Origin: Bacteroidales bacterium
GTDB lineage: Bacteria; Bacteroidota; Bacteroidia; Bacteroidales; UBA4417
Length of the DNA stretch: 64,000 nucleotides
NCBI GenBank assembly: GCA_030654075.1
Contig: JAURYB010000172.1
Location: forward strand, 3,285 to 67,284
Direction of reading: 5' to 3'
Below are positions 1-64,000 of the stretch, one piece after another. Within the stretch, counting starts at the first letter, position 1. Each line of letters starts with the position of its first letter. The notes under the pieces are model-generated. The model was not told the origin of the DNA, searched no databases, and saw only the letters and a list, made by a program, of their open reading frames with translations. The translations under genes and the position numbers were made by a program.

Positions 1-1
1 C

Positions 2-376
2 CTAAAAAATCACCAGGATAAGTTTAATCAGGAGAGCGGTAATCAAGGTTATGGCTGAAACAATCATTATAAAAAGCCCGAATTTACCAACATTCCCTTC
101 CGAATCACGGGCTATGTAACCTGTAATTACACCAACAACAGCAAAGATGATTAATAGTGTTGCTGCAATTGTTGACCCGGAAATAAGACTAAGGACTACT
201 ATTCCTGGCAATCCAACAAGGGCAATAAGTCCGACCGTGAGACAGCCTTTGGCTTGTATGAAATCGAAGAGTACCGAGAAAAATTTGATCAGAAAATATA
301 GGATAAGCACACTGAAAAGCAGGATGGGAATAAGTACCCAGGGGCTTGCATCACCTATCCGAATGGCAGTTTCCAT
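2..376 (-). CDS. small integral membrane protein, function unknown
   Basis: 124-aa ORF, ATG at 376, TAG stop at 2-4. Almost entirely hydrophobic stretches (LIPILLFSVLILYFLIKFF, LIALVGLPGIVVLSLISG, LLIIFAVVGVITGYI, LFIMIVSAITLITALLIKLILVIF), about 4 TM segments. Confidence 0.5.
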   Translation of the reverse strand: METAIRIGDASPWVLIPILLFSVLILYFLIKFFSVLFDFIQAKGCLTVGLIALVGLPGIVVLSLISGSTIAATLLIIFAVVGVITGYIARDSEGNVGKFGLFIMIVSAITLITALLIKLILVIF

Positions 377-451
377 ATTGTTAGTCTTTTAGTACTTAAG
401 TGTTTCCATGAATGACAAAAGGAAAAGTATTTCTGTCATATTTCTCTGACA

Positions 452-1882
452 TCATTTAACAATAGCCCTTATCATTTCTTTGAACATCTGTAAATGGATT
501 GGCAACAAAAGGTACCAGTACAACCTTCCGCTCAAACCATGAGGCATGAATGTTGCAGTCTGGTAAAGGTAGTATCCATCGGTTTTTTTAACGATCCTGA
601 ATTCGAGCCATGCCTCGCCAGGGACTTTCATTTCGGCGAACAATAACAATCGCATTTTATCCCTGTCGGCAATCAGTACCCGCCAGAAATCCAACGAATC
701 GCCCGGATTCAGGTCAGATGCGCTCCGCCTTCCTCTCCTTAGTCCAACGCCTCCAACCATTTTATCTATCAGGCCTCTTACTTTCCAGATCCAATCCGCA
801 TAATACCAGCCTGTATCTCCACCAATTGAAAAAACTTTGTTCAACACACGTAGCGGATCGCCTTCGATACGAGAAATCCGCCTGTCGTGCATCACTCCGT
901 AAGTCGGGACTTCCAGCCGCTGAAATAACTGCCCTGGTTTTCTGAAAGAAACAGCGTCAGTCCAGCTCGACTGAACTGTATCCAGGTTAATTCTCTCCAA
1001 CGCCCTTTTGCAGGCTTCCTTATACGTTAGCGGAATGATTCCCAATATATCTTTAAGCCTCGTATCCTTGCAAACTACTTCTACTTTCATGCTGTCAACC
1101 AGGTTAACTGCCAGGTAATACGAGGTAGAAGTTACGAAGTAAAGCCAGTATGAAGAAATCCTGGGACTTATAAACGGTACTACAAATATGTGCCGTTTCA
1201 ATCCCCTGACTTCAGCATATTTTAGCATCATTTGTTTATATGAAAGTATCTCTGCTCCACCTATATCAAACGTTTGATCGTACGTAGCCGGATTAAGCAT
1301 ACATCCTAAGAGGTATTTCGGAACATTTCCCACAGCAATCGGCTGGCAAAGCGTTTTTACCCAAGTCGGGGCAACGATCACCGGCATTTTTTCCATCAGG
1401 TCCCTTATAATCTCGAATGAAGCGCTTCCGCTTCCTACAATGATTCCGGCCCGGAGAACAGTGACATGTTTTTCGGATTTCTGCAGAATATCTTCGACAT
1501 TCCTCCTGGATTGCAAATGCCTGGAAAGCTTTTTTGAATTGGAAATCCCACTCAGGTAGATAATTTGCCGGCAATTTGTGTTTTTAATAAATTCAGCGAA
1601 GTTACCGGCAGACAATGCTTCTTCATTCATGAACTCCGAAATAGAAGTTGACATGGAATGTATCAGGTAGAATGCTACATCAATATCCAATGTATACAAT
1701 GACGCAGGAACTGGTTTCAGAAGATCGGCTTCAATTCCACGTATTCCTTCCATCGATTGTTCGGAAGTCATTAAGCGTTCCAGGTTTCTGACCAGGCAAA
1801 TAACTTCATGACCTTCTTCCCGCAATTGTTGCAACAACCTTTTTCCAATGTAACCCGTACTACCGGTAAGCAATATTTTCAT
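452..1882 (-). CDS. NAD(P)-binding SDR/NmrA-like oxidoreductase with extra C-terminal domain (DUF2867-like, from memory)
   Basis: 476 aa. N-terminal Rossmann motif MKILLTGSTGYIGKRL (TGxxGxxG) typical of extended/atypical SDRs. The roughly 150-aa C-terminal extension needs an HMM search to name. Confidence 0.7.
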   Translation of the reverse strand: MKILLTGSTGYIGKRLLQQLREEGHEVICLVRNLERLMTSEQSMEGIRGIEADLLKPVPASLYTLDIDVAFYLIHSMSTSISEFMNEEALSAGNFAEFIKNTNCRQIIYLSGISNSKKLSRHLQSRRNVEDILQKSEKHVTVLRAGIIVGSGSASFEIIRDLMEKMPVIVAPTWVKTLCQPIAVGNVPKYLLGCMLNPATYDQTFDIGGAEILSYKQMMLKYAEVRGLKRHIFVVPFISPRISSYWLYFVTSTSYYLAVNLVDSMKVEVVCKDTRLKDILGIIPLTYKEACKRALERINLDTVQSSWTDAVSFRKPGQLFQRLEVPTYGVMHDRRISRIEGDPLRVLNKVFSIGGDTGWYYADWIWKVRGLIDKMVGGVGLRRGRRSASDLNPGDSLDFWRVLIADRDKMRLLLFAEMKVPGEAWLEFRIVKKTDGYYLYQTATFMPHGLSGRLYWYLLLPIHLQMFKEMIRAIVK

Positions 1883-1959
1883 GGATGGTATTCAATAATG
1901 ATTTTAAATCTGTTATTTATTGACTTGTTGTCTCTTTTCCAAAACGAGATTTGAAGTCA

Positions 1960-3462
1960 CTAATATAACTCTTTGTGGCATTCCGAACAGAACTTAGTTT
2001 TCCACTTCTCTTTTATCTGGGTTGGATGTTCAAACGGAAGTGTCGAGTTAATATATGCATTGGAAATATTTCCGGTAGGACCTTGTGCAATAATAGTGTG
2101 ACAGGTTTCGCAATTTCTTGAAATGGTTTCCCCTTTTGCCGTCTTATGCCTGTCGGAGTGGCATCGGAAACAACCTTCCGATTCCAAATGCCCAATGTGA
2201 TTGGGGTATTGACTTGCATCAGCCCTCATATAGGGAAATGCATTCAGGTTGTATTCTGCCTGGACAGCTGCAATCGCCTTCATAATACGTTGTTCCTCCG
2301 ATTTCATCACTTCCGGATGTTCGTCCTTGTAGTATTTAATAATGGTTTCGCTTATCTCACGCATGGCAATCTCTTTATCCTGAAAAGGTAGTTTTAATGC
2401 CTCCATGGCTGCTTCCTTGAAATAAGGCAGATTTTTTGAAATCAGGCCTGTAACGAACGCATTATCAAGATAATCGGGCGCGGATTTAAAGAGATGGGAT
2501 GCGCGGTTGTGACAATCCATGCAATCCATTGTGCGTACCTCCAGTTTATCAAGTGTTTTCTTGTCAAGTGAATTTTCTTCATCCTCGAAAATCTTGACTT
2601 CTCCGGTTTTAAGGTTTGTAAGCTTTACCCATGGTATGCTCTCCCGGTTGCGTGTATCGGAAATATACTCAATCCGGAAATTTTTATTGATATGCCAGTG
2701 TATACCTTCCGAATTACCCATTGATTTGAATTCCGGGCCTATTTTCATGACAAGGGACAGGTTCCATTCGGTGTTGGCTGAATCAGCAAGGTATGAACGT
2801 TGCACACGCAGTTTCCTGGAATAAAATTTTTCGGGCCAGTGGCATCGTTCGCAGGTTTCGCGTTCCGGCCGCATGCTTTGAATAGGAGTGGGGACAGGCC
2901 TTGGGTATTTTTTGAAAAGGGTAGAGTATACCTGGTATAGTCCCGACAGTTTTGATTTAACATACCAGTCGGCACCTTGCCCAACATGACATTCAACACA
3001 GGTAACCCTGGCATGCGACGAATGCTGATACGTTACGTACTCCGGTTCTTCCACCTGGTGACAAAGCTTACCGCAGAACTCATTTGATTCGGTATACTGA
3101 TAAGCCCTGTAACTTCCCATAGCTGAAGCAACAAGGAAAAGTGTGGTGATCAGGAAAATTTTAACCAAGGTTGCCCGATCCATTCTTTGGTTAAGATCGA
3201 ATACCGGCCAGGATTCGTTACGTAGCTGCGCCGCTTTTCTTTTACGGATATTAATAACAACTCCAACCGGAATCAGAATTAATCCCAAAACTAAAAATGC
3301 CGGTAATACGATATAAATGTAGAGTCCCAGGGAAGTGCTGGTTTGTGTTGAAATAACCGAATAAAGATAAAGCACCAGGATTAAAATCAAGCTATTGGCT
3401 GTAACAATAAAGCCCGTTAGGCTTAGCCAGTTGTAAAATGCTTTGATATTTTTATCAGCCAC
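1960..3462 (-). CDS. membrane-anchored multihaem cytochrome c, NapC/NirT-like, ImcH-like architecture (7 haem motifs)
   Basis: 500 aa, GTG start. Two N-terminal hydrophobic helices. Six CxxCH motifs (CVECH, CERCH, CMDCH, CFRCH, CETCH, CSECH) plus CGKLCH (CX3CH) in the NapC-like position just after the membrane anchor. Confidence 0.8.
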   Translation of the reverse strand: MADKNIKAFYNWLSLTGFIVTANSLILILVLYLYSVISTQTSTSLGLYIYIVLPAFLVLGLILIPVGVVINIRKRKAAQLRNESWPVFDLNQRMDRATLVKIFLITTLFLVASAMGSYRAYQYTESNEFCGKLCHQVEEPEYVTYQHSSHARVTCVECHVGQGADWYVKSKLSGLYQVYSTLFKKYPRPVPTPIQSMRPERETCERCHWPEKFYSRKLRVQRSYLADSANTEWNLSLVMKIGPEFKSMGNSEGIHWHINKNFRIEYISDTRNRESIPWVKLTNLKTGEVKIFEDEENSLDKKTLDKLEVRTMDCMDCHNRASHLFKSAPDYLDNAFVTGLISKNLPYFKEAAMEALKLPFQDKEIAMREISETIIKYYKDEHPEVMKSEEQRIMKAIAAVQAEYNLNAFPYMRADASQYPNHIGHLESEGCFRCHSDRHKTAKGETISRNCETCHTIIAQGPTGNISNAYINSTLPFEHPTQIKEKWKTKFCSECHKELY

Positions 3463-3529
3463 CTGGATTCCGGTTATTATGTATTGGTAAAGATATATTT
3501 AATATTCTAAATATATGGATACCTGCAAA

Positions 3530-3543
3530 CTGATTTATATCAA
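3530..3543 (-). promoter_or_regulatory. possible CRP/FNR-type site CTGAT-TTAT-ATCAA upstream of the ImcH-like gene
   Basis: One mismatch to TTGAT-N4-ATCAA, 68-81 bp upstream of the GTG at 3462. I found no TAnnTTTG -7 box at the spacing seen for the other two sites, so support is weak. Confidence 0.3.
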
Positions 3544-3687
3544 TATATTATTGATTGTTGTGCAGTAGTCGTTTTATGGTTTTAAATCGATGAATTCCCT
3601 GATTTTATCGCTCACGTGAAATAATGAAACTGCTTATCCACTTTAAACAAGTTGGGAAGTATTTTGCAGATTGGATTAATAAAAAAG

Positions 3688-3845
3688 GAATTAAGAACAA
3701 GGATTATTCGCTCATTGCTTATTTTAAAACGTGCTCATGAGTCGCTTCGCTTGTTAACGATTTTTGGTTTTTTGATGTGTGTTGAATATCAATGAATTTT
3801 GCTAAACTTCATAAATCGTTAATCAATATTCCTTGTTCTTAAATC
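3688..3845. mobile_element. MITE-like palindromic element, copy 1 (158 bp)
   Basis: Terminal inverted repeats GAATTAAGAACAAGGA / TCCTTGTTCTTAAATC. Subterminal AACGATTT / AAATCGTT pairing. Same ends and subterminal sequence as the element at 46505-46610. Confidence 0.6.
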
Positions 3846-3905
3846 AAAAAGAAAAATCAAACTTGAACGAAGGAGATAAGCAGTATAATTAATAATTAAA
3901 CCCAG

Positions 3906-3945
3906 GAAAAAGCAAAAGCCACTTTTGGGGGAAGTGGCTTTTGCT
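3906..3945 (-). terminator. rho-independent terminator after the 5-gene cytochrome operon
   Basis: 14-bp perfect stem AGCAAAAGCCACTT / AAGTGGCTTTTGCT (3911-3924 / 3932-3945), 7-nt loop. On the minus strand it is followed by a T-rich tract (GCTTTTGCTTTTTCC). Confidence 0.7.
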
Positions 3946-4005
3946 TAAAAATATGTTTTTTAACAAGCTCAAATCTATGTTAAGCAAGGAAAAATTAGTC
4001 TATGC

Positions 4006-4908
4006 TTATGCTTTATTGCTTTCTTCAGGAGGTATTTTTGAAGATTTATTGATCATAACCAATTGTACCACTGCATACACATAATGTCCCCAAACACCCA
4101 GAAGCATTACGATAAGTGTTATAATCATCCAGAGTGGCGCAATGGGCGTCCACAATTCCCGCGAAGGACGATCCGGACTAATCAGGTGTTTATGCAATCC
4201 CCAGTTTTTATCAGATGAGCCTTGAACCGTGCCGAAAATATCATTTTCCTCAATAGAGGCAACAACAGTCAGATTTCCGGTTGAATCACCAATAATGTCG
4301 CGGGGAAATTCAGCTGTACCAATACCGGTTGAATCAAGAGATATTTCAGCAATTTTAAGCATGCTGAACATTTTCGGGACTGATATAATTACATCAACCG
4401 CTCCGATTGATACTTCAGTGCCATCGCTGTTAAGCTGAGTTCCTTCAACTTTCACATACCTGATGGAGTCTTCTTCATAAAATGAAACTACCAGTTTTGC
4501 CGGTTTAAGGCCAAATTCACCTTCTGAAGCTTCGTATTTGTCATTGCCATCATACATCGCTTTAAATGAAAGCATCTGCTGATCGTTGCGAAGGAATGTG
4601 TTACGTGCCGGGATTTTGAGAACCGCAGTTCCATGAACATCAGTTTTTACCTCGCCAATCTTCAGATCTCCATCTTTCTCAACAGAGTAAAAAATAACCG
4701 GCGCATTTACCAGGTTAGTACTTCCATCGTCGTGTTTAACACTAACAACACTTTTTAACTGTATGCTGTCGTCAGAAGTACTGACACAGGCAAATCTTAA
4801 TACTGTGACAGCCGGGCTGGTGGTATCAGCATTATTCCGGGCAAATCCCTGCATCATTCCTGCCAGGAATAAGATGACAAGTATGATTCCTGTTTTTATC
4901 CTTTTCAT
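4006..4908 (-). CDS. signal-peptide protein with beta-rich (Ig-like?) ectodomain and C-terminal TM anchor; last gene of the cytochrome operon
   Basis: 300 aa. N-terminal signal (GIILVILFLAGMMQGFA), long beta-strand-like body, C-terminal helix LWMIITLIVMLLGVWGHYVYAVVQLVMI. 47 bp downstream of the NrfD-like gene, same strand. Confidence 0.55.
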   Translation of the reverse strand: MKRIKTGIILVILFLAGMMQGFARNNADTTSPAVTVLRFACVSTSDDSIQLKSVVSVKHDDGSTNLVNAPVIFYSVEKDGDLKIGEVKTDVHGTAVLKIPARNTFLRNDQQMLSFKAMYDGNDKYEASEGEFGLKPAKLVVSFYEEDSIRYVKVEGTQLNSDGTEVSIGAVDVIISVPKMFSMLKIAEISLDSTGIGTAEFPRDIIGDSTGNLTVVASIEENDIFGTVQGSSDKNWGLHKHLISPDRPSRELWTPIAPLWMIITLIVMLLGVWGHYVYAVVQLVMINKSSKIPPEESNKA

Positions 4909-4955
4909 AAAAAAATCTTTTTGTCCTGTTTACTAATTAACTTATTGTAAATCTG

Positions 4956-6281
4956 TTACCTCAGATAAATGTCACCCGCTTCTTTAGGTTCCTCCTTAAG
5001 ATCAGAAACCTGAACAATGGGTATCATTTTTGAAGCCAGGGTGAAAAGCAGACAGAAGAGTGCAACACCACCTGCTGTAAGCGACCATTCAACCCATGTG
5101 GCTGAATAATGTGCCCATGCATCACGTGACTCCTGGATAGGAAGATAAGGTGATTCGAGTGTTGGCACTACAATAAGGTAGCGGTTCAGCCATAACGCAA
5201 TAATAACAATGAATGCTGCTATGGTAATGTTATTGATTGTGCGCAGTTTCTTAAAACCCACAACAATCAACGGAACCAGAACACCGATGTAATTGGAAAG
5301 GATAAACAAAGAGTAATAATCCTTGAACAGGATGGCTATAAGTTGTTCGTCATTTTTTTCAGAACCATACCATTTTGTGAGGTATTCGCTGAAGGTAAAG
5401 TAACCAAAGAAGGCAGCAAGTACCAGCATGATAACTCCAACATTCACGAAGTGTTTTAATGTAATATGTTCTTCCAGATGGTACACTTTTCGGAAAAAAT
5501 ACATAGCCACAATAAGTACGCCGGTACCGGAATATACAGCAGCAATAACGAAATACGGGCCGAAGATGGTGCTATGCCAGCCTGGCTGTAAGGTTACACT
5601 GAAAATCCATGCGAGTACGGAGTATACTATAATTGCAATGGCAATAACCATTCCTGCCATAATATCCGTTGATTTTTTCAACCGTAATTGCTGTTCGGGT
5701 GTTCCTGTATAACCAATGGCAAGAATTTTGTACATTTTTTTCTTCCAATTCGGAACTTTCAGTTCGTCAAAATCGCGGAGTTTAGCCAAATCGCGTAAAA
5801 GTGCCAGGTACAGGAAAAGTATACATCCGAATATATCGGTTGATATAGCAATAACGTCCCAGGTAATTGGCGACTGAATACGCCCGAAGAGAATAAGATT
5901 CGGAAGACGGTCGAGGCGGCCGATACACATCATGATAAAGCCCGGGCCTATTAAAAGTGAGATTATGGTGATAAACTCAGCCATACGGATTATAGGTTTC
6001 CTCCATTCAGCATGAAAAAGATGCAGTGCTCCCGAAATAAGTGCTCCCGCGTAACTGATACCCATAAAAAAGATGAAGTTCACGATGTAAACACCCCATA
6101 CAACGTTGTCGCGCATACCGGTAACAATATGCCCGCGCGAAACCTGCCAGTAAAGGGCGAAAAAACCTAACAGAACAACACCAACAAGAAATGTTATCCA
6201 CAGTTTACCCAGTGTTCCGGTGTGCTCAATCTGAGGCGCAAATTCCCGGAGTAAAATTTTCGAACTAGCCGTATCGCTCAT
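4956..6281 (-). CDS. NrfD/PsrC-family polytopic membrane quinone-interacting subunit
   Basis: 441 aa with about 10 hydrophobic helices. The ATG overlaps the stop of the upstream ferredoxin gene (TAATG). Gene order FeS-NrfD is typical of NrfCD/PsrBC/Hmc modules. Confidence 0.8.
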   Translation of the reverse strand: MSDTASSKILLREFAPQIEHTGTLGKLWITFLVGVVLLGFFALYWQVSRGHIVTGMRDNVVWGVYIVNFIFFMGISYAGALISGALHLFHAEWRKPIIRMAEFITIISLLIGPGFIMMCIGRLDRLPNLILFGRIQSPITWDVIAISTDIFGCILFLYLALLRDLAKLRDFDELKVPNWKKKMYKILAIGYTGTPEQQLRLKKSTDIMAGMVIAIAIIVYSVLAWIFSVTLQPGWHSTIFGPYFVIAAVYSGTGVLIVAMYFFRKVYHLEEHITLKHFVNVGVIMLVLAAFFGYFTFSEYLTKWYGSEKNDEQLIAILFKDYYSLFILSNYIGVLVPLIVVGFKKLRTINNITIAAFIVIIALWLNRYLIVVPTLESPYLPIQESRDAWAHYSATWVEWSLTAGGVALFCLLFTLASKMIPIVQVSDLKEEPKEAGDIYLR

Positions 6282-7243
6282 TACAGGGTCTCCTTATTTT
6301 TAAGATTTTTTACATAGGGGGTATTTTCAAATCTCTTGGTAACTTCCTCATCCAGGCCATCAAGTCCGCGTTCGAACGGGAATTGCCTGTCGACAGGTGG
6401 GAGATAATATACATTCGGACGGGTTCCAAGGTTATCAAGGTATTTGTAGCCGGAACGGTCGCGGATCAGTTCACTGAATTTAAAAGTTTCGGTTCCGTTG
6501 GTTACAACATCTTCGTCAATGTCGCCAAAATAGATAACTCCCATCGGGCAAGCGGATGCACAATACGGTAGCTTCCCTTCGCGGGCGAGGTCAGGACAGA
6601 AATCGCATTTGGAAACCGTTCCTTCAACACCCGGAACACTTTTCTCAGGTGAATAAGGCTGATCCGACTCATAAGCTTCTTCTGCTTTCCATGAAAATAC
6701 ACGTGTTGAATACGGGCAGCCTGTCATACAGAACTTACAACCGATACAGCGTTCGTTATCAATAAGCACAATACCATCGCTGCGCTTGTAGGTTGCACCA
6801 ACAGGACAAACACTCACACACTGGGGGTTATCGCAATGGTAGCATGGTTTTGGAAACCAGTAAGGTGCCGTTTTCTCTGAATCCTGCATAAGGTAAACTT
6901 TCATAAACTCCTGGTCTTTAGGAAGGTTATGTCCTTTTTGGCATTCCTCAACACACTTACGGGCATTTTTACATTTAGCCAGGTCAATTACCATAACAAA
7001 CTTACGGCCAGGAATACCTTCGTGGGATTCAACGCGGCCAACCGGCGCAAGTGTGAGGAAATTTTTATCTACTTCCATCACTTCACCTGAAGTGGTAAGT
7101 ACTTTGATCTTTTCACCTGATTCGCCGGAATTTTTACCAGTTGCTATCAAAGCTCCTGTTGCAACAGTACCGGCACCAGCCAACAAACCCAGTTTCAGGA
7201 AATTTCTCCGCGAGTTGTTGTCATCTTTCTTTTTATTTTCCAT
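6281..7243 (-). CDS. Tat-exported 4Fe-4S multi-cluster ferredoxin (NrfC/HybA/DmsB-like)
   Basis: 320 aa. Twin-arginine signal SRRNFLKLGLLAGAG. Cys clusters CKNARKCVEEC, CYHCDNPQCVSVCP, CIGCKFCMTGCP, CDFC...CASACP. Confidence 0.85.
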   Translation of the reverse strand: MENKKKDDNNSRRNFLKLGLLAGAGTVATGALIATGKNSGESGEKIKVLTTSGEVMEVDKNFLTLAPVGRVESHEGIPGRKFVMVIDLAKCKNARKCVEECQKGHNLPKDQEFMKVYLMQDSEKTAPYWFPKPCYHCDNPQCVSVCPVGATYKRSDGIVLIDNERCIGCKFCMTGCPYSTRVFSWKAEEAYESDQPYSPEKSVPGVEGTVSKCDFCPDLAREGKLPYCASACPMGVIYFGDIDEDVVTNGTETFKFSELIRDRSGYKYLDNLGTRPNVYYLPPVDRQFPFERGLDGLDEEVTKRFENTPYVKNLKNKETL

Positions 7244-7322
7244 GGTAAGCCATTTTAATGTTAAGTGATGAGGAAGTTTCGATCAATTCCGAACAGTAAG
7301 CTTTTCAGCTACCTGTCAGATT

Positions 7323-7940
7323 TCAGTGTGATTCGTGAAAGCCATTGATCATGCTCTTAAAATTACTTACAAAAGTTGCTCCTATGGTGCAGAAATATAT
7401 GTGAACAAACATAAAAAAGGATACAAAAAAACCAATAATGACATGGATAAAGTCATTGACTTTTATTCCGCTACCACTAAAAAATTTGGTTAAAACCACT
7501 TCGGGGTACAATAAAGCCCATCCGGTAATTATAACAATAGGCACAAGCACAAACATGGCAATTACATAGGTAAACTGTTGTAAAGGATTGAATTTGCTTT
7601 CTTTTGTAACAGGGAACGGAGGTCTTTCGTGTTTGAAAATACCAAATGTATAATACGTAAACTGTTTTATCAGCCTGGCAAATAAGCCTTTAAATGATAA
7701 TTTGTAATATTTTCCGTTAGGAGTGATAAAAGTTCCGATCAGAAATATCATATAATTAGCTGTGAGTATCATTCCGCTGATATTATGCATGGTAACAGCA
7801 ATATCGAACCTGATAAACGGGTTAGCCGGATTTGTATATTGCATACTTACACCGCTGATGATCAGGAGGATGATAAGAATGGCATTTAAGGCATGCCAGA
7901 GCCTGATCCACATGGGATATAGATATATTTTTTGTGACAT
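7323..7940 (-). CDS. dihaem b-type cytochrome membrane subunit (HydC/FdnI/PhsC-like, Ni_hydr_CYTB type)
   Basis: 205 aa, 4 TM helices with conserved His (WHALN, MHNISG, IHVIIG, VHIYF). The ATG overlaps the stop of the upstream haem-c gene (TAATG). Confidence 0.7.
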   Translation of the reverse strand: MSQKIYLYPMWIRLWHALNAILIILLIISGVSMQYTNPANPFIRFDIAVTMHNISGMILTANYMIFLIGTFITPNGKYYKLSFKGLFARLIKQFTYYTFGIFKHERPPFPVTKESKFNPLQQFTYVIAMFVLVPIVIITGWALLYPEVVLTKFFSGSGIKVNDFIHVIIGFFVSFFMFVHIYFCTIGATFVSNFKSMINGFHESH

Positions 7941-8923
7941 TATTTCTTACGTTTTATAATTCTGAGTGTTGCATGAATTGCTATACCAAATGCTACGCAT
8001 CCGAACATGATTAAACTTATCAATCCAAGGTAATAATTACGGTTGGCACCAATAACATATCCTTCGTTCATGATAACTCCGTTATAAAATCCGGCTTTGC
8101 TGCGTTCTTCCTGCACTTTGTATTTGTAAAGTGAAGCCATAAGGATTGAGTTGGTTGAATGACACTCAACGCACCTTCTTACTGCTTTTGCTTTTGGCTG
8201 AATATTATGTGCTACCAGGATTGAATCGTTGGTTCGCGCATGGCACTCGATACAACGGACATTTTTGAAATGCAGCGCCTGGTTAGGCAACCAGTCATGT
8301 TTTTGGAGGATATTGGGATTCACTTTATCCGTGAGCATCTGGTACTTGGTAATATCGGCGTGGCAATTCAGACAAATAGCGTTATCGTAAGCTACAATAT
8401 CTCTGATTTTTTCGTCCGAACGGGCGTTGATTTTATAGGTATGCGGATTATGACACATCCAGCAGTTAAAATCATCGCTGTGCTTTGTTGAATGCACACT
8501 CGACTGGAATTCAGTTTCAATATCTTCAAATTTAAATTTGGCATATGCTTCATCTCCGCCATGGCAGTCGATACAGGCATATTTCGATTCCATCCGCAAG
8601 CGTCCCGGGTGTGGGAAAGTATCATAGTCGGCAGAATGGCAATCTGTACATTTAAATGTTTTATGGTTTGATTCGTAAAATTCGGTACGGTTAATAATGG
8701 TTTCGAGGTACATTCTCTTGGTTACTTCGGTACCTGATTCCGGATTATTATATTTATACTTGGATTGCCCGTGACATTTCAGGCAATCTTCGTTGATTTT
8801 AATTGTTTCATCTTTGGGTTTGTTTTGGGCTTTTAATGTAATCGACATCATCGAAAAAAAGAAGAATGTCAAAATAAAAGCAACAGGAACTTTCCGGAAA
8901 TATGGAGTGAAAAGTGAAGTCAT
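7940..8923 (-). CDS. heptahaem cytochrome c with C-terminal membrane anchor
   Basis: 327 aa. Signal peptide. Seven CxxCH motifs (CLKCH, CTDCH, CIDCH, CWMCH, CLNCH, CIECH, CVECH). C-terminal helix LGLISLIMFGCVAFGIAIHATL. Confidence 0.85.
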   Translation of the reverse strand: MTSLFTPYFRKVPVAFILTFFFFSMMSITLKAQNKPKDETIKINEDCLKCHGQSKYKYNNPESGTEVTKRMYLETIINRTEFYESNHKTFKCTDCHSADYDTFPHPGRLRMESKYACIDCHGGDEAYAKFKFEDIETEFQSSVHSTKHSDDFNCWMCHNPHTYKINARSDEKIRDIVAYDNAICLNCHADITKYQMLTDKVNPNILQKHDWLPNQALHFKNVRCIECHARTNDSILVAHNIQPKAKAVRRCVECHSTNSILMASLYKYKVQEERSKAGFYNGVIMNEGYVIGANRNYYLGLISLIMFGCVAFGIAIHATLRIIKRKK

Positions 8924-8961
8924 TTTTTTTGAAAAAATTAGTAGAACAGGAATTTTTGAGG

Positions 8962-9005
8962 CAAAAAAAATAAAGGGTGTTCTGATTTTATCCTGAACAC
9001 CCTTT
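8962..9005 (-). terminator. rho-independent terminator after the cytochrome c gene
   Basis: Stem AAAGGGTGTTC / GAACACCCTTT (8972-8982 / 8995-9005). On the minus strand it is followed by ATTTTTTTTGCC. Confidence 0.8.
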
Positions 9006-9019
9006 ATCTGGCAAACAAA

Positions 9020-9436
9020 TTACTTTTTCATAGTACGGATATAGCCAATAACAGCCCATCTGTCAGCAACGTCTAAAATTTTCTTTTCGAAGTTAGGCAT
9101 TTCGTCGCGGCCGATAAATGACATGTAATAAAGTTCTCCATCAGTTTTAGCCTGGAATGCTGCTTTTGAAAAATCACCTGTTAAGGTTTTGAGGTTCGCG
9201 GCTTTTGGGCCATCACCTAGACCTTTTGCTCCATGGCATGATTTGCAATGCTTGTTGAAGTTTTCTTTTCCAATCGTGTTGATTGATGCGTCACCAGCTT
9301 TTACAGTACTTTTCATGTTTTTGTAAGTTGCCGGGATTGTCCAGGGACCGCCAGCTTTTTGTGCTATAGCCATATTGGCTGTTACAAAAGCAATAGCGGT
9401 GCAAATAATTGCGATAAGTTTAATTGAATTTCTCAT
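9020..9436 (-). CDS. class I monohaem cytochrome c (periplasmic)
   Basis: 139 aa from ATG 9436. Signal peptide MRNSIKLIAIICTAIAFVTANMAIAQ, single CKSCHG, distal Met region DEMPNF. The track ORF start at 9517 would overlap the upstream gene and adds a non-signal N-terminus. Confidence 0.8.
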   Translation of the reverse strand: MRNSIKLIAIICTAIAFVTANMAIAQKAGGPWTIPATYKNMKSTVKAGDASINTIGKENFNKHCKSCHGAKGLGDGPKAANLKTLTGDFSKAAFQAKTDGELYYMSFIGRDEMPNFEKKILDVADRWAVIGYIRTMKK

Positions 9437-9504
9437 TTTGTTTATTTTATTAGTTATATCTGTTTTGGTGCAAAAATTATTCCAAATAAGGGGGGGTGTA
9501 GCAT

Positions 9505-10443
9505 TTAGAAATTCCACAGACGGGTCAGATTGAATCCAATCATAATGCCTTTATTGAAAAAATCATGATTATTCCACATAATATCTTCCTGAGGCAGAAT
9601 TCCCTGTGCTGATGCTAAATAGATCTGAAATGCATGGGTGCTTGTTGATATCTCGACACCAATAGAGATGTTAGGCTTATCATAAATGATAGTTGTTTTA
9701 TCAGAGTCTTTCTTGTAATCTTTAATTGCTGAGATATCCAAAGGGAAATCACCGGCAACAATCAAAGAACCTTGCGGTGAGAATTTATACCTTCCTGCAA
9801 ATGACAAGGAAACTCTGTCGTGATCATAAACTGAATCAACGCAGTTGTAATGTGTGAATGCTCCACTAGCTTGTAACGATAGGTGATCATTAAACCTGCG
9901 CGATACTATCAACTCGGTAAAGGATGATATTCTGTTCGAAAATTTATAGCCGGCTGATCCTTCATTCTGATCCCAGGTAGCTTTGTCTCTACCATCAACC
10001 CCTATAACTTCGTGCAAAACTATAGTTACAGGAATGCTGTTTGAACGGGTTTGTTCAATAATTCTGTACTTAAGCTGTAAATCCTGTAATCTATTTATTT
10101 TAGTGGTTCCAACCCCTACAGTAAGATTGTCAAGAATACTGTAATTTAAACCTACTCGGATGTTAGAGGATCCCCAGATTCCAAAAAAGTCTTTAGCGCC
10201 ATCCGTATATCCAAACCGATGCTGAAGAATGAATTCCAGCGTTTTTGCTGGTGAAACGGTTGTGGTTGTTGCATCAAACAATAATCCGCTTTCGAAAGCG
10301 GGACGTACCGGACGTTCTTTCGGTGTTTCCTGAACAGTAGTATCCTGAGTGGCTTCTTCCTGTGCAAAGGTGGTTGAATTAAATATCAGCAATGTTAAGA
10401 CCATCAAAGCGCTGAAGCGGAGTATCTTATATATGTTTTTCAT
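9505..10443 (-). CDS. predicted outer-membrane beta-barrel protein (DUF5777-like from memory), paralog of 15243-16157
   Basis: 312 aa. Signal peptide ending FAQ, alternating amphipathic strands, C-terminal GFNLTRLWNF ending in Phe. Clear similarity to the 304-aa ORF (LEFILQHRFG/LQFLVEHNFG, IRVGLNY/VRLGLEY, HAFQIYL/HVFQFRL). Confidence 0.6.
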   Translation of the reverse strand: MKNIYKILRFSALMVLTLLIFNSTTFAQEEATQDTTVQETPKERPVRPAFESGLLFDATTTTVSPAKTLEFILQHRFGYTDGAKDFFGIWGSSNIRVGLNYSILDNLTVGVGTTKINRLQDLQLKYRIIEQTRSNSIPVTIVLHEVIGVDGRDKATWDQNEGSAGYKFSNRISSFTELIVSRRFNDHLSLQASGAFTHYNCVDSVYDHDRVSLSFAGRYKFSPQGSLIVAGDFPLDISAIKDYKKDSDKTTIIYDKPNISIGVEISTSTHAFQIYLASAQGILPQEDIMWNNHDFFNKGIMIGFNLTRLWNF

Positions 10444-10473
10444 ATTTTATGTATTTTCTGATTATAAATGAGC

Positions 10474-10851
10474 TTAGTCGTTTTTTGCGCCTGCAGTGAT
10501 CCACCGGAAAATAAGAAGTAATCTATCCGATGAAGTATAGGGTGCCATGCTGCCGCCAGGTTTGCATTTAGTATATAGCGAACTGGTTTCAGGACTTTCT
10601 GCTACTACATAGTTACCTGTCATAAGAGCATTGTATGAATTACCTGTAGTAAGCAAAGGTTTTTGACTATTTGAATGGCAACTAATGCACTTTGCGTCAA
10701 AAATTGGTTGAATGTCTGACAAGAAACTGATAGTGTCGTTCTCAATTACTGGTGGTGGGGGAGTTGGTACAATATAATCATATTCGCAGGCTGTCAGCAG
10801 GGTGATCAATGTGCCTGACAGGAATAATAATCTGAGAAATCTCTTTTTCAT
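10474..10851 (-). CDS. small haem-c lipoprotein, PSCyt1 (Planctomycete cytochrome C)-like
   Basis: 125 aa. Lipobox LLTAC, single CISCH, C-terminal ...MAPYTSSDRLLLIFRWITAGA resembling the PSCyt1 'MPP...L..e....i..WI..GA' tail. Paralogous to 13857 and 14357. Confidence 0.65.
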   Translation of the reverse strand: MKKRFLRLLFLSGTLITLLTACEYDYIVPTPPPPVIENDTISFLSDIQPIFDAKCISCHSNSQKPLLTTGNSYNALMTGNYVVAESPETSSLYTKCKPGGSMAPYTSSDRLLLIFRWITAGAKND

Positions 10852-11001
10852 TGGTTAATTATTTGTTGGTTGTTTTAGATTTTGAGACAGGCTTTTTGTT
10901 ATAAATTTAACAAAGCTACTGTGGTTATTTGATTCGTACAAAGGAATACTTTTATCCTGAAATAGTGCATTAATTAAATATGATTGTTTGACACTATTAT
11001 T

Positions 11002-11045
11002 TTGATACTTATCAACCGATATATTGATATATGTCATTATCTTTG
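11002..11045 (+). promoter_or_regulatory. perfect FNR box TTGATACTTATCAA plus -7 box TATCTTTG upstream of the Crp/Fnr gene
   Basis: TTGAT-N4-ATCAA at 11002-11015. TAnnTTTG-type -7 box at 11038-11045. Palindrome centre lies 29.5 bp before the box, the same spacing as at 13718-13762. Confidence 0.6.
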
Positions 11046-11129
11046 TACGCGAATTGAAGGGTAAAGATTCTACTGTTAAAACCAGATTGGATACTATATT
11101 TTCCTTCATTTAATATAAAAATTAGATCT

Positions 11130-11828
11130 GTGAATCAATATACTCAATATATAAAAGGATGCAGTTCATGCAAAGACAAAGCTGAAATATTCAGTTGTTT
11201 GTGCCAGACCGAGCTAGACCAGATTGATGAAAAACGTATTGAAGTGCATTTTAAAGCGGGTGAACTTATCTTTAAGCAAGGTACTCCCAATATGCATTTC
11301 CTGTGTTTAACCCAAGGTAAAGTTAAAACGTATATTGAAGGCTATAACGATAAAAATCTTATCCTGGGTATTGTTAAACCTGTCGAATATATTCTTGGAC
11401 CTGGAATTTATGCTGACCAGATGCATCACTTTTCGGCTATGGCTATCGAGGATTCAGTCGCATGCCTTGTTGACCTGGTTACGTTTAAGTCTCTCATCCG
11501 GAATAATCCTGATTTTGCGGAAGATTTTCTAAAAAAAATCAGCCTGCAATCAATTTATAATTACGAACTTTTCATCAGCCTTACACAAAAGCAAATGCCA
11601 GGGCGAATTGCCGATGTATTGCTTTACCTGAAAGACAAAGTTTACGAATCCAATCCATTCCGTACTTCGCTTTCGAGGCAGGATTTAGCTGATATGTCGG
11701 GTATGTCGAAGGAAAGTGCCATTCGTATCCTAAGGGAGTTTAAAGACGAAGGTATTATTCAGGTGAATGGCAACGATTTCGAGATATTAGATACTGAACA
11801 TCTTAGTAAGATCAGTCAAACAGGATAG
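11130..11828 (+). CDS. Crp/Fnr-family transcription regulator with N-terminal Cys cluster (FNR-like)
   Basis: 232 aa, GTG start. cNMP-binding-type beta-roll, C-terminal HTH (SRQDLADMSGMSKESAIRILREF). N-terminal C11-x2-C14-x8-C23-x-C25 (GCSSCKDKAEIFSCLC). Confidence 0.85.
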   Translation: MNQYTQYIKGCSSCKDKAEIFSCLCQTELDQIDEKRIEVHFKAGELIFKQGTPNMHFLCLTQGKVKTYIEGYNDKNLILGIVKPVEYILGPGIYADQMHHFSAMAIEDSVACLVDLVTFKSLIRNNPDFAEDFLKKISLQSIYNYELFISLTQKQMPGRIADVLLYLKDKVYESNPFRTSLSRQDLADMSGMSKESAIRILREFKDEGIIQVNGNDFEILDTEHLSKISQTG

Positions 11829-11858
11829 AATCATTTCCAGTTTCAATGTTTAAAAAAT

Positions 11859-11888
11859 AGCCCGGGTACTGCGCCAAGTGCCCGGGCT
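11859..11888. terminator. bidirectional hairpin terminator between convergent genes
   Basis: Stem AGCCCGGGTAC / GTGCCCGGGCT (one G-T pair), 8-nt loop. T-rich on the plus side (TTAATGTTTT) and on the minus side (ATTTTTTA). Confidence 0.55.
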
Positions 11889-11910
11889 TAATGTTTTAAA
11901 ATGTATACTA

Positions 11911-11977
11911 CTTATCACTTATCACTTATCACTTACACCTTATCACTTACACCTTATACCTTACACCTTATCACTTT
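11911..11977. repeat. period-7 degenerate tandem array (CTTAYMM, about 9.5 units)
   Basis: cttatca cttatca cttatca cttacac cttatca cttacac cttatac cttacac cttatca ctt. Overlaps the stop codon of the S41 peptidase gene. Confidence 0.85.
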
Positions 11978-13581
11978 CCCTGTGATAATTTCTGGAACAA
12001 GGAGTCATTCTTAATTACATCTATAGCCTGATTCAATTCATCGTCTGTAGTGCTGATCATTTGGAAATAAGCATTCATATTAAATAAATTCCTGGCAATA
12101 AGTGCTTTTAGAACTGTTTTTATTTGTAGCCCTGATGCCTCCAGATCCTTATCGTTGCGAGGTAAATCTTTCGATTCAGCAAAAGCTACAAATTCATCCA
12201 GCAATTTCTGGTCATCGGTAAATCCTTTTTTAAATGCTTGTATATCAGGATACGTTTTGAGAAGGTCTTTGCGCCTGGTCTCAATATATTGCACTGTAAA
12301 TTCGTTCAGCAGCGATTTGCGAAAAACATCAGTGTAATATTTCGAAGCAAATGCAGTATCCATAGGAATAAAGTAGTCGGGCATAATTCCACCACCTCCG
12401 TAAACAACACGTTTATTCTGGGTAAAATACCTCAGTGAATCAGGGAATTTAATACTATCGGCATGGTACATTTCACCATGTTTTAATCGTTTGTAAAGGT
12501 CATCACCATATTCTTCTTCACCATCAGCATATGATTTTTGGATACAACGGCCCGAGGGAGTATAATAACGTGCTGTTGTAATACGAACCATTGAGCTATC
12601 GGGAAGCATGTAAGGCCGCTGAACCAGGCCTTTCCCAAATGACCGCCTTCCGATAATCAGGCCACGATCCCAATCCTGCACAGCGCCTGAAACAATTTCA
12701 GAAGCTGACGCTGAACCTTCATCAATCAGGACTACCAGTTTGCCTGTTTCGAATGTACCGCTAGAGGTGGCAATAAAATCCTGTTTAGGGCTACGTACAC
12801 CTTTAGTATATACTACAAGTTTACCAGCAGGTAAAAATTGGTCGGCCAGATCAAAAGCTATATTCAGATAACCACCTGAATTTCCCCGAAGATCGAAGAT
12901 AAGGTTTTTCATCCCCTGCTTTTTTAAAGCATTGGCAGCGTCAATAAATTCGTCTGTTGAAGTGGCTGCAAAACGCGAAAGTTTTATATATCCTATATTA
13001 GTGGTAACCATATAGGAAGCATCTATACTGTTAAGTGGAATTTTGTCCCGTGTTATGGTATAGTCAATCAGTTCTTTATGCCCTTTGCGGTAAATGGCAA
13101 CATCTACTTTGGTCCCTCTTGGACCACGCAGGTGGTCGAGTACGAATTGGGTAGTCAGTTTTTTGCCAAAAGCATCTTCACGGTTGATCTTGATGATTTT
13201 ATCTCCAGCCAGAATACCTAATTTATCGGAAGGCCCGCCTGGAACAGGCGAAATAACTAATATTGTATCCTTATAAATCTGAAACTGAATACCAACGCCA
13301 TCAAAGTTTCCGACCAATGGCTCATTGGTTTTTTCAACTTCATCTTTTGAAATATAAACGGAATGCGGATCAAGTTCTTTCAGTACCGCTACAATTGCTT
13401 CTTCAGTTAACTTTGGCTGATCAACATCTTCGACATAGTAATAGTTTATTAACTGCATCAGTGTGTTGAACTTCATTGTGGTTGACTTAGGATCAACCGA
13501 CTTTTGTTTTGTTTGAGCTGAGGAGCTTATGATTATGATGAGAAGAAAGAATACTATCAGGGAATATTTAGCTAATTTCAT
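11971..13581 (-). CDS. S41-family C-terminal processing (tail-specific) peptidase
   Basis: 536 aa. Signal peptide, PDZ-like segment (GGPSDKLGILAGDKIIKIN), S41 catalytic region (VLIDEGSASASEIVSGA...RRSFGKGLVQ). Confidence 0.85.
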   Translation of the reverse strand: MKLAKYSLIVFFLLIIIISSSAQTKQKSVDPKSTTMKFNTLMQLINYYYVEDVDQPKLTEEAIVAVLKELDPHSVYISKDEVEKTNEPLVGNFDGVGIQFQIYKDTILVISPVPGGPSDKLGILAGDKIIKINREDAFGKKLTTQFVLDHLRGPRGTKVDVAIYRKGHKELIDYTITRDKIPLNSIDASYMVTTNIGYIKLSRFAATSTDEFIDAANALKKQGMKNLIFDLRGNSGGYLNIAFDLADQFLPAGKLVVYTKGVRSPKQDFIATSSGTFETGKLVVLIDEGSASASEIVSGAVQDWDRGLIIGRRSFGKGLVQRPYMLPDSSMVRITTARYYTPSGRCIQKSYADGEEEYGDDLYKRLKHGEMYHADSIKFPDSLRYFTQNKRVVYGGGGIMPDYFIPMDTAFASKYYTDVFRKSLLNEFTVQYIETRRKDLLKTYPDIQAFKKGFTDDQKLLDEFVAFAESKDLPRNDKDLEASGLQIKTVLKALIARNLFNMNAYFQMISTTDDELNQAIDVIKNDSLFQKLSQGK

Positions 13582-13717
13582 AAATTCCTAAGGGATTAAA
13601 ATTGAATTTCAAAATTACATGATTTATCGCATAAATTGTGGCAATTGTTTGCCATTCGTTATGCATTTAACAATTTTTCTCATTTCATATCGTTTATAAT
13701 GAATATAAATAGATAGC

Positions 13718-13762
13718 TGTGATATAAATCACAAAATGGAGCTTAAAAAGCGCGTAAATTTG
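13718..13762 (+). promoter_or_regulatory. perfect CRP/FNR-type palindrome TGTGATATAAATCACA plus -7 box TAAATTTG upstream of the second cytochrome/barrel operon
   Basis: 16-bp palindrome at 13718-13733 (core TGAT-N4-ATCA). TAnnTTTG box at 13755-13762. Centre-to-box spacing 29.5 bp, giving roughly -42 relative to a TSS a few nt after the box. Confidence 0.6.
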
Positions 13763-13856
13763 CATTAGGTTGAAAATGCCTCAATTGGAGTTAAGAAAGG
13801 CCTTAAATACCTGTAAACTATTTTCACAGGAAATCTTCCTTTTAATTTTTTTATAA

Positions 13857-14240
13857 ATGAAAACACGAATAATTAGTGCATTGGCCGGATTGATACTTTT
13901 AAGCATTTATCTAACTTCCTGCAAGCATGAACCGGAACTCCCGCCAGGCACACCCATAGTTTGTTTCGACCAGGATGTTATGGGCATTATTAATTCGAAT
14001 TGCAATGTACCCGGTTGCCACGGTGATGGTGAAGGGCCTTCTCTATCTACTTTCGAAGATGTTTCCAGCTATGTCACCGCAGGCAAACCAATGCAAAGCG
14101 AGCTTCATAAAGTAATTACGGCACACTCGAACCTGGAGGGGTTAATGCCTCCCAAACCAAAATCAGCACTTTCCAGTTCACAGATTGATATTATAAGCAT
14201 CTGGATATTGCAAGGCGCGACTCATACCACCTGTCCCTAA
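13857..14240 (+). CDS. small PSCyt1-like lipoprotein with CX4CH motif
   Basis: 127 aa. Lipobox YLTSC, motif NCNVPGCHG (C-x4-CH), tail LMPPKPKSALSSSQIDIISIWILQGA matching the PSCyt1-type ending. Confidence 0.65.
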   Translation: MKTRIISALAGLILLSIYLTSCKHEPELPPGTPIVCFDQDVMGIINSNCNVPGCHGDGEGPSLSTFEDVSSYVTAGKPMQSELHKVITAHSNLEGLMPPKPKSALSSSQIDIISIWILQGATHTTCP

Positions 14241-14356
14241 ACTCATTGCGATGGTTTTCAAGCGGGATCTACTGTTCCATATACAAATATTTAACAGTAT
14301 TTTGAACAATTGATATATAAATGTATTTTAATAGAATGCTAATCAAAAAATCTTCA

Positions 14357-14743
14357 ATGAAAACAAAAATAAAAGTATTCCTTGCATCTGTATTGGCACT
14401 TACACTTGCGATCAGCGGTTGTTATTATGACAATGAAGAAGACTTATACCTGGGAAGCAGCGCCTGTGATACAACAAATGTAACCTACCTCAATACTACT
14501 TCAGGTGAATTAGCTATTGAGAAAATTTTTGAACATAATTGTAATTCATGCCATAGTGGAAGTACTCCATCCGGGAATATTAAGACTGACAATTATGAGG
14601 CTGTAAAAGCCAATATTATCCGGATCAGAGGAGCAATTAACCACCAATCAGGCTTTCAGGCAATGCCTCAAGGTGGCAGCCTGTCATCCTGCGACCTGAC
14701 GAAAATTGATATCTGGATCAGAAAAGGGATGCTGAACAATTAA
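14357..14743 (+). CDS. small haem-c lipoprotein, PSCyt1-like
   Basis: 128 aa from ATG 14357 (MKTKIKVFLASVLALTLAISGC lipobox). CNSCH motif, tail AMPQGGSLSSCDLTKIDIWIRKG. The track start at 14321 adds 12 non-signal residues. Confidence 0.65.
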   Translation: MKTKIKVFLASVLALTLAISGCYYDNEEDLYLGSSACDTTNVTYLNTTSGELAIEKIFEHNCNSCHSGSTPSGNIKTDNYEAVKANIIRIRGAINHQSGFQAMPQGGSLSSCDLTKIDIWIRKGMLNN

Positions 14744-14766
14744 CCATTTAGATAAAATTAAAGGGT

Positions 14767-15204
14767 ATGAATAAAAAACTTAAAATCGGGCTTATAATAC
14801 TGGCAATCGGACTTGTAGCTGCAGCCCTTGTTTGGAAATTTTATGTAAACAAACCTCATGATGATATAGAAAAAGCAACCGCGGCTTATTCTGTTTCGAC
14901 CGAAGAAATTTGGAATAAGTACAATACCGACCGGAGAACAGCCGATTCGTTGTACAATGACCAGGTGATTGAAGTTACCGGCAGCCTGAGCCGTATCGAT
15001 AAAAATGACACATTGGTATCGGCCATATTTGTAATGGCGGCTGACTCAATGTTTGGTGATAAAACCATTGCCTGTCAGATGTATAAAAAGCACAATGAAG
15101 AAGCGGGCACATTAGTGGTTGGCTCAAAAGTTAAAATTAAGGGTGTTTGTATCGGATTTGATGATACCGATATTAAATTTAATAAATGTTCAATAGTCAA
15201 ATAG
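14767..15204 (+). CDS. N-terminally anchored OB-fold protein (tRNA_anti-like family, from memory)
   Basis: 145 aa. TM helix IGLIILAIGLVAAALVW, then a pattern typical of Bacteroidota tRNA_anti-like/OB proteins (YNDQVIEVTGSL...GSKVKIKGVCIG). Confidence 0.5.
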   Translation: MNKKLKIGLIILAIGLVAAALVWKFYVNKPHDDIEKATAAYSVSTEEIWNKYNTDRRTADSLYNDQVIEVTGSLSRIDKNDTLVSAIFVMAADSMFGDKTIACQMYKKHNEEAGTLVVGSKVKIKGVCIGFDDTDIKFNKCSIVK

Positions 15205-15242
15205 TTACTTTGTTTTTCAGGTTAAAGGATAAATAAAACAGT

Positions 15243-16157
15243 ATGATACGAAATAAAATACTTGCAATCTTCCTGTTTCTCATGGTCTTCAGCGGTCAAT
15301 TATTTGCGCAGGATCTGATGGACATGTTAAAGGATGAGACTCCTAAAACGAATTATGCTTACGCTACTTTTAAAACAACCCGTGTTGTTTTGGGGCAATC
15401 GGTTGAAAGCCCTGCTAAAGGTACCCTTCAGTTTTTGGTTGAGCACAACTTTGGCAAACTGAACGAAGGAGCATATGCGATGTGGGGATTGGATCAATCC
15501 ACAGTAAGGCTGGGATTGGAATATGGGATTAAAGATTGGTTGAGTGTCAGTATTGGCAGAAGTTCCTATCAAAAGACATTTGATGGATCGGTTAAAATTA
15601 AATTACTCAGGCAGAGTACAGGTGCCCGGAAAATGCCGTTTTCCATGTCATTATATGGAGGCACCATGTTAAATTCATTAAAATGGACAGATCAAACCCG
15701 CAATAATTACTACACTTCGCGCTTGTCTTATCTGGCACAAGTACTGATCGCAAGAAAGTTCTCGAATGCTTTTTCTGTACAATTAACACCTACTTATATT
15801 CATAAAAACCTGGTCCCACTGAGGACCGATCGCAACGATCAATTATCAATTGGCATTGGGGGAAGGTACAAAGTTTCACAGCGCACCAGTTTAAATGCAG
15901 AGTATTTTTACCAGATTCCCGGATTTATTAATTCCGATCCGGTTTCAGGTTCTGAATACCGTAATTGCTTATCAGTAGGAGTTGATCTTGAAACCGGCGG
16001 CCATGTATTCCAGTTCCGGCTTACCAACGCGCAGCCAATGTTTGAACGTGCTTTCATTACTGAAACAACCAGCAAGTGGACGGATGGAGGTATTTTCCTT
16101 GGTTTTACAATAAATCGTGTATTTACTATTATTAAGCCGTCCGTTCCGAAAGAATAG
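15243..16157 (+). CDS. predicted outer-membrane beta-barrel protein (DUF5777-like), paralog of 9505-10443
   Basis: 304 aa. Signal peptide ending FAQ, amphipathic strand pattern, barrel-closing GFTINRVF near the C-terminus. Alignable along its length with the 312-aa ORF. Confidence 0.6.
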   Translation: MIRNKILAIFLFLMVFSGQLFAQDLMDMLKDETPKTNYAYATFKTTRVVLGQSVESPAKGTLQFLVEHNFGKLNEGAYAMWGLDQSTVRLGLEYGIKDWLSVSIGRSSYQKTFDGSVKIKLLRQSTGARKMPFSMSLYGGTMLNSLKWTDQTRNNYYTSRLSYLAQVLIARKFSNAFSVQLTPTYIHKNLVPLRTDRNDQLSIGIGGRYKVSQRTSLNAEYFYQIPGFINSDPVSGSEYRNCLSVGVDLETGGHVFQFRLTNAQPMFERAFITETTSKWTDGGIFLGFTINRVFTIIKPSVPKE

Positions 16158-16165
16158 TTATTCCT

Positions 16166-16244
16166 GAAAATCACCAATCAGAAATCACAAATCAAAACTC
16201 ACTATTATTTATTCGTGATTTTTGAATCTGGATTGGTGATTTTT
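16166..16244 (+). terminator. long imperfect hairpin after the barrel gene (possible terminator)
   Basis: Left arm AAAATCACCAATC... (16167-) pairs with ...GATTGGTGATTTT (16231-16243), 13 bp perfect plus imperfect extension, followed by TTTTGATTG. Confidence 0.45.
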
Positions 16245-16331
16245 GATTGAAAAATCAGAATTTCTTAATCTCCAATCAGCAATTACATCTCAGTGTAAAA
16301 AGCACTACTTTCGTAAGGCAATTAATGTTGT

Positions 16332-17063
16332 ATGGATAAGGAAGAAAAGCACAGATTTTTTAGCAGTATGATATTCCCGGGGCTTTTAGTCCTGGTACTT
16401 TGGATTATTAAAGTCATTGAAGTCGGTTTCCAGGTATCTTTTGCAGATTTTGGACTTTTACCGCAATCTCTTGTCGGGCTGCGGGGCATACTTTTTTCGC
16501 CCTTGCTGCATGCTGATTGGGCACATCTCTCGTCGAATTCAGTTCCTTTGTTTTTGTTATCTTCAGGTTTGTTTTATTACTATGGTAAAAAAGCAATGAC
16601 AATACTTATACTTTGTTGGCTGGTAACTGGACTTTGGGTATGGATTTTTGCAGCAGACACAGGCATTCATATAGGAGCTTCAGGTGTTGTTTATGCGCTT
16701 GCAACATTTCATTTCACGGGAGGGATATTACGCCGTGAACCCCGCATGATGGCATTTTCATTATTAGTTGTATTTCTGTATGGAAGCCTGGTTTGGGGTA
16801 TATCACCTAAATTTTTCCCGGACAAAAATATTTCATGGCAATCGCATCTATTAGGCGGTCTGGCCGGGATAGTAATCGCTTTTGCATACAGGCTTGAAGG
16901 TCCTCAGCAGAAAATTTACCAGTGGGATGATGATGAAGATGAGATTGAATATATTGAAGATGAAAGTATCACAGAAGAAGAACAACGAAAGGTTGATGAA
17001 GCTGTTAAAGGCATATTGGAGAAAAGTGAGATTGCTGAGAAATCTTTTGATCAACAAATATGA
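16332..17063 (+). CDS. rhomboid-family intramembrane serine protease
   Basis: 243 aa, about 6 TM. Catalytic GASGVVYAL (GxSG) and HLLGGLAG His motif, WAHLSSN. Acidic C-terminal tail (DDDEDEIEYIEDE). Confidence 0.85.
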   Translation: MDKEEKHRFFSSMIFPGLLVLVLWIIKVIEVGFQVSFADFGLLPQSLVGLRGILFSPLLHADWAHLSSNSVPLFLLSSGLFYYYGKKAMTILILCWLVTGLWVWIFAADTGIHIGASGVVYALATFHFTGGILRREPRMMAFSLLVVFLYGSLVWGISPKFFPDKNISWQSHLLGGLAGIVIAFAYRLEGPQQKIYQWDDDEDEIEYIEDESITEEEQRKVDEAVKGILEKSEIAEKSFDQQI

Positions 17064-17296
17064 AATTATTGTAATGTTTTAACTGCTGGTTCTATTCGTA
17101 AGTACCTGTCTGTAAATGCAAACTAAATATTTGGTATCAGATAATTTCAATGTAAAAAGCATTTTTAAAGTTTATTAAAAACCAGTCGGCTTTAACTTTG
17201 TTGATTAGAGCAGATAAAAGTTCAGAATCCCAGAATCGTATTCGCTCTTAATATTGGCAACTAAAAAACTAAGCACTTCAACTTTGCGAAGTTCAA

Positions 17297-18208
17297 GTGA
17301 AAAATAACACCTTCGAAATGGCCCACAATCCTTCACTTCATCACGAACATAAAGCTATTGCCAACCTGAAAATGGCTTTCTGGCTCAATGCGGTATTTGC
17401 ACTGATCGAAATTGCCGGTGGGATTTTCACAAACAGCGTTGCCATTCTTTCTGATGCTTTTCACGACCTGGGCGATTCGGTTGCGCTTGGACTGGCCTGG
17501 TATTTTCAACGGATTTCCACAAAAAAACGGGACGATATTTATACCTATGGATATAAAAGGTATTCATTGCTTGGTGCCAGCCTGAGCGCTGTTATTTTGC
17601 TGATTGGATCAGTAATCATTATTTTCAAAGCCGTTCCCAGATTGATTGCGCCTGAGCCTGTGCATACCGAGGGGATGATGTACTTAGCCATTGTTGGAAT
17701 TATTATAAACGGTTTAGCCATGTTCAGGCTAAAAAGCGGTCACAGTCAGAACGAAAAAGTCATTTCTATTCACCTTCTGGAAGATGTGTTGGGGTGGGTT
17801 GCCGTGCTGGTTGCCAGTATTGTTATGAAGTTTTACGATATTCCAATTCTCGACCCGCTTTTATCCTTGTGCATTACAGCCTTTATACTTTTCAGGGTTT
17901 TCGGCAATATGCATCAGACTTTCAGGATTTTTATGCAGGCTACACCGTCGGAAGAACAAGTCGATCATTTCAGATCACAATTAGCAACTATAAATGGCAT
18001 TATTGATTTACATGATATGCATTTCTGGACCATGGACGGTTCATATAATATTGCTTCACTGCATGTTAGTGTAGATCCGGAGTTGAGTTTTCCGGAAACT
18101 GAAATAATTAAACAAGAGGTGCGTACTTATTTGAAAAAAGAAGGCTTTGCACACATTACCATTGAAATAGAACCAGGTGGAAAACTATGTGAATTGCATG
18201 ATTGTTAG
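17297..18208 (+). CDS. cation diffusion facilitator (CzcD/ZitB-like) metal efflux transporter
   Basis: 303 aa, GTG start. His-rich N-terminus (HNPSLHHEHK), TM2 motif DAFHDLGDS, six TM helices plus cytoplasmic C-terminal domain. Confidence 0.85.
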   Translation: MKNNTFEMAHNPSLHHEHKAIANLKMAFWLNAVFALIEIAGGIFTNSVAILSDAFHDLGDSVALGLAWYFQRISTKKRDDIYTYGYKRYSLLGASLSAVILLIGSVIIIFKAVPRLIAPEPVHTEGMMYLAIVGIIINGLAMFRLKSGHSQNEKVISIHLLEDVLGWVAVLVASIVMKFYDIPILDPLLSLCITAFILFRVFGNMHQTFRIFMQATPSEEQVDHFRSQLATINGIIDLHDMHFWTMDGSYNIASLHVSVDPELSFPETEIIKQEVRTYLKKEGFAHITIEIEPGGKLCELHDC

Positions 18209-18281
18209 TACTGCATATAATGTTGTTGTTACTTCTTAGTAAAGCTTTGTACTGTTAAATTTAAAAATAACAAAAAATAAA

Positions 18282-18491
18282 ATGGAAACACTTCGATTTA
18301 AAACAAGCCTGAAATGCGGAGGATGCGTTAAGGCTATAACTCCCGGACTTGAAAGCCTGCATAGTGTTGAAAAATGGTCAGTTGACCTCGAAAATCCTGA
18401 TAAAATACTTGAGGTTGAGTCCTCAGAAGATATTTCGGATCAGGTAATAGATAGCGTAAAAAAAGCCGGCTATCTGATTAGCCAGCTTTAA
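18282..18491 (+). CDS. heavy-metal-associated (HMA) domain protein / metallochaperone-like
   Basis: 69 aa. beta-alpha-beta-beta-alpha-beta size and metal motif LKCGGCVKAI (CxxC). Follows the CDF gene. Confidence 0.75.
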   Translation: METLRFKTSLKCGGCVKAITPGLESLHSVEKWSVDLENPDKILEVESSEDISDQVIDSVKKAGYLISQL

Positions 18492-18511
18492 TTTACAAAT
18501 GAGATTAGTTC

Positions 18512-19090
18512 CTAACCCAATCGTTTGGAAATTAAATTCCAATCAACCAGTTGCCAGAAAGCGTTAACGTAATCCGGACGACGGTTCTGGAAATCCAGGT
18601 AATATGCATGTTCCCAAACGTCGCAGGTTAAAATTGGTTTTAATCCATCGCGCATTGGATTTGCCGCATTTCCGGTAGCAACAATGGACAGCTTACCATC
18701 AGTATTTTGTACAAGCCATGCCCAGCCTGATCCAAACTGGTTTATGGCTGCCTCGTTGAATTTGGTTTTAAACGTGTCGAACGAACCAAAATCGCGGTTG
18801 ATCATGTCAAGCAGGTTACCTGATGGAGTTGTGCCACGTTGTGCTGAAAATCCTTCCCAATAGAAAGTGTGATTCCAAACCTGGGCAGCATTGTTGAAAA
18901 TGCCACCTTCAGCTTTCAGAATAATTTGTTCGAGTGAAGAATTCTCGAAATCAGTACCGGGTACAAGACCATTAAGTTTTGTAACATAGGTCTGATGGTG
19001 TTTGCCATAATGAAATTCGATGGTACGTGCGCTGATTACTGGTTCTAAAGCATCAGCTGCGTAAGGTAAAGCAGGAAGTTGAAATGTCAT
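18512..19090 (-). CDS. sodB: superoxide dismutase, Fe-type
   Basis: 192 aa. LPALPYAADALEPVISARTIEFHYGKHHQTYV, FNNAAQVWNHTFYW (Gln in the Fe-type position), CDVWEHAYYLD. Confidence 0.93.
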   Translation of the reverse strand: MTFQLPALPYAADALEPVISARTIEFHYGKHHQTYVTKLNGLVPGTDFENSSLEQIILKAEGGIFNNAAQVWNHTFYWEGFSAQRGTTPSGNLLDMINRDFGSFDTFKTKFNEAAINQFGSGWAWLVQNTDGKLSIVATGNAANPMRDGLKPILTCDVWEHAYYLDFQNRRPDYVNAFWQLVDWNLISKRLG

Positions 19091-19239
19091 GATTTTAGGA
19101 TTTTAAAGATTGATATTTTAGAGGATTTAGTATCTTAGGAAAGTTGGGGTTGTCATTCGATGGTCATTCAATGGTTGAGGGATGAGTTTTGAAGGAAATT
19201 GAGATGCGGTGGTTGTCATGTAATAGTCATTCAGTTGTA

Positions 19240-19295
19240 GATTTGGATCTTGAGATTTGGGTCTTGGGATTTGGATTTTGGTTCTTGTGATTTTA
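19240..19295. repeat. period-7 degenerate tandem array (GATTTGG-like, 8 units)
   Basis: gatttgg atcttga gatttgg gtcttgg gatttgg attttgg ttcttgt gatttta. Embedded in a repeat-rich 265-bp spacer that also has tggtcattcgatggtcattcaatgg. Confidence 0.8.
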
Positions 19296-19355
19296 GAAAA
19301 GAGGTGATCATATCGTTATCTGAGGATTCTTTCGGGAATATATAAAGGTATCACT

Positions 19356-21086
19356 TTATTTTGTGAATACCGTTGAATATGAAGATTTATTTCCCTTTTC
19401 ATCTTCGAGATTGAGTGTAAATGTGTTTTTGCCAGGTTGAGCAACTTTATCAAACCGGTAAATCATCAGCTTGTATTTCGGATCCCATTCTACTAAAACC
19501 CATTGGCCGTTTACTTCACCTTTATAAGTGCTTATTCCTGAAAAATTATCCGAAACTGTGAATTTCAGGATTGTTTTGCTCTTACTATTTTCAGCTGATG
19601 TCCTGATTACAGGAGGTATTGTGTCAACAACAATTGCGTAACCATCAAATTGATTGGTAGTTGTGGTTACGTACCCGTTATCATAACTTCCGCCGGCCGG
19701 GCTTCTGTGTCCATCTCTGTCAATACGGACAAGAAGCGCTTTGCTACGCAGATTTTGGGGTACTTTTGTGGCTTTTACAGAAACCCTGATCTTGCTTTGC
19801 AACGGGACTACCGGATCGTGCAGATAATGTATTTCCGAAAACATATTTGCAGCTCCTGCAGCTTTATGATACCTGAAAATTATATTTTCATACAGGCAAC
19901 CCGCTGGAATTTCAACTTTCAGATCTGAATTCTCAAATTTGTTTTTCTTATTGTATCTGAATGCCACGGTTGTATCGGATAAAGAAACTACCGGGATTTG
20001 CATAAATCCTTCTGGTTTTCGTGACCTTACCCAAAACCTGAGATTGCTTGTGTTTCCTGCCTGGTCGGCAACAGAAATTATAATTTCATGCAGATTTTCG
20101 TCTGTAAATTTGAGGATGCCATTTGTAGTATCCGATTTGAAGAAACTCAACTTATTCCCCGGGAGTTTTTTTGATTTTACAATCCTGTTATCAGCATTAT
20201 AATTTGCAATATAATCGATGGAAGCATTTACATACCGGCTTTCGGCAAACGAAAAACTATCGCAAACCAGGGTGAAGAAATTAGCTTTATCCGCAAACAT
20301 CCTCATGCTGTAAAATCCATTCCGGTCGCTCTGATTCTGATTAAAGTCAAATGCCTGCGCGCCTAGGCTGAAATTTCCCCAAAGCGAAAGAGTATCTTTC
20401 GTAGCCAGACGATATTCCCCGGCTCCTGATTTTTTTAAGTTAAAGCGGATTGCATCGTTCGATGGACCAACGAAACTATTATTATCTTCAGGATATATTT
20501 TAATAAAATCGATATAGGGTGAATAATTATCAGGCAATTGGAAACCATAAACCAAGGGATTAACAATATTTTCAGTTTTGGTGTTGCGGAGCTCAAAATG
20601 AAGGTGAGCGCCTCCGGATGATCCCGAATTACCTGTATATCCTATCAATTGTCCCTTCTTTACATAAATAAGATCTTTTTTATTGATCGGGAAAAGATCA
20701 ACTTCGAAGCTTTTCATTTTGTATTGATTCGTTCGCAGGTAATCAGTAATGGTGTCACTATATCCTTTCATATGCGCATATACCGAAGTAAATCCGTTGC
20801 GATGATCAATGTATAACGCATTCCCAAACCCGAAAGGCGAAACCTTGATACGGGAAATTAAACCATCAGCTACAGCGAATACCGGCAGTCCTTCTTTTTT
20901 CTGAACCGAGAAATCGGTACCTGAGTGAAAATGGTTAGGCCTCACTTCGGAAAATGAGCCTGTAACAACAAGTCCAATGCTTAATGGTGACGAAAAATAA
21001 TCTTTCGGAATTGCAATTTGTGCAAACAGATTAGCTAAAGGCGTCAGTATCAATAAGAAAAACAGAGGAAGTAATTGGATTTTCAT
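19356..21086 (-). CDS. M23-family metallopeptidase (secreted) with large C-terminal beta-rich region
   Basis: 576 aa. Signal peptide. M23 motifs HFHSGTDF and GGAHLHFEL. Confidence 0.85.
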   Translation of the reverse strand: MKIQLLPLFFLLILTPLANLFAQIAIPKDYFSSPLSIGLVVTGSFSEVRPNHFHSGTDFSVQKKEGLPVFAVADGLISRIKVSPFGFGNALYIDHRNGFTSVYAHMKGYSDTITDYLRTNQYKMKSFEVDLFPINKKDLIYVKKGQLIGYTGNSGSSGGAHLHFELRNTKTENIVNPLVYGFQLPDNYSPYIDFIKIYPEDNNSFVGPSNDAIRFNLKKSGAGEYRLATKDTLSLWGNFSLGAQAFDFNQNQSDRNGFYSMRMFADKANFFTLVCDSFSFAESRYVNASIDYIANYNADNRIVKSKKLPGNKLSFFKSDTTNGILKFTDENLHEIIISVADQAGNTSNLRFWVRSRKPEGFMQIPVVSLSDTTVAFRYNKKNKFENSDLKVEIPAGCLYENIIFRYHKAAGAANMFSEIHYLHDPVVPLQSKIRVSVKATKVPQNLRSKALLVRIDRDGHRSPAGGSYDNGYVTTTTNQFDGYAIVVDTIPPVIRTSAENSKSKTILKFTVSDNFSGISTYKGEVNGQWVLVEWDPKYKLMIYRFDKVAQPGKNTFTLNLEDEKGNKSSYSTVFTK

Positions 21087-21147
21087 TTTACAAACTTACA
21101 GTTTGTATGGGGAAATTCCAATCCGGAATTCTTAAAAATTGCTTAAT

Positions 21148-21195
21148 GATTTGAAAATTTGGGGATTTGAGAATTTGGGGATTTAAAAATTGAGT
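21148..21195. repeat. 16-bp tandem repeat x3 (GATTTGARAATTTGGG)
   Basis: gatttgaaaatttggg gatttgagaatttggg gatttaaaaattgagt. Confidence 0.75.
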
Positions 21196-21275
21196 CTTCT
21201 CCGAATATCCTTATTCTGCTACAAAAACACAAAAACATTAAGTTTCACTAAGCCTATAACACATAATACCAATGC

Positions 21276-21318
21276 TTTGTGTCCCTTAGTGTCCTTAGTG
21301 CCTTAGTGGTTTTCTTTG
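21276..21318. repeat. CCTTAGTG micro-repeat block (reverse orientation of 35293-35334)
   Basis: tttgtgtcccttagtgtccttagtgccttagtggttttctttg. Its reverse complement aaaccactaaggcactaaggacac matches aaaccactaaggcactaagaacac at 35293. Confidence 0.75.
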
Positions 21319-21409
21319 TTTTAGGGTTGTTGGAGTTGACTCAAAATTGTGTTTTAAAGTGAGATAACCAGAATCCTTAATACTTTAGGTATTTGAATAT
21401 TTTACGTTG

Positions 21410-22597
21410 TCAGATAATATTGTTTTTAAAAATATATCGCTGAACAATAGCCAGGTATATAGCAACACATAACACTCCTGAACCGGAAATAATAAACATC
21501 GTTTTCATTCCAAGCGTATACCATAACAATCCTGCCAGGCTGCTTGCCAACATGGTAAAGATGCTGGCAAAACTGGTATAAAAACCTATTGCGGTTGCCG
21601 TATTATCCTTTTTTGCGATGTTGCTGATCAGCGCTTTCGAAATGCCTTCGGTGGATGCCGCGTAAAGAGCGTAAAAGCCAAAAAGGACGATAAACTGCCA
21701 CAAAAGTATAGCAAATCCCATCAGTGAATAGACGAGGGCGAAAACAAGTAACCCCAAAATAAGGGTTCGCGCCAGTCCGAATTTATCCGCCAGTATTCCG
21801 ATTGGGAACGAAAGCAAAGCGTAAACAAGGTTGTAAAAAATGTAAATTCCTATCATATAGGTATCCGAAAAACCTTTGCTTTTAATAGATAGCAACAGGA
21901 ACGCATCCGAACTGTTGAACAGCGTGAACATCAGTAATCCGGCAACAAGAAGTTTAAAATGTTTTGAAGATATTTTCCAATACGACAGAAAGGCAAAGAA
22001 ACCCGGTGATTTCTGTTTTGGAGCAGCTTTGTGCTTGTCTTTCAACAAAAATGTAAGCAGAATGGCTATAATGCCCGGAAGTACCGCTATGATAAACAAC
22101 CATTTGTATTGTCCCGGGTAAAAATACAGAAAGATCAAAGCAGCAAAAGGGCCAACTGCTGCGCCGGCTGTATCGAGTGCCCGGTGAAAACCAAATACTT
22201 TTCCTTTATTTTCGTTGGTTGATTCGTCGCTTAACATGGCGTCGCGGGCACCGGTCCGAACGCCTTTGCCTAACCTGTCGAGCGTACGGGCAAAGAAAAT
22301 CCATAATGGAAACGTGAACATTGCCATCAAAGGTTTTGAGATGGCGCTCAGGGTGTATCCCCAACGCACAAATGGAACCCTGCTGCCAAGTTTATCCGAA
22401 AAATTACCGAAATATCCTTTACTCAGTCCTGCCGTGGCTTCGGCCATGCCTTCGAGTATGCCTATCAATAAAACCGAAAACCCAATGGACTGTAGATAAA
22501 CCGGCATGATCGGGTAAAGCATTTCACTGGCTATATCAGTGAAAAAACTAACAAACGAAACGACTAAAACCGTGCGGGTGAGTATGGAACGCATCAT
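21410..22597 (-). CDS. MFS transporter
   Basis: 395 aa, about 12 TM helices. Loop motif LDRLGKGVRTGARDAMLSD (MFS 2-3 loop type). Confidence 0.75.
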   Translation of the reverse strand: MMRSILTRTVLVVSFVSFFTDIASEMLYPIMPVYLQSIGFSVLLIGILEGMAEATAGLSKGYFGNFSDKLGSRVPFVRWGYTLSAISKPLMAMFTFPLWIFFARTLDRLGKGVRTGARDAMLSDESTNENKGKVFGFHRALDTAGAAVGPFAALIFLYFYPGQYKWLFIIAVLPGIIAILLTFLLKDKHKAAPKQKSPGFFAFLSYWKISSKHFKLLVAGLLMFTLFNSSDAFLLLSIKSKGFSDTYMIGIYIFYNLVYALLSFPIGILADKFGLARTLILGLLVFALVYSLMGFAILLWQFIVLFGFYALYAASTEGISKALISNIAKKDNTATAIGFYTSFASIFTMLASSLAGLLWYTLGMKTMFIISGSGVLCVAIYLAIVQRYIFKNNII

Positions 22598-22671
22598 TAA
22601 ATAAATTAATCAGACCTGCAATATTAGTGATTTTGCCCCAAAAGAATAAATAAAGGATGAATCAAAAAAGC

Positions 22672-22719
22672 TTAAGGTTGAGGTTAAGGTTGAGTGGGAA
22701 AACTTAACCTCAACCTTAA
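22672..22719. repeat. 17-bp perfect inverted repeat (hairpin)
   Basis: TTAAGGTTGAGGTTAAG (22672-22688) / CTTAACCTCAACCTTAA (22703-22719), 14-nt loop. Arms are built from AAGGTTG sub-repeats. Confidence 0.8.
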
Positions 22720-22967
22720 TCTCAACCTCAGTTACATAAGGGATGGATTTTACCAGTTTGTCAAAGTAATACCTTTTTTGAGAAGCTTTTTTATCTGAAT
22801 TCAACATTCTCATGTTTGTATGTTCAGATTTTCCGGATGTTTTCATCTGTTATTAATTTATTAATGCATTGCTTATTTTCAGCGGTATTAATGCTTGCTT
22901 CGCAGGTGTTTTTTAAAGGTCAGATGGAATTATTAACGGCTTAATTAATTTCAAAGGTGTTAATGAA

Positions 22968-23059
22968 ATCGCTTTGTTATTCGCTTCGCTCATGAGATCG
23001 CTTTGTTATTCGCTTCGCTCATGAGATCGCTTCGCTAAGTTCGCTAAGTTCGCTAGGTT
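22968..23059. repeat. 29-bp direct repeat x2 followed by 9-bp repeat x3
   Basis: atcgctttgttattcgcttcgctcatgag twice (22968-22996, 22997-23025), then cgctaagtt cgctaagtt cgctaggtt. Confidence 0.85.
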
Positions 23060-23257
23060 ACTCATGTATTGCTTATTTTTAAAGGTATTCACTTCGGCAA
23101 GCTCAGTGCAACGCGTGATCTAAAGGTTCGCCATAATATCATTCTCGGTTTGTGAGAAAATATACTCATGGCTATTTCATGTTTTAGTTTATTGGTATTT
23201 TAAGCGAACGTCTAAACCACTATCTTCGCAGCTCAATAGTCCATCAGATTTTACTTC

Positions 23258-24163
23258 ATGTCATTTCAAACATTAAAAATTTACCTTTTTGCAGTGTTAT
23301 CCATGCTGTTCTGGGGCCTGTCATTTGTTTGGTTTAAAATTGTTGTAAAGTGTTATGATCCGATTACGATCATTTTCCTCAGGCTTATTATTTCGGGATC
23401 GCTGATGATAGTATTTATGTTCCTGACGCGCTCGTGGCAAACAATAAAACGCGAGCACCTGAAATACTTTTTATTGCTGTCGTTTTCACAGCCCTTCTGC
23501 TATTTCCTCGGCGAAAGCTTTGGACTCACAATGGTTTCATCAACTATTGCTTCGGTTATTATTGCTACAATACCTTTATTCAGCCCGATTGCCGCTTATT
23601 TTATGGTAAAGGAAAAGGTGACAATCCATATACTGGCCGGCATAGTCGTTTCATTTGCCGGAATCCTGCTAATGCTGATAAATCCTGATTTTTCGCTCAG
23701 CGCTTCGCCCAAAGGTGTGCTGCTTTTGTTTGTTGCAGTGTTTTCGGCAGTAGCATATTCAGTTATTATCCGGAAGATATCACACGAATACAATCCTGTA
23801 ACCATCATAACGCACCAGAATTTAATCGGGGCAATTTATTTCCTGCCACTTTTCCTTATCTTTGATTTCAAGCATTTTATCACCATAAAACCAGATGGGG
23901 AAACCATACTTGCCATGCTTCAACTGGCTGTTTTTGCATCAACTCTGGCATATGTATTTTATATCATTGCCATTAAAGGAATGGGTATGATCAAAGCCAA
24001 TGTTTTTACAAACCTGATTCCTGTGTTTACCGGGCTTTTTTCGTTTTTAATACTGAATGAAAAATTTACCGCCATCAAAATTGCCGGTATGATATTAGTG
24101 ATGTTTGGTGTGCTTGTATCGCAAAGTCACAGAATTGGACGGTTTCTATTAAAGAAAAATTGA
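23258..24163 (+). CDS. DMT-superfamily (EamA-like) transporter
   Basis: 301 aa, 10 TM helices in two 5-TM halves, typical EamA pattern. Confidence 0.8.
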   Translation: MSFQTLKIYLFAVLSMLFWGLSFVWFKIVVKCYDPITIIFLRLIISGSLMIVFMFLTRSWQTIKREHLKYFLLLSFSQPFCYFLGESFGLTMVSSTIASVIIATIPLFSPIAAYFMVKEKVTIHILAGIVVSFAGILLMLINPDFSLSASPKGVLLLFVAVFSAVAYSVIIRKISHEYNPVTIITHQNLIGAIYFLPLFLIFDFKHFITIKPDGETILAMLQLAVFASTLAYVFYIIAIKGMGMIKANVFTNLIPVFTGLFSFLILNEKFTAIKIAGMILVMFGVLVSQSHRIGRFLLKKN

Positions 24164-24261
24164 AAATGACATTTGGAGCCACGAATCGTTTGTGTTTTAG
24201 TTAGAGCAACATAATGAGATATTTATAACAACAATCATGTTAAAAAAGTAAAATCATTTTC

Positions 24262-25404
24262 ATGAAAGTAATCGTATTAGGAGCCGGATTAGTAGGAGGG
24301 CCAATGGCTCTTGATCTTGCCAGGAATGGCGAATTTGAAGTAACTTCAGCTGACAGAAGTGCAGAGGCACTGGCTCGTCTCAGCGGGGTGGTTGGAATAA
24401 CCACTGTTCAGATGGACCTTGATAATGCTGAAGCACTCAAGTCGTTGGTTCAACAACACGACCTCGTTATCAGTGCCGTGCCTGGTTTTATGGGTTTCCG
24501 GACCATGGAACGGATTATTGAATGTGGCAAGAATGCTGTAGATATTGCGTTTTTCCCTGAAGATATGTTCCTGCTCGATGCAAAGGCAAAGGACATGAAT
24601 GTTACTGCGATTTGTGATATTGGTGTAGCGCCAGGAATGAGCAATGTACTTATAGGTTATGGCGCTTCGATGCTTGATACCCTCGAAAAAGGAATTACCT
24701 ATGTTGGCGGCTTACCTGTTGTAAGAACCTGGCCGTTTGAATATAAAGCTGTTTTTTCGCCTATTGATGTAATTGAGGAATATACACGCCCGGCCCGTTA
24801 TATCGACGGTGGCAGGCTGGTAGTTCGTGAAGCGCTTTCTGATCCTGAAATGATTGATTTCCCAAATATCGGAACACTGGAAGCTTTTAACAGCGACGGA
24901 TTGCGTACACTTGCAACGACGGTTAAAGGTGATTACCTGATTGAAAAAACATTGCGATACAAAGGGCATATCGAAAAAATGGCAGTTTTACGCGATACAG
25001 GTTTTTTCGACAAAGAACCTATCCTGATCAACGGCGTAATGATAAGCCCGCTTGAATTTACGGCCCGTTTGCTGTTCCCTAAATGGAAACTGCAGAAAGG
25101 TGAAGAAGATCTTACTATTATGCGCATAATTACTGAAGGATTGAAAGATGGTGTGCGGCAGCGTTATACCTGGGATTTATACGACAGGCTTGATACTGTT
25201 ACCGGCGTTCATTCCATGGCACGCACAACTGGCTATACAGCAACCACGGTTGCGCGGCTTTTATCCAAAGGATTATACACTCATAAAGGCATTTCTGCTC
25301 CTGAGTTTCTGGGGAAAGATGCTTCGATCGTTAAATTTTTATTGGATGGACTTAAGGAAAGGGGAGTGGTTTATACGGAAACGCATGAGATTCTTGCTTC
25401 CTAA
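24262..25404 (+). CDS. saccharopine dehydrogenase-family NAD(P)-dependent oxidoreductase
   Basis: 380 aa. N-terminal MKVIVLGAGLVGGPMALDLA Rossmann motif. Central and C-terminal regions (GVAPGMSN, FNSDGLRTL, RYKGH) as in the Sacchrp_dh family. Confidence 0.75.
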   Translation: MKVIVLGAGLVGGPMALDLARNGEFEVTSADRSAEALARLSGVVGITTVQMDLDNAEALKSLVQQHDLVISAVPGFMGFRTMERIIECGKNAVDIAFFPEDMFLLDAKAKDMNVTAICDIGVAPGMSNVLIGYGASMLDTLEKGITYVGGLPVVRTWPFEYKAVFSPIDVIEEYTRPARYIDGGRLVVREALSDPEMIDFPNIGTLEAFNSDGLRTLATTVKGDYLIEKTLRYKGHIEKMAVLRDTGFFDKEPILINGVMISPLEFTARLLFPKWKLQKGEEDLTIMRIITEGLKDGVRQRYTWDLYDRLDTVTGVHSMARTTGYTATTVARLLSKGLYTHKGISAPEFLGKDASIVKFLLDGLKERGVVYTETHEILAS

Positions 25405-25754
25405 AGTTTCTTCTTAAAGATTGAAAATAGAATTAATTTTATATTTATTATTGAAAATCAGGAAGTTGTCTCAAAAGGGCAGCTTCTTTGTTTATTCTTA
25501 GAAATGGGTAAATAATGCATTCAAAAAGGAACCAAGTGCTAAGTTTCAGATATCACTAACCAAGACTTATACTACATCCAGCTTGGGATTTGGAATTTGA
25601 GACTTCCCGAATGTGGCAACGTATCCCGTTTTCTGTTTAAGTTTGATAGGCAGGTTTTGTTTATTAAAGTGTTTGGTACTTGTAAAACAGATTTTTCTAT
25701 CTTCGTAAACAGAAAATAGGATAAGTCCAATTTAAAAAAAACTGAATTAGTTTT

Positions 25755-26858
25755 ATGGAAGAAAAACCAAAATCAATACGGGTAAAGTCAATAGACGCAT
25801 TACGCGGATTCGATATGTTTTGGATTACGGGTGGCGATGCCTTCTTTATTGCTCTGTTTACATTTTTCGGAACGCCGTTTTTTTTAGGCCTGGCGAAACA
25901 ACTCGATCATCCGGCATGGGCTGGTTTCCACTTCTATGATATTATTTTTGCTTTATTCCTGTTTATTGTTGGGTTAAGCCTTCCGTTTTCAATCACAAAG
26001 CGCATGGAAAGGGGCGAAGCAAAGAAAACTCTCTATTATCATATTTTCAAGCGTACAATCTTGCTGTACCTGCTGGGAATGATATACAATGGCTTATTCG
26101 ACTTTAACTTCGAGACATTGCGGTATACCGGCGTACTTCATCGGATTGCAATTACATATATGATTGCATCAATTATTGTTTTAAATGTAAAACAGAAGTC
26201 GCTATTAATATGGGCCATGGCAATTACTATGCTATATTGGCTGGTTTTACTGATTGTTCCGGTTCCAGGTTTTGGCTCTTACAACTTAACCCCGGAAGGA
26301 AACCTTAGCGCTTACCTGGATCAACTTTATCTTCCCGGTTCATTTTGCTGTTATACATTTGGAGACAACGAAGGTTTGTTAACCCACATCCCTGCAGCAG
26401 TAAATGTTCTGATCGGTTCGTTAATTGGATTCCGATTGTTGAAGAAGGATTCTGATAAATCGAAAATTACTACCTTTCTGATCAGTGGTTCCATACTTAT
26501 TGTGGTTGCTTTGTTGTGGAATATAATTTACCCGATCAACAAATATTTATGGACAGGTTCATTTGTTTCATTGAGTTGTGGCATATCCATTCTGGCTTTT
26601 ACCTTTTTTTACTGGATTATTGATGTGAAAGGGTACTCAAAATGGGCTTTCCCGTTCACGGTTATCGGGATGAATTCTATAACTATTTATGTGTTGCAGG
26701 GAGTCTTTGATTTTGGAATTATAGCTAAAATTTTTATCCACGGTTTTTATACAGAGATGGGATCTTTCCAGTTTCCTTTTTATGAACTTTGTGTCCTGAC
26801 AGTTAAATGGCTTTTTCTGTACTTTTTGTATAAAAAGAAGATATTTTTGAAGGTTTAG
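25755..26858 (+). CDS. polytopic acyltransferase-like membrane protein (DUF5009/HGSNAT-like)
   Basis: 367 aa, about 10-11 TM. N-terminal signature IDALRGFDMFWITGGD common to the heparan-alpha-glucosaminide N-acetyltransferase-like family (from memory). Confidence 0.6.
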   Translation: MEEKPKSIRVKSIDALRGFDMFWITGGDAFFIALFTFFGTPFFLGLAKQLDHPAWAGFHFYDIIFALFLFIVGLSLPFSITKRMERGEAKKTLYYHIFKRTILLYLLGMIYNGLFDFNFETLRYTGVLHRIAITYMIASIIVLNVKQKSLLIWAMAITMLYWLVLLIVPVPGFGSYNLTPEGNLSAYLDQLYLPGSFCCYTFGDNEGLLTHIPAAVNVLIGSLIGFRLLKKDSDKSKITTFLISGSILIVVALLWNIIYPINKYLWTGSFVSLSCGISILAFTFFYWIIDVKGYSKWAFPFTVIGMNSITIYVLQGVFDFGIIAKIFIHGFYTEMGSFQFPFYELCVLTVKWLFLYFLYKKKIFLKV

Positions 26859-27010
26859 ATACAATACGGGATAGTTTCTTTGATAATACCAGGAACTGAT
26901 TTTGAGAATAATTATCTGCAAAATTGACTGTTATTTATAATCCAAAATTGACTACTTTTGCAGCCCTTTAAGGGTAAAGTCTTCTCATCACATAATAAAC
27001 ACAAAGTTAA

Positions 27011-28621
<1,611 letters not shown>

Positions 28622-28748
28622 GGGTTACCTGCGTATTTTATATAAAATTTCACACTTTGCTGTTGGTATTCATTGTATTAAACTGTACAACAATAGGATA
28701 TCTATTTAAAATGATTGTTTAACTTTGGTTTCCAATTTATGATTTAAC

Positions 28749-29597
28749 GTGACCAAAGAAAACGCAATAAGATTATTCCAGGACCAAAAAGTTCGGGTAC
28801 AATGGGATGACGAACAAGAAAAATGGTTTTTTTCAATTGTTGATATTATTGGAATATTAACGGATAGCCCGAATCCCAGAAAATACTGGAGTGTACTAAA
28901 ATCAAGACTTAAACAAGAAGGAAGTCAGTTGACTACAAAATGTAGTCAACTGAAAATGCAATCAGCCGATGGTAAGTTTTACAAAACAGATGTTGCAGAT
29001 ACTGAACAGTTATTACGATTAATACAATCAATTCCATCACCAAAAGCTGAACCATTTAAGGTTTGGTTAGCAAAAGTTGGATATGAGCGTATTGAAGAAA
29101 CGGAAGACCCAGAAATTGCTTTTGACAGAGCAATGGAAACATATTTTAAAAAAGGATATTCAAAGAACTGGATCAATCAACGACTAAAAAGCATTGAAGT
29201 CAGATAAGAATTAACAGATGAATGGGAAAACCGTGGAGTTAAAAAAGGGTTAGACTATGCGATTCTTACTGACGAAATTACAAAGGCATGGGCTGGATTT
29301 TCGACCAAAGAATATAAAGATTTCAAGGATCTGAAAAAAGAGAATCTGAGGGATCACATGACTAATTTGGAATTGGTTCTAAATATGTTAGCAGAAACAT
29401 CAACTACTGAACTTTCTAAAAAGCATAAACCAAAGACTTTTTCTGAGAATAAAGTAATCGCTCGAAAAGGAGGTACTGTCGCGGGCAATGCAAGAAAGGA
29501 ATTAGAAGACAAATTAGGGAATAGTATATTAAGTAAACATAATGCTAAAAAACTGGAGCAAAGAGAAGACAAGGAATTGAATAACCCGGAAGAATAA
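28749..29597 (+). pseudogene. Bro-N/DinD-like (DNA-damage-inducible protein D family) gene interrupted by one in-frame TAA
   Basis: ORFs 28749-29207 and 29358-29597 are in the same frame. The whole interval 29208-29597 is open. The only stop is TAA at 29205-29207 (..SIEVR*ELTDEWENRGVKKG..). The combined product of about 281 aa matches DinD-family length and motifs (PNPRKYW, IPSPKAEPFKVWLAKVGYERIEE, NLELVLNMLAE). Confidence 0.75.
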
Positions 29598-29618
29598 ATA
29601 ACGAAATTTCAACAAAGC

Positions 29619-30014
29619 CTATAAATCCATTATCTGGCTTTCCTTTCCGGCCGAAAAAATAAAGTCAATCGGATTATCCAGATCATAAAGAATCCGGTAT
29701 GCATCTGTTTCTTTGATGCAAAAGGGTTCGATAAGCTTTATTATTTCAGCATATGCTTCCAGTGTCAGATCACAGAAAAAGTGCTGGTAATCTTCAGTTG
29801 TGATGCCTTCATCAGTTTCTGAAACCCGTAAAATTAGCTCACAATTTATTGATTCAATAAACTCGAACTCCGAGAGATTTATAAACGCATTTTCATTTGT
29901 CGTCAGGTCTTTCAGAATCTGAAGAAACAGGGCGGCTTGTGATTTATCAAAGTCGTTCAGGCGAACTGCGTGTTCGTCGTATTCATTTATATTTTCGAGG
30001 AATTTTAGTTTCAT
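29619..30014 (-). CDS. hypothetical acidic cytoplasmic protein
   Basis: 131-aa ORF, ATG start, 16 bp downstream of the GNAT gene on the same strand. No motif recognised. Confidence 0.45.
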   Translation of the reverse strand: MKLKFLENINEYDEHAVRLNDFDKSQAALFLQILKDLTTNENAFINLSEFEFIESINCELILRVSETDEGITTEDYQHFFCDLTLEAYAEIIKLIEPFCIKETDAYRILYDLDNPIDFIFSAGKESQIMDL

Positions 30015-30029
30015 TAAATTCGTTATTAA

Positions 30030-30551
30030 TTATTCGTTATTGGTTAATGGCATTGTTTTGTTAAACTCCAGTTTGTAGAAAGCTGCTTTTAATCCATCAA
30101 ACTTACCGGTTTCATAAAGCTGAAACCCGAATTTACTCAAAACTCTTATGGATGCAGGATTTTCAGGATCAACAATACCGATTATCTCTTTGATTTGTTT
30201 TTTCGTGGCAAGGCTGATCATACATTTCACCATTTCTGAAGCATATCCTTTTCCCCAATATTCAGGAAGCAGCATGTAGCCTACTTCAAATTGATCAGCA
30301 GTAATCTGAACCAACTTAACTATGCCTATAAAATCGTCCTTATCTTTCTTTCTCACTATGAAAAAGCCGGTATCACCGCTTGCAATATTAGTGTCTAATA
30401 CTTTTTGAAACCTGATTTCTGCTTTTTCCAGGGTAAGTGCATTGCCGGTTACAAATTTCATGACATCATCATTCATTGTCAATTGAGCATACAATGTAAA
30501 ATCATTGTCTGTCAATTTATTAAATATTAACTGCCTTGAAGAGATATACAT
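30030..30551 (-). CDS. GNAT-family N-acetyltransferase (RimJ/RimL-like)
   Basis: 173 aa. Motif A region VGYMLLPEYWGKGYASEMVKCMISLA. Typical GNAT length. Confidence 0.8.
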   Translation of the reverse strand: MYISSRQLIFNKLTDNDFTLYAQLTMNDDVMKFVTGNALTLEKAEIRFQKVLDTNIASGDTGFFIVRKKDKDDFIGIVKLVQITADQFEVGYMLLPEYWGKGYASEMVKCMISLATKKQIKEIIGIVDPENPASIRVLSKFGFQLYETGKFDGLKAAFYKLEFNKTMPLTNNE

Positions 30552-30693
30552 GCTGTTTTCTGATTCTTTAATCTTACTTTTTATTTGGGTATAATTCCGT
30601 TTGAACCACTAAGGTAAACTAGTTGAACGTTCAGGCTGCTTTTTAGTTATGATTATTTGCTCTATCTGCCTAATATCAAGTCCCGAAATTTGA

Positions 30694-33069
30694 TTACAAA
30701 AAAGTGACCTTAACCTGTATATCCGAATTTCTTCCTTTATCATCGCTACATGAAATTTTAATTAATCCCGGATCCGGAGTAAAAAAAAGTTTCTGTCCGC
30801 GAATTGCTTCTTTAAAGAACTTATCGTTGATATACCAGTACACTTTGTTTACATCGGAAGTAGCTGTAAAAGCCAGTTGTAACTGTTGTTTTGCTGAAGC
30901 ATACAGAATATACTCCTTGCCTTCGGTAAGTGATGTGATAACCGGGCTTTCGTTATGATAAACCCTGTTGCATAATGGATTGTGGGCCGGTATTTTTTTG
31001 TAAGGAATTTGTTCTTCTTCATAAAAGGCAATCAGACCAGGACTTAGATTCTGATAGTGATCGGTGCGATAACCGGCTTCAGGCAGGCAGGAACGGCAAT
31101 ACGAAATGCTTCCGGCTTCGTTAACAAAAACGGGCATTAAATGATCGCATTTCCGGTTTGGTGAAATTGCAGGAATATAATCATCCATTACCAGGTTGGT
31201 GCATGACTCGCCGGGTGGCAAACCCGATTCACTGCAAACCAGCCTGAAATCCAATCCTGCCGGCCGTTTAAACCAGGTTGGTTTTTGATTATAAGTGAGA
31301 AAATTAAAAATCTTGAACAGTATAGGCGTAGCAAAATCGGCACCCGAAAGTTCAGGAATTCCGGTACCATCAAAGTTCCCGACCCACACCCCAACTGTGT
31401 ATTCCGGATTGTATCCGAAACTCCATGCATCGCGTCTGCCGTAGGAGGTTCCGGTTTTCCACGCGATATGAGGAAGGTTTACTGAGTTTTCAAAATTATT
31501 GGGAAGATCCGGCCGTTTGAGCCCTGTGAGTATTTCGTGTATCATCCAGGTTGCTTGCGGACTGAATAATGTATCCGTTTCATCAATTTGAGTATCAGTA
31601 GTAAAACGCAGTGAATGATTTACGCCGTCGGTTGCAAGACATGAATATAAACTGGTAAGTTCAGTCAGCGTTACTCCGCAACCTCCAAGAATTACCGATA
31701 AACCAAGAGTTTTCTTCCGTTTGCCAATCCATTTCAGACCGCCGCGACTTAGTTTTTCGTTGAACAGGTTTACTCCAACCTTGTTTGCAAGGTCAACGGC
31801 CGGGATATTCAGCGACAGCGCTAATGCCTGTGATGCAGTGAGCCGCCCACGAAATGTCTCATCGTAATTTAGCGGGCGGTAACCATTAAAGTTCTGAGGA
31901 ATATCCTGCAAAATCGTCTTTGGCGTTACCAGTCCCCGGTCCATGGCTAAAGCATAAAGAAATGGTTTCAACGCGCTTCCCGGCGACCGAAGGGAATTGG
32001 CTCCATCTACCTGTCCCTGGAACTGGTTTTCATTAAATCCAGCTGAACCAACATAGGCAACAACGGCATGTGTGCGGTTATCAATCAGAACCACTGCGGC
32101 ATTGCCAACGCCAATTCCGCGGTACATATTTACTTCGTTGCTTACCGTATTCTCGACAAAATCCTGTAAGCGGGAATTAATATAAGTTGTGATTATAGGG
32201 CTATCGGGATTCAGGCCTGAAACCAGCCGTGACAGGTGGGGAATTTGTTTAGGCGCGTCATACCGTTTGGCTGTGAGTGGTTCCACCAATGCGTCATTCA
32301 ATGTTTTTTTGTCAAAGATACCTTGTGTGCTTAGTTTCTTCAGCCAGAAATTACGTTCACTCACGATCATGTCGTTATTGATGCCAAGCCTGAGGTGATT
32401 TGGATCATTTGGAATAATGGCAAGCGATACAATCTGTGCCAGGCTTAAAACCTGAGGTTCTTGTCCGAAATAGAGGAAAGAAGCTGCCTTGATTCCCTGG
32501 ATATTACCGCCGTAAGGGAGGAGGTTGATATACAATTCCAGGATTTCGTTTTTAGAATGATGAAGCTCAAGTTGTAATGCTCTGATGCACTCAATTAGTT
32601 TATTACCGACAGTTCGCTTCCGCGGTTCGAGCATACGAACCACCTGCATGGTGATGGTTGAAGCGCCTGAAACACGTTTACTGCTGCTGATATTTTGCCA
32701 AAGCGCCCTGGTTAACGCAACCGGATTAACGCCCGGATGCCATCTGAACCACTGGTCCTCCTTATAGATCATTGTTTTTACCAGCAGCGGATTTACTTCT
32801 TTTAATCCGGTTTTCATGCGCCATTGCTGATCGGAAGACAGCGATGCATTCAGTAATTTTTTCTCATCTGAAAGTATCAGTTTCGAATATCGGATATGGG
32901 TATGAACCGGGAAGATCAGGTCAGTAATCAGAAACAGAACCAGGAATGTAACGAAAGTAATTAATGAGCGCTTACCATAACGCGGTAAACCGGAAAACCA
33001 GTTGCTGATTAGCTTAAACTTCGTATGAATAAATGTTCTAATTTCAGACATTCCGGTAAGCGAAATCAA
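30694..33069 (-). CDS. pbpC: penicillin-binding protein 1C (bifunctional transglycosylase/transpeptidase)
   Basis: 791 aa. N-terminal anchor, GT51 motifs (EDQWFRWHPGVN, GASTITMQVVR), transpeptidase SPGSALKP (SxxK) and KTGTSYG, C-terminal PBP1C-type beta domain. The track start is TTG at 33069; ATG at 33051 (MSEIRT) is an alternative. Confidence 0.85.
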   Translation of the reverse strand: MISLTGMSEIRTFIHTKFKLISNWFSGLPRYGKRSLITFVTFLVLFLITDLIFPVHTHIRYSKLILSDEKKLLNASLSSDQQWRMKTGLKEVNPLLVKTMIYKEDQWFRWHPGVNPVALTRALWQNISSSKRVSGASTITMQVVRMLEPRKRTVGNKLIECIRALQLELHHSKNEILELYINLLPYGGNIQGIKAASFLYFGQEPQVLSLAQIVSLAIIPNDPNHLRLGINNDMIVSERNFWLKKLSTQGIFDKKTLNDALVEPLTAKRYDAPKQIPHLSRLVSGLNPDSPIITTYINSRLQDFVENTVSNEVNMYRGIGVGNAAVVLIDNRTHAVVAYVGSAGFNENQFQGQVDGANSLRSPGSALKPFLYALAMDRGLVTPKTILQDIPQNFNGYRPLNYDETFRGRLTASQALALSLNIPAVDLANKVGVNLFNEKLSRGGLKWIGKRKKTLGLSVILGGCGVTLTELTSLYSCLATDGVNHSLRFTTDTQIDETDTLFSPQATWMIHEILTGLKRPDLPNNFENSVNLPHIAWKTGTSYGRRDAWSFGYNPEYTVGVWVGNFDGTGIPELSGADFATPILFKIFNFLTYNQKPTWFKRPAGLDFRLVCSESGLPPGESCTNLVMDDYIPAISPNRKCDHLMPVFVNEAGSISYCRSCLPEAGYRTDHYQNLSPGLIAFYEEEQIPYKKIPAHNPLCNRVYHNESPVITSLTEGKEYILYASAKQQLQLAFTATSDVNKVYWYINDKFFKEAIRGQKLFFTPDPGLIKISCSDDKGRNSDIQVKVTFL

Positions 33070-35274
33070 TTAAATAACATGAATAAGACCAGTTCCATTT
33101 TCCGAAATACGGCCGATTACCACTGCATTTTCTACACCTTGGTCTGATAACTCTTTTAGAACCTGTTCCGCATATTTTTCAGGGATTGAAACAAGTAAAC
33201 CGCCCGAAGTCTGTGCATCGCAGAACATAAGCTTTTCGGTTTCTGAAAGAATGGCATTCCACCTGATCCATTCCTTATAGAAATCATAGTTTCGATGCGT
33301 TCCACCCGGAATAGCTCCGGCCAAGGCGAGTTCTTTAACCTGTTTCATAAATGGTAACTGGCTGAAGACAATCTCTGCATTTACATTGCTTCCGCGTGTC
33401 ATTTCGCTGAGATGCCCGGCCAGTCCGAAACCGGTTATATCTGTACAGGCATTCACAGGGAATTTCGAAAATGCAAGTGAGGCTTTGTGGTTTAGTTGTT
33501 TCATCCATTTGCATGCTTCGGCAGCAGCGTTTTCATCCGCCAGGCCGCTCTTTACGGCTGTAGAAATAATTCCTGTCCCCAAAGGTTTTGTGAGGATCAA
33601 CACATCGCCGGGCTGTGCGCCGATATTTTTCCAGGCTTTTTGGGGATGAACCAATCCTGTAACGCACATTCCGAATTTTGGCTCAGTATCATCTATACTA
33701 TGGCCACCAATAATGCTTATTCCTGCTTCGGTGGCTTTATCAGCAGCGCCAAGCAGGATTTGCTCGAGAACCTCAAGTGGCAGCCGCTGAACCGGGAATG
33801 CGACGATATTAAGTGCAAATAATGGTTTCGCGCCCATGGCATAAATATCACTCAATGCATTTGCAGCTGCAATGGCTCCAAAATCATAGGGATCATCAAC
33901 AATAGGCGTGAAGAAGTCAAGTGTCTGAACAATGGCTTGTTCCTGGTTAATCAGATAAACTGCTGCATCATCGCCCGACGCATTTCCAACCAGGACATTG
34001 GGATCAGTTGTTACAGGAAGATTCTTGAGTATTTTTTCGAGATCAGCCGGTTGCATTTTGCAGGCGCAACCTAAACCATGGGTGAATTGAGTAAGTTTTA
34101 TAGTGTCAGCCGTAACTGCATTCTTTGTTTCGGTTGTAGGAGCGGCTATAGCTTGATATGCTCTGGCAATCATAGTTGCTGCCGATTTCATTTCATCCAG
34201 AGTGGAATATTTGCCGGTTGAGAGCCGTATCGTTCCCATGGCATATTCCGTTGTTACACCCATCGCCAGCAACACATGCGAACTGGTAACACCTGCCGGA
34301 TGACAGGCGGCGCCTGCCGAAGCAGCCAATTCAGGTAAAGTTGAAAGTAAAGTGTCTGCCGGAATACCTTTGAAAGCCACACTGAGTGTATTGGGTAAAC
34401 TCATCTCGATATCAGTGTGGATGTGCATTTCAGGAATCTGTTCCAATAATTCATTCAGAAGCAGGTCACGCATTTCTTTCAGGTGTCTGATGTTTTTTTG
34501 GAGATCGCGGGCAGCAATTTCAGCAGCTTTACCGAAACCAACAATTTCCAGCAGGTTTTCGGTTCCGGCGCGGAGGTTATGTTCCTGTCCGGCGCCATGT
34601 ATCAGGTTATCAAGTACTACGCCTTTGCGGATGTAAAGAGCGCCAATGCCTTTTGGCGCATACATTTTATGACCCGCAAGGGTGAGCAAATCTATGCCCA
34701 GAGCATTAACATCAATTTTAATTTTTCCTGCCGACTGGGCAGCATCTGTATGAAACAGAATTCCATGCTGATGTGCGAAGGCAGCGAGTTGGGCTATAGG
34801 TTGAATGGTTCCAACCTCATTATTGGCATGCATTACAGAAATCAGGATTGTTTGGGGAGTGATTAATTCTTCCAGCTTATCAACTTCTGCCAGGCAATTT
34901 TCATTGACAGGAAGATAAGATATCTGAAAACCTTGTTTATGAAGCCAGGTGCAAACTTCGAGAATAGCAGGGTGCTCAATGGTTGAAACTATGATATGAT
35001 TTCCTTTATTTCGTAAGGCAAAGGCAGCGCCTTTCAAAGCATGATTATCGGATTCGGAGCCGCCACTTGTAAAGATAATTTCTTCGGGCGAAGCACCTAT
35101 CAATGCAGCAACCTGTTGACGGGCCAGTTCAACGGCTTTGCGGGAATCAATTCCATAGCTGTAGCGGCTCGATGGATTGCCGAAATAGGTATTCAGATAC
35201 GGGCGCATGGTGGCTTCAACCTCAGGGTCAATGGGAGTTGTTGCGTTATAATCGAGGTAAATAAGGTCTTTCAT
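33070..35274 (-). CDS. selD: fusion protein: NifS-like cysteine desulfurase/selenocysteine lyase (N) + selenide, water dikinase SelD (C)
   Basis: 734 aa. N-terminal half has class V aminotransferase motifs (YLDYNATTP, HANNEVG, AGHKMYAPKG PLP-Lys, active-site SAGAACH). C-terminal half is SelD (THGLGCACKMQP Cys/Lys loop, DDAAVY, GGHSIDD, PurM-like fold). Confidence 0.9.
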   Translation of the reverse strand: MKDLIYLDYNATTPIDPEVEATMRPYLNTYFGNPSSRYSYGIDSRKAVELARQQVAALIGASPEEIIFTSGGSESDNHALKGAAFALRNKGNHIIVSTIEHPAILEVCTWLHKQGFQISYLPVNENCLAEVDKLEELITPQTILISVMHANNEVGTIQPIAQLAAFAHQHGILFHTDAAQSAGKIKIDVNALGIDLLTLAGHKMYAPKGIGALYIRKGVVLDNLIHGAGQEHNLRAGTENLLEIVGFGKAAEIAARDLQKNIRHLKEMRDLLLNELLEQIPEMHIHTDIEMSLPNTLSVAFKGIPADTLLSTLPELAASAGAACHPAGVTSSHVLLAMGVTTEYAMGTIRLSTGKYSTLDEMKSAATMIARAYQAIAAPTTETKNAVTADTIKLTQFTHGLGCACKMQPADLEKILKNLPVTTDPNVLVGNASGDDAAVYLINQEQAIVQTLDFFTPIVDDPYDFGAIAAANALSDIYAMGAKPLFALNIVAFPVQRLPLEVLEQILLGAADKATEAGISIIGGHSIDDTEPKFGMCVTGLVHPQKAWKNIGAQPGDVLILTKPLGTGIISTAVKSGLADENAAAEACKWMKQLNHKASLAFSKFPVNACTDITGFGLAGHLSEMTRGSNVNAEIVFSQLPFMKQVKELALAGAIPGGTHRNYDFYKEWIRWNAILSETEKLMFCDAQTSGGLLVSIPEKYAEQVLKELSDQGVENAVVIGRISENGTGLIHVI

Positions 35275-35292
35275 TTGATAGTTTTTTAGGTT

Positions 35293-35334
35293 AAAACCAC
35301 TAAGGCACTAAGAACACAAAGAACCACTAAGGAG
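35293..35334. repeat. CACTAAGG micro-repeat block
   Basis: aaaaccactaaggcactaagaacacaaagaaccactaaggag. Same family as 21276-21318 (inverted). A single unit occurs at about 30604. Confidence 0.75.
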
Positions 35335-35366
35335 TTAAAATTAGCATCGTTAATAACTATTTTCTA

Positions 35367-36413
35367 TTAACGATTAACCATTAACTTTTTCCCCAAGGCA
35401 TGATTCAGAATAATCTCAACATGTTCCTTCAGACTTCCGGCAGCTAAAGGTATTCTTACAATCTCTTTAACCGGACGGCGGACCAGGGAATTAGCGTAAA
35501 GCTTGTCATAATAAGTTAGTGCGATATCAGCAACCTTTTCGAAATCATCATTCTGCAAGGCGAGCAACACTTCGCGTGCCTGGAACGTTCCCATAAATTG
35601 TCCGAGATGCTCAAGTACAGCCTGGAGGACAGGCTTTTCGAAACAGGCATATTCATCGACAAGTCTTTTTATCCGGTAGTCTTTAGGCAATTCAATGAAA
35701 AACAAAGTTCCTTGAAGCATCGCTGCATGAAATGTATCAGGCAAAGTAACAGTTCCGATATTCATGCTTTCGTGCTCAAGCCAGAGCGGCTTTATTGGAT
35801 CAAGTTCAGACCAGAGTGTATAAAGATTATTCTCAAATTGCTCTGTTGTGGGTTGAGAATTCTGTCCGAGATGCCCGAAATTGGACCCTTTATGGCAAGC
35901 AAGTGCCTCCAGGTCAATGATCTGATGACCAAGTTTGCCGATTTCCTTTAGAATCCCTGTTTTTCCTGAACCGGTATAACCTCCTATCAGAAATAGTAGT
36001 CTTCCCGAAGAGAACTGTTTTCGGATATACCCGCGATACGCTTTATAGCCACCCTCGAGCACAAAAACCTGGTAACCGGCTTCCGCAAAAAAAGCGGCAA
36101 TTTTGGCGCTGCGCATTCCACCACGCCAGCAATGCAATAACATTTGTTTATCGGGAGCTACATTCCCGATGGCATTCAGATAGTAATCCGTTTTTTCTCC
36201 GGCAATTATTTTCCCAAGTTCAATGGCAGGCTCTTTACCGATTTTAACATACGTAGTTCCAACCCTGGCGCGTTCGTCGTTATCGAATAAAGGGATATTA
36301 TGAGCACCGGGAATATGTCCCTGCAGGAATTCGCCTGGTGAACGTACATCAATAACAGGAAGGCGGAGAGCCATTAAAAGGAATTGTTCGGGGGAGAGGG
36401 TTTCGGGGGTCAA
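35367..36413 (-). CDS. selU: tRNA 2-selenouridine synthase (SelU/MnmH)
   Basis: 348 aa. Rhodanese domain (IDVRSPGEFLQGHIPGAHNIPL, active-site CWRGGMRS) plus P-loop GGYTGSGKT. The track start is TTG at 36413; ATG at 36374 is possible. Confidence 0.9.
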   Translation of the reverse strand: MTPETLSPEQFLLMALRLPVIDVRSPGEFLQGHIPGAHNIPLFDNDERARVGTTYVKIGKEPAIELGKIIAGEKTDYYLNAIGNVAPDKQMLLHCWRGGMRSAKIAAFFAEAGYQVFVLEGGYKAYRGYIRKQFSSGRLLFLIGGYTGSGKTGILKEIGKLGHQIIDLEALACHKGSNFGHLGQNSQPTTEQFENNLYTLWSELDPIKPLWLEHESMNIGTVTLPDTFHAAMLQGTLFFIELPKDYRIKRLVDEYACFEKPVLQAVLEHLGQFMGTFQAREVLLALQNDDFEKVADIALTYYDKLYANSLVRRPVKEIVRIPLAAGSLKEHVEIILNHALGKKLMVNR

Positions 36414-36414
36414 A

Positions 36415-36665
36415 ATAATGTGGGATGTTGGATGTGGGATGTCAGATGTTGGATTTTGGAATTTAAGGCTTGGAATGTGGATTTTGGAATTTTGAGTTTA
36501 CGAGTAACCCCAAACCCCGTGGGGGCTTAACGTAGACGAGAGGTATTTTGGCTATTTGAATTTTGAATTTTGCCCTTCGTCTTCGCTCAGGGTAAAATTT
36601 TTGAATTTTGAATTTTGAATTGTGATTTTTAAATTTTTGATTTTGAATTTGGAATTTGAGGGAGA
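36415..36665. repeat. spacer filled with period-7 arrays (TKGGATG x11 at 36421-36497; ATTTTGA-like x9 at 36597-36659)
   Basis: tgggatg ttggatg tgggatg tcagatg ttggatt ttggaat ... and atttttg aattttg aattttg aattgtg ... read directly. A GC-rich hairpin-like core (ccccaaaccccgtggggg) lies between them. Confidence 0.85.
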
Positions 36666-36668
36666 TAT

Positions 36669-39600
36669 TTAAAATAACTCTCCCGGATTCAGGTTTTTCA
36701 CAGTAATTGTTTCATCCAGATAAACCAACAATTTCCTGATGCCTGGATAACCCATTTGCAGAAGGATTTCACCATAATTGTTTAGCTGAATCTCGTGCCC
36801 GGGTTTTGGTAACCCGGTTTTGAATTCCAGGATTATGGTTTCATTTTTATTGAAAATTACACGGTCGGGACGGAAGACATCACCTTTGGGTGTCAGGATT
36901 CCGGCTTCGGGTTTGAGTTGAACGCTCTCATTGAAATAGTCTTTGAGAAGATCATGGTTGACTGTAGCCGTTACCCTGCTTAACAATAATTCTGTTTGCT
37001 CTTCATCAAGCAGATTAACTAACGCTTGTTTTGCGACAATTTCCAAAATATCATCTTTCGTCCGGATAGCAGCCAATGTGTCGTGAATTAATGTTCCCCA
37101 GGCTTGTTTATTTTTGGATTGATCGGTACTCCAGTAGACCGGGGCACGGCGGGCAATTTTTATCCGTCCCTGCCAGGGCGAAGAAATCATTGAAGAAAGC
37201 ATATTGGATACTGGCAATGGTTCCGCCATCTTCTGAACATGTTCGTCAATGCCTCTGAAATACACATTGCCGTTTTGTGTCCATTCCTCTGAAGTGCTTT
37301 CAATATATTGAGTCAGCAGGTTGGGCAGGTTATTGGCATCGCCATTTCCCGGTTCGCGGGAGATAATATACAAACGTTCTGCTGGCCGGGTAAAAGCCAC
37401 ATAAATCAGGTTGATCATATCCAGCATCGAACTGTTGCGCTCTTTCTGGTATTGGTCTGAATAGCCGACATCTTCCATGCTTAAACCTGTTTGCAAAAGC
37501 GCAACCGGAAGACCGGGAATTACATCCTCTTCCAGATCAACCCAAAGCTGATCGAATGTAGTTTTGAGTTTTTCGGTTGCCATGGGCCAGATTACGACCG
37601 GGAATTCCAATCCTTTGGACTTATGAATCGTCATTATACGGATGGCATCAATTCCTTCGGGGACAACTACTGAAAGTTTGCCTTTCTTTTCGTCCCAGGC
37701 TTCGAGCAGGTCGGCAAGGTGTGTGCCTTGGCGTGCCGAAACTTTATTGGCGAAATCAAGGAAAAACTGTAGATAAATATTATAATCGCCGGTATTCAGT
37801 TCAAAAATGCGGATAATCTCTTCGCAAAGATCATACAAAGGTAATCCGCGTAACGACTTGATATTAAATTCGATATTGCCTGCCGACAAGGCTTTTTCGA
37901 GGGAAAACCGTTCTGTTTTCGAAACAGGGAAATTCTGGATTAACGAAGTGTTTATTTTACCTTTCCGGATAAGTTCGTTCAAAATGCCAGCAACTGCTAC
38001 CAGGTTTTGCGGGTTGCCAATATGTTGCAGAACCGTTACCACAAAATTAACTTCGGGAGATGCGGATAAAAGCAGCGCTTCGGCCGATACCACGCTGATT
38101 CCTTGCGACATCAGGTGGCGGGCAATAATGCTGCCCTCCCGGTTTGATCGGGTTAAAATGGCAATATCTGCATTTGCAAATCCTTTATCATTCAAATCTA
38201 GAACCAAATCGTGAACCCGTTTAATATTCAATTCATCGAATTCTGCTCTTGAATGATAGGGTAGGAATTCAACTGACACAAGGCCTCCCGTTTTATCCGG
38301 CGAAGTTTCCTGAGCATGATCGGTATAAATGGATTGAAATCCGGCACTTAACTGGTTTGCCAGAAATCCGAAAAAATCGTTGTTGAAGTTTATGATTTCA
38401 GGCAAGGACCGGAAATTACTTTTCAGCACTTTAGGATTGTAATTTGTACCAAGCGCTTGTTCCGCATCGCCAAAAACTTCCTTTTCATAATTATCAGGCA
38501 AGGCCGGAAGCATCATAAACTGTTCCACTTGTCCGTTACGGAACCGGTAAATGGCTTGTTTTCCATCACCAACCACCAGGTTATAACGGCCATAAGCCAG
38601 GGAATCGCCAATTAAAGGCAACAGGTTTTTCCATTGCAGTTCCGATGTATCCTGGAATTCATCAATCAGGTAATTGTAATACTTTTCGCCAATGCGTTCA
38701 TAAATAAACGGAACTGGTTCTTTCAGAATAATATCAGTTATCCGCTTGTTGAATTCGGAAATATGCAGAATCTTCTTTTCCCGGCGAATGGTGTCAATTT
38801 CCGTTTCCATGGCACTCAGCACACCCATCTGGAAAATGTTTTTTTCAATCATTCCCAGCAAAGCGTAATGGGTGGAACCTTTTTTCATCAAACCATCGCA
38901 TTGATGATAGATTGTTGTAAGTTGATCTTTTACCGAGTTAATGGCTGATATCTGAATGGTATCTGCTTTGGCCGCAATCCATTTGTTATCATTGATGGTT
39001 GTGAGCACATAACTGTTTGGTGCTGCAATAATGCCTTCGGCCAGTTTGAAAAAATATCCTCCAATACCGCTTGTTCCGCGTGCAAACGAGGCATTATCAA
39101 TGCTGTTGTTGGTAATCAGTTTTTTAGCCGATTGTGCCAATGTGATAATACTGTCTTCAAAGCTTTTACGGATTTGCCTTATTTCGCGGGCAATTTCATT
39201 TAACCGTGCCGGTGGAATTTCGTGTAATTTATTAATAAAATGCTGGCTGCCTTCCGAAAACAGGAAACCGGCCGTTTTTTTGATGTCAGTTTCTATGTTC
39301 CAGCTCTTTTCATCATCGGCTTTGGCTTCGGTAAAATCAACCAGAATGCTGGTAAGGTCTTTATCAACACCTGCTTTGCTGATCAGCTGCTCAACCGCCT
39401 CGTCGAGCATCAGGTCACGGTCCATTTCAATTTCGAAATCAACCGGCAAATGGAGGTCGTGTGCAAATGTGCGAATGATACGAGAAACAAAACTATCGAT
39501 GGTACGAACCGAGAAATCATCATACTCATGTAAAATCCGGGTCAGAACAGCCTGGGCACGTTGAGTTACTTCCTGGGATGTAAAACCGGTTGCAGTTACA

Positions 39601-39848
39601 AGATCGGGCAACATAAATTTTATAACAGCACCATTGGTATGAGTGATCGGATCAGCAAGCTGCATAAGCCCCTGAATGATACGCTGTTTCATTTCGTTCG
39701 CAGCCTTGTTGGTAAACGTAATTGCCAGGATATGCCTGAAATAGGCAGGCGACTGCAAGGCTAATGCAATGTACTCACGCACCAGGGTATAGGTTTTCCC
39801 TGAACCGGCGGAGGATTTATATACCGAAAAATTTTGAGTTATATTCAC
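36669..39848 (-). CDS. UvrD/Rep-type helicase fused to C-terminal PD-(D/E)XK nuclease (AddA/RecB-like)
   Basis: 1059 aa, GTG start. Walker A SSAGSGKTYTLV, UvrD motifs (ITFTNKAANEM, IDEFQDTS, GDGKQAIYRFRNG, TIHKSKGLEF). C-terminal nuclease-like region (RPDRVIF...ILEFKTG). Confidence 0.85.
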   Translation of the reverse strand: MNITQNFSVYKSSAGSGKTYTLVREYIALALQSPAYFRHILAITFTNKAANEMKQRIIQGLMQLADPITHTNGAVIKFMLPDLVTATGFTSQEVTQRAQAVLTRILHEYDDFSVRTIDSFVSRIIRTFAHDLHLPVDFEIEMDRDLMLDEAVEQLISKAGVDKDLTSILVDFTEAKADDEKSWNIETDIKKTAGFLFSEGSQHFINKLHEIPPARLNEIAREIRQIRKSFEDSIITLAQSAKKLITNNSIDNASFARGTSGIGGYFFKLAEGIIAAPNSYVLTTINDNKWIAAKADTIQISAINSVKDQLTTIYHQCDGLMKKGSTHYALLGMIEKNIFQMGVLSAMETEIDTIRREKKILHISEFNKRITDIILKEPVPFIYERIGEKYYNYLIDEFQDTSELQWKNLLPLIGDSLAYGRYNLVVGDGKQAIYRFRNGQVEQFMMLPALPDNYEKEVFGDAEQALGTNYNPKVLKSNFRSLPEIINFNNDFFGFLANQLSAGFQSIYTDHAQETSPDKTGGLVSVEFLPYHSRAEFDELNIKRVHDLVLDLNDKGFANADIAILTRSNREGSIIARHLMSQGISVVSAEALLLSASPEVNFVVTVLQHIGNPQNLVAVAGILNELIRKGKINTSLIQNFPVSKTERFSLEKALSAGNIEFNIKSLRGLPLYDLCEEIIRIFELNTGDYNIYLQFFLDFANKVSARQGTHLADLLEAWDEKKGKLSVVVPEGIDAIRIMTIHKSKGLEFPVVIWPMATEKLKTTFDQLWVDLEEDVIPGLPVALLQTGLSMEDVGYSDQYQKERNSSMLDMINLIYVAFTRPAERLYIISREPGNGDANNLPNLLTQYIESTSEEWTQNGNVYFRGIDEHVQKMAEPLPVSNMLSSMISSPWQGRIKIARRAPVYWSTDQSKNKQAWGTLIHDTLAAIRTKDDILEIVAKQALVNLLDEEQTELLLSRVTATVNHDLLKDYFNESVQLKPEAGILTPKGDVFRPDRVIFNKNETIILEFKTGLPKPGHEIQLNNYGEILLQMGYPGIRKLLVYLDETITVKNLNPGELF

Positions 39849-39938
39849 CTTGCTAAGGTAGGTATTTTGTCGGGAAGGTGTATTTTAGAAATATGGCAAT
39901 TCTACTAAAATGATTATATGATAAATAGGATAAGATTA

Positions 39939-40283
39939 TTATTCTATATCAAATAATTGCTTGATTTTTTTAGAAACCTCGGATTCTAATGCTTTGTTGA
40001 TTGATCCCAGCTTTCTTTGAATCAGATACTTAGGGATAGTTACAATCTTATGTAATCTGATCACTGAATCTACTGTTAATCCTGATCCTGAAGAATTTTC
40101 CGATCCTTTTCTGATAATTAAATCACTGTCATTCAAATCATCAGGCATTTTGCTTGAAATAAAAGCAATTATAACGTGATGATATCTTCCGATTTCTGAT
40201 GTCAGACATAAAGCGGGTCTGACCTTTGAAACTAAAAAATCATCAAACGGAAATGGGACTAGTACAATAGAATTCTTAATCAT
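39939..40283 (-). CDS. mazF: type II toxin, MazF/PemK family
   Basis: 114 aa. VLVPFPFDDFLVSKVRPALCLT signature. Overlaps the upstream antitoxin gene by 8 nt. Confidence 0.8.
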   Translation of the reverse strand: MIKNSIVLVPFPFDDFLVSKVRPALCLTSEIGRYHHVIIAFISSKMPDDLNDSDLIIRKGSENSSGSGLTVDSVIRLHKIVTIPKYLIQRKLGSINKALESEVSKKIKQLFDIE

Positions 40284-40515
40284 TAAATGGTTTCCCGTCC
40301 GTTAAGGAATAAATATTTTCGCCTGGTTCATTTAAAAAATCAAAAGCCGGATTTGAAGCAATCGTTTTCATCCATAACGTCTCTTCGTTAACTTCATCGG
40401 TTTTTTCTTCAACCAGAATTATGACACGAACATTGCTTTCCGGCTTATTTACAGGATAATCTATTTTCAGATACCCGGATTTATCTGTCCGGGCGTTTAT
40501 TTCTATTGCTTTCAT
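40276..40515 (-). CDS. putative antitoxin partner of MazF
   Basis: 79 aa, acidic, immediately upstream of and overlapping the toxin gene. The C-terminal motif AFDFLNEPGENIYSLTDGKPF recurs in small antitoxin-like proteins (from memory). Confidence 0.6.
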   Translation of the reverse strand: MKAIEINARTDKSGYLKIDYPVNKPESNVRVIILVEEKTDEVNEETLWMKTIASNPAFDFLNEPGENIYSLTDGKPFND

Positions 40516-40594
40516 TACATTTTAGTTTCTACAAAGATAAAGAATAAAGTTGCGATATAAACAGGTTAACATTGCCTATAAAATCCTGAATCCT

Positions 40595-40812
40595 ATCAGC
40601 AAGCTGCACAAGTCCTTGAACGATACGCTGTTTCATTTCGTTCGCAGCCTTGTTGGTAAACGTAATTGCCAGGGTATGCCTGAAATAAGCTGGCGATTGC
40701 TAGGCTAATGCAATGTATTCGCGCACCAGGGTGTAGGTTTTCCATGATCCGGCCGAGGATTTATAGACCGAAAAATTTTGAGTTATATTCACCTTGCTAA
40801 GGTAGTTATTTT
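40595..40812 (-). pseudogene. decayed duplicate of the helicase 5' end plus leader (218 bp)
   Basis: Collinear with 39651-39868 at offset 944 bp, no indels, about 17 mismatches by eye. Keeps the GTG (40790-40792) but has GSGKT changed to GSWKT and Leu changed to TAG (..YIALA*). Confidence 0.85.
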
Positions 40813-40921
40813 AACCAAGCTGTTCTGAGTTTGAAAAGTATAAAGCTTGAAAAGAAAGATATAAAAACATGAGTTTTACCCTGATTTTATATTTTGTGAA
40901 GCCATACTTTCAGGCCTGAAT

Positions 40922-43900
40922 CTAATCCTTCCGGGCAGCCTTTTTATCCGGCACTTTTGCCTTCTTTGAACGTTTAAATAAATCCTTCAATCCATTGAAT
41001 TCTTTACGGAAAACAATCCCTACACCCTGCGTATAAGGCGAATATGTTGAATACAGTACTTCGCTGCCTGTATTGGTGCGGTTAAAAGCTTTAAACCGGA
41101 ACCTTCCATCTTCGGTTATTTTTACTTCAACTAATACATCGCCGATAACTTGTTGAGTCGTATTGCTGTATGTGTTCATGCCAACGGCACCATCAATAGT
41201 AACCCTGTTGTCGAATAATTGGGTAGATAGAGCAAGTTCCAGTTCCTGTGGCGAAATCTGGTCGCCGGGGCGATAGTTTACCCCGATGTCAAAATCTTTC
41301 GATATCTGCGAAAGCATCCTGCTTAACTGCGCGCTGACAATTTCATAGGACGAAAAACCCAGTGAAGCTCCTGCCGAAGTGATTCCTGATGAAGAGCTGA
41401 ACGTATTAAGAACCAGCAGCGAAATCATTTGCTGATTCATAGCAAGCGTGTTTGTTGTATCTATGATGCTGAAAATTGTCCGCTTTATTTCTTCAGTCGC
41501 ATCGGGAAGATCAATACTGAATTTAATATCAGGATTATATAAATCATTCGACAAGGAGATTATACAATTCACATTGATACGCTTACTTTTATCTTCGGTT
41601 GATAATTCAGGCAGGCCGGCCAATGAAGTTTTTACTTTGTAAACCGCTTTAAGCTGAATAGTTGCATCATAAGGGCTTCCATTAAAAGTTATTGAGCCTC
41701 CTTTTTGAATCTGGAAATTTTTCTTCAGTATATTTTCGAAATTAAACAGGAAGGTTCCGTTATCCATAATATAATTCCCGTACATCGAATACTCACCACG
41801 GGTATCAATTCCCAGGTTTATAAGTCCATCGCCACGCACATCGATAGATCCCATGTTATATGGCAAAATAATACTCAGGTCGGCATTCCGCTTAACAGCC
41901 AGGCCTAGCTGAAGCGAAAGTACCGAAGGCTCATATTGAGTTACTTTGGCATCTTTATCCGCATCTCCGTGTTTTCGGTAACGGATAAAATTATTTTCCG
42001 AAATACTGCGCGAAAAGCTGATAGGAATTACAACGCTGGTTCCTTTCTCGGAGTTTACATCAGCTTTCAGTACCAGGTCATCCACAGAACCTTTTAGTGT
42101 CATAATACCAGATGCTTTAGCCCTTCCATAATAAATCTCGTTTGGGCTGTATGTTGTATTAAGCGCTGCAAGATTGTCAGCTTTAACCTCTATATCGAGC
42201 GCGATATCCGAAAATGCTTTATGATATATAGTCCCCGTGGCTATTCCTTTGCCAAAAGTTGAATCGCGTAATTCGATATTCTTAAACCACATTTTATCTT
42301 TATCAAAATGATAATCGCCGGTGAAAGAGTATGAAGTTCTAAGATAATCGACCAGTAATTCAGTACGCATCAGTTTTACGGAACCTTTGATTACAGGATC
42401 CGAAAAATCGCCTGTAAGTGTAAGTGCGCCTGAAGTATACCCTCTCATACGCGAAAAAATGCCTTTCAGGAATGGTTCTATGGTTTTAACTTTCAGGTTA
42501 TCGACATCCGCTTTCAGATCGAAATTTTCATGCTCACGTTCAGGATAGATGTTTCCAATAACCTTAATCGGGTAATGAGTTCCCGCATTTCCAACATAAA
42601 CTACTTTCATGTTTATTGCCAGCGCCTTGTTTTCATTATCCCAGGAAGTCTTAATGGCAGCATCACCTAATTCTTCGTGGTTAAACCCAAAATCCTTAAT
42701 TGTTATATCGGCAGACACCCGCGGCACCGAGTACATTTCAGACAAATTTACCTTTCCGTCAATATATCCGTCCAGATCTATTCCTGCTGACTGCCATAGC
42801 ATGTCGAGGTGGGAAATATTAAAATCCTTAATATCAAGCACCATCTGGCTGAGCGGATCGGCCGAGACCGTGCCGTTTAAAATAATGTGTCTGTCGTTAT
42901 TTGTAAACCCCAGGTTCCTGGCTTCGATAAAAGAATTGTCGAATGTTAACAGGTTGTTGGGTATTGATTTCCAAACTGTATCGTTAATCATCAGAACTGC
43001 TTTATCTAATCTTACCAAAAGCTGTGGATTTTGTTTAAACGATATTGCGCCCGTAATATCCCCTTTGTTATGATCAGGCACTTTGCGGTCATCCCAGGAA
43101 ATACCGAACTTCACACTATCGTCGGATGCAACGGCTTTTAGTCTGAACTGTTCAATCCTTTTAAACGTTGAATCGCTGGCTGATGATTCCGACATATCAA
43201 TCTGGCTGCAATCCATTCTCACGGCCAGGCTTTTATTCTCTGTGGAACCTGTCAGAGTCCAGTTACGCATCGATATTCCACTCAAAACTATCAAAGGAGA
43301 TCGACCATTTACATTTACCAGGCCAAGGCCAGGGTCAAAAGTTCCCGAAATAACGGTTTGAGTATTAATTTTTATCCATGGTAAAAACATTTCGGTCAGC
43401 GAATCGGTATGATGCAATTGAATAGTATAATCAAAGCTGCCCCTGTTTAACCTGACAGGAAGCTTTTGACTTTGCGAAAGCGATGGAAGGAACTCAGTAA
43501 AAACCATCTTTAAATAGTCAGCCATATCGTCAAATGTGTACTGACCTGAAAATACAGCGTTCACAAAATCGCTGTTTACCTGCATTCGTTTTCCGCCATT
43601 TGGCAAAGAAGTGGTGCTTACAGATAAATCATTCATTCTAAGGGTTTTGTGTCCCATTGTGAAACTTGTATTGCTGAAATGCAACGCCCCCATCAGGTTA
43701 TCAATAGTGTTGCCCTGGAACCTGAAATCCGTACTTGTTGATAGCAATACTGTGGAATCATTTGTCATCAGGTTGAGTTTCGCCAGGTTGGCATGAGCGA
43801 TGTTGGCCTTAAAATCAAAAGCTGGCAATTCTGCGGAAAAATCAGCAGATCCCAGGAAGTTTAAAGCTAAAAGTTCGTCGTTCACATAAACACCGCCGGT

Positions 43901-45301
43901 AAAACGTTTATGCCTGAATTCCCCGTCAATATTTATAAGTCCAATTGTATTGCCTTCGTATTGCAGATCGGTAATTTCGCCTTTCATCGTAAGATCGGCT
44001 TTATCAAGCGAAAAGTTTTTGCCCTTTATATTAGCATACAGGTTTACTGTGCCTAATTGAGTGACATTTAATATTTTGCCTGCATTAAATTCTTTAACCA
44101 GGATTTCCCCGTTATACTCATGGGTATCCGTTGCTTTGTTGTTGGTTAACAGGATATCCGTGGTAATCTGACCAACATCAGTAACAAATGTTGCTTTGGA
44201 AACGAAATCATTATAAAAACCGGTAAACCGCCCGTTAACACTAACATTTCCCAGTTTCGTAAGCGCGTCAGGCAATACAATTTTGTTGCTTCCTTCCGAG
44301 TATGGAAGCGTAAAAGACTGAACATCAGATACATTTGTATAAAATTCATCTGTTTTCAGATTAATAAAAGTTTCCGCAATATCCGGAAGGCCATTCATGG
44401 TAATATTACCTTTGAAAGAAGTGTGCTTACCGAACGCAAAATGAAAATCCTTGGCCGTGAAGGACGAAACGGTGCCTTTTATATTTCCTGAGAGATCGAA
44501 AATATCAGCCATTCCGGCAATGTCGGGAGCAAAATAAACAATATCCCGCATATCAAGCTGCGAAGGCTTAATGGCGGATTTAATCCGGATACTATCTAGA
44601 AAGTAATTGAACGCATTCCAGTGGTCATACTCAAACTTCATATCCATGGAAAGCCTGCTGTTTTCGGTAGTTAGCTGGAGATTTTTAGCTGATATACCCC
44701 TCGGGCATGCTATGGCCTGGGTAGTAAAGTCATCCAGCCTGAATCCGCTTTTCTCCTTACAGGTAAATTGCTTGATATCGGCCAGTATGCTATCTCCCTG
44801 GAATGAGATATTTTTAACTTCGAGGTTGAGTTGCGAGAAATCCATATCTGAAAAATCGATACCTTTTCCTGGCTTCATGTAGCGTTCATCTCGGAAAGCA
44901 AAATGCGACCCGATCAGTTTTGCATTATCGACCTGGAGCAGCCATGGTTCTGAATAAGTAGTATCAACTACCGGTGATGCGAAATAATCAATAATGAACT
45001 GAAGGTTCAGACTGCTATCGGTTTTGTACTGTATCAGATTTACATCCGCATTAGTGAGCGCTATTGCATTCAATGTCAGATGACGTTTCTTTAAATCTAT
45101 AAATTTAACATCTGCCCTGATTTTGTTTGCCTGTAAGAGCACGTGATTGTGTTTGTCCAATATTTTAATATCAGTAATAACGGCTTCCAGGAACCAGTTC
45201 AGCCTGAAACCTCCGATTGTTACTTCCGTATTAAGTTGTTTTGAAAGATAATTTGCGGCACTGTGAGCCAGAAATGTTTGAACCGGGGCAGTACGCAACA
45301 T
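40922..45301 (-). CDS. tamB: translocation and assembly module protein TamB (AsmA-like, DUF490 C-terminus)
   Basis: 1459 aa from the first ATG. Repetitive beta-rich body. Divergent from tsaD as is common in Bacteroidota. The in-frame upstream sequence (to 45409) encodes the expected signal-anchor KKPVSILLILLLTLLLTPLAAFV but has no ATG/GTG/TTG, so the true start is probably near 45373 (ATC). Confidence 0.8.
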   Translation of the reverse strand: MLRTAPVQTFLAHSAANYLSKQLNTEVTIGGFRLNWFLEAVITDIKILDKHNHVLLQANKIRADVKFIDLKKRHLTLNAIALTNADVNLIQYKTDSSLNLQFIIDYFASPVVDTTYSEPWLLQVDNAKLIGSHFAFRDERYMKPGKGIDFSDMDFSQLNLEVKNISFQGDSILADIKQFTCKEKSGFRLDDFTTQAIACPRGISAKNLQLTTENSRLSMDMKFEYDHWNAFNYFLDSIRIKSAIKPSQLDMRDIVYFAPDIAGMADIFDLSGNIKGTVSSFTAKDFHFAFGKHTSFKGNITMNGLPDIAETFINLKTDEFYTNVSDVQSFTLPYSEGSNKIVLPDALTKLGNVSVNGRFTGFYNDFVSKATFVTDVGQITTDILLTNNKATDTHEYNGEILVKEFNAGKILNVTQLGTVNLYANIKGKNFSLDKADLTMKGEITDLQYEGNTIGLINIDGEFRHKRFTGGVYVNDELLALNFLGSADFSAELPAFDFKANIAHANLAKLNLMTNDSTVLLSTSTDFRFQGNTIDNLMGALHFSNTSFTMGHKTLRMNDLSVSTTSLPNGGKRMQVNSDFVNAVFSGQYTFDDMADYLKMVFTEFLPSLSQSQKLPVRLNRGSFDYTIQLHHTDSLTEMFLPWIKINTQTVISGTFDPGLGLVNVNGRSPLIVLSGISMRNWTLTGSTENKSLAVRMDCSQIDMSESSASDSTFKRIEQFRLKAVASDDSVKFGISWDDRKVPDHNKGDITGAISFKQNPQLLVRLDKAVLMINDTVWKSIPNNLLTFDNSFIEARNLGFTNNDRHIILNGTVSADPLSQMVLDIKDFNISHLDMLWQSAGIDLDGYIDGKVNLSEMYSVPRVSADITIKDFGFNHEELGDAAIKTSWDNENKALAINMKVVYVGNAGTHYPIKVIGNIYPEREHENFDLKADVDNLKVKTIEPFLKGIFSRMRGYTSGALTLTGDFSDPVIKGSVKLMRTELLVDYLRTSYSFTGDYHFDKDKMWFKNIELRDSTFGKGIATGTIYHKAFSDIALDIEVKADNLAALNTTYSPNEIYYGRAKASGIMTLKGSVDDLVLKADVNSEKGTSVVIPISFSRSISENNFIRYRKHGDADKDAKVTQYEPSVLSLQLGLAVKRNADLSIILPYNMGSIDVRGDGLINLGIDTRGEYSMYGNYIMDNGTFLFNFENILKKNFQIQKGGSITFNGSPYDATIQLKAVYKVKTSLAGLPELSTEDKSKRINVNCIISLSNDLYNPDIKFSIDLPDATEEIKRTIFSIIDTTNTLAMNQQMISLLVLNTFSSSSGITSAGASLGFSSYEIVSAQLSRMLSQISKDFDIGVNYRPGDQISPQELELALSTQLFDNRVTIDGAVGMNTYSNTTQQVIGDVLVEVKITEDGRFRFKAFNRTNTGSEVLYSTYSPYTQGVGIVFRKEFNGLKDLFKRSKKAKVPDKKAARKD

Positions 45302-45464
45302 TACAAAAGCAGCCAGCGGCGTGAGCAGCAGCGTGAGAAGCAGGATTAATAATATGCTAACCGGTTTTTTGATACTTTTGCAGCTTAATAACGAATAACT
45401 AATTCCGGGTTAAATTAAGTCTTTAGAATAAACTTAAAAGAACCGGTTAATTTCATTTACACTT

Positions 45465-46484
45465 ATGCCTGTTTATATTCTTGGTATTGAATCATCCTGC
45501 GACGACACTTCTGCTTCTGTATTGATGGATAACGTTGTGCTTTCTAATGTTATTGCTAACCAACAGGTTCACAAGGATTTCGGAGGCGTAGTTCCGGAAC
45601 TTGCTTCGCGGGCACATCAACAGAATATAATACCAGTAATTGACAAGGCGCTTAAGAATGCAAATATAAGTAAAAGCGAACTAAGTGCGATAGCTTTTAC
45701 ACGTGGTCCGGGATTGCTTGGTTCTTTATTGGTTGGAACTTCTTTTGCCAAATCGTTTTCGCTGGGATTAAATATTCCGCTTATCGAAGTAAATCATCTT
45801 AAAGCCCATATTTTAGCTCATTTTGTAGTTCAGCCCGGGAAAGAAAAAGTGTTACCGGAATTTCCATTTTTATGCCTTACCGTTTCGGGCGGACATACAC
45901 AGATAGTGATTGTAAAAAGTTACAACGAAATGCAAATTATAGGTCAGACTATTGATGACGCTGCCGGAGAAGCTTTCGACAAATCGGCAAAAATACTGGG
46001 GCTGGAATACCCCGGCGGCCCGCTGATTGATAAGTTTGCGAAAGAAGGGAATCCGGATGCTTTTACTTTTGCTAAAACCAATGTTCCCGGCCTTGATTTC
46101 AGCTTCAGCGGATTGAAAACTTCTATCCTGTATTTCCTCAGGGATAAACTGAAAGAAGATCCTATGTTTATGCAAAATAACCTGTCTGATCTTTGTGCAT
46201 CCATTCAATCTGCCATCGTAAATACACTGATGATCAAACTGAAATCAGCCAGTAAGCAAACCGGAATTACCGAAGTAGCCATTGCCGGTGGTGTTTCAGC
46301 AAACTCGGGATTACGCAAAGCAATTTCGGATATGCAGGAATCGGCAGGGTGGAAGGTCCATATTCCTGAATTTCAGTTTACTACCGACAATGCTGCCATG
46401 ATTGCCGTGGCAGGATACTATAAATTTCTGGACGGAACATTTGCCGAACAAACTGTGACGCCTTATTCCAGGGGCGGAATTTGA
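45465..46484 (+). CDS. tsaD: tRNA N6-adenosine threonylcarbamoyltransferase TsaD
   Basis: 339 aa. ILGIESSCDDTSASV, HLKAHI, TVSGGHTQ, GGVSANSGLR motifs of Kae1/TsaD. Confidence 0.93.
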   Translation: MPVYILGIESSCDDTSASVLMDNVVLSNVIANQQVHKDFGGVVPELASRAHQQNIIPVIDKALKNANISKSELSAIAFTRGPGLLGSLLVGTSFAKSFSLGLNIPLIEVNHLKAHILAHFVVQPGKEKVLPEFPFLCLTVSGGHTQIVIVKSYNEMQIIGQTIDDAAGEAFDKSAKILGLEYPGGPLIDKFAKEGNPDAFTFAKTNVPGLDFSFSGLKTSILYFLRDKLKEDPMFMQNNLSDLCASIQSAIVNTLMIKLKSASKQTGITEVAIAGGVSANSGLRKAISDMQESAGWKVHIPEFQFTTDNAAMIAVAGYYKFLDGTFAEQTVTPYSRGGI

Positions 46485-46504
46485 AATATCGAAAGATTTT
46501 TTTT

Positions 46505-46610
46505 GATTTAAGAACAAGGATCAACGATTTCTGATTTTAGAAGTTTGCTAATTGCAGTAGATTTTCCTTGACTTCACAAATCGTAAATCAACATTCCTTG
46601 TTCTTAAATC
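46505..46610. mobile_element. MITE-like palindromic element, copy 2 (106 bp)
   Basis: Perfect 16-bp terminal inverted repeats GATTTAAGAACAAGGA / TCCTTGTTCTTAAATC. Subterminal CAACGATTT / AAATCGTAAATCA. Lies between the convergent tsaD and ppnP. Confidence 0.65.
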
Positions 46611-46647
46611 ATTTTCTTTTAAAAGGAATGATTGAATAAAGTTGGAT

Positions 46648-46929
46648 TTAACGGTAGAGGCAGAGATAAGTAGTATCGGTTTCTGCTTTCACTTTAAATG
46701 TAACCCCTTTGGCAACCACAAACGTATCGAAAGGTTTATATGATTTCCATTCAGTTTCACCTGGCTGCATTACAAGCAATTCACCCGAGGTTACCGTCAT
46801 ATATTCAACTGAGGAAGTTCCGAAATTGTATTCACCACTAGCCATAATTCCAATGGTAGCAGGGCCTTCCGGCATTTCAAATGCAATAGATTTTACGTTT
46901 CCGTCGAAGTATTCGTTGGTTTTGAACAT
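46648..46929 (-). CDS. ppnP: pyrimidine/purine nucleoside phosphorylase PpnP (DUF1255/YaiE)
   Basis: 93 aa. N-terminus FKTNEYFDGNVKSIAF and cupin-size length are typical. Confidence 0.85.
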   Translation of the reverse strand: MFKTNEYFDGNVKSIAFEMPEGPATIGIMASGEYNFGTSSVEYMTVTSGELLVMQPGETEWKSYKPFDTFVVAKGVTFKVKAETDTTYLCLYR

Positions 46930-47045
46930 AGTGTATTGTTTTGGGTATGATTATTTAAAAATCGAATTTAATTTTTCTGCTGCAATTTTAATCATTTGAA
47001 GATTTGATATTACAATTCCTACGCCACAAATTATGCTACGTGTGC

Positions 47046-47894
47046 TTAATCTGCCAATTCATACCATTCGTTCAATCCTGGTCTTAATGATTGCGATATT
47101 CGGTTATAATAGAAATACTTTTTTTGAATAATAGCTGGAGGCAGATTATTTTTGACATATTCATTCATAAAATGATTGAAAAGTATTCCCGCGTGTTTTC
47201 GGCCTGATTCATCGGCTAATGTATAAATATCTTCTATCTCGAGTGAGTCACGATTTTGCTGTAATCCTTCATTCCCCATATCAAGTATCAGTTTAGACCC
47301 ACTAGTGAGGCCATCCATGATTGATTCCTGGTAAAACAAACCCTGCCGGTTTCCTTCACTTGCCTGGCTTGATTCGAACCAACTCAGCAGACTTATCATA
47401 TTCGTTCTTAAACCTTCAAGTGAATATTCATAGTTTTCCTGGTTTTCGGAAGATACTCCATACATACTTATGCAATGGTTTTCGTTTAGCTGTAATTTCG
47501 GAATCTTAATTAACCATTTGGGCTCGGGTAACTCCTGAAAATCATTTGAATTATCGCTCACATAAACTTCAAATTCCTCTTTTTTGAGTTCCTTAATCAG
47601 GCTGCTTGTAAACGTGGTTAGAAAAATTGAATCTGATACATGCTTGATATAGCAGGATTGTTCCCATGCTATGGAATCAAATTGAACAGGAGAATAAATA
47701 ACATTTGTGTCGTAACTGATTGTCAGATTATCTTTGTAAAGTTCGTATGAAGGCATAATCATTACCGTATTCCCTACCTGTTTCCTCACATATTGACGGG
47801 CAAGTCTGTACTCTGGGCTGCAAGCTGCAATTGCGAAGATTACAAACAGAATTATCAGCCTTAAATATCTATACATTAGAATGGAATTTAACAT
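47046..47894 (-). CDS. lipoprotein of unknown function (tandem paralog A)
   Basis: 282 aa. Lipobox FAIAAC. About half the residues are shared with the next ORF (YELYKDNLTISYDT, QFDSIAWEQSCYIKH, PEPKWLIKIPKLQLNE). Confidence 0.65.
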   Translation of the reverse strand: MLNSILMYRYLRLIILFVIFAIAACSPEYRLARQYVRKQVGNTVMIMPSYELYKDNLTISYDTNVIYSPVQFDSIAWEQSCYIKHVSDSIFLTTFTSSLIKELKKEEFEVYVSDNSNDFQELPEPKWLIKIPKLQLNENHCISMYGVSSENQENYEYSLEGLRTNMISLLSWFESSQASEGNRQGLFYQESIMDGLTSGSKLILDMGNEGLQQNRDSLEIEDIYTLADESGRKHAGILFNHFMNEYVKNNLPPAIIQKKYFYYNRISQSLRPGLNEWYELAD

Positions 47895-48023
47895 TCAATA
47901 ACCATTACAATCAAGCCCGAATTGACAACTAAGTATACAAGAAATGCCTTGGACAAGAACATCTGAGATCTTAAAATGGAAGCTCAGAGGCCACGCCGGT
48001 AAATGTTAATTCGCGCACAACTA

Positions 48024-48848
48024 TTATTTGACTACTTCAAAGCGTTCTTTTAGACCGGATTTCAGTGAATTTGATTTCCTGTCGAAATGGAAATACTGCC
48101 TGTTTACAATTCCGGCAGGCAGGTTATCGCGGATATAGTCGTTCATAAAATAATCGAAAAGCATATCCGCGTGTTTTTGACCCATATCTGATGCCATTCT
48201 ATAAACATCATTTACTTTCATCGAATCACGGATTTGCTCCAGGCCTACACTTCCCTCCATGAGGCTAATGTTTATACCCCGCTTTATATCATCCTGGATG
48301 TATCCCGAAAGGTACAATACCTGTTTATTGGTTGTATTTGCACGACTTACTTCAAGCCAACTATTTAAACTCACCTGGTTTATCCTTAATCCTTCGGTGA
48401 ATGGTTCGCCTGTTTCGACAGAATACATCTCATAATAATTCTGACTGTGCTCCTCATTAAGCTGCAGTTGCGCTATCTGTACCACCCATTTTGGGTCAGG
48501 TAACGAGAGAAAAACATCGGAACTGCCGTCCACATAAACATCATATCCATTAACAGTAAGTTGGTTGATCATACTGTTGGTAAATGAGGTAAGATACAGA
48601 GAATCAGAAATATGTTGAATATAACATGATTGTGCCCAGGCGATTGAATCGAATTGTTCAGGACTGTATTTAACGGCTGTATCGAAACTAATCGAAAGGT
48701 TGTCTTTGTAAAGTTCATAAAGAGGTACAATCAATACACCATTTCCTTTGTGATTCTTTACATAATTCCGGGCAAGTTTACGTTCAGGACTGCAACCAAC
48801 CAGCAGCAGTATTAAGAGAACAGATGACAGCACTAAATATCTGAACAT
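48024..48848 (-). CDS. lipoprotein of unknown function (tandem paralog B)
   Basis: 274 aa. Lipobox LLVGC. Collinear similarity to 47046-47894. Confidence 0.65.
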   Translation of the reverse strand: MFRYLVLSSVLLILLLVGCSPERKLARNYVKNHKGNGVLIVPLYELYKDNLSISFDTAVKYSPEQFDSIAWAQSCYIQHISDSLYLTSFTNSMINQLTVNGYDVYVDGSSDVFLSLPDPKWVVQIAQLQLNEEHSQNYYEMYSVETGEPFTEGLRINQVSLNSWLEVSRANTTNKQVLYLSGYIQDDIKRGINISLMEGSVGLEQIRDSMKVNDVYRMASDMGQKHADMLFDYFMNDYIRDNLPAGIVNRQYFHFDRKSNSLKSGLKERFEVVK

Positions 48849-48880
48849 AAGCTAACTTTAAGCCAAAGATAGATGCAAAA

Positions 48881-50098
48881 CTATTTTTCGGAATTCAAAT
48901 TGACCAGCATTTGTTCTGCAAATTCCTTGCCAAATGCTATCCCTTTATTAATTCCTTCTTCGTGTGGGGTGAATTTAATATACAAACCTTCCCTGAAATA
49001 TTTCAATTTGAGATTGCCCATATTGGACTCAAGCATTTTGGCAGCTTCTCCGCTCCAGCCATACGAACCAAAGGATGAAGCAAGCTTACCTTTATCCCGA
49101 ATGGGATTAATAGCTGCGAATAGCTGGTAAACAGGCATCAGGATGTTCTGGTTAATTGTAGGTGAACCAACCATTACACCGGTGCAATTTGCCATATAAT
49201 ACTCAAGATGTTCCAGCGACATATTTTCAATATCATGAACTTCAACGTGAACTCCCGGAACCTGGCTGATACCTTTGGCAATGGCCTCAGCCAGAGTTGA
49301 AGTATTATGATATGCTGATACATAAGGGATAAAAACCATAGGTTTCTCGCCTAACGAAAGTGCTTCTTTTGCAAACTTTTCGCTCAGATCAACATATTTC
49401 TTCCAGTTGGAACGCAAGATCGGTCCATGGCCAGGACAAACTATGCTGACAGGTAAAGGCCGTATCCGTTCAATGGCCTTCAGCATAAATTTACTGAACG
49501 GTTTCAGGATAACATCAAAATAATACCGGAAAGCTTCGTCCCAGTTACCAACTTTATCGTCGAACATGCGTGAATCGCAATAATGCGCTCCGAATGAATC
49601 GCAGGTAAACAAGATGTTTTCGTCTTCAAGGAAAGTGTAGATGCTATCGGGCCAGTGTAGATTAGCGGCTCCGATTACTTTAATTTTTTTATTTCCAAGA
49701 TCAAGTAAATCGCCATCACGCACTTGCAGATGTTTGAAATCACGGCCAAGCATGTCTTTCAGATAACGGATTGCGTTTCCGCTGCCGACTACGGTAGCAT
49801 TCGGTGCCACTTCGAGCAGCTTGTGTAAACTGCCTGAATGGTCGGGCTCGGTGTGATTAACAATGATATATTCCAGTTCAGCCGGATCAGTGAGCTGTTT
49901 CAGTTTTTCGAGGAAAGTTGGAAAATATTTATCTTTAACAGTTTCGACCAGCGTTTTTTTCTCTGCATTGATGAAATATGAATTGTAAGTAGTTCCATAA
50001 GGTGTATGCATAACCACATCAAACGTAACCAGTTCGCGGTCGAGTACACCAACCCAGTGTACATCTTTGGTAATTTCAAGGATTTTGTCGTCAATCAT
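48881..50098 (-). CDS. fprA: flavodiiron protein (FprA-type A flavoprotein; O2/NO reductase)
   Basis: 405 aa. Metallo-beta-lactamase-like diiron domain with HTEPDHSG plus C-terminal flavodoxin-like domain. Confidence 0.88.
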
Positions 50099-50124
50099 AA
50101 TTTGTTGTTTTTCATTTGTAACCG

Positions 50125-50285
50125 TAGAGACGCGATGCTTCGCGTCTCTATCGGTGATTATTTTTTTGTCTGAAACGCGATGCTTCGCGTCTCTGCGGTG
50201 ATTATTTTTTTTGTCTGAGACGTGATGCTTCGCGTCTCTATCGGTAGGTAATTATTATTATCTGAGACGCGAGGCATCGCGTCTC
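50125..50285. repeat. array of four GC-rich hairpin units at about 46-bp period
   Basis: TAGAGACGCGATGCTTCGCGTCTCTA (50125-50150), gaaacgcgatgcttcgcgtctc (50172-50193), gagacgtgatgcttcgcgtctc (50217-50238), gagacgcgaggcatcgcgtctc (50264-50285, loop inverted). Conserved T-rich linkers tcggtgattattttttttgtct. Confidence 0.9.
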
Positions 50286-50292
50286 TACGATA

Positions 50293-53286
50293 TTAAAACA
50301 ATGACATCTGAATTCCTGTGCCTGAATCGTCGTCCTCAGGAAAATCGGGTGGATTTACAGGTGGTATCGGTTCCTTTGGTTCCTTTATTTCTTTAACTGC
50401 TTTATAGACTTTTGGTTCTTTTGTTGCCTTAGGTATTTCAGGTTGCTTTGGTACTTTTGGTTGCTTTGTTTCTTTTATCTTCTTAGGTTTAGGGTCCTTT
50501 ATCTCTTCCTCAATCCAATCAACTTCATCTGCTTTGGTATCGTTACTTTCTTCAGACCTGACATCATCTTCTTCAACGCTTTCTACAAGGTTATCATCTG
50601 TATTTTCTTCACCATTTTTATCTTCACTTCCACCAAACTCTTCACCAACTTCTCCTTCAAAGTCTTCTTCAATTTCTCCTTCAGAGTCTTCTTCAATATC
50701 TTCATCCTCAACAGGAATAGGATCAAGCCAGGTAATTAAACTAACCGGATGATTGCTGAGTTTTTTACCTTTAGCTTTTACACCCATTACTTCAACAAAC
50801 TCATCGAGGATAATTTCTTCAGGTTCAACTGATTTTTTCGCTCCTTCATTGTTATACTCAACCCTTATCTGCGGTTTTTTATCAGTAACAACCTTTACAA
50901 ATTTATTGCCATCCTCTTCAGGAAACATACAGACCTTTTTATCTGAAAATTCAGGTATGAAACGCTTGATGAAACTAGCCTTCTTAAGTTCATTATAATA
51001 CAGGACCGTGATTGCTTTCGAAGGATTAAATTTTTCGATATGCGACATGTCCTCTTCGAAATGGTTCGACAAATCGAAGCTCATCAATTTGTAAAATCCG
51101 GATAGGGTGAGGGTAAGTATTTTGTCGTCTTCCTTAAACGCGCCAATATATTGCCCGCGCTGATCCGTATTGAGTCGCATCACTGTATCGTCGTACCAGA
51201 TATGGCGTGCTCCGAGGGTGGAAAATCCTTTTTCGGCCTGTACAATCTTTTTCACAGGGTTTTTGCTCAGCACATTGCCTTGCGAACTGCGGCCTTTTAT
51301 GGCCAGTTCCGAAAAATCAAAGTCGAAATTAAGTTTTTTTAGTCGTGGTTTCGGTTTCAGGCTAACCTTGATTATTTCGGATTCGCCATTGGGATTTACA
51401 GTAAAATAAAGCACTTTCGAGCCAGCGGTTCCCTTCGTTAATACATAATCCTTATCGCGGACCACACCCGTTACCGCAAATCGTTTTACATAAACGGATC
51501 CCATCCTGCCATCCTGGTATATAACATGATACACAGTCCGGTCGTCATTCTTCTTAAATACGTCGATGTGGATCACGTTTTTACCGACAAAGGCCTTTTC
51601 CGCAACACGGGTAACTGCAAATGTCCCGTCTTCGCGGAAAACAATAATATCATCTATATCTGAGCAGTCGCAGACAAACTCATCCTTTTTAAGCCCGAAA
51701 CCTGCGAAACCTTCGACGCGGTTCACATATAATTTCTGTGTGGCGGCAGCAACAGCAGCGGCTTCAATGCTTTCGAAATTTCGGAGCTCAGTTTTGCGCT
51801 CGCGGCCGGCAGCATATTTCTTGCGAATGGTTTCGTAAAAGGCGATTACAAACTCGGTCAGATTTTCGAGGTTATGTTTTACCTGGAGTAATTCTTCATT
51901 CAGGTTCTTAATATGCTCATCCGCTTTGAAAGCGTTGAACTTTGAAATACGCTTGATCCGGATTTCAGTAAGCCGTACTAAATCTTCTTCAGTAATTTCA
52001 CGATAGAAATCAGGTTTATAGGGTTCAAGCCCTTTATCGATTGCGGAGAGAACTTCTTCCCAGGTTGTACATTCTTCAATATCACGGTAAATCCGGTTTT
52101 CGATAAAAATCCGTTCAAGTGACGCAAAAAGCAAGGATTCCATCAGTTCCTGCTCACGGATCATCTGCTCCATTTTTATCATTTCAACGGTACGCTGAAC
52201 TGAAATACGCAGTATATCCTTAACACCCATAAAGAATGGCTTTCCCTGGTGGATTACACACGAATTGGGTGATTCGGAGCGTTCACAATCCGTAAATGCA
52301 TAGAGAGCGTCAATCGACTGGTCGGGAGAGACACCCGGTTGCAGGTGTATCAGGATTTCAACATTCTGGGCAGTATTATCATCAATCTTGCGGATCTTGA
52401 TCTTCCCTTTTTCGCTGGCAGCAATAATGGTATCAATAAGGTCACCGGTTGTGGTACCCCATGGAATCTCAGTGATGACAAGAGTTTTTTTATCGAACTG
52501 GCTGATTCGGGCACGGATGCGGATTTTACCACCACGTAGTCCATCGTTGTATCTTACCACATCGGCAAGTCCGCCTGTTGGGAAATCAGGAACCAAAGTA
52601 AAATCCTGGCCACGGAGCACAGCTATTGAAGCATCAATAAGCTCTACAAAATTATGCGGCAATGTTTTTGATGCCAGTCCAACGGCAATTCCCTCAACAC
52701 CCATCTGCAGAAGCACAGGGAACTTCATCGGAAGGTTGACAGGCTCTTTATTCCGTCCGTCGTAGGATAACTTCCATTTGGTTGTTTTCGGGTTGAACGC
52801 AACCTCAAGCGCGAATTTCGAAAGCCGTGCTTCAATATAACGGGGAGCAGCAGCCCTGTCGCCGGTAAGTATATTTCCCCAGTTTCCCTGGGTATCGATG
52901 AGTAAATCTTTCTGGCCAATCTGAACCATGGCATCACCGATGGAAGCATCGCCATGCGGATGGTACTTCATCGTATTGCCGATAACATTGGCAACTTTAT
53001 TGTAACGGCCATCTTCCAGTTCCCACATGCTATGCAGGATACGCCGCTGAACAGGTTTCAGCCCATCGAGCACTTCGGGAACGGCACGGTCGAGGATTAC
53101 ATAGGAAGCATAATCGAGGAACCAGTTCTGGTACATTCCTGGTAGAAATGTGGTGTGATGCATATCCCCGGCATCAAATGGCTCATCAGTTTCGGGCAAT
53201 GTTATCCCAGTACCTTCAGTGGGTAAACTTTCACCGGAGATATCATCCTCAAAGGTTCCTTCTTCCAATTCGTCGTTCTCGTCCAT
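50293..53286 (-). CDS. parC: DNA topoisomerase IV subunit A (ParC-type) with about 150-aa low-complexity C-terminal tail
   Basis: 997 aa. LDYASYVILDRAVPEVLDGLKPVQRRILHSM, KYHPHGD, catalytic Tyr region AAPRYIEARL. The tail is acidic (EDEDIEEDSEGEIEEDFEGE...) then Lys/Pro-rich (KPKKIKETKQPKVPKQPEIPK...). Confidence 0.88.
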   Translation of the reverse strand: MDENDELEEGTFEDDISGESLPTEGTGITLPETDEPFDAGDMHHTTFLPGMYQNWFLDYASYVILDRAVPEVLDGLKPVQRRILHSMWELEDGRYNKVANVIGNTMKYHPHGDASIGDAMVQIGQKDLLIDTQGNWGNILTGDRAAAPRYIEARLSKFALEVAFNPKTTKWKLSYDGRNKEPVNLPMKFPVLLQMGVEGIAVGLASKTLPHNFVELIDASIAVLRGQDFTLVPDFPTGGLADVVRYNDGLRGGKIRIRARISQFDKKTLVITEIPWGTTTGDLIDTIIAASEKGKIKIRKIDDNTAQNVEILIHLQPGVSPDQSIDALYAFTDCERSESPNSCVIHQGKPFFMGVKDILRISVQRTVEMIKMEQMIREQELMESLLFASLERIFIENRIYRDIEECTTWEEVLSAIDKGLEPYKPDFYREITEEDLVRLTEIRIKRISKFNAFKADEHIKNLNEELLQVKHNLENLTEFVIAFYETIRKKYAAGRERKTELRNFESIEAAAVAAATQKLYVNRVEGFAGFGLKKDEFVCDCSDIDDIIVFREDGTFAVTRVAEKAFVGKNVIHIDVFKKNDDRTVYHVIYQDGRMGSVYVKRFAVTGVVRDKDYVLTKGTAGSKVLYFTVNPNGESEIIKVSLKPKPRLKKLNFDFDFSELAIKGRSSQGNVLSKNPVKKIVQAEKGFSTLGARHIWYDDTVMRLNTDQRGQYIGAFKEDDKILTLTLSGFYKLMSFDLSNHFEEDMSHIEKFNPSKAITVLYYNELKKASFIKRFIPEFSDKKVCMFPEEDGNKFVKVVTDKKPQIRVEYNNEGAKKSVEPEEIILDEFVEVMGVKAKGKKLSNHPVSLITWLDPIPVEDEDIEEDSEGEIEEDFEGEVGEEFGGSEDKNGEENTDDNLVESVEEDDVRSEESNDTKADEVDWIEEEIKDPKPKKIKETKQPKVPKQPEIPKATKEPKVYKAVKEIKEPKEPIPPVNPPDFPEDDDSGTGIQMSLF

Positions 53287-53372
53287 TGCCTGTATTAATT
53301 TTACTGAATTCCTGACTACTTAAAATTTGGTGCAAATTTACTCTTAGTAAGTAATTTATAAAATCTGTAAGC

Positions 53373-55439
53373 CTATTTTTTAAAGAATCTTATCAACAAT
53401 ATTTCAGCCAGCAACAGTAATAATGTAAGCCAGATAAAATAATGCCATAGTTGTGTTCCACTATTCATTTGAGCAATCACTTCGTTTAATGGTTTCTGAC
53501 CGGTTTTTATAATGCTAAAAGAAGTAAGATGCGATTTGTCCAAAATCGATTCCATTTCGCTCATGCTGTTGCACGAGAGGTCACTTTCACCACGGTTGTA
53601 GTTGAACGCCAGGGAAGTAATAATTTTTTTGTCATTCATCAGCTCGAAATTGCCGGCCATGGGAACCTGGTTTCCGACAAAAATATTCACCATATTCCCG
53701 GTTGAATTGATTTGTGGGATCATATTAAAATCACCGGTCAGTGATTTGATTGTGTAAATCTTATCACCAACGGGAAAAGTGGTTCCAATGCGTATACCTT
53801 TATTGTCGCCGATAAAATTGTACAGGTTATGTGAAGGATGACTTATTAATGCAATATTGTATAAAACCGGAACAAAAAGTGCCTGTTGCGGGAAATTACT
53901 GAAAGCAGGATCAAGAGGAACCGTTAACTGTAAAATTTGTCCCATCCCGCTATTGGTAAGTGTCAGAAATACTCTTCCGTTCAGCATTTCCATCAGCGGA
54001 ACCGTAAGCATAGTTGACGTATAAACAATCGGGAAATGCTTGTTTACCTTAGGCAGATCAGTATTTGTGTTAACTATTTGCTTTCCCTGTTGTTTTTCAA
54101 ATACATCCCGGAACAGGTAACTATCTTCACTAAGTCGTACTACTTTGGTATCCGTAGTGTCAACATTTAAATAGGATGGAGCTTTTAAGGAAGACAATAA
54201 ATTGTTGTAGGTTGCAAAATCTGCATTTGCCGCCGGAAGAATAAGAATGGTTCCTCCATTTGTTACATAACGTTTTATCTCTTCAGCCAAACCTGTAGAT
54301 ATGCCTGGTACTTCGTTGAGAATAATCAGGTCAAAATGGGAAAGCCGGCTATAGTCGAGCGATTTTTCGTTCATATTGGTCAGTCTCACGGATGAATCCT
54401 GCGCAAATAAAGCATCCAGGAAACGGTTTTCACTTCCACCATTTATTGCAAGTACGTTTATTGATGCAAGAACATCGAACGAAAAATAGAATTTGTCGTC
54501 GTAGGTTACCGGGTAATCGGTAACCTGGAGCAATCCATTTTGCGGACCAGGCTGATGAATGGTAAACGGGAGTTGTACTATAGTTGACATTCCTGCTTTG
54601 ATATCGATGCTGGCAACCGATTTTTGCTGGTTATTTGTAAGCAGTTTTAATGGGATTTTTTCAAGATCATTTTCTGATTTATTCCAAACCCTGGCCGAAA
54701 GCAAGGCTGTTTTCCCAGGTTGTTGTGTAGGCTGCTCGAACCAGCAGGAATCGATATATAAATTGGCAATCAAAGTGGATTTGAGAGGAACCAGAAAACT
54801 ACTGATGGAAGAATCCTGCAGGAAATCAATGCTATTAAACGAAGATTTCTGAAAATCAGAAATGATATAGGAATTCCGGCGTGCCGAGGCTTCATTTTTA
54901 AGCAGATCGTATTGACGGCGTATTATTTCGGAAAAAGAATGCACGGATGATGAAACTTTTACTTCTTCGAGCATAGTGAGAAACTCATCGCGGGTTACCA
55001 GCCGCTGATGCCTTCCTTCGAAATCACAGGTAAGTAATTGGAATAAGTCTGATGATTTATAGGCAGATACAATTTCGCGGGCTTGCAGTTTCGATTCGTC
55101 GAGCAAAGTGCCATTGGCGCCTGTAGCTTCCATACTGAACGAATTATCGACAAAAATACTGACCGCATTTCGCGAAGCTATCTTTGACTTGCTTTCTGAA
55201 AAGGGAATATATGGTTGAGCAAATGCCATTACCAACGCCACAATAGCCAGTATTCGCATAGTCAATATAAGCAAGTGGCGGAGTTGTGACTGCTTCTGTG
55301 TTTGCTGCTTAAGCTCCTGTAAAAAGCGGACATTGGTGAAGTAAACCTTGCGGAACCGCCTGAAATTGAATAAGTGGATTATTACGGGTATAGCAATAGC
55401 CAGTAAACCAAAAAGATATAAAGGGTTGACAAATTGCAT
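53373..55439 (-). CDS. BatA-domain protein (N-terminal double-TM domain, aerotolerance-operon-related family)
   Basis: 688 aa. N-terminus MQFVNPLYLFGLLAIAIPVIIHLFNFRRFRKVYFTNVRFL is the classic BatA/double-TM signature. C-terminal TM helix. Confidence 0.75.
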   Translation of the reverse strand: MQFVNPLYLFGLLAIAIPVIIHLFNFRRFRKVYFTNVRFLQELKQQTQKQSQLRHLLILTMRILAIVALVMAFAQPYIPFSESKSKIASRNAVSIFVDNSFSMEATGANGTLLDESKLQAREIVSAYKSSDLFQLLTCDFEGRHQRLVTRDEFLTMLEEVKVSSSVHSFSEIIRRQYDLLKNEASARRNSYIISDFQKSSFNSIDFLQDSSISSFLVPLKSTLIANLYIDSCWFEQPTQQPGKTALLSARVWNKSENDLEKIPLKLLTNNQQKSVASIDIKAGMSTIVQLPFTIHQPGPQNGLLQVTDYPVTYDDKFYFSFDVLASINVLAINGGSENRFLDALFAQDSSVRLTNMNEKSLDYSRLSHFDLIILNEVPGISTGLAEEIKRYVTNGGTILILPAANADFATYNNLLSSLKAPSYLNVDTTDTKVVRLSEDSYLFRDVFEKQQGKQIVNTNTDLPKVNKHFPIVYTSTMLTVPLMEMLNGRVFLTLTNSGMGQILQLTVPLDPAFSNFPQQALFVPVLYNIALISHPSHNLYNFIGDNKGIRIGTTFPVGDKIYTIKSLTGDFNMIPQINSTGNMVNIFVGNQVPMAGNFELMNDKKIITSLAFNYNRGESDLSCNSMSEMESILDKSHLTSFSIIKTGQKPLNEVIAQMNSGTQLWHYFIWLTLLLLLAEILLIRFFKK

Positions 55440-55783
55440 AGGAAAAGTAATACGCGCTTATTTACTGAAATATTGTGCAAAAGTAAGGGTTTTGGGGGAG
55501 ATAGAGCGTTTAAATTTGATCACATCAATAAACTAAAAGTCGGCCAAACAGTTAAGCAGATTGCCTGGCTAATAAAATATTTAATCAATAATACTGCTGT
55601 GGTATTAAGGGATTATTACCCTAAATAAAATACAGAATATCAAGTAAATATGAATAGTAATGAAATGGTTCTATTTTAGGTAACAGCTTAGATTTTAAGT
55701 TCATGGAAAGACGAACAGTTCTGAACTATCATAGAACTTAATTCGAAGTAAAGACAATCTTATCGAAATTCCTCTTGTCCAAT

Positions 55784-56014
55784 TTAGTAATATTGGTCAT
55801 TATACGATGTTTGGGAATCACCTGACATAGGTTCAGCTGAATTTCCAATCTTTTTAGCTTTTGGTTTTTCATTAAAGAATTTTTCGGTGGTCCAATCTGT
55901 AAAATAATCTGTAGATGGAGCAACCCTATTTTTGTGGGTATCCTTTGCTTCAAATGGGTTGATAGAAGCCTGGTTAACGCCCTTTTCGCGTATGAATTTA
56001 TTTTTTGTTTTCAT
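55784..56014 (-). CDS. small hypothetical protein (paralog of 56130-56429?)
   Basis: 76 aa from ATG 56014 (MKTKNKFIREKGVNQ..DYFTDWTTEKF). Resembles MRTRKTFIHEDGIYE..DSYDWYPEKQ of the neighbouring ORF. Confidence 0.4.
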   Translation of the reverse strand: MKTKNKFIREKGVNQASINPFEAKDTHKNRVAPSTDYFTDWTTEKFFNEKPKAKKIGNSAEPMSGDSQTSYNDQYY

Positions 56015-56129
56015 TTGAATCTGATTTAACATTATTCAGGATATACTTGCTTAAGGTACAGTCAAACTGGTGCTTTAAACTCACGAACTATCAATGATAA
56101 ATGGATTCTTGTGATCAGGAGAAACTAAA

Positions 56130-56429
56130 TTACACCGCAATATTGTTTAATTCCTCATAGAGAGTAGCCATAGAGTTAGCGTCCTGGTTATTCGTTTTGC
56201 TGAAATTATCAATCTGCGATTGCAGTTTATATTCTTCCCCTAAAGGGAGATCGATAATTCCCTCAAACTTTTCGGTTTCTCCTTTTATTGAAGATTGCTT
56301 TTCAGGATACCAGTCATAAGAATCGTTTATTGGAACAATTTCTTTGATTTGTTTTTCGTGTGGTTCCGGAAGGCGTGAAACACCCTCATAAATACCATCT
56401 TCGTGTATAAATGTTTTACGAGTTCTCAT
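56130..56429 (-). CDS. small hypothetical protein
   Basis: 99-aa ORF with ATG start, same strand as its neighbours. No motif recognised. Confidence 0.45.
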   Translation of the reverse strand: MRTRKTFIHEDGIYEGVSRLPEPHEKQIKEIVPINDSYDWYPEKQSSIKGETEKFEGIIDLPLGEEYKLQSQIDNFSKTNNQDANSMATLYEELNNIAV

Positions 56430-56511
56430 ATTTCCTTGATTTTTAAATAAGTTTTTTGTGTGAGGTGTCTTGTAATTAATTTTAATCTCTCAAGCTTACC
56501 TGGTATCCAGA

Positions 56512-56829
56512 TTAAGGCAATTTGCATTGTATAACCGAATTGTAAACCCCAGGAAAAGGAGTTGGTGCCAATTCATCTGCGTCCATATCGCTTTCCCATT
56601 TGTACCTGTTAAGCAAATACCGGAACTGATAATCTTTGCCAACCGGCAGTTCGAGAGTAAATTGAAACTTCCCGTTTTCTGCCTTTTTCATGGGATGTTT
56701 ATCCGGATGCCACTCATTAAAATCGCCTACGATAGCAACTTTTTTTACGTGATCTTGCAAAGATTCCGGCAAAGTGAAAAATACCCGGTAAACTCCATTT
56801 TTCGGGTAAAAAGTTTTTTTAATGCTCAT
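56512..56829 (-). CDS. CBM48/AMPK-beta-like glycogen-binding (early-set) domain protein
   Basis: 105 aa from ATG 56829. VAIVGDFNEWHP...MKKAENGKFQFTLELPVGKDYQFRYLLN is the CBM48 pattern. Confidence 0.7.
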   Translation of the reverse strand: MSIKKTFYPKNGVYRVFFTLPESLQDHVKKVAIVGDFNEWHPDKHPMKKAENGKFQFTLELPVGKDYQFRYLLNRYKWESDMDADELAPTPFPGVYNSVIQCKLP

Positions 56830-57223
56830 ATCAGCCTCCTCTTTTTTAGTAAAACAATAAGTTACATGTTCTCTTAAAATCAACTGTGGTGATGACGTTC
56901 AGTTTCTTTAATTCAAAGGGGATAGTTTTATTTTCCCTCAGAGGTTCTGTAATTAAAAAAGGAACGGATTTGAGAATTTAATCCTTGGTTACTTCGTTTG
57001 GAGAGTGCACCTCCATCGCCACCACTTTTTTACAGGGCGTCAAACATCAGATCAAAGGTGTGGGGATTCTCCCTGTCGAAAACTATACGCTCTTGCCAGG
57101 CTATTGACACCAGGTTCTTCTGAGTTTGAGCGCGTCAATTCTACAACCTTTTAATTTAGTTGTGTTGTAAAACAAAATTAGAATATTAGAAGCTGGTTTG
57201 CTTGAAAATCAGGATAATAAACA

Positions 57224-57265
57224 TGTAGGAAATATTCTAAATATCTTGTAGGAAAATTCCTACAA
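57224..57265. promoter_or_regulatory. 20-bp perfect palindrome TTGTAGGAAAATTCCTACAA plus an extra TGTAGGAAA half-site
   Basis: Palindrome at 57246-57265, read as a 7-2-7 arrangement GTAGGAA-AA-TTCCTAC. Additional direct half-site at 57224-57232. Lies 25 bp after the response-regulator stop. May be a binding site or a weak terminator. Confidence 0.4.
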
Positions 57266-57289
57266 ATGCACTTCGCTGGATATTTTTTT

Positions 57290-57919
57290 TCAGGAAAGAT
57301 TATTGTCTTTAGCAAACTGTAAAAGTTGCGCCATGTTTTTAAGATGAAGTTTCTTCATACAACGGATGCGATACGTGTAAATGGTTTTCACACTGAGGGT
57401 TAACGATTTTGAGATTTCTGTAAGAGTTTCGCCGGCAGCAAGTCTCATAAGCACAAAGTATTCGCGATCCGACAGCGCTTTCATCACATCGCCGGTTTCT
57501 TTTTTTCGTACTTCATTAACTAAAAGTTCCGCAACATTTTCAGTAATATATTGTTTCCCCGACAGCATACGGTTAATGGCGCCAATCAGATCATCAGCTG
57601 CCCGCGACTTAGTAAGGTATCCTTTGGCACCTGCTTTTAATGCCCGCAAAGCCATTTGGTCTTCCGCATACATGCTGAGGACAAGAATTGGTATTCCTGA
57701 ATTATTCGACAACACATCTACTATAAAATCGAGACCTGATCGTCCGGGCATGTTGATATCAAGGATCACCATATCCCATTTTTCAGTATTGAGTTTTACC
57801 AGAGCTTCAGCACTGTTGCTTGCCTCACTGCATTCTGATTTCTCAAAAGCATTGGTAATGATCATTTTAACTCCCTGACGAAAAATGCTGTGGTCGTCGA
57901 CAATAAGAAATTTATACAT
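57290..57919 (-). CDS. response regulator, NarL/FixJ (LuxR-type HTH) family
   Basis: 209 aa. REC domain (IVDDH, phospho-Asp in MVILDINMPG, KGYLTK) plus C-terminal LuxR HTH (LSDREYFVLMRLAAGETLTEISKSLTLSVKTIYTYR). Confidence 0.9.
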   Translation of the reverse strand: MYKFLIVDDHSIFRQGVKMIITNAFEKSECSEASNSAEALVKLNTEKWDMVILDINMPGRSGLDFIVDVLSNNSGIPILVLSMYAEDQMALRALKAGAKGYLTKSRAADDLIGAINRMLSGKQYITENVAELLVNEVRKKETGDVMKALSDREYFVLMRLAAGETLTEISKSLTLSVKTIYTYRIRCMKKLHLKNMAQLLQFAKDNNLS

Positions 57920-58049
57920 ATGCTTTCCGCTAATATGAATTTATGTTTTTAATGTATTGGAATATAGAGGTATATGGAAAGAATGATTTGGATGCGCTTG
58001 CCTTAATACTTTAATTTCCATTCTCTTTTTCTGGACATTTAACGGAATG

Positions 58050-59405
58050 CTATTCTTCATTGATTTTGGCTACAGGCACTTTAAGATGAATGCTTGTTCC
58101 TTTTCCATCGATTCCCTTAAATGTGATACTTCCTTTCATTCCTGCAATTCTTTCCCGCATACCAATAATTCCAAAAGACCTGTGATCGTTAATTTTTTCC
58201 TGGCTCACGCCTATGCCGTTATCTCTCATGGTAATTGAAAACGAAGAAGGGGTTCCCGAAATCTTAGCTGCTACGTAAGATGCCTGTGAGTGATTGCGGA
58301 TATTAGTCAAGGCTTCCTGTATTACCCGATAAATAGCATAACCTGATTCATTGTCAATCGAGAAATTATCTTCCTGTATCCTGATATCACAGGTTATACC
58401 GGTTCGTTTCTGGAATTCATCGAACAGGTGTTTTATTGCCGGAATCAAACCCATATTACCAGGTAACACCGGCCTGAGTTCCACAATGATAGAAGTTACA
58501 GCATTCATACTTTGCTCTACCAGATGTAAAAGGGAACCAACAGGATCATGTGATTTGGGATTCAGCTTATCAGGACTTTCTTTCCACGAAATCAGTTCAA
58601 TTTTCATGGTTGAAAGCAATTGTGCCAGGTCATCATGAATAATCCTGGCTATACTGAGCCGTTCATCTTCCCTGACTTTCTGTAGGTAAGCGTATAATAA
58701 CTTATAATCATGCAATGACTTTTTTAACTGCTTCTGCGAAGATTTACGCTTGATTAATTCAGATAAAATTGAAAGGTTTAAGTTTTCGAGTTCCTGTGTT
58801 CGGTCTTTAACTTCCTGCTGCAGCCTTTTTTCAGATTGAAACAATATTTCCTCAGCCTGCTTCTGTTCCGAAATATCAACAGCAGATAACAGGCATTCAC
58901 CATCGGCCTCGCTGGCTATGGCACTTAAGTGAACATATGTTGGTTCTCCGTCTTTTCCTGACAATTCAACTTCGCAAGTTTCTTTTTTATTGCTTTTAAA
59001 AGCTTTAGACAGAAAGAATTTAAATTTTGGTCGTGTCTCCTCCGAAATATAATATCCGAATACTGTATTCAATACTAATGAACGTTCATGACCGAGAAGA
59101 TTAGCTCCACTGATGTTAAGCATAATGATTTCACCACTCCTGTCCAGGGTAAAGTATCCTGATGGCGCAAAATCATAAAGCTGAGTATATTTAGATGCGG
59201 CGCTTTCAGCAACTTGCTTTTTTGCAAGTTCCAGTTCATCGTTCTGCATTTTAAGTTCTTCCTGGTATACCTGCAGCTCGTGGATAAGTTTCAGTGCATC
59301 AGCCTTTGAGAGCTGCGGACCTGCATCGTAAGACTTGTGTTTCAGAGAATCTTCAGCCTTTTGCCTGAGTGTTGGCTCTATATGTAGCTTATTGCTTTTC
59401 TTCAT
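58050..59405 (-). CDS. cytoplasmic PAS-domain sensor histidine kinase (HisKA_3/NarX-type)
   Basis: 451 aa, no TM segment. Coiled-coil LIHELQVYQEELKMQNDELE, PAS region, H-box RIIHDDLAQLL, HATPase_c (NIRNHS, DNGIG, GIIGMRER). Confidence 0.88.
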   Translation of the reverse strand: MKKSNKLHIEPTLRQKAEDSLKHKSYDAGPQLSKADALKLIHELQVYQEELKMQNDELELAKKQVAESAASKYTQLYDFAPSGYFTLDRSGEIIMLNISGANLLGHERSLVLNTVFGYYISEETRPKFKFFLSKAFKSNKKETCEVELSGKDGEPTYVHLSAIASEADGECLLSAVDISEQKQAEEILFQSEKRLQQEVKDRTQELENLNLSILSELIKRKSSQKQLKKSLHDYKLLYAYLQKVREDERLSIARIIHDDLAQLLSTMKIELISWKESPDKLNPKSHDPVGSLLHLVEQSMNAVTSIIVELRPVLPGNMGLIPAIKHLFDEFQKRTGITCDIRIQEDNFSIDNESGYAIYRVIQEALTNIRNHSQASYVAAKISGTPSSFSITMRDNGIGVSQEKINDHRSFGIIGMRERIAGMKGSITFKGIDGKGTSIHLKVPVAKINEE

Positions 59406-59643
59406 AAATTACATTTTTACCAAACTTCGCACTTTTTATTTTACACTGATAAATTACACGTATTAGTCTCTTCACTGAAATATACAAATAGTGTTACAGG
59501 AATCGACTGCTCTAATCTCAAAAAAAATGTTTTAAGTTCGATAGCACAAAGCTAGTTCAATACTATATACAAGTTCCCGGCCACATTCATTTTGTTTTTG
59601 TCAGCCGGTTTTAATTTTGTTCCTCACAAACTGAAAAATAATA

Positions 59644-59934
59644 TTACTGTGTTGCTTTTAACCTGCCAACTCTTTGCATCAATGAAAGCTTATGCTCTTC
59701 GTCCGTGCTGTTGGGGTCTTTCATTTCGCGAAACATTTTACATGGCAACTCTGCGCAGTTGCCGCAACTCTTAAATCCTTTGCCGTTCACTGAACAATTA
59801 AACAACGGGCACGTTTGATCAGGCATCATTTCTTTTGCCCAGAAAGTCTGCCCTTTAACGGCATTACAGCCATTACATTCCTTGCCGTAAAATTCGCATT
59901 CGTCGCAGATTAATCCACAAGCGGAGAGTATCAT
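59644..59934 (-). CDS. Cys-rich DUF3795-family protein
   Basis: 96 aa from ATG 59934. ACGLICDECEFYGKECNGC...CPLFNC...CGNCAELPC pattern. Confidence 0.65.
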   Translation of the reverse strand: MILSACGLICDECEFYGKECNGCNAVKGQTFWAKEMMPDQTCPLFNCSVNGKGFKSCGNCAELPCKMFREMKDPNSTDEEHKLSLMQRVGRLKATQ

Positions 59935-60111
59935 GGTTAAAATATTTATATACAAATTTAGTTTCTTTCTTTACTGTATCATGAGTAGGTTGAATAAAAT
60001 TATATAGTTTTCTGGATTTAAAAATAAAGCGGAGTAATGAATACAGCCATTTTGCCGCCTGAAAATTACAGATGCATCGCTGATACCATACTTCATGTTA
60101 AAGAATATCTG

Positions 60112-60119
60112 TATATTTG
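60112..60119 (+). promoter_or_regulatory. Bacteroidota-type -7 promoter box TATATTTG for the thr operon
   Basis: Matches TAnnTTTG. 23 nt upstream of the leader-peptide ATG. Confidence 0.45.
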
Positions 60120-60141
60120 CAGATAAGAACTTTAAATAACG

Positions 60142-60189
60142 ATGAATTACTCAGAAACTGAATTTACTTTTAATACAACCCAACCTTAA
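60142..60189 (+). CDS. candidate thr operon leader peptide MNYSETEFTFNTTQP
   Basis: 15 codons with 4 Thr (ACT, ACT, ACA, ACC; the last two are adjacent). The final codons overlap stem segment 1 (CAACCC) of a predicted attenuator. Confidence 0.4.
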   Translation: MNYSETEFTFNTTQP

Positions 60190-60221
60190 GCGGGTTGAGA
60201 CGGAATGCTTTTAAAATGCGC

Positions 60222-60256
60222 GCCTTTCTCAACATCAGGGAAAGGCATTTTTTTTG
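60222..60256 (+). terminator. intrinsic terminator (attenuator) 25 nt upstream of thrA
   Basis: Stem GCCTTTCTC / GGGAAAGGC (60222-60230 / 60238-60246, one G-T pair), 7-nt loop, then ATTTTTTTTG. Confidence 0.7.
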
Positions 60257-60281
60257 TCTGAATCGAAAAACCTGAATTATT

Positions 60282-62738
60282 ATGCGAATATTAAAATTTG
60301 GCGGCTCATCCATTGCGACTCCCGAACGGATTAAAAATGTGATTGCTATAGTAAAGCAGTATCATTCCTTATATACTGATATTACGTTGGTTGTATCGGC
60401 ACAGGGAGGTGTAACGGATCAATTGGTGAAATTGTGTGAGTCGATCCCCACAGATAAAGTAAGTTGCGAGTCAAACATACTTGAGATAGAGCAAAGGCAT
60501 CTTAATTCGATTAAGGAACTGCTGCCAATGGCTCAGCAACCTTCGGCAATGGCTGAAGTAATGGCCATCTGTAATGAGTTGGCAGGAATTGCCAAAGGCG
60601 CTTCGCTGGTAGGTGAATTAACGTTACGAACCCGCGACCTTATTTTGAGCTTTGGCGAACGACTTTCAGCATTTGTAATCACTCACGCTTTAAAATCTGA
60701 AATTAATACAGTAAATTATACAGATGCCCGCATCCTGGTTAAAACCGATGCAAATTTTGGATACGCCAAAGTTGATTTTGAACTCAGCAACCGCTTAATT
60801 CAGGAGTACTATGCGGCAAATAAAGGATTAAATGTCGTTACCGGTTTTATTGGCAGCACATCCAACGGACAAACAACAACTCTGGGGCGCAGTGGTTCGG
60901 ATTATACAGCTTCCATTATAGGCGCCGCCTTAAAAGCTGATGCTATCGAAATATGGACGGATGTAGACGGAGTTATGACTGCCGATCCCCGTTTTGTTAA
61001 GGAAGCGCAAAGTATCGAACAGTTATCGTACAACGAAGCGATGGAAATAACCCATTTCGGAGCTAAAGTCATATTCCCTGCTACCATGCAGCCAGCTATG
61101 GCGAAAGAAATACCGATTCTGGTAAAAAACACATTTAATCCATCGCACAAAGGCACACTGATTTGTAGTGAATCAGGAAAAGGTACCGGTTTTATCAAAG
61201 GAATCTCTTCGCTGCGTGATATTTGCCTTATTAATATCGAAGGTAGCGGAATGGTCGGCGTTGCCGGGGTTTCGGCTCGTATGTTCAGGGTTTTGGCCCA
61301 GCACCAGATCAGTGTTATTCTGATCAGCCAGGCATCATCGGAACATTCCATATGCATTGGTTTGCTCCAGGAAGAGGCTGAACAGGCCTGTCATTTATTG
61401 AGAAAAACTTTTTCCGAAGAACTGCATGCCGGTTTAATCTCTGATATTTATTATGAAGGAGAACTGGCCGTAGTAGCCGTTGTTGGAGAGAATATGCGGA
61501 AAATGCCGGGAGTCTCAGCCCGCGTTTTTGGCCCCTTAGGCCGGAACGGAATTAATGTAAAAGCAATTTGCCAGGGCAGTTCCGAGCTGAATATTTCAAT
61601 CGTTATTGAACAGAAAAATTTAAAAAAGGCGTTGCGCGTTCTGCACCAATCGTTGTTTAACTATGAGCTTTTACAGTTGCACCTTTATATTATCGGTACC
61701 GGTGTAATTGGCAGTAAATTACTCGAAATGATTGAAAATCAGAAAGAATCACTTTCGGAACAAAAAATTCTGCTTAAAATTTGTGGTATTTGTAACAGCC
61801 GCAAAATGATTGTTGGTGAAGATGATATTGCTATTTCAGACTGGAAAAATTCCCTGGAAAAAGATTTCCAAAGATCGGATCTGGGGCAACTTACCGAAAG
61901 TATTATTTCCCAGAATCTTGAAAATAGTGTATTTATTGATGTTACAGCATCCGATGAGCCGGTTAAATATTACAACGAACTGCTCTCGAACAACATAGCG
62001 ATAGTAACAGCTAACAAGCGGGCTAATACGCAAAACATGCTTCAATATAACCTGTTACACGCTTCAGCGAAAAAACGAAATACTCCGTTTCACTACGAAA
62101 CTAACGTTGGTGCCGGATTGCCGGTAATCAACGTATTGCAAAGCCTGATTAACAGTGGCGACCAGGTTAATAAAATTGAAGCTGTACTTTCGGGCACAAT
62201 GAACTACCTTTTATCAGAATACGATGGACAGAAACCTTTCAGCGAACTCGTGCAATATGCGAAGGACAATAGCTACAGCGAACCTGATCCCCGCGACGAT
62301 CTCAGCGGAACGGACGTGGCCCGCAAATGCCTTATCCTTGCCAGGGAATGCGGCTGGGCAATTGAAGAGTCGGATATTGAGGTTGAACCTTTGATGTCGG
62401 CTGAGAGTGCCGCCGCGAAAGATATTCCCGCCTTTTTTGCTGAATTGAAGAATTATGACCAGCCTTTTCATCAGCGGTTTGAGGCAGCAAAAGCAAAAGG
62501 TAAACGCCTGCGTTACGTTGCGAAAATCGAAGGTGGTAAAGCCAAGGTTTCGGTGATGGAGGTGGACGACACGCATGCTTTTTACAGCTTACGCGGCACT
62601 GAAAATTGCATCAGCCTTACTACAAAATATTACCAGCAATACCCGATGGTTATCAAAGGCCCGGGTGCAGGAGTGAACGTTACTTCAGCGGGAGTTTTGG
62701 CGGATATTGTCCGGATTGCCGAAGGTTTGAAACGTTAA
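60282..62738 (+). CDS. thrA: bifunctional aspartokinase / homoserine dehydrogenase
   Basis: 818 aa. MRILKFGGSS aspartokinase N-terminus, two ACT regions, homoserine dehydrogenase half (IIGTGVIGS..., NVGAGLPVI). Confidence 0.93.
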   Translation: MRILKFGGSSIATPERIKNVIAIVKQYHSLYTDITLVVSAQGGVTDQLVKLCESIPTDKVSCESNILEIEQRHLNSIKELLPMAQQPSAMAEVMAICNELAGIAKGASLVGELTLRTRDLILSFGERLSAFVITHALKSEINTVNYTDARILVKTDANFGYAKVDFELSNRLIQEYYAANKGLNVVTGFIGSTSNGQTTTLGRSGSDYTASIIGAALKADAIEIWTDVDGVMTADPRFVKEAQSIEQLSYNEAMEITHFGAKVIFPATMQPAMAKEIPILVKNTFNPSHKGTLICSESGKGTGFIKGISSLRDICLINIEGSGMVGVAGVSARMFRVLAQHQISVILISQASSEHSICIGLLQEEAEQACHLLRKTFSEELHAGLISDIYYEGELAVVAVVGENMRKMPGVSARVFGPLGRNGINVKAICQGSSELNISIVIEQKNLKKALRVLHQSLFNYELLQLHLYIIGTGVIGSKLLEMIENQKESLSEQKILLKICGICNSRKMIVGEDDIAISDWKNSLEKDFQRSDLGQLTESIISQNLENSVFIDVTASDEPVKYYNELLSNNIAIVTANKRANTQNMLQYNLLHASAKKRNTPFHYETNVGAGLPVINVLQSLINSGDQVNKIEAVLSGTMNYLLSEYDGQKPFSELVQYAKDNSYSEPDPRDDLSGTDVARKCLILARECGWAIEESDIEVEPLMSAESAAAKDIPAFFAELKNYDQPFHQRFEAAKAKGKRLRYVAKIEGGKAKVSVMEVDDTHAFYSLRGTENCISLTTKYYQQYPMVIKGPGAGVNVTSAGVLADIVRIAEGLKR

Positions 62739-62794
62739 ATGTCGGATGTCGGATGTCGGATGTCGGATGTTTGATGTTTGATGTCGGATGTTTG
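62739..62794. repeat. period-7 tandem array ATGTYKG x8 between thrA and thrB
   Basis: atgtcgg x4, atgtttg x2, atgtcgg, atgtttg, starting immediately after the thrA stop codon. Confidence 0.9.
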
Positions 62795-62861
62795 CTCCTT
62801 CCTTCTTCCACCTTACACTCCTCTAATTCTTCCCGGAAATCATCAAAACACTACTTTTTTT

Positions 62862-63815
62862 ATGACCAACTACAAATCAGTAACAGCTTTTGCCCCGGCA
62901 AGTGTAGCCAATGTGGGTTGCGGTTTCGATATAATGGGCTTTGCCGTGCAGGGAATAGGTGATACTGTTACTGTCACTTTACAACCCGATTCCGATAATT
63001 CCGAAATAACTTTAACTGGTACATACGGCCATTTAACACCAACCGAAAGAAGTAAAAATACGGCTGGGGTGGCAATTAATGCGTATTTGCAGGCAATTGG
63101 CAAAAGTGATATTGGTCTCAATATAACCCTTCAGAAAAACATGCCATTAGGAAGTGGTATGGGAAGCAGTGCGGCGAGTTCAGCTGCGGCGGTTTACGCT
63201 GTAAATCATTTATTAGGTAGTCCTTTAAGTACAAAAGAGTTAATTCCATTTACCATGGAAGGCGAGCGCGTTGCCTGCGGGTCAGCTCATGCCGATAATG
63301 TGGCACCGGCCTTGCTGGGTGGTTTTGTACTCATCCGTAGTTATGATCCCCTGGACATCATTTCCGTGAAAGGTCCGGATGATTTGTTTGCGGCTGTCGT
63401 TCATCCGCATATTGAACTGAATACTTCAGATTCAAGACGGGTATTAAATAAAGAAGTTTCTGTTGCTGATGCAATTATACAGAGTGCCAATACAGCCGGT
63501 TTTATGGTTGCGTTGATCAAGAGCGATTATGAATTGATGAAACGTTCCATGTCCGATCTCTTAGCCGAACCCAGGCGAACACAACTTATTCCCGGCTATG
63601 ACGCGATTAAAAATGCCGCTATGGAAGCAGGTGCAATTGGTTGCGGAATTGCAGGTTCGGGGCCATCGATTTTCGCACTCTGCAAAGGAGAAACTACGGC
63701 AAAGCAGGTTGCAAAAATCATCCGGGATGGTTTCACAAACATTGGGCTTTTCAATGAAGGCTATGTCTCACAATTAAATGCACCGGGAACTGTCATAATT
63801 GATTCAGTCGAATAG
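62862..63815 (+). CDS. thrB: homoserine kinase
   Basis: 317 aa from ATG 62862 (MTNYKSVTAFAPASVANVGCGFDIMG). GHMP motif PLGSGMGSSAAS. The track start at 62778 lies inside the repeat array. Confidence 0.9.
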   Translation: MTNYKSVTAFAPASVANVGCGFDIMGFAVQGIGDTVTVTLQPDSDNSEITLTGTYGHLTPTERSKNTAGVAINAYLQAIGKSDIGLNITLQKNMPLGSGMGSSAASSAAAVYAVNHLLGSPLSTKELIPFTMEGERVACGSAHADNVAPALLGGFVLIRSYDPLDIISVKGPDDLFAAVVHPHIELNTSDSRRVLNKEVSVADAIIQSANTAGFMVALIKSDYELMKRSMSDLLAEPRRTQLIPGYDAIKNAAMEAGAIGCGIAGSGPSIFALCKGETTAKQVAKIIRDGFTNIGLFNEGYVSQLNAPGTVIIDSVE

Positions 63816-63965
63816 AAAAAGATATTCGGAATCAGGATTTAGGCTTTAGCGGAAAGCCAATACGCATTGCCTTTACTATGCTGACGATAGTAATTTAGAC
63901 ACTTTAGCCTTTTCAGGCACTTAAATTCAGAAGCATAAATCTCTTAACACGGTTAACATCACAAT

Positions 63966-64000
63966 ATGAATTACTACGACATAAAAAATCCTGATCAAAA
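63966..64000 (+). CDS. thrC: 5' end of probable threonine synthase (truncated by window end)
   Basis: ATG at 63966 (MNYYDIKNPDQ...). Its position after thrA-thrB and the M-x-YY start are typical of thrC. Only 11 codons are visible. Confidence 0.4.
   Translation, partial: MNYYDIKNPDQ

Follow-up and report, generated by a model that had tools for sequence, protein, structure and literature searches.

We show that a locus of an uncultured Lentimicrobiaceae-like Bacteroidales, known from a MAG, sets apparent relatives of ImcH and CbcBA, the quinol oxidases of Geobacter metal respiration, beside an uncharacterised barrel with 12 modelled strands and a small lipoprotein cytochrome. The locus lies in the 64-kb stretch of DNA analysed here (the window). 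We infer that its first unit is an anaerobically regulated respiratory operon, in which a Geobacter-like quinol-oxidase chain would end in a Cyc2-like module split into cytochrome and channel. This reading, with the localisation, electron-transfer order, direction and substrate proposed within it, has in our judgment about an even chance of being right.

All six c-type-cytochrome genes of the window (A, F, G, I, M and N; Table 1) fall within 1960-14743, a stretch that also encodes NrfC and NrfD, a dihaem cytochrome b, two DUF5777 barrels and a Crp/Fnr regulator. Since no haem motif was found outside these six among the ORFs of the window, this clustering is not due to chance. An earlier note on this DNA had read 1960-16157 as one trans-envelope electron-transfer island of 14 genes, and profile searches of the ORFs bore out its gene positions and domain calls, including three small haem-motif lipoproteins, each with a lipobox (I, M and N), and two paralogous DUF5777 barrels (H and P, 26% identical). 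ORF J (10855-11109) is not a gene, since it overlaps the divergent promoter region and relatives as close as 93-99% identity lack an orthologue. Neither the S41 peptidase L nor the OB-fold protein O is a redox protein. However, the supposed island is two independent units, unit 1 (1960-11828) and unit 2 (13857-16157). Unit 1 opens with the divergent regulator gene K, followed by I, H, G, F, E, the D-C-B module and A, and probably continues past the left window edge. Genes I to B share a strand and overlap or are separated by short gaps; the operon holding the heptahaem cytochrome F, previously described as five genes (heptahaem c, dihaem b, ferredoxin, NrfD and B), does contain all of these but comprises eight, I-H-G-F-E-D-C-B.

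Table 1. Features of units 1 and 2 and predicted regulatory sites, in window coordinates
Feature	Position	Strand	Predicted assignment	Basis
A	1960..3462	-	ImcH-like inner-membrane heptahaem quinol oxidase, 500 aa	PF03264 45.9 bits; NrfH-like 61 bits
CTGATTTATATCAA	3530..3543	.	FNR/CRP-like site, 1 mismatch	about 70 bp upstream of A
B	4006..4908	-	300-aa secreted protein	C-terminal TM helix (WGHYVY) highly conserved
C	4956..6281	-	NrfD/PsrC-type integral membrane quinone-interacting subunit	PF03916 114 bits
D	6281..7243	-	Tat-exported NrfC/DsrO-type 4Fe-4S ferredoxin	Fer4_11 74 bits
E	7323..7940	-	CbcB-like dihaem cytochrome b, PhsC-like	PF01292 (Ni_hydr_CYTB) 84.6 bits
F	7940..8923	-	CbcA-like heptahaem cytochrome c	7 CXXCH; C-terminal TM helix with invariant His317
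G	9020..9436	-	periplasmic class-I monohaem cytochrome c	PF00034, PF13442
H	9505..10443	-	DUF5777 outer-membrane barrel, C-terminal Phe	PF19089 221.8 bits
I	10474..10851	-	monohaem lipoprotein cytochrome	lipobox LTAC, Pro-rich linker, CISCH, GGSM, WIxxGA
TTGATACTTATCAA	11002..11015	.	perfect FNR/CRP palindrome	divergent I/K promoter region
K	11130..11828	+	Crp/Fnr-family regulator	PF00027, PF13545; N-terminal CxxCx8CxC
M	13857..14240	+	lipoprotein, CX4CH haem motif	lipobox + haem motif
N	14357..14743	+	lipoprotein, CXXCH, acidic CYYDNEEDLY after lipidated Cys; start probable	lipobox + haem motif
O	14767..15204	+	membrane-anchored OB-fold protein (tRNA_anti-like)	PF12869 58 bits; conserved position between N and P
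P	15243..16157	+	second DUF5777 barrel (unit 2)	PF19089 313.5 bits

The inner-membrane parts of unit 1 (A, E and F) agree with published diagnostic features of the quinol oxidases of extracellular electron transfer (EET), in favour of the earlier reading. The protein A has three N-terminal hydrophobic helices and a NapC/NirT N-terminal domain, as had been proposed, and seven haem motifs, the first of which is CX3CH (CGKLCH) rather than CXXCH like the other six; all 14 haem cysteines and seven histidines are invariant across six orthologues with identity down to 62%. Compared by published features alone (PMC6295460; bioRxiv 2023.05.03.539133), A and Geobacter ImcH have in common a length of 500 aa, three TM helices and a CX3CH plus six CXXCH motifs. 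By the same kind of comparison, F and E match Geobacter CbcBA in pairing a PhsC-like 4-TM cytochrome b with a heptahaem cytochrome whose C-terminal TM helix carries a His; CbcBA homologues have already been reported from Bacteroidetes. The stop of F overlaps the start of E, the seven motifs of F are invariant across 11 orthologues (identity down to 49%), and E, which scores 180.9 bits against NF011582 (cut-off 204), keeps His16, 52, 166 and 180 in its orthologues. In the D-C-B module, D carries an SRRNFLKLG twin-arginine motif with a weak TAT_signal match (18.3 bits, cut-off 22.7), its nearest families being DsrO/NrfC (DsrO 168 bits, below the 200 cut-off), and the DsrP-like score of C (85 bits) is likewise below cut-off. 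Pfam, NCBIfam and PDB hold no relatives of B, which always lies downstream of NrfC-NrfD and is their partner in at least 16 loci.

The operon is conserved well beyond the window. Among 80 metagenome loci found by CbcB, counted where enough upstream sequence was available, CbcA is present in 59 of 59, a DUF5777 barrel in 38 of 39 and the lipoprotein in 34 of 34, and H-type barrels lie between lipoprotein I and the cytochrome c-CbcA-CbcB genes in all 10 of 10. Neither the operon nor the related loci, the 80 included, encode a Mo, Cu or sirohaem terminal-reductase catalytic subunit; the reported lack of such a subunit thus extends to orthologous clusters, none of which is tied to a known terminal reductase. 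Which module lies downstream differs among loci: NrfCD-B in some, a hexahaem cytochrome or a 19-haem CbcL-like fusion in others, as would suit quinol oxidases that are interchangeable. Distant versions also carry, directly upstream of lipoprotein I, a hexahaem lipoprotein with an MtrC/MtrF domain (37.6 bits, cut-off 30). The window version of the operon has no multihaem outer-membrane cytochrome, which counts against our reading; one may lie beyond the left window edge.

Control by an FNR-like regulator, another element of the earlier proposal, gains a positionally conserved box. K scores 56.8 bits as Fnr, below the cut-off; its distant orthologues retain an N-terminal CxxC, and in nearly all loci the regulator gene is divergent to the operon. 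The palindrome TTGATACTTATCAA is the only perfect FNR/CRP site in the 64 kb, and 11 related loci have a site with 0-2 mismatches in the FNR/lipoprotein intergenic region, with offsets that are nearly the same within any one sequence group. Across the window there is no enrichment of one-mismatch sites, and CTGATTTATATCAA is weak taken alone.

We next consider the proteins that would carry electrons outwards. G probably starts at Met28 (9436), judging from its orthologues, which are also 138 aa long and share an invariant CKSCH and distal Met. In the family of I, the haem cysteines and histidine are invariant (34-sequence alignment A4), and across 41 I-type orthologues the motif is CX2CH, CX3CH or CX4CH. 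Its profile matches the HZS-alpha (hydrazine-synthase) haem domain (1.5e-5), FoxE (8e-5) and PccH (3.7e-4), remote matches that cover mostly the haem-binding core, and the cytochrome lipoproteins are remote relatives of these proteins. The PSCyt1 family to which they had been likened shows sub-threshold similarity. For H, the AF2 model (pLDDT 80.9) has 12 strands, and its Foldseek matches are COG4313, FapF, OmpG, NanC and Tsx, with the COG4313 channel the best fold match; on this model the DUF5777 barrel resembles small substrate channels. The COG4313 family carries hydrophobic molecules. P has more than 7,700 homologues, and a natural CXXCH-Reeler-DUF5777 fusion protein is known. The porins of Mtr/Pcc systems, with roughly 20-26 strands, are much larger. 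A modelled 12-strand barrel is too small for an Mtr-type wire and, with a partner holding a single haem, would make a porin-sheathed haem wire impossible, so that the parallel with MtrCAB/Pcc conduits drawn in the earlier note is not borne out, while its trans-envelope interpretation keeps the inner-membrane parts, the operon linkage and the FNR box.

In the reading we prefer, menaquinol would give up its electrons at the inner membrane to as many as three alternative modules, CbcBA-like, ImcH-like and NrfC-NrfD-B (accessory), which would reduce the soluble cytochrome G, and G in turn the FoxE/PccH-like lipoprotein I. Since one haem and a 12-strand barrel provide no wiring across the outer membrane, H, the presumed partner of I, would most likely admit a small redox substrate to the lipoprotein haem, candidates being chelated Fe(III) or Mn, Fe(II) or a shuttle. 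The logic is that of Cyc2, except that cytochrome and porin are fused in Cyc2 and encoded by two genes here. The MtrC-like hexahaem lipoproteins of operon relatives would take the chain on as far as the cell surface. A further point against this reading is that reductive EET of the Geobacter type does not typically involve class-I His/Met cytochromes.

Electrons could also run the other way, from Fe(II), a cathode or a partner through DUF5777 to the lipoprotein haem, G and then CbcBA and ImcH (quinone reduction) or an unlinked oxidase or reductase, as in Cyc2/FoxE-type oxidation. We regard this as unlikely. FoxE is an Fe(II) oxidase and PccH a Geobacter electron-uptake cytochrome, known Fe(II) oxidisers (Cyc2-Cyc1) pair monohaem His/Met cytochromes with a class-I periplasmic carrier (PMC10654088), and related CbcL/MtoC quinol oxidases are found in Fe(II) oxidisers as well as Fe(III) reducers (PMC6295460). 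However, the FoxE and PccH matches are remote and mostly confined to the haem-binding core, ImcH homologues are so far reported solely in Fe(III) reducers (PMC6295460), relatives carry reductive-EET parts (MtrC-like and CbcL-like), no oxidase or nitrate reductase is linked, and a fermentative, anaerobic way of life is described for the host family.

Similarly improbable, in our estimate, is that the DUF5777-lipoprotein pair serves general envelope maintenance, drawing on quinol-pool electrons in unit 1, while the main outlet of CbcBA and ImcH would be periplasmic reductases that are not linked to the operon. The pair might reductively detoxify outer-membrane lipid radicals or oxidants, or else traffic in haem, iron or lipid. 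Here unit 2 is informative. In about 38 species genomes M-N-O-P is syntenic with a rhomboid gene and the S41 peptidase gene, and 32 of these genomes have no island cytochrome gene within 10 kb; N is present in 37 of 38 genome loci, and about 30 orthologues of M keep CX4CH, MPP and WILQGA. M orthologues are often fused with a second CXXCH domain. Aerobic Balneolaceae and Rhodothermales have a set of CX4CH lipoprotein, YceI and DUF5777. Together, these unlinked and aerobic sets indicate that the barrel-lipoprotein pair is a general envelope module not specific to EET, for which a non-respiratory role is possible; unit 2 is another such module, paralogous and conserved in its own right, outside the unit 1 chain. 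Maintenance would also suit the COG4313-like fold, the role of YceI-type lipocalins and cytochrome b561 in countering lipid peroxyl radicals (PMC9113575) and the haem-biosynthesis cluster that adjoins one locus. Against it, the near-absolute operon linkage with CbcBA and a dedicated cytochrome c, and the MtrC-like and CbcL-like neighbours in relatives, argue for a specific respiratory partnership, and FNR-type control argues for anoxic use rather than oxidative stress.

A true porin-cytochrome wire, with I threaded through or docked in DUF5777 and passing electrons straight across the outer membrane to minerals or electrodes, is very improbable given the strand number, a membrane too wide for a single haem and the same pair in aerobes without EET genes, even though the conserved operon unites outer-membrane barrel, lipoprotein and periplasmic cytochromes and quinol oxidases, I has a Pro-rich linker after its lipid anchor, acidic residues after the Cys of I and N seem to resemble the Bacteroidota surface-export signal, and multihaem-rich Lentimicrobium MAGs are enriched on conductive particles (PMC13013709).

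Whichever direction and substrate apply, the operon probably exchanges respiratory electrons with something at the cell envelope.

We show that the first of two gene groups in this stretch (A to I, with the divergent regulator gene K) brings together, in co-transcribable order, quinol-interacting modules, a soluble cytochrome c, a predicted haem lipoprotein and a predicted outer-membrane channel, an arrangement that relatives conserve as a unit and that lacks a terminal enzyme at all loci examined. Comparison of this MAG with its relatives and with published systems indicates that Geobacter-type quinol oxidases are joined here to a new outer-membrane module. The window proteins (MDO9257603-617, from a MAG labelled Bacteroidales bacterium) have their closest genome relatives, in a scan of a genome collection, in Lentimicrobiaceae and Bacteroidales MAGs, and ORF calling together with Pfam and NCBIfam searches confirmed the gene list of the earlier note. 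Haem motifs are absent from all ORFs of the 64-kb window other than genes A to P, the remaining genes are housekeeping, and an Rfam scan of the window returned no RNA families. The OB-fold protein O gave no meaningful match when searched against the PDB. ORF J (10855-11109), being without orthologues and overlapping the promoter and FNR box, was rejected as a gene. Between the convergent genes K and L lies a strong 12-bp GC-rich hairpin (AGCCCGGGTACT...AGTGCCCGGGCT), probably a bidirectional terminator. Elsewhere, a 734-aa fusion protein joins a NifS/selenocysteine-lyase-like aminotransferase of class V to the AIRS and AIRS_C domains of selenophosphate synthetase; its neighbour is a 348-aa rhodanese-domain protein, at a guess SelU, and the two look like a selenium-utilisation gene pair. 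The genes for a Fe/Mn superoxide dismutase, a flavodiiron-type protein (ODP beta-lactamase fold plus flavodoxin) and the BatA aerotolerance protein point to an oxygen-tolerant anaerobe.

Features of the window, with positions in nucleotides and coding strand
Feature	Position	Strand	Description
124-aa membrane gene	2-376		counterpart of gene in relatives
DUF2867 gene	452-1882		counterpart of gene in relatives
A	1960-3462	-	NapC/NirT-type, seven haem motifs
B	4006-4908	-	no family; signal peptide and C-terminal TM helix
C	4956-6281	-	NrfD
D	6281-7243	-	Tat 4Fe-4S, NrfC/DsrO-like
E	7323-7940	-	PhsC-like cytochrome b
F	7940-8923	-	seven CXXCH
G	9020-9436	-	class-I cytochrome c
H	9505-10443	-	DUF5777
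I	10474-10851	-	lipoprotein with CISCH
FNR box	11002-11015		perfect palindrome
K	11130-11828	+	Crp/Fnr
Hairpin	11859-11888		probable terminator
L	11971-13581	-	S41 peptidase
M	13857-14240	+	lipoprotein with CX4CH
N	14357-14743	+	lipoprotein with CXXCH
O	14767-15204	+	OB-fold
P	15243-16157	+	DUF5777
Superoxide dismutase	18512-19090		Fe/Mn type
Aminotransferase-AIRS and rhodanese genes	33070-36413	-	fusion and its 348-aa neighbour
Flavodiiron-type	48881-50098		
BatA	53373-55439		

ImcH of Geobacter sulfurreducens is an inner-membrane heptahaem menaquinol oxidase of the NapC/NirT family that serves high-potential extracellular acceptors. Protein A shares the NapC/NirT homology (PF03264, 45.9 bits against a cut-off of 24.1; NrfH structure 2j7a, E=3e-4) and is 500 aa long, with three N-terminal hydrophobic segments (approximately 12-35, 45-70 and 98-118), the atypical CX3CH motif CGKLCH (130-135) beside the membrane domain and six CXXCH motifs after it, all seven invariant in six orthologues. 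It thereby carries the published ImcH signature of 495-519 aa, three TM helices and CX3CH plus six CXXCH (PMC6295460), and this architecture is also the one given in a biochemical preprint, which names Bacteroidota among the groups with homologues (bioRxiv 2023.05.03.539133). A Glu just ahead of haem 1 and the Lys of a conserved SKLSG motif also lie near the reported ImcH positions E127 and K173. Unlike its Geobacter counterpart, A belongs to a Bacteroidales host and is clustered with CbcBA- and NrfCD-like genes, and relatives of the operon possess a second ImcH paralogue. The other Geobacter oxidase of interest, CbcBA, is needed near the low-potential limit of respiration. Its features recur in F, a heptahaem c cytochrome whose C-terminal TM anchor bears a histidine (His317, invariant in 11 orthologues together with all seven CXXCH motifs), and in E, an adjacent PhsC-like dihaem cytochrome b with 4 TM helices (PF01292, 84.6 bits; NF011582, 180.9 bits, under the 204 cut-off) whose gene overlaps the F stop codon. 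The haem Cys and His residues, His317 and four TM histidines of the CbcB-like protein are invariant in orthologues down to approximately 50% identity. These properties match the description of CbcA as a heptahaem cytochrome with a His-bearing C-terminal helix anchor and of CbcB as an adjacent cytochrome b usually annotated as thiosulfate-reductase-like, with homologous Bacteroidetes clusters in Marinilabiliales, Prolixibacter and Labilibaculum; the lipoprotein cytochrome, DUF5777 and class-I cytochrome c genes of the window operon are not listed for the Geobacter operon as that paper describes it (Joshi et al.). We count the retention of the four TM histidines in E as a further difference from Geobacter CbcBA, together with the regulator, which is Crp/Fnr with an FNR box here and the sigma-54 protein BccR in Geobacter. 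Searches against the PDB gave no relative for E and, for F, a sole weak match to an unidentified cytochrome c (28pb). The assignment of A to ImcH (GSU3259) and of F and E to CbcBA (GSU0593 and GSU0594), and with it their putative membership of those clades, rests on these features and on the homology stated in the literature.

Genes D and C have the make-up of NrfCD-type modules (DsrOP, Qrc, Geobacter Cbc3/Cbc6, NrfCD), in which a Tat-exported four-cluster ferredoxin is paired with an NrfD membrane subunit, but they differ from these in that every score falls under the equivalog cut-off and in that they lack a catalytic partner. The module, which is optional across the operon family, is accompanied by B, a novel 300-aa anchored protein with no match among Pfam, NCBIfam or PDB profiles. 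B is most conserved in its C-terminal TM helix and the preceding segment (RELWTPIAPLWMIITL...GVWGHYVY), where Trp, His275 and Tyr residues are invariant; these suggest that B contacts NrfD within the membrane or provides a site for a cofactor or quinone.

H-type barrels, the orthologues of H (56-65% identity), always occur in one gene order at the four genome loci: after a divergent FNR gene come the genes for the lipoprotein, DUF5777, cytochrome c, CbcA and CbcB and a variable module, in some cases with another cytochrome c behind it, and then, in three of the four, ImcH. Scanning metagenome contigs with a CbcB alignment yielded 80 loci (53-96% identity), annotated by HMMs built from the window families. 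Among those with enough upstream sequence, CbcA is present in 59 of 59, the I-type lipoprotein in 34 of 34 and DUF5777 in 38 of 39, the lone exception lying at a contig edge. Four alternatives occur as the downstream module: the NrfC-NrfD-B set that the window has, no gene at all (L002, L005), a hexahaem cytochrome approximately 445 aa long, or a 929-aa protein that combines 19 haem motifs with a cytochrome b domain, the architecture of CbcL. Distant operons carry, directly upstream of the monohaem lipoprotein, a hexahaem lipoprotein with an MtrC/MtrF domain (II-IV; 37.6 bits against a cut-off of 30) and a collagen-like Gly-X-Y linker (L116:6408-7478, L061:6366-7733, L064:6953-8299, L056:3704-5059). 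The repeat starts directly after the lipobox (e.g. SCTKEGPAGQDGVDGAVGPAGPQG), and the linker is a possible stalk distancing the cytochrome from the membrane. Three relatives with NrfCD-B (L042, L055, L069) have counterparts of two window genes, for a DUF2867 protein and a 124-aa membrane protein, and after them another cytochrome c gene and a second ImcH (61% identity to the first); in L056, L061 and L064, the collagen-linker hexahaem lipoprotein comes after this second ImcH type. By this gene order, a cytochrome c, a second ImcH and a hexahaem lipoprotein may be expected as candidates just left of window position 1.

The absence of a terminal enzyme extends across the loci examined. No molybdopterin, copper, sirohaem or pentahaem NrfA-type catalytic subunit is found in any of the 10 genome loci and approximately 45 long metagenome loci, and the flanks are mostly housekeeping genes (Asd, IspG, kinases, riboflavin kinase), along with cytochrome c maturation genes; as non-housekeeping flanks, three loci have a TorD/NarJ-like chaperone gene, and there is a ResB-like gene for cytochrome c maturation, which Pfam confirmed in L116 only. 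Therefore, the cluster shows no consistent link to a known terminal reductase, which the earlier note had named as an outcome that would count against its reading. The chaperone gene, of the TorD/NarJ/DmsD family (PF02613), adjoins the FNR gene (L039:7871-8539, L040:8011-8649, L041:8026-8658); all three loci are H-type, with no molybdoenzyme nearby and no NrfC. Directly downstream of ImcH, a monofunctional riboflavin kinase is confirmed in L086:12292-12771 (PF01687, 143 bits), and ORFs of 150-172 aa occupy the same position in seven distant operons (L077, L079, L099, L105, L111, L118, L119), which could reflect a flavin link or coincidence.

TTGAT-N4-ATCAA occurs as a perfect palindrome just once in the window, between I and K. 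In the equivalent intergenic region, all 11 related loci examined have such a site with 0-2 mismatches, at offsets near-identical within each sequence group, and a one-mismatch FNR-type site lies approximately 70 bp upstream of A. Such boxes are not significantly enriched across the window (one-mismatch, 7 against 6.9 expected; perfect, 1 against 0.33 expected), so that only the positional conservation carries weight. The K protein has an N-terminal CxxCx8CxC motif, kept as CxxC(xC) in distant orthologues, and scores 56.8 against the NCBIfam Fnr cut-off of 228. FNR-like, anoxia-linked control of the operon is plausible, not proven.

Lipoproteins I, M and N and their orthologues share a lipobox, a C-terminal WIxxGA helix and invariant haem-motif Cys, Cys and His residues, with spacing that varies from CX2CH through CX3CH to CX4CH, and most have a distal GSM or MP motif. 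Pfam matches to Cytochrome_CBB3, PccH and PSCyt1 are all under cut-off. A profile of the family searched against PDB sequences matched the hydrazine synthase alpha haem domain (1.5e-5), the Rhodobacter Fe(II) oxidoreductase FoxE (8e-5), the Geobacter electron-uptake cytochrome PccH (3.7e-4) and cytochrome c6 (0.01). The remote likeness to FoxE and PccH takes in the C-terminal WIxxGA helix as well as the region of the CXXCH motif; both of those proteins are soluble, FoxE with two haems, whereas I, M and N are lipoproteins with CX2-4CH. On these sequence features, the three are very likely monohaem c-type cytochromes. An AlphaFold2 model of I, from a three-sequence alignment, was unusable (pLDDT 43.8). 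Directly after the lipidated Cys comes, in N, a conserved acidic segment (CYYDNEEDLY) and, in I, CEYD(Y/F) with a Pro-rich linker, stretches that resemble, as far as we can infer, a Bacteroidota surface-export signal. In the window and the genomes nearest to it, M consists of one domain with HTTCP at its end; in many genomes (L013, L016, L018, L021, L029, L030 and others) it has two, a CX4CH domain being fused to a second, N-like CXXCH domain.

The barrels H and P belong to DUF5777 (PF19089; 221.8 and 313.5 bits, cut-off 23.1), a domain for which our literature search found no paper that names it. The family is of moderate size: its representative clusters (50% identity) number 2,262 with E<=1e-3, of which 1,562 reach E<=1e-10. 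It occurs in Bacteroidales, Balneolaceae, Rhodothermales and one MAG labelled Deltaproteobacteria. An AlphaFold2 model of H (88-sequence alignment, pLDDT 80.9) has 12 long strands, and Foldseek aligns it in the PDB with the small monomeric or trimeric channels COG4313, FapF, OmpG, NanC and Tsx (E approximately 1e-5, TM-scores 0.4-0.5). The predicted fold fits an outer-membrane channel for small molecules rather than a cytochrome-sheathing porin. A natural fusion, P0511 (456 aa), places an N-terminal CXXCH motif and a Reeler domain before a DUF5777 barrel, and so independently links this barrel to haem-motif domains. Another representative, P0476 (615 aa), has two DUF5777 barrels in tandem. Residues H75, H198 and H270, together with R96, K125, R218, K220 and R308, are invariant across H- and P-type barrels that are 26% identical, and the three His motifs are also visible in a Balneolaceae sequence; these invariant residues could form a metal, haem or anion site.

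How far this set of parts resembles known conduits depends on the comparison. The earlier note had drawn a parallel to MtrCAB/Pcc, which holds for the general parts list: a quinol oxidase, a periplasmic carrier, an outer-membrane barrel and a lipoprotein cytochrome, with relatives that also carry the MtrC-domain hexahaem lipoprotein. It does not extend to the large porin and the multihaem outer-membrane lipoprotein, both absent from the window: the modelled barrel has 12 strands instead of 20-26, no deca- or octahaem periplasmic cytochrome is there to insert into a porin, the lipoprotein cytochromes are monohaem only, and the sole multihaem periplasmic candidate is the membrane-anchored CbcA. 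A second comparison is with Cyc2, a fused monohaem cytochrome-porin with approximately 16 predicted strands, through which neutrophilic and acidophilic iron oxidisers oxidise Fe(II). Both systems have one haem c domain and an outer-membrane beta-barrel followed by a class-I periplasmic cytochrome, and the likeness implies a substrate that comes to the haem, with no haem wire across the membrane. Unlike in Cyc2, the haem protein and the barrel are encoded separately here, by I and H with 30 nt between them, the model of the barrel has 12 strands, and we detected no sequence relationship to Cyc2; P0511 is a natural fusion, but has a different haem domain.

Since a single haem cannot bridge the outer membrane, we favour a Cyc2-like model, with a substrate that travels to the haem. 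Electrons would pass from menaquinol through CbcBA, NrfCD or ImcH to G and on to I, and the redox partner would reach I through H, or I would be displayed at the surface. The observation of a redox and envelope cluster stands, and its interpretation as a trans-envelope electron-transfer system is partly supported. The parts point in two directions. ImcH and the CbcL-like and MtrC-like proteins of relatives point to the reduction of extracellular acceptors, and the homology to FoxE and PccH, with the His/Met class-I carriers, points to oxidation, to the uptake of electrons or, at the least, to partners of high potential.

The earlier note had also treated the two gene groups as a single 14-kb island, which is not borne out. 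A genome-collection scan for P-type barrels, the orthologues of P, gave 38 species-level loci; because the patterns were P-type-specific, it sampled orthologues and not the whole DUF5777 family. Genes L and M-N-O-P occur with a rhomboid gene in one order at nearly all 38, and the cytochrome block is also present in only six, the closest relatives; eight other P-type loci examined in detail have no multihaem genes within 10 kb. In genome OY782677, M-N-O-P (L037) and the cytochrome block (L042) lie at separate places, so their adjacency in the window is lineage-specific. In Balneolaceae and Rhodothermales, including the cultured aerobes Gracilimonas and Balneola, a CX4CH lipoprotein and a YceI-family protein precede the barrel, and no multihaem genes are linked to these sets save one TPR-multihaem gene approximately 6.5 kb away in L045. 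In Gracilimonas, the gene that comes after the set encodes a PSCyt1-domain protein bearing a T9SS signal (Por_Secre_tail; L043:8886-9548), and in a Rhodothermales MAG the set abuts a complete haem-biosynthesis cluster (L045:9496-16858). Since YceI lipocalins and cytochrome b561 counter lipid peroxyl radicals (PMC9113575), a generic envelope redox role of the pair is possible: the barrel and lipoprotein may in general serve such a task, with the copy in the CbcBA operon a specialised recruitment. Any proposed function must explain that the pair also stands alone in aerobes.

Our own proposal is tentative, and we consider it possible rather than probable: DUF5777 and a monohaem CX2-4CH lipoprotein would form an unrecognised outer-membrane redox module, a split analogue of Cyc2, of which anaerobic Bacteroidales have a dedicated copy in their CbcBA/ImcH operon. 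The comparison gives DUF5777 its first functional context, and offers the testable hypothesis that a small channel and a FoxE/PccH-like haem lipoprotein constitute an outer-membrane redox site. Five genes, for the lipoprotein cytochrome, DUF5777, cytochrome c, CbcA and CbcB, emerge from it as a compact core, complemented by ImcH and interchangeable modules. This core recurs in dozens of environmental Bacteroidales contigs, never with a classical terminal reductase at the loci examined, and can serve as a marker set for metagenomic surveys. To our knowledge, the mechanism of extracellular electron transfer is understood almost only in Geobacter and Shewanella, and we know of no account of how Bacteroidota move electrons past the outer membrane, despite their abundance in sediments, in digesters and on electrodes. 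If our proposal is true, Bacteroidota would have their own route for respiratory electron exchange with iron or other extracellular redox species.

Follow-up and report, generated by a model that had tools for sequence, protein, structure and literature searches.

The window, by which we mean the whole 64,000-nucleotide stretch of Bacteroidales DNA that was analysed, carries five open reading frames at 4006-8923, all on the minus strand. These encode a heptahaem cytochrome c, a dihaem cytochrome b, a four-cluster ferredoxin (the FeS protein), an NrfD-family subunit and a 300-residue protein designated X300. Together with the neighbouring features that bear on their function, they are as follows.

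1960-3462, minus strand: ImcH-like inner-membrane cytochrome; separate transcription unit, 544 bp downstream of the cluster
3906-3946, minus strand: intrinsic terminator-like hairpin at the operon end; -23.7 kcal/mol, z = -4.9 against shuffles, followed by a short U-run
4006-4908, minus strand: X300; 300 aa, signal peptide, two beta-sandwiches, C-terminal membrane helix
4956-6281, minus strand: NrfD-family quinol-interacting subunit; 441 aa, 10 predicted membrane helices, start overlapping the FeS stop (TAATG)
6281-7243, minus strand: Tat-exported four-cluster ferredoxin, NrfC/DsrO/PsrB-like; 320 aa, SRRNFLK Tat motif, 4Fe-4S dicluster domains
7323-7940, minus strand: dihaem cytochrome b, CbcB/HydC/PhsC type; 205 aa, start overlapping the upstream stop (TAATG)
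7940-8923, minus strand: heptahaem cytochrome c, CbcA-like; 327 aa, N-terminal signal peptide, seven CxxCH motifs, C-terminal hydrophobic helix
8963-9009, minus strand: internal hairpin and U-run between the monohaem cytochrome c and heptahaem genes; -21.2 kcal/mol, z -4.5
9020-9436, minus strand: class I monohaem cytochrome c; CxxCH and invariant Met140, conserved start at Met28 of the listed open reading frame
9505-10443, minus strand: DUF5777 outer-membrane beta-barrel; about 12 strands, C-terminal Phe, Pfam 221.8 bits
10474-10851, minus strand: small lipoprotein, LIC11213 family-like; invariant lipobox Cys22, Pro-rich linker, invariant CxxCH
11002-11015, no strand assigned: FNR/CRP-type palindrome TTGATACTTATCAA; perfect, in the divergent promoter region
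11130-11828, plus strand: Crp/Fnr-family regulator, divergently transcribed; conserved Cys11, Cys14 and Cys112

An eight-gene cluster in freshwater Bacteroidales

When open reading frames, motifs and overlaps were re-read, gene content and the coupling inside each gene pair proved to be as given in a preliminary description of this DNA. Specifically, the seven CxxCH motifs and the Tat signal are present, the two TAATG overlaps lie at 7942-7938 (haem-c/cytochrome b) and 6283-6279 (FeS/NrfD), and the strong terminator placed at the operon end corresponds to the hairpin at 3906-3946. Overlaps of stop and start codons are confined to the two pairs; from one pair to the next, the cytochrome b and FeS genes are 79 nt apart, and a further 47 nt lie between NrfD and X300. 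Also upheld was the statement that no catalytic subunit accompanies these genes, as neither a molybdopterin-type nor any other such subunit is encoded in or near the operon. The proposal of a five-gene operon holds insofar as the genes are real and lie together, but they are the distal five genes of a conserved cluster of eight (10851-4006) that has an FNR box and whose other members encode the haem lipoprotein, the DUF5777 barrel and the monohaem cytochrome c.

The same five genes occur in the same order in approximately 60 of 85 related loci from Bacteroidales MAGs, with invariant haem, His and Cys ligands, and they are therefore genuine genes rather than chance open reading frames. DUF5777, the haem lipoprotein and a monohaem cytochrome c are always part of the cluster in related loci, and this larger cluster is widely conserved in freshwater Bacteroidales. 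Metagenomes matching the sequence come from anoxic-prone lake, freshwater and wetland samples, while none of the RNA runs searched contains it. The internal hairpin at 8963-9009 could act as a terminator or attenuator; its position is kept in 41 of 64 related loci, with differing stem sequences, and because a conserved hairpin thus precedes the haem-c gene, a five-gene sub-operon is still possible. The palindrome at 11002-11015 is the only perfect FNR-box match in the 64-kb window.

Two quinone-interacting membrane modules

As the preliminary description had it, two different quinone-interacting membrane modules share the operon. The first consists of the heptahaem c and the cytochrome b. The latter matches Pfam Ni_hydr_CYTB (E 9.5e-24, 84.6 bits) and, at a score under the cut-off of 204, the NCBIfam PhsC model (180.9 bits). 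Its four membrane helices carry His16, His52, His166 and His180, which, like His317 in the C-terminal membrane helix of the heptahaem c, are invariant in 68-69 orthologues; the heptahaem c has seven further invariant His that are candidate distal ligands. A close system is CbcBA (Cbc5; GSU0593-0594) of Geobacter sulfurreducens, a low-potential menaquinol oxidoreductase for extracellular electron transfer, in which CbcA is a 7-haem c whose C-terminal membrane domain supplies a His, and CbcB, which usually bears a thiosulfate-reductase-like annotation, is a dihaem b with four helices. Homologues of CbcBA have been reported in Bacteroidetes, including Prolixibacter, Marinilabiliales and Labilibaculum.

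Judged from CbcBA as described, the window pair fits this architecture: common to both are a seven-haem periplasmic c with a His-bearing C-terminal membrane anchor, a separate four-helix dihaem b carrying the same 'thiosulfate reductase-like' annotation, and a c gene directly 5' of the b gene, a likeness to GSU0593/GSU0594 at the level of architecture. The general direction of the earlier comparison, toward Geobacter Cbc-type complexes, was therefore sound, whereas its reading of the pair as an unfused CbcL was not, since there are seven haems rather than nine, the c is separate and C-terminally anchored, and the b is of the four-helix type. Several differences from CbcBA are nonetheless evident. 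Firstly, four membrane His are invariant in the window cytochrome b, while three are reported for CbcB. Secondly, a Crp/Fnr regulator and FNR box stand in place of sigma-54/BccR control. Additionally, the window pair, unlike CbcBA, shares its cluster with NrfCD-X300 and outer-membrane genes.

The second module comprises the FeS protein, the NrfD subunit and, as argued below, X300. The FeS protein has 15 invariant Cys, and the missing second Cys of motif I (C-x5-C-x3-C) suggests one 3Fe-4S and three 4Fe-4S clusters; its best NCBIfam match is DsrO (168 bits), and scores against the NrfC and NrfD models fall far under their cut-offs. The NrfD subunit matches Pfam NrfD (E 1.3e-32), and its best solved relatives are four ActC chains, aligned over nearly their full length at 154-187 bits (6f0k_C 187 bits, 6btm_C 183 bits). 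By comparison, DsrP scored 85 bits, QrcD 34 bits, and PsrC gave no match. A neighbour-joining tree placed the subunit in a sister clade of ActC; it does not belong to the Hmc, Dsr, Psr or Nrf types.

ACIII (ActABCDEF; PDB 6f0k, 6btm, 6lod, 8k9e), to which ActC belongs, is a quinol:cytochrome c oxidoreductase, and thus reduces cytochrome c with no need of a catalytic subunit. Similarities to it include the 10-helix topology of NrfD, the retention of most proton-channel residues (12 of 19, including the Arg395 gate), an FeS partner with probably the same one 3Fe-4S and three 4Fe-4S clusters, the absence of a catalytic subunit, a monohaem cytochrome c as likely acceptor, and a small family-specific membrane subunit, ActD in ACIII and X300 here. 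However, identity between NrfD and ActC is approximately 30%, against 54-67% among ActC chains across different phyla, and only two of four quinol-site residues are kept. At this site Cys takes the place of His139 and Ile that of Asp253, both changes being fixed in the clade; quinol chemistry may therefore differ from that of ActC, or the site may lie elsewhere. Furthermore, the window FeS protein is without the molybdopterin-like B1 domain and has 320 aa compared with about 1000 aa, the window has no ActF, pentahaem ActA or ActD, and X300 combines one helix with two periplasmic beta-sandwiches where ActD has two helices and a cytoplasmic domain.

The preliminary description saw no counterpart for the fifth gene, and X300 indeed has no Pfam or NCBIfam match; it is no add-on, however, but the most faithful partner of FeS-NrfD. 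It follows FeS-NrfD in 85 of 85 related loci, FeS-NrfD-X300 triplets are duplicated or triplicated in two loci (L072, L080), and one natural NrfD-X300 fusion exists (P0248). The family is large (789 clusters at 50% identity), with two Ig/macroglobulin-like beta-sandwiches (residues 35-134 and 137-234), a generic fold that gives no functional clue, and a near-invariant juxtamembrane and membrane helix (residues 236-289; WGL.KHL.SPDRP.RELWTP.APLWMIITL..ML.GVWGHY). Given its constant position, co-duplication, fusion and near-invariant helix, we propose X300 as a putative third, previously undescribed subunit of the FeS-NrfD module. Since FeS-NrfD-X300 also occurs without the bc pair (loci L040, L042, L072, L080 and L084), the two are separable modules and not one Hmc-like complex.

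Outer-membrane genes and further cytochromes

In the periplasm, electrons are likely to be accepted by the monohaem cytochrome c. The operon also contains DUF5777 and the haem lipoprotein, spaced by tens of bases, and where the monohaem gene follows X300, the gene immediately before the bc genes is DUF5777, at a distance of 18-142 nt (median 22). An AF2 model of the DUF5777 protein, moderately confident at pLDDT 66, predicts a 12-strand outer-membrane barrel, and its top Foldseek matches are FapF, OmpG, KdgM and Tsx. As modelled, such a barrel is too narrow to hold a haem domain as MtrB holds MtrA, a point against the extracellular route proposed below. The ImcH-like protein, judged against the ImcH architecture described in the literature, has three N-terminal membrane helices, a NapC/NirT-like region and seven haem motifs (one CxxxCH, six CxxCH).

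Relatives add a further cytochrome, c0, an OcwA/NrfA-like lipoprotein encoded behind the same FNR box and bearing a collagen-like Gly-X-Y tether. Its best solved relative is the Thermincola surface reductase OcwA (E 1e-11); its profile also matches NrfA chains (1oah, E 2.7e-6; 8bcx; 2j7a) and octahaem nitrite reductase, and one copy (L001) exceeds the Pfam Cytochrom_C552 cut-off at 28.9 bits. It has six invariant CxxCH motifs and no CxxCK, and its extra His (five invariant and one near-invariant) would allow bis-His ligation of every haem. No OcwA-like c0 gene lies within the 64-kb window; because relatives carry one behind the same FNR box, this genome probably encodes a terminal redox partner at another site, by extrapolation from these close relatives.

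Porin-cytochrome conduits (MtrCAB, Geobacter Pcc/Ext) and the Thermincola OcwA pathway offer a parallel in their co-encoded inner-membrane quinol dehydrogenases, periplasmic cytochrome, barrel and lipoprotein multihaem cytochrome, the c0 of relatives being most similar to OcwA among solved structures. The parallel does not extend to detail: MtrB has 26 strands against about 12 in DUF5777, the periplasmic carrier is monohaem here and decahaem in the conduit, and the window genes have no sequence relation to MtrA, MtrB or MtrC.

Proposed electron route and competing explanations

Taken together, these data lead us to propose, with about an even chance of being right, that the cluster encodes two tandem, independent inner-membrane menaquinol:periplasmic-cytochrome oxidoreductase modules that feed an outer-membrane or extracellular electron route switched on by FNR under anoxia. 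It is probable that each module takes electrons from the quinone pool and hands them to periplasmic cytochromes. In module 1 (7323-8923), the dihaem b would oxidise quinol and reduce the membrane-anchored heptahaem c, whose C-terminal helix, with its invariant His, would pack against the b subunit. In module 2 (4006-7243), the cofactor-less NrfD would oxidise quinol and pass electrons to the Tat-exported ferredoxin, with X300 serving as a structural or coupling subunit, its membrane helix on NrfD as ActD sits on ActC and its Ig-like domains next to the ferredoxin on the periplasmic side. The acceptor for both modules would be the monohaem cytochrome c encoded alongside them, which would in turn deliver electrons, at the outer membrane, to the haem lipoprotein and the DUF5777 barrel and, in relatives, onward to the OcwA-like lipoprotein cytochrome and extracellular Fe(III), Mn(IV) or humic substances. 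Control would lie with the neighbouring regulator of the FNR type, which would activate the system when conditions are anoxic.

Two alternatives appear improbable, though each has evidence in its favour. According to one, the cluster encodes a respiratory reductase comparable to MccACD/SirACD or NrfABCD, whose substrate is soluble or periplasmic (nitrite, hydroxylamine, sulfite, polysulfide or similar) and in which an NrfA-family c0 encoded elsewhere in the regulon is catalytic and FeS-NrfD-X300 and the bc pair are its quinol dehydrogenases. The NrfA, octahaem nitrite reductase and Cytochrom_C552 matches of c0, the service of NrfC/NrfD-type modules to such enzymes in Nrf, Mcc and Sir systems, and FNR-type control all fit, but c0 lacks CxxCK, has His enough for bis-His ligation throughout, is a tethered lipoprotein and best matches an extracellular reductase; moreover, a soluble substrate would not need a barrel and haem lipoprotein in strict synteny, and the NrfC and NrfD scores are low. 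The other, to which we give similarly little credence, sees a minimal ACIII-like quinol:cytochrome c oxidoreductase feeding ordinary enzymes (cbb3 or caa3 oxidase, peroxidase, N-oxide reductases) through the monohaem c, with outer-membrane genes kept for another purpose. It would account for the affinity of NrfD to ActC, the constant co-encoding of a class I monohaem cytochrome c and the lack of a catalytic subunit, which ACIII shares, and cbb3 and aa3 oxidases do occur in related Prolixibacteraceae MAGs. Against it, oxidase or reductase genes are in synteny in 0 of 85 loci, the outer-membrane genes are as tightly bound to the operon as described above, including where DUF5777 adjoins the bc genes, and FNR control points to anoxia.

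Less probable still is a single Hmc/Dsr-like transmembrane complex of all five proteins, with b and NrfD cooperating, for example in a quinone-cycling redox loop. The five genes lie together between two hairpins and are co-linear in some 60 loci, DsrMKJOP and Hmc are known complexes that, like the window, join NrfD with a cytochrome b, and in these systems and Qrc, as here, a Tat-exported FeS protein goes together with an NrfD-like subunit and a multihaem c, no molybdopterin enzyme being present. Yet FeS-NrfD-X300 is found, and multiplied, on its own, overlaps occur within pairs only, and the cytochrome b is of HydC/PhsC rather than NarI/HdrE type. The HdrD-like cytoplasmic subunit (DsrK/HmcF), QrcB and the 16-haem cytochrome of Hmc are lacking, so that the likeness to Hmc once suggested falls away, and all NCBIfam scores lie under cut-off (DsrO 168/200, DsrP 85/350, QrcC 114/400, QrcD 34/570, HmcB 78/420). 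Just as doubtful is inward flow, in which the outer-membrane components would take up electrons from a partner cell, reduced humics or extracellular Fe(II) and the two modules would then reduce quinone, much as in iron oxidation of the Cyc2/Mto type where an ACIII-like complex runs in reverse. In its favour, bc quinone modules of the CbcL/MtoC type are known from metal reducers and oxidisers alike, the source habitats are iron-rich and humic-rich lakes, and the monohaem lipoprotein and small barrel would loosely recall an unfused Cyc2. Against it, FNR-type regulation and a gene content that is anaerobic, fermentative and respiratory speak for anoxia, the cluster has no linked genes for autotrophy or oxidases, and ImcH-like and CbcBA-like proteins are characterised as quinol oxidases. 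Genes for a flavodiiron protein and for a protein with a BatA domain (aerotolerance regulator N-terminal) also occur in the window.

The cluster thus most likely serves anaerobically induced quinol oxidation that feeds an extracellular electron-transfer chain, and by this route it may export electrons to iron, manganese or humic substances.

Organization and extent of the cluster

A five-gene operon on the minus strand had been proposed in the preliminary description of this DNA, and all five open reading frames (ORFs) are present with exactly the boundaries assigned to them.

The five minus-strand genes, listed 5' to 3'
Heptahaem cytochrome c, 7940-8923, minus strand: 327 aa, seven CxxCH motifs, N-terminal signal peptide, C-terminal hydrophobic helix
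Cytochrome b, 7323-7940, minus strand: 205 aa, Pfam Ni_hydr_CYTB (E 9.5e-24)
FeS protein, 6281-7243, minus strand: 320 aa, SRRNFLK twin-arginine motif, 4Fe-4S dicluster domains
NrfD-like protein, 4956-6281, minus strand: 441 aa, Pfam NrfD (E 1.3e-32)
X300, 4006-4908, minus strand: 300 aa, no Pfam or NCBIfam match

Both junctions reported as TAATG do read TAATG, and the terminator was likewise borne out, its hairpin (3906-3946) folding at -23.7 kcal/mol with 0 shuffles folding as well. The extent of the unit required revision. When the ORFs of all related loci were labelled with the window proteins, gene order proved near-constant, running (Crp/Fnr), (c0), haem lipoprotein, DUF5777, monohaem c, heptahaem c, cytochrome b, FeS, NrfD and X300, where c0 denotes an OcwA/NrfA-like lipoprotein cytochrome of the related loci; the genes that follow X300 in these loci are unrelated housekeeping genes (ribF-like, mnmG, ybeY). 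This constancy suggests that the functional unit in the window spans 10851-4006 and consists of eight genes with X300 as the last, so that the five genes of the proposed operon stand but do not make up the full unit.

The relationship of the five genes to those upstream is complicated by an additional structure.

Internal hairpin with U-run, 8963-9009, between the monohaem c and heptahaem c genes: -21.2 kcal/mol, z -4.5

A hairpin followed by a T-run occupies the equivalent site in 41 of 64 related loci, with stem sequences that differ, and this conservation of position suggests that the five genes may form a sub-operon or an attenuated distal part. In those loci where the monohaem gene instead follows X300, DUF5777 lies directly 5' of the heptahaem gene (gap 18-142 nt, median 22), an arrangement that argues for a single functional unit. 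A sigma-70 promoter scan, using a model ill-suited to Bacteroidota promoters, returned no more matches than the shuffled expectation. In a search of sequencing runs, no RNA run was found to contain window sequence and DNA runs shared at most 20% of its words; the metagenomes of the source organism are from lake and wetland. Sequence analysis is the basis of the whole account.

The bc pair and the FeS-NrfD-X300 module

The heptahaem cytochrome c and the cytochrome b, together the bc pair, display strict conservation of their candidate haem-binding residues. Across 69 sequences the seven CxxCH motifs of the c subunit are invariant, as are seven further His residues; a hydrophobic helix is located at residues 298-316, and His317, within the C-terminal helix, is invariant in 69/69. 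The b subunit has four predicted helices, and His16, His52, His166 and His180 are invariant in 68 orthologues; its best curated model is PhsC, the thiosulfate-reductase cytochrome b (181 bits, under the cut-off of 204). Searches of PDB sequences with either protein gave no informative matches. The pair had been likened to an unfused CbcL (Cbc1), which is described in the literature as one polypeptide with 9 haems and 6 helices that lacks sequence homology to CbcBA (Cbc5 of Geobacter). In CbcL, then, 9 CxxCH motifs are fused to 6 helices, whereas the window encodes two polypeptides with 7 haems and 1+4 helices. The count of haems, the count of helices and the split architecture all fit CbcBA instead, and on the published descriptions 'unfused CbcL' should become 'CbcBA-type'. 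Specifically, CbcA is reported in the CbcBA paper to be a seven-haem cytochrome whose C-terminal transmembrane domain acts as an anchor and supplies a His. Similarly, the window c subunit has seven haems, is anchored by a C-terminal membrane helix and carries a His in this membrane domain that would be available for b-haem ligation, while its partner is a four-helix, dihaem, 'thiosulfate reductase-like' protein with conserved haem His. One difference lies in regulation: CbcBA adjoins a sigma-54/BccR-type regulator, whereas the window has a Crp/Fnr gene and an FNR box. The bc pair thus appears to match the CbcBA type as published for GSU0593/GSU0594; CbcBA homologues in Bacteroidetes were noted in the same paper.

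The FeS protein, a putative Tat-exported ferredoxin, has 15 invariant Cys. In motif I the second Cys is missing, its place being taken by Ala94 in 96% of sequences, a pattern that points to three 4Fe-4S clusters and a single 3Fe-4S cluster. The protein is matched best by DsrO (168 bits, cut-off 200), PsrB and ArrB, with the C-terminal half of ActB, a subunit of alternative complex III (ACIII), at 62-66 bits; ActB differs in that it fuses a molybdopterin-like domain (B1) to its FeS domain (B2), whereas the 320-aa window protein consists of ferredoxin domains only. A separate observation concerns the distant locus L084, where an 86-aa ORF just upstream of the FeS gene (7321-7581) has its own twin-arginine-like signal and repeats the N-terminal LTPDGKLVEVDK segment of the FeS protein, resembling a partial duplication.

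Comparison of the NrfD-like protein with all PDB sequences matched only ACIII chains, namely four ActC chains at 154-187 bits and near full length; matches to ActF were weak, and PsrC was absent at E<0.01. Scores against curated models fall far under the cut-offs (DsrP 85/350 bits, QrcD 34/570 bits). Like ActC, the protein has ten predicted helices, and its identity to ActC is 30-31%, compared with 54-67% among ActC chains. Residues conserved in >95% of 521 ActC sequences (Calisto and Pereira, 2021, Table 2) were mapped by HMMER alignment: the window protein retains 12 of the 19 proposed channel residues, among them the Arg395 gate. Only 2/4 residues of the quinol site (His139, Ser164, Asp169, Asp253) are retained, Ser164 and Asp169, so that ActC and the window protein differ in half of this site; His139 is replaced by Cys119 and Asp253 by Ile226, both fixed in 82/84 orthologues. 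An NrfD phylogeny had been recommended in the preliminary description. In a neighbour-joining tree rooted on ActF, with ActC represented by Rhodothermus, Flavobacterium and two further ACIII structures (6lod, 8k9e), the X300-linked NrfD clade is sister to ActC; the small reference set makes this a placement rather than a full phylogeny. The cluster has no second NrfD (ActF), pentahaem ActA or ActD. Taken together, these results relate the FeS-NrfD module to group C of the NrfD family, which contains ACIII and Dsr, and place it outside both.

X300 is the least familiar of the five proteins. None of its 586 relatives in a 90%-clustered database has a functional name, and the 789 clusters matched in a 50%-identity library are nearly all 280-320 aa and nearly all unannotated. 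A scan of GTDB species genomes found 80 loci, of which all but two lie in MAGs that bear a Bacteroidales or Bacteroidota label (Lentimicrobiaceae, Prolixibacteraceae, Draconibacterium). The other two are labelled only 'bacterium' and Alphaproteobacteria, the latter probably mis-binned; as the scan used exact membrane-helix patterns, this taxonomic breadth is a lower bound. Carriers in the survey are almost only Bacteroidales MAGs of lakes, wetlands and digesters. Structure prediction, as had been advised, yielded an AlphaFold model from 31 homologues (mean pLDDT 80) comprising an N-terminal signal helix, beta-sandwiches at 35-134 and 137-234, a poorly ordered linker and a C-terminal membrane helix (256-289). 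Assignment of function from the fold was abandoned, as Foldseek matches were confined to generic domains of the Ig, macroglobulin and transglutaminase-C kinds; a profile search of the PDB returned nothing significant. The juxtamembrane and membrane stretch is near-invariant (WGL.KHL.SPDRP.RELWTP.APLWMIITL..ML.GVWGHY), and even distant members retain APLW ... W.HY.

Genomic context is more informative. X300 follows FeS-NrfD in 85/85 loci, the triplet occurs twofold in L072 and threefold in L080, and the trio is kept in the distant, higher-GC L084, where the bc pair is absent. In L083 (418-2640) a 740-aa protein, P0248, joins NrfD-like to X300-like sequence through read-through of the intergenic spacer, with consistent topology; because it derives from one 4.5-kb metagenomic contig, on which the fusion may be genuine or may reflect faulty assembly or sequencing, it is counted as weak support only. 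From these observations we conclude that X300 is probably a third subunit of the NrfCD module, a place for a gene in which the preliminary description had recognised no counterpart from the Hmc and Cbc-type complexes. The nearest analogy is ActD, described in the ACIII literature as a small family-specific membrane subunit that has a conserved polar residue in the membrane, touches ActB and packs against ActC at its first helix bundle; there is no sequence relationship between ActD and X300.

The preliminary description had called the operon Cbc/Hmc-like. Assembly of all five proteins into one Hmc-like complex seems most unlikely: FeS-NrfD-X300 is found without the bc pair in five loci (L040, L042, L072, L080 and L084), in one of which (L040) the cluster is otherwise unchanged and only 90 nt separate the monohaem and FeS genes, and start/stop overlaps occur inside each pair (c/b; FeS/NrfD) and not between pairs. 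NCBIfam scores are far under cut-offs (HmcB 78/420, QrcC 114/400, NrfC 107/378, TtrB 122/416), and no Hmc, Qrc, Nrf or Psr-Phs-Ttr partner subunit (HmcA/E/F, QrcA/B, NrfA/B, molybdopterin subunit) was found in the ORFs at 1-22600 or the ten largest elsewhere in the window. DsrMKJOP differs in that DsrM is NarI-type, whereas the window cytochrome b is HydC/PhsC-type, and a DsrK-like gene is absent. Membership of Hmc or Dsr was accordingly ruled out by HMM scores, cytochrome b family and the absent HdrD-like subunit. The bc pair and FeS-NrfD-X300 are therefore best regarded as two putative modules, not one complex.

The proposed lack of a catalytic subunit held among the same ORFs, which otherwise encode housekeeping and oxidative-stress functions. 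An Fe/Mn superoxide dismutase (18512-19090, minus strand), a flavodiiron-type protein (ODP beta-lactamase and flavodoxin; 48881-50098, minus strand) and a BatA-domain (aerotolerance regulator N-terminal) protein (53373-55439, minus strand) form an oxygen-defence set consistent with an anaerobe. In a 734-aa protein (33070-35274, minus strand), a class-V aminotransferase domain of NifS/cysteine-desulfurase-like type is joined to AIR-synthase-related domains, whose family includes SelD (selenophosphate synthetase).

Neighbouring genes and regulation

Upstream of the bc pair are encoded a small lipoprotein with an invariant CxxCH and a Pro-rich linker, a DUF5777 protein and a class I monohaem cytochrome c. 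The DUF5777 protein ends in Phe, and its model (12 strands, pLDDT 66) resembles the outer-membrane barrels FapF, OmpG, KdgM and Tsx in Foldseek; as modelled, a 12-strand barrel would be unable to enclose a haem domain. The barrel and haem lipoproteins are co-encoded in the loci, with the OcwA-like c0 known from relatives only. A second, paralogous cluster on the plus strand (13857-16157) encodes a cytochrome-c-like lipoprotein (13857-14240), a cytochrome c (14321-14743), an OB-fold tRNA_anti-like protein (14767-15204) and a DUF5777 barrel (15243-16157, 313 bits); the same four-gene set adjoins the main cluster in L058, L061, L062, L065, L068, L071 and L073, and DUF5777 barrels thus seem to pair with c-type cytochromes generally.

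Features flanking the cluster
FNR box, 11002-11015, divergent intergenic region: sole perfect TTGAT-N4-ATCAA in the 64-kb window, 0.33 expected
ImcH-like gene, 1960-3462, 544 bp downstream of X300: helices 19-37, 51-69 and 97-115, Cytochrom_NNT at 97-186

The Crp/Fnr gene beside the FNR box has conserved Cys11, Cys14 and Cys112. An 84-aa ORF (10855-11109, minus strand) takes up this divergent regulatory region, FNR box included, and is unlikely to be a true gene.

The ImcH-like protein has seven haem motifs, six CxxCH and one CxxxCH, each of them invariant across 26 sequences. With these motifs, three N-terminal helices and a NapC/NirT-like region around helix 3 and the first haems, its predicted architecture is that of ImcH. 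Further downstream are an NAD-binding/DUF2867 protein (452-1882, minus strand), whose position is kept in the closest relatives (L001 and others), and a 124-aa multi-helix membrane protein without a Pfam match (2-376, minus strand). Beyond the NAD-binding/DUF2867 gene, the closest relatives carry a small ORF, a further monohaem cytochrome c gene, a second gene of ImcH-like type and c0. There c0 lies about 7 kb beyond X300, a position that here would be outside the window, past its left edge; tblastn gave no c0 match in the window. This lipoprotein cytochrome, encoded in 52 related loci (e.g., L001 18058-19398, L045 2949-4043, L084 4675-5775), has six haem-binding CxxCH motifs, and its lipobox Cys is immediately followed by a collagen-like Gly-X-Y tether; in many relatives a perfect FNR palindrome lies ~95-200 bp upstream of the c0 gene.

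Functional readings and significance

With the ImcH-like gene, the bc pair and FeS-NrfD-X300, the locus holds three kinds of putative quinol dehydrogenase, which sit with a periplasmic cytochrome, a putative outer-membrane barrel and lipoprotein cytochromes under FNR-type control. On the best-supported reading, the cluster would be induced under anaerobic conditions and would carry electrons from menaquinol to an acceptor outside the cell. As has been proposed for Geobacter, the several points of entry at the inner membrane might be set to different potentials; for the steps from the periplasm outward, which we infer, a lipoprotein linker might be threaded through the barrel. A more specific proposal is put forward tentatively: FeS-NrfD-X300 may be a pared-down sister of ACIII that has its own Ig-domain subunit and represents a new class of quinol dehydrogenases with energy coupling. 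Together with the DUF5777 barrel and tethered lipoprotein cytochromes it would form a Bacteroidota-specific extracellular electron-transfer (EET) conduit, unrelated to Mtr, Pcc or Cyc2, in which a linker passes through the narrow 12-strand barrel and no haem domain is enclosed.

Other readings are possible. Among PDB entries, the c0 profile is closest to OcwA (E 1e-11), which serves Thermincola potens as terminal reductase at the cell surface, and NrfA comes next; that c0 is an NrfA-like enzyme of a system reducing a soluble substrate is considered unlikely. It is also rather improbable that the inner-membrane modules amount to a minimal quinol:cytochrome c oxidoreductase of ACIII-like type that supplies ordinary terminal enzymes. 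Electron uptake in the inward direction seems very improbable.

Literature searches found no mention of DUF5777 and no description of X300 or the cluster; one study reported a Prolixibacteraceae MAG with genes resembling ImcH and ExtA. In the searched literature, both the complete cluster and its FeS-NrfD-X300 module thus appear undescribed, and the bc pair would add to the CbcBA kind. Electrons enter many anaerobic respiratory chains through NrfD-family modules and bc-type quinol oxidases, and a strictly conserved, widespread NrfC-NrfD-X300 trio would both add a member to the ACIII/Dsr branch of the NrfD family and offer a small, tractable system for the study of coupling between quinol oxidation and ion translocation. 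Should the cluster be an EET pathway, it would assign a first function to DUF5777 and provide a genetic marker by which the respiration of metals or humics could be recognised in Lentimicrobiaceae and Prolixibacteraceae, families common in anoxic freshwater and bioelectrochemical reactors whose electron sinks are poorly understood. If the tentative proposal of an ACIII-sister dehydrogenase and a barrel-based conduit is true, abundant freshwater Bacteroidales would be unrecognised respirers of iron, manganese or humic substances.

Follow-up and report, generated by a model that had tools for sequence, protein, structure and literature searches.

The locus considered here, a window of 64,000 nucleotides from a Bacteroidales bacterium, raises the question why genes for small haem lipoproteins stand, in two modules, beside genes for outer-membrane β-barrels, and what such pairs might do. 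A first-pass annotation had described seven open reading frames in these modules; all of them exist at the coordinates given there, with two start codons corrected on the evidence of homologues and signal peptides: the lipoprotein A3 most likely begins at 14357 (MKTKIK...), not at 14321, and the class I cytochrome c, C1, at 9436 (MRNSIKL...), not at 9517. The reading tentatively favoured here, with slightly less than even confidence, is that the lipoprotein-barrel pair is the outer-membrane end-station of an electron-transfer chain and a conserved, Bacteroidota-wide redox module, in which a dedicated 12-stranded DUF5777 barrel would be partnered by one or two c cytochromes of class I type and PSCyt1 kind, each with a single haem and lipid-anchored to the outer membrane. 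The features discussed are collected in Table 1.

Table 1. Genes and operator-like sites of the two modules and of the type 1 operon (positions in the window)
Feature	Coordinates	Strand	Evidence or remarks
ImcH-like cytochrome: three N-terminal TM segments, seven haem motifs	1960..3462	-	PF03264 residues 97-186; NrfH-like E=9e-17
Conserved 300-aa protein, signal peptide and C-terminal TM helix	4006..4908	-	same operon position in 10 related loci
NrfD/DsrP-like integral membrane quinone-interacting subunit	4956..6281	-	PF03916 E=1e-32
TAT-exported 4Fe-4S protein, DsrO/NrfC-like	6281..7243	-	NF045797 DsrO E=2e-49; Fer4_11, TAT_signal
Membrane b-type cytochrome, HydC/PhsC type	7323..7940	-	PF01292 E=1e-23; PhsC-like E=3e-53
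Seven-haem c-type cytochrome, C-terminal membrane anchor	7940..8923	-	Cytochrom_c3_2, Cytochrome_C7 matches; seven CXXCH
C1: soluble periplasmic class I cytochrome c, 138 aa from MRNSIKL, CKSCH	9020..9436	-	PF00034 E=3e-11
B1: type 1 DUF5777 outer-membrane β-barrel, 312 aa	9505..10443	-	PF19089 E=1e-65
A1: type 1 PSCyt1-like monohaem lipoprotein, 125 aa	10474..10851	-	ORF, paralogy, family profile, AF2, Foldseek
FNR-type palindrome TTGATACTTATCAA, exact	11002..11015	.	151 nt upstream of A1 start codon
Crp/Fnr-family regulator, divergent from module 1	11130..11828	+	HTH_Crp_2, cNMP_binding; Fnr-like by NCBIfam
CRP-type palindrome TGTGATATAAATCACA, exact	13718..13733	.	139 nt upstream of A2
A2: type 2 lipoprotein, CX4CH motif	13857..14240	+	ORF, paralogy, di-domain consensus
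A3: type 2 lipoprotein, CXXCH motif	14357..14743	+	ORF, paralogy, homologues, di-domain consensus
D: membrane-anchored OB-fold protein, tRNA_anti-like	14767..15204	+	PF12869 E=9e-16
B2: type 2 DUF5777 barrel, 304 aa	15243..16157	+	PF19089 E=1e-93

The pair recurs throughout the phylum Bacteroidota. A PSCyt1-like lipoprotein gene lies directly upstream, within 1.2 kb, of every informative Bacteroidota barrel gene (60/60) and in 8 of 9 further, more distant barrel contexts, and all 94 PSCyt1-like lipoprotein ORFs found in 610 kb adjoin a barrel; the pairing is kept in distant orders (Flavobacteriales, a Lewinellaceae MAG, Chryseosolibacter). In the 64 kb of the window, the family HMM finds A1, A2 and A3 as the only PSCyt1-like ORFs, each adjoining a barrel, so that the arrangement is not due to chance; moreover, in some loci the lipoprotein and barrel genes overlap, which suggests translational coupling. 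This conserved adjacency, extending well beyond the source genome, strongly supports the functional coupling of haem lipoprotein and barrel that had been proposed, and the two proteins may also be in physical contact. By the literature searched the pair is previously undescribed, as the first-pass annotation had surmised, and no mention of DUF5777 was found there.

The same annotation had taken the modules to be a duplication kept in one locus. The paralogy on which this rested is real and distant: A1, A2 and A3 share 26-31% identity (E=1e-5 to 2e-6, pairwise BLASTP), and an end-to-end alignment of B1 and B2 covers 304 residues with 28% identity (E=2e-30). A duplication is, nevertheless, too recent a picture, the modules being old, separately conserved subtypes, with the order lipoprotein, barrel, soluble cytochrome c in type 1 and CX4CH lipoprotein, CXXCH lipoprotein, anchored OB-fold protein, barrel in type 2; a single shared locus is misleading as well, for in several MAGs the two modules lie on separate contigs (as with L021 and L051, which share one MAG, and L014 and L052, which share a second). 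To judge from the sequences, two ancient subtypes, rather than recent duplicates, stand side by side here.

In each of the three lipoproteins the lipobox, the single haem motif and the C-terminal M(A/P)...W-I..G tail that had been noted are indeed found: LTAC and CISCH in A1, with the distal Met within GSMAP; LTSC and CNVPGCH in A2; ISGC and CNSCH in A3, whose mature N-terminus, CYYDNEEDLY, is conserved. The label PSCyt1-like needs some care, A1-A3 falling under the Pfam cutoff (A2, with weak PF07635 and PF13442 matches, scores 16 vs 22 bits), and is borne out by their closest relatives, which do carry PF07635. Among 19 diverse family members the haem motif keeps its C, C and H without exception, and the distal Met is replaced by His in some, a swap that fits a genuine axial ligand. 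The family profile aligns with cytochrome c6 along its entire length, CH and MP coinciding (E=7.6e-6), and also matches FoxE (E=3e-5) and hydrazine synthase alpha; the AF2 model has the helix order of class I cytochrome c, and Foldseek ranks the haem domain of hydrazine synthase alpha (5c2v) as its closest match. The modelled lipoproteins thus fold as class I cytochromes c of PSCyt1 type, and A1, A2 and A3 would carry covalently attached haem. Counting against the end-station reading is the CX1CH motif of some type 1 lipoproteins, which to our knowledge is not a haem c attachment site. A2 and A3 correspond in sequence to domains 1 and 2, respectively, of di-domain PSCyt1 proteins, and are a split form of a di-domain protein common elsewhere.

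The lipoproteins are presumably located in the outer membrane, and their orientation there may be hinted at by the N-terminus: the residues after the lipid-modified Cys are acidic, resembling the export signal of the general pathway that exports surface lipoproteins in Bacteroidota (PMC5080379), and suggest that the lipoprotein domain is on the surface; against such a location, they deviate from the canonical signal C-X-K-(D/E)2.

Both barrels are clear members of DUF5777, far past the Pfam cutoff. B1 has a signal peptide and ends in ...RLWNF; for B2, AlphaFold (AF2) predicts the expected barrel topology, with 12 strands (pLDDT 94.9, pTM 0.87). Foldseek gives no solved homologue of B2, only generic 12- to 14-stranded barrels (TM about 0.5, ~10% identity), including the small channels NanC, OmpG and COG4313, plus EstA and invasin. 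The N-terminal segment (mature 30 residues) is conserved and modelled with high confidence, and in the model it appears to fill the barrel lumen, where the inward-facing positions are conserved charged residues. It counts against an end-station that a 100-residue haem domain cannot fit inside 12 strands with such a lumen, and that a single haem on either face cannot bridge the membrane. A cytochrome plugging the barrel is likewise unlikely, given the 12 strands and the confidently modelled segment inside; the tether of the lipoprotein may thread through it. Since the barrel is too small for a cytochrome sheath, the mechanism must differ from that of MtrAB or Cyc2, and a barrel of this size, its lumen apparently filled, is not expected to wrap a haem domain as those do; the small size and the filling by its own N-terminal segment would rather lead one to expect a partner for docking, anchoring or surface exposure, or else a narrow passage for some small redox-active solute. 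Two variants hint at a surface site for the haem or partner domain: a natural fusion, P0250, with a CXXCH-bearing choice-of-anchor V/Reeler domain at the N-terminus of a DUF5777 barrel, and, in L070, a 1125-aa Ig-repeat lipoprotein with a C-terminal PSCyt1 domain, encoded beside a barrel.

The same structural features bear on two other explanations. The 12 strands with an internal N-terminal segment resemble type V secretion barrels, EstA and invasin being among the fold matches, the choice-of-anchor domain of P0250 is fused at the passenger position, and the partner gene is strictly adjacent, as Slam substrate genes are to their partner; the barrel might then be mainly an export or anchoring device, analogous to Slam, autotransporter barrels or the RcsF-OMP arrangement, leaving the cytochrome alone at the surface, e.g. 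as a redox sensor or scavenger. This is improbable: the fold similarity is generic, the YceI, OB-fold and soluble cytochrome c partners are left unexplained, and Bacteroidota already own a general surface-lipoprotein export pathway (PMC5080379). It is also rather unlikely that the barrel passes a small redox-active solute (for instance Fe(II), a sulfur species or a metal in chelated form) to be oxidised or reduced by cytochromes at its periplasmic mouth, in analogy to FoxE-type periplasmic iron oxidation; small substrate channels supply the nearest folds, the barrel has a polar, charged interior, the iron oxidase FoxE is among the profile matches of the lipoproteins and high-potential couples would suit His/Met class I cytochromes, but the conserved N-terminal segment suggests a plugged lumen, P0250 and the Ig-stalk point to a surface haem domain, and the neighbourhoods compared contain no conserved transporter or metal-handling genes.

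An electron-transfer terminus at the outer membrane, the reading preferred here, is suggested by the surroundings of module 1, where the type 1 pair heads an operon, conserved across loci, of ImcH-like, CbcL-like and NrfCD-like quinol modules. A C1-type gene stands behind the barrel in 16 related loci, and the seven-haem cytochrome gene is kept in 14; together with the HydC/PhsC-type cytochrome b, the latter resembles a split CbcL. The ImcH-like cytochrome has NapC/NirT similarity around TM3 and an architecture that agrees with ImcH as described (PMC6295460), while the 300-aa protein has no Pfam or NCBIfam match. In module 1, electrons of the menaquinol pool would exit via the ImcH-like, split CbcL-like and NrfCD-like inner-membrane modules, would be carried across the periplasm by C1 and would end at the lipoprotein and barrel, the direction of this flow and its final acceptor or donor being putative. 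Neither the type 1 operon nor the window ORFs scanned include a catalytic reductase or oxidase, and the lack of a catalytic subunit in this operon also speaks for the solute channel.

Expression of module 1 is probably switched on by an FNR-type regulator, to judge from its promoter region: the FNR-type box has no second exact match in the window, where 0.33 would arise by chance, and it recurs in 9 other loci, 99-151 nt upstream of the type 1 lipoprotein gene. The divergent Crp/Fnr-family regulator, whose gene adjoins type 1 modules in 21 loci, has an N-terminal Cys cluster (C11, C14, C23, C25). Upstream of module 2, the CRP-type box is again the sole exact match in the window; 17 other loci carry a GTGA-N6-TCACA box before their first type 2 lipoprotein gene, mostly 110-150 nt upstream (range 42-446 nt). 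Module 2, which combines two cytochrome domains with an inner-membrane-anchored OB-fold protein under this CRP-type operator, would be the widespread stand-alone form of the same end-station; the OB-fold gene lies between lipoprotein and barrel in 35 loci and occurs also in distant cassettes.

It counts against an end-station that many pair cassettes come from aerobic heterotrophs and lie beside YceI lipocalins, without respiratory genes. Of 9 distant cassettes, 7 have a YceI gene immediately next to DUF5777, as does L037, and L068, from an abundant marine lineage, has YceI and a barrel with no PSCyt1 gene within 6 kb. These contexts favour a role in envelope antioxidant defence or quinone handling, in which a lipophilic redox carrier (menaquinol or another polyisoprenoid, YceI-bound where YceI is present) would be shuttled to the outer membrane, the cytochromes oxidising or reducing it to quench lipid radicals and the barrel acting on, or presenting, outer-membrane lipids. 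Further in its favour, His68 and His254 of the barrel are invariant and His187 near-invariant, all at lipid-facing parity near strand ends; the active sites of the outer-membrane lipid enzymes OMPLA, PagP and PagL are at comparable positions. The model system would be BcnA (YceI) with LcoA (cytochrome b561), reported as a lipid peroxyl radical detoxification system, YceI homologues binding ubiquinone-8 (PMC9113575). We regard this role as unlikely, since YceI genes are absent from the window and from every Bacteroidales or Lentimicrobiaceae locus examined, module 1 belongs to an FNR-box operon with anaerobic-type quinol modules, the cytochrome b of the window is of the HydC/PhsC type, and the three His are, given standard barrel topology, too distant for one site.

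Among known systems, SusC/SusD, from the same phylum, share with the pair obligately adjacent barrel and lipoprotein genes and acidic residues after the lipid-modified Cys; they differ in having no redox cofactor and no homology to the window pair, SusC being a 22-stranded TonB-dependent transporter and SusD a large glycan-binding lid. Cyc2, the fused cytochrome-porin of iron oxidisers (bioRxiv 10.1101/228056), joins a monohaem CXXCH unit to an outer-membrane β-barrel, the two forming the outermost element of an electron-transfer chain. The window pair likewise combines a monohaem unit and a barrel, and in P0250 a CXXCH domain is even fused N-terminally to the barrel; the searches made here turned up no sequence link to Cyc2. 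The parts in the window are separate genes, the cytochrome is a PSCyt1-type lipoprotein and the barrel has 12 strands against the roughly 16 of the usual Cyc2 models. MtrCAB and Pcc resemble the pair in their adjacent genes for an outer-membrane barrel and an outer-membrane lipoprotein cytochrome, and in a position downstream of quinol oxidases of the ImcH, CbcL or CymA type (PMC6295460). Their barrels, however, have 20 or more strands and enclose a periplasmic cytochrome with many haems, while the window barrel has 12 strands and monohaem partners. BcnA/LcoA (PMC9113575) show genetic coupling between a YceI lipocalin and an envelope haem protein, and the distant DUF5777 cassettes are accompanied by YceI; BcnA/LcoA have neither outer-membrane barrel nor c-type cytochromes, and the window cassettes lack YceI. 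Finally, the domain type of the window lipoproteins is shared with PSCyt1 (Planctomycete cytochrome C, PF07635) and with the C-terminal haem domain of hydrazine synthase alpha, the shared pattern being a helix, CXXCH, ...P..S.L..., MP and L..eei..i..WI..GA. In Planctomycetota, PSCyt1 is the leading domain of very large multidomain proteins that also contain PSCyt2 and PSD1, whereas in the window the domain is a stand-alone lipoprotein of 100 residues, or a tandem pair, tied to a barrel.

Inspection of the open reading frames of the region returned precisely the genes that the first-pass annotation had listed for the two modules (see Table): module 1, on the minus strand, is composed of the lipoprotein A1, the barrel B1 and the soluble class I cytochrome c C1, while module 2, on the plus strand, is composed of the lipoproteins A2 and A3, the OB-fold protein D and the barrel B2. 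The start of C1, formerly placed at 9517, lies more likely at 9436, which gives the product a signal peptide; the start of A3 was chosen because its homologues begin likewise. The natural read-through from A1 to B1 is interrupted by three stop codons, and a profile search of PDB sequences returned no solved homologue of D. A family HMM detected no lipoprotein of this kind in the 64 kb window beyond A1, A2 and A3, all of which lie in the modules; the clustering is therefore real.

Table. Features of the two modules, of the operon and putative operators around them, and of variant loci in related genomes and metagenomes (positions with an L prefix refer to those loci, all others to the window)
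Feature	Position	Strand	Remarks
A1, lipoprotein	10474-10851	minus	125 aa; lipobox LTAC; haem motif CISCH
B1, barrel	9505-10443	minus	312 aa; PF19089 E=1e-65
C1, class I cytochrome c, 3' of B1	start most likely 9436 (MRNSIKL...)	minus	signal peptide; CKSCH; Cytochrom_C E=3e-11
Seven-haem cytochrome with membrane anchor	7940-8923	minus
HydC/PhsC-like cytochrome b	7323-7940	minus	PhsC E=3e-53
TAT-exported DsrO/NrfC-like iron-sulfur protein	6281-7243	minus
NrfD-like membrane subunit	4956-6281	minus
300-aa protein	4006-4908	minus	signal peptide and C-terminal TM helix; conserved at 10 loci, where it follows the NrfD-like gene
ImcH-like 500-aa cytochrome	1960-3462	minus	NapC/NirT similarity around TM3
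A2, lipoprotein	13857-14240	plus	lipobox LTSC; motif CNVPGCH
A3, lipoprotein	start most likely 14357 (MKTKIK...)	plus	lipobox ISGC; motif CNSCH
D, membrane-anchored OB-fold protein	14767-15204	plus	tRNA_anti-like PF12869 E=9e-16
B2, barrel	15243-16157	plus	PF19089 E=1e-93
Fnr-like regulator gene	11130-11828		divergent from module 1
FNR-type box	11002-11015		TTGATACTTATCAA
FNR-type box, one mismatch	3530-3543
CRP-type box	13718-13733		TGTGATATAAATCACA
CX1CH lipoproteins	L046:5609-5968, L050:5574-5945, L055-L058 (about 5609-5975)
P0250, fused barrel	L065:959-2329
YceI and DUF5777 genes	L068:5469-6849
1125-aa lipoprotein	L070:2169-5546

The three lipoproteins are, as had been proposed, paralogs of one another (pairwise identity 26-31%, E=1e-5 to 2e-6). 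Their sequences place them close to PSCyt1, the Planctomycete cytochrome C domain (PF07635), and they may be called PSCyt1-like, not members of PF07635 by its curated cutoff: against a gathering threshold of 22 bits A2 reaches 16.0 bits, and A1 and A3 have no match at E<=1. Precomputed PF07635 matches are borne by close relatives in a family-profile search, which recovered 2515 relatives, mostly tandem proteins of 220-250 aa carrying such matches; in the consensus of these tandem proteins the CX4CH domain comes first and the CXXCH domain second, so that A2 and A3 correspond to a di-domain protein split in two. To the LIC11213 family (NF047812) the three are only distant relatives, scoring 43.8 (A1), 23.6 (A3) and 16.7 bits (A2), all below the NCBIfam cutoff of 100 bits.

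When 19 diverse members are aligned, nothing is invariant except the lipobox Cys, C55, C58 and H59 of the haem motif, and a Trp and a Gly of the C-terminal helix. A1, A2 and A3 each carry a signal peptide ending in [LVI][ASTG][GAS]C, the lipobox pattern adopted here, and are thus predicted bacterial lipoproteins. Members of the family differ in haem-motif spacing (CX2CH, CX4CH or, in some, CX1CH); the last, as GCTCH or GCGCH, replaces CXXCH in the type 1 lipoproteins of six loci, although attachment of haem c through a motif with one residue between the cysteines is, as far as we know, not established. The Met of the MP motif is changed to His in several members (L039, L044, L059), a swap that would be expected of a true sixth haem ligand. 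The family profile gives a full-length match to cytochrome c6 (E=7.6e-6), in which the CH and the MP (the Met ligand region) are aligned; hydrazine synthase alpha (E=3e-4) and the iron oxidase FoxE (E=3e-5) are matched too. In the AlphaFold model of A1 (pLDDT 81.9) a helix (residues 43-54) stands ahead of CXXCH, and the motif is followed by helices 73-78 and 91-96 (short), a Met loop and the C-terminal helix 108-119; the modelled order is that of a class I cytochrome c, including the three-helix core. The sole significant structural neighbour of A1 is hydrazine synthase alpha 5c2v (probability 0.99, 24% identity), and its residues 39-72 match positions 666-699 of the NCBIfam model of hydrazine synthase alpha. 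Taking sequence and model together, A1, A2 and A3 are predicted class I-type c cytochromes of the PSCyt1 kind.

The partner of these lipoproteins belongs to the DUF5777 family (PF19089), which comprises 2272 clusters at 50% identity and for which the source names returned by the family look-up were all Bacteroidota; B1 and B2 score 221.8 and 313.5 bits against a Pfam cutoff of 23.1, model positions 1-247 of 247 being covered, and the two align end to end as first reported (28% identity, E=2e-30). The barrel topology assumed by the first-pass annotation is borne out by the AlphaFold model of B2 (142-sequence alignment; pLDDT 94.9, pTM 0.87), made of 12 antiparallel strands whose connections are alternately short and long and along which, by strand-parity analysis, polar and hydrophobic residues alternate. 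The Foldseek neighbours are all outer-membrane barrels (NanC, FapF, OmpG, the EstA and invasin barrels, COG4313), of generic 12- to 14-stranded type at a TM of about 0.5 and an identity of about 10%; a profile search of PDB sequences found no solved relative. As modelled, the barrel is of a clear fold class and has no characterised homologue.

The 30 residues ahead of strand 1 are conserved (F43 in 99%; T42, K44, R47, S53, E55) and confidently modelled, and a set of conserved charged or polar residues faces the lumen (R89, D114, K118, Q124, Q166, K172, R208, K210, E220, D248, E250); the model therefore suggests a lumen that is self-plugged or narrow. The idea that the lipoprotein might plug the barrel is for its part unlikely on size, since the barrel has only 12 strands and its lumen is charged and probably filled by the barrel itself. 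A rival explanation takes the barrel for a small-solute channel, with the cytochromes at its periplasmic mouth carrying out a FoxE-like chemistry. Outside the lumen, H68 and H254 of B2 are invariant and H187 nearly so; these residues lie near strand ends, with lipid-facing parity.

If the presence of two modules is read as a recent tandem duplication, this has to be rejected: with identities of 28% (barrels) and 26-31% (lipoproteins), and with separate orthologues of each type across many genomes, these are two old paralogous modules. The pairing itself extends well beyond this genome. In a survey of one genome per species (59 loci, 610 kb), a PSCyt1-like lipoprotein gene lies within 1.2 kb upstream and on the same strand of every barrel with informative upstream DNA (60/60), and every PSCyt1-like lipoprotein ORF adjoins a barrel (94/94). 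The recurrent order is lipoprotein, barrel and class I cytochrome c in type 1, and CX4CH lipoprotein (or di-domain protein), CXXCH lipoprotein, OB-fold protein and barrel in type 2; in several MAGs the two types are found on separate contigs and are therefore kept independently.

Nine more contexts were reached via distant representatives (Brumimicrobium glaciale, a Lewinellaceae MAG, Chryseosolibacter and assorted metagenomes), and in eight of them PSCyt1-like genes adjoin the barrel, usually together with an OB-fold protein and a YceI lipocalin. The one exception, locus L068 of an abundant marine Flavobacteriales lineage (157-member cluster), has YceI and DUF5777 genes followed by an FAD oxidoreductase, and no PSCyt1-like gene within 6 kb. 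The YceI genes of the distant cassettes, which occur in aerobic lineages, the association of YceI and barrel at L068 and the lipid-facing histidines of the barrel all favour another explanation, namely that the pair may serve an outer-membrane lipid or quinone redox-protection system, analogous to BcnA/LcoA (PMC9113575); it is weakened by the FNR-controlled respiratory context of module 1 (see below) and by the window itself, in which, as in all the Bacteroidales/Lentimicrobiaceae loci, the YceI HMM found no match.

As to the location of the lipoproteins, variant loci are of some help. At locus L070 a PSCyt1 domain forms the C-terminal end of a 1125-aa lipoprotein otherwise made of Ig-like repeats, whose neighbours are YceI, a small PSCyt1 lipoprotein and a C-terminally extended DUF5777 barrel; for a stalk of this predicted length the cell surface fits better than the periplasm. 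P0250, the only fusion among 150 family representatives, carries N-terminal to its DUF5777 barrel a different CXXCH domain, a choice-of-anchor V/Reeler domain with CTECH (98 bits against NF041895), and two PSCyt1-like genes still lie upstream; by NCBI naming logic as we understand it, choice-of-anchor domains are otherwise joined to cell-surface anchoring signals. The mature N-termini are acidic (CEYDY in A1, CKHEPE in A2 and CYYDNEEDL(Y), strongly conserved, in A3), and an acidic residue at +4 is near-universal in the family. The export signal of Bacteroidota lipoproteins (C-X-K-(D/E)2, SDDDD, SDFDE-like) has, at about +3 to +5, two acidic residues after one that is polar or positive (PMC5080379); the N-termini are like this signal in being acidic, without having its canonical form, the acidic doublet at +4/+5 being absent. 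Surface exposure of the lipoproteins is plausible but unproven. In a further rival explanation, the chief task of the barrel is to export or anchor its lipoprotein.

Across many loci the genes downstream of the type 1 pair are conserved along with it. ImcH has been described as having three N-terminal TM helices, seven haem c motifs and NapC/NirT similarity near TM3 and the first motifs (PMC6295460); the ImcH-like protein of the window, whose gene shows linkage to type 1 modules at 7 loci, has TM-like segments from residues 12, 41 and 96, seven haem motifs (six CXXCH and one CX3CH, CGKLCH) and a match to PF03264 at residues 97-186, so that its predicted architecture is the published one, the match being to ImcH's description. 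The cytochrome b and the seven-haem cytochrome resemble a split CbcL. In the extracellular electron transfer of Geobacter, ImcH and CbcL both serve as quinol oxidases of the inner membrane (PMC6295460). The 300-aa protein has no family match, and a catalytic reductase or oxidase was found neither in the operon nor in a Pfam scan of 20 further large ORFs from the window, each of at least 180 aa, which are housekeeping genes or have no Pfam match. ORFs of 274-367 aa at 25755-26858, 47046-47894 and 48024-48848 have no Pfam match at E<=1e-5; elsewhere on the minus strand (33070-35274 and 35367-36413) a NifS-like class V aminotransferase fused to an AIR-synthase-related (SelD-like) domain is encoded next to a rhodanese-domain protein, and the two may form a selenium or sulfur activation pair.

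Each module is preceded by a candidate operator. The Fnr-like regulator has an N-terminal Cys cluster, and between its gene and A1 lies the FNR-type box (TTGAT-N4-ATCAA), the only exact copy in the window, where 0.33 would be expected by chance; in nine other loci the same box precedes a type 1 lipoprotein gene by 99-151 nt, and the one-mismatch version precedes the ImcH-like gene by about 70 nt. The CRP-type box (TGTGA-N6-TCACA) upstream of module 2 is likewise the sole exact copy in the window, and in 17 other loci GTGA-N6-TCACA precedes the first type 2 lipoprotein gene, mostly by 110-150 nt (range 42-446 nt). A promoter and terminator scan, by a tool whose promoter types exclude Bacteroidota, gave counts at chance level and was uninformative on operon limits. 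The sole convincing terminator within 1500-17500 is a strong hairpin at 11859-11888, with a 12-bp stem and T-rich flanks on both strands, between the convergent Fnr-like and S41 peptidase genes. The window also encodes a flavodiiron-type protein (48881-50098), the aerotolerance protein BatA (53373-55439) and, at 18512-19090, what we take from its translation to be an Fe/Mn superoxide dismutase; such genes are typical of an oxygen-tolerant anaerobe and fit FNR-type control of module 1.

Since electron carriers directed at the outer membrane are common to all contexts, we read the pair as an outer-membrane electron-transfer module, the end-station of an envelope chain; this reading is tentative, a serious possibility rather than a probability. 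In module 1, which would be expressed under low oxygen, electrons would pass from menaquinol to the ImcH-like, CbcL-like or NrfCD-like modules, then to the soluble cytochrome C1 and from there to A1 and B1. With 12 strands only, the barrel cannot sheath a cytochrome as MtrB does, or as the Cyc2 barrel is supposed to do; within such an end-station it would more likely dock or anchor the lipoprotein, help to expose it, or pass a small redox-active molecule. That the pair constitutes a minimal trans-outer-membrane conduit of a new kind, formed by a 12-stranded barrel and one or two monohaem lipoproteins, we consider unlikely; electrons might then cross in another way than in MtrAB, Pcc and Cyc2, for instance by a threaded tether, by a cofactor bound to the invariant barrel histidines or by a shuttled small molecule, and the conduit would provide a phylum-wide extracellular electron transfer route for Bacteroidota, FNR-controlled in anaerobes.

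Sediments, anoxic waters, sludge and guts all harbour abundant Bacteroidota, whose ways of moving electrons beyond the inner membrane are, to our knowledge, essentially not understood. We have here a phylum-wide gene pair without a literature, which in this genome heads an operon of electron carriers only, behind an FNR-type operator. Should the pair be the outer-membrane end of the chain, it would define a new outer-membrane electron-transfer architecture, give a role to DUF5777 and to stand-alone PSCyt1 domains, and supply a marker gene pair for metagenomic surveys; should it serve instead the redox maintenance of outer-membrane lipids or quinones, the lipocalin-cytochrome defence proposed recently would reach a new phylum and gain an outer-membrane component.

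The first-pass annotation knew of no experimental description of such a pair, and a literature search agrees with it, having found DUF5777 in no paper, PSCyt1 mentioned only in passing, and nothing relevant on tRNA_anti-like or on choice-of-anchor domains. Already known are the families DUF5777, PSCyt1-like and PF12869, and outer-membrane cytochrome and barrel systems as a kind; the pairing, its two subtypes, their phylum-wide conservation, the operators and the link to ImcH-like and CbcL-like proteins appear to be undescribed, and there is a modest chance that the pair represents a distinct mechanism. Among known systems, BcnA/LcoA include a YceI lipocalin in the cassette, whereas the cassettes of the window have none. 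The architecture of the pair lacks the defining features of both Cyc2 and MtrAB/Pcc: Cyc2 is one polypeptide, with an N-terminal CXXCH followed by the barrel, whereas B1 and B2 contain no CXXCH; in MtrAB and Pcc a wide barrel of 20 or more strands surrounds a multihaem cytochrome, whereas here the barrel has 12 strands and its partners are monohaem.
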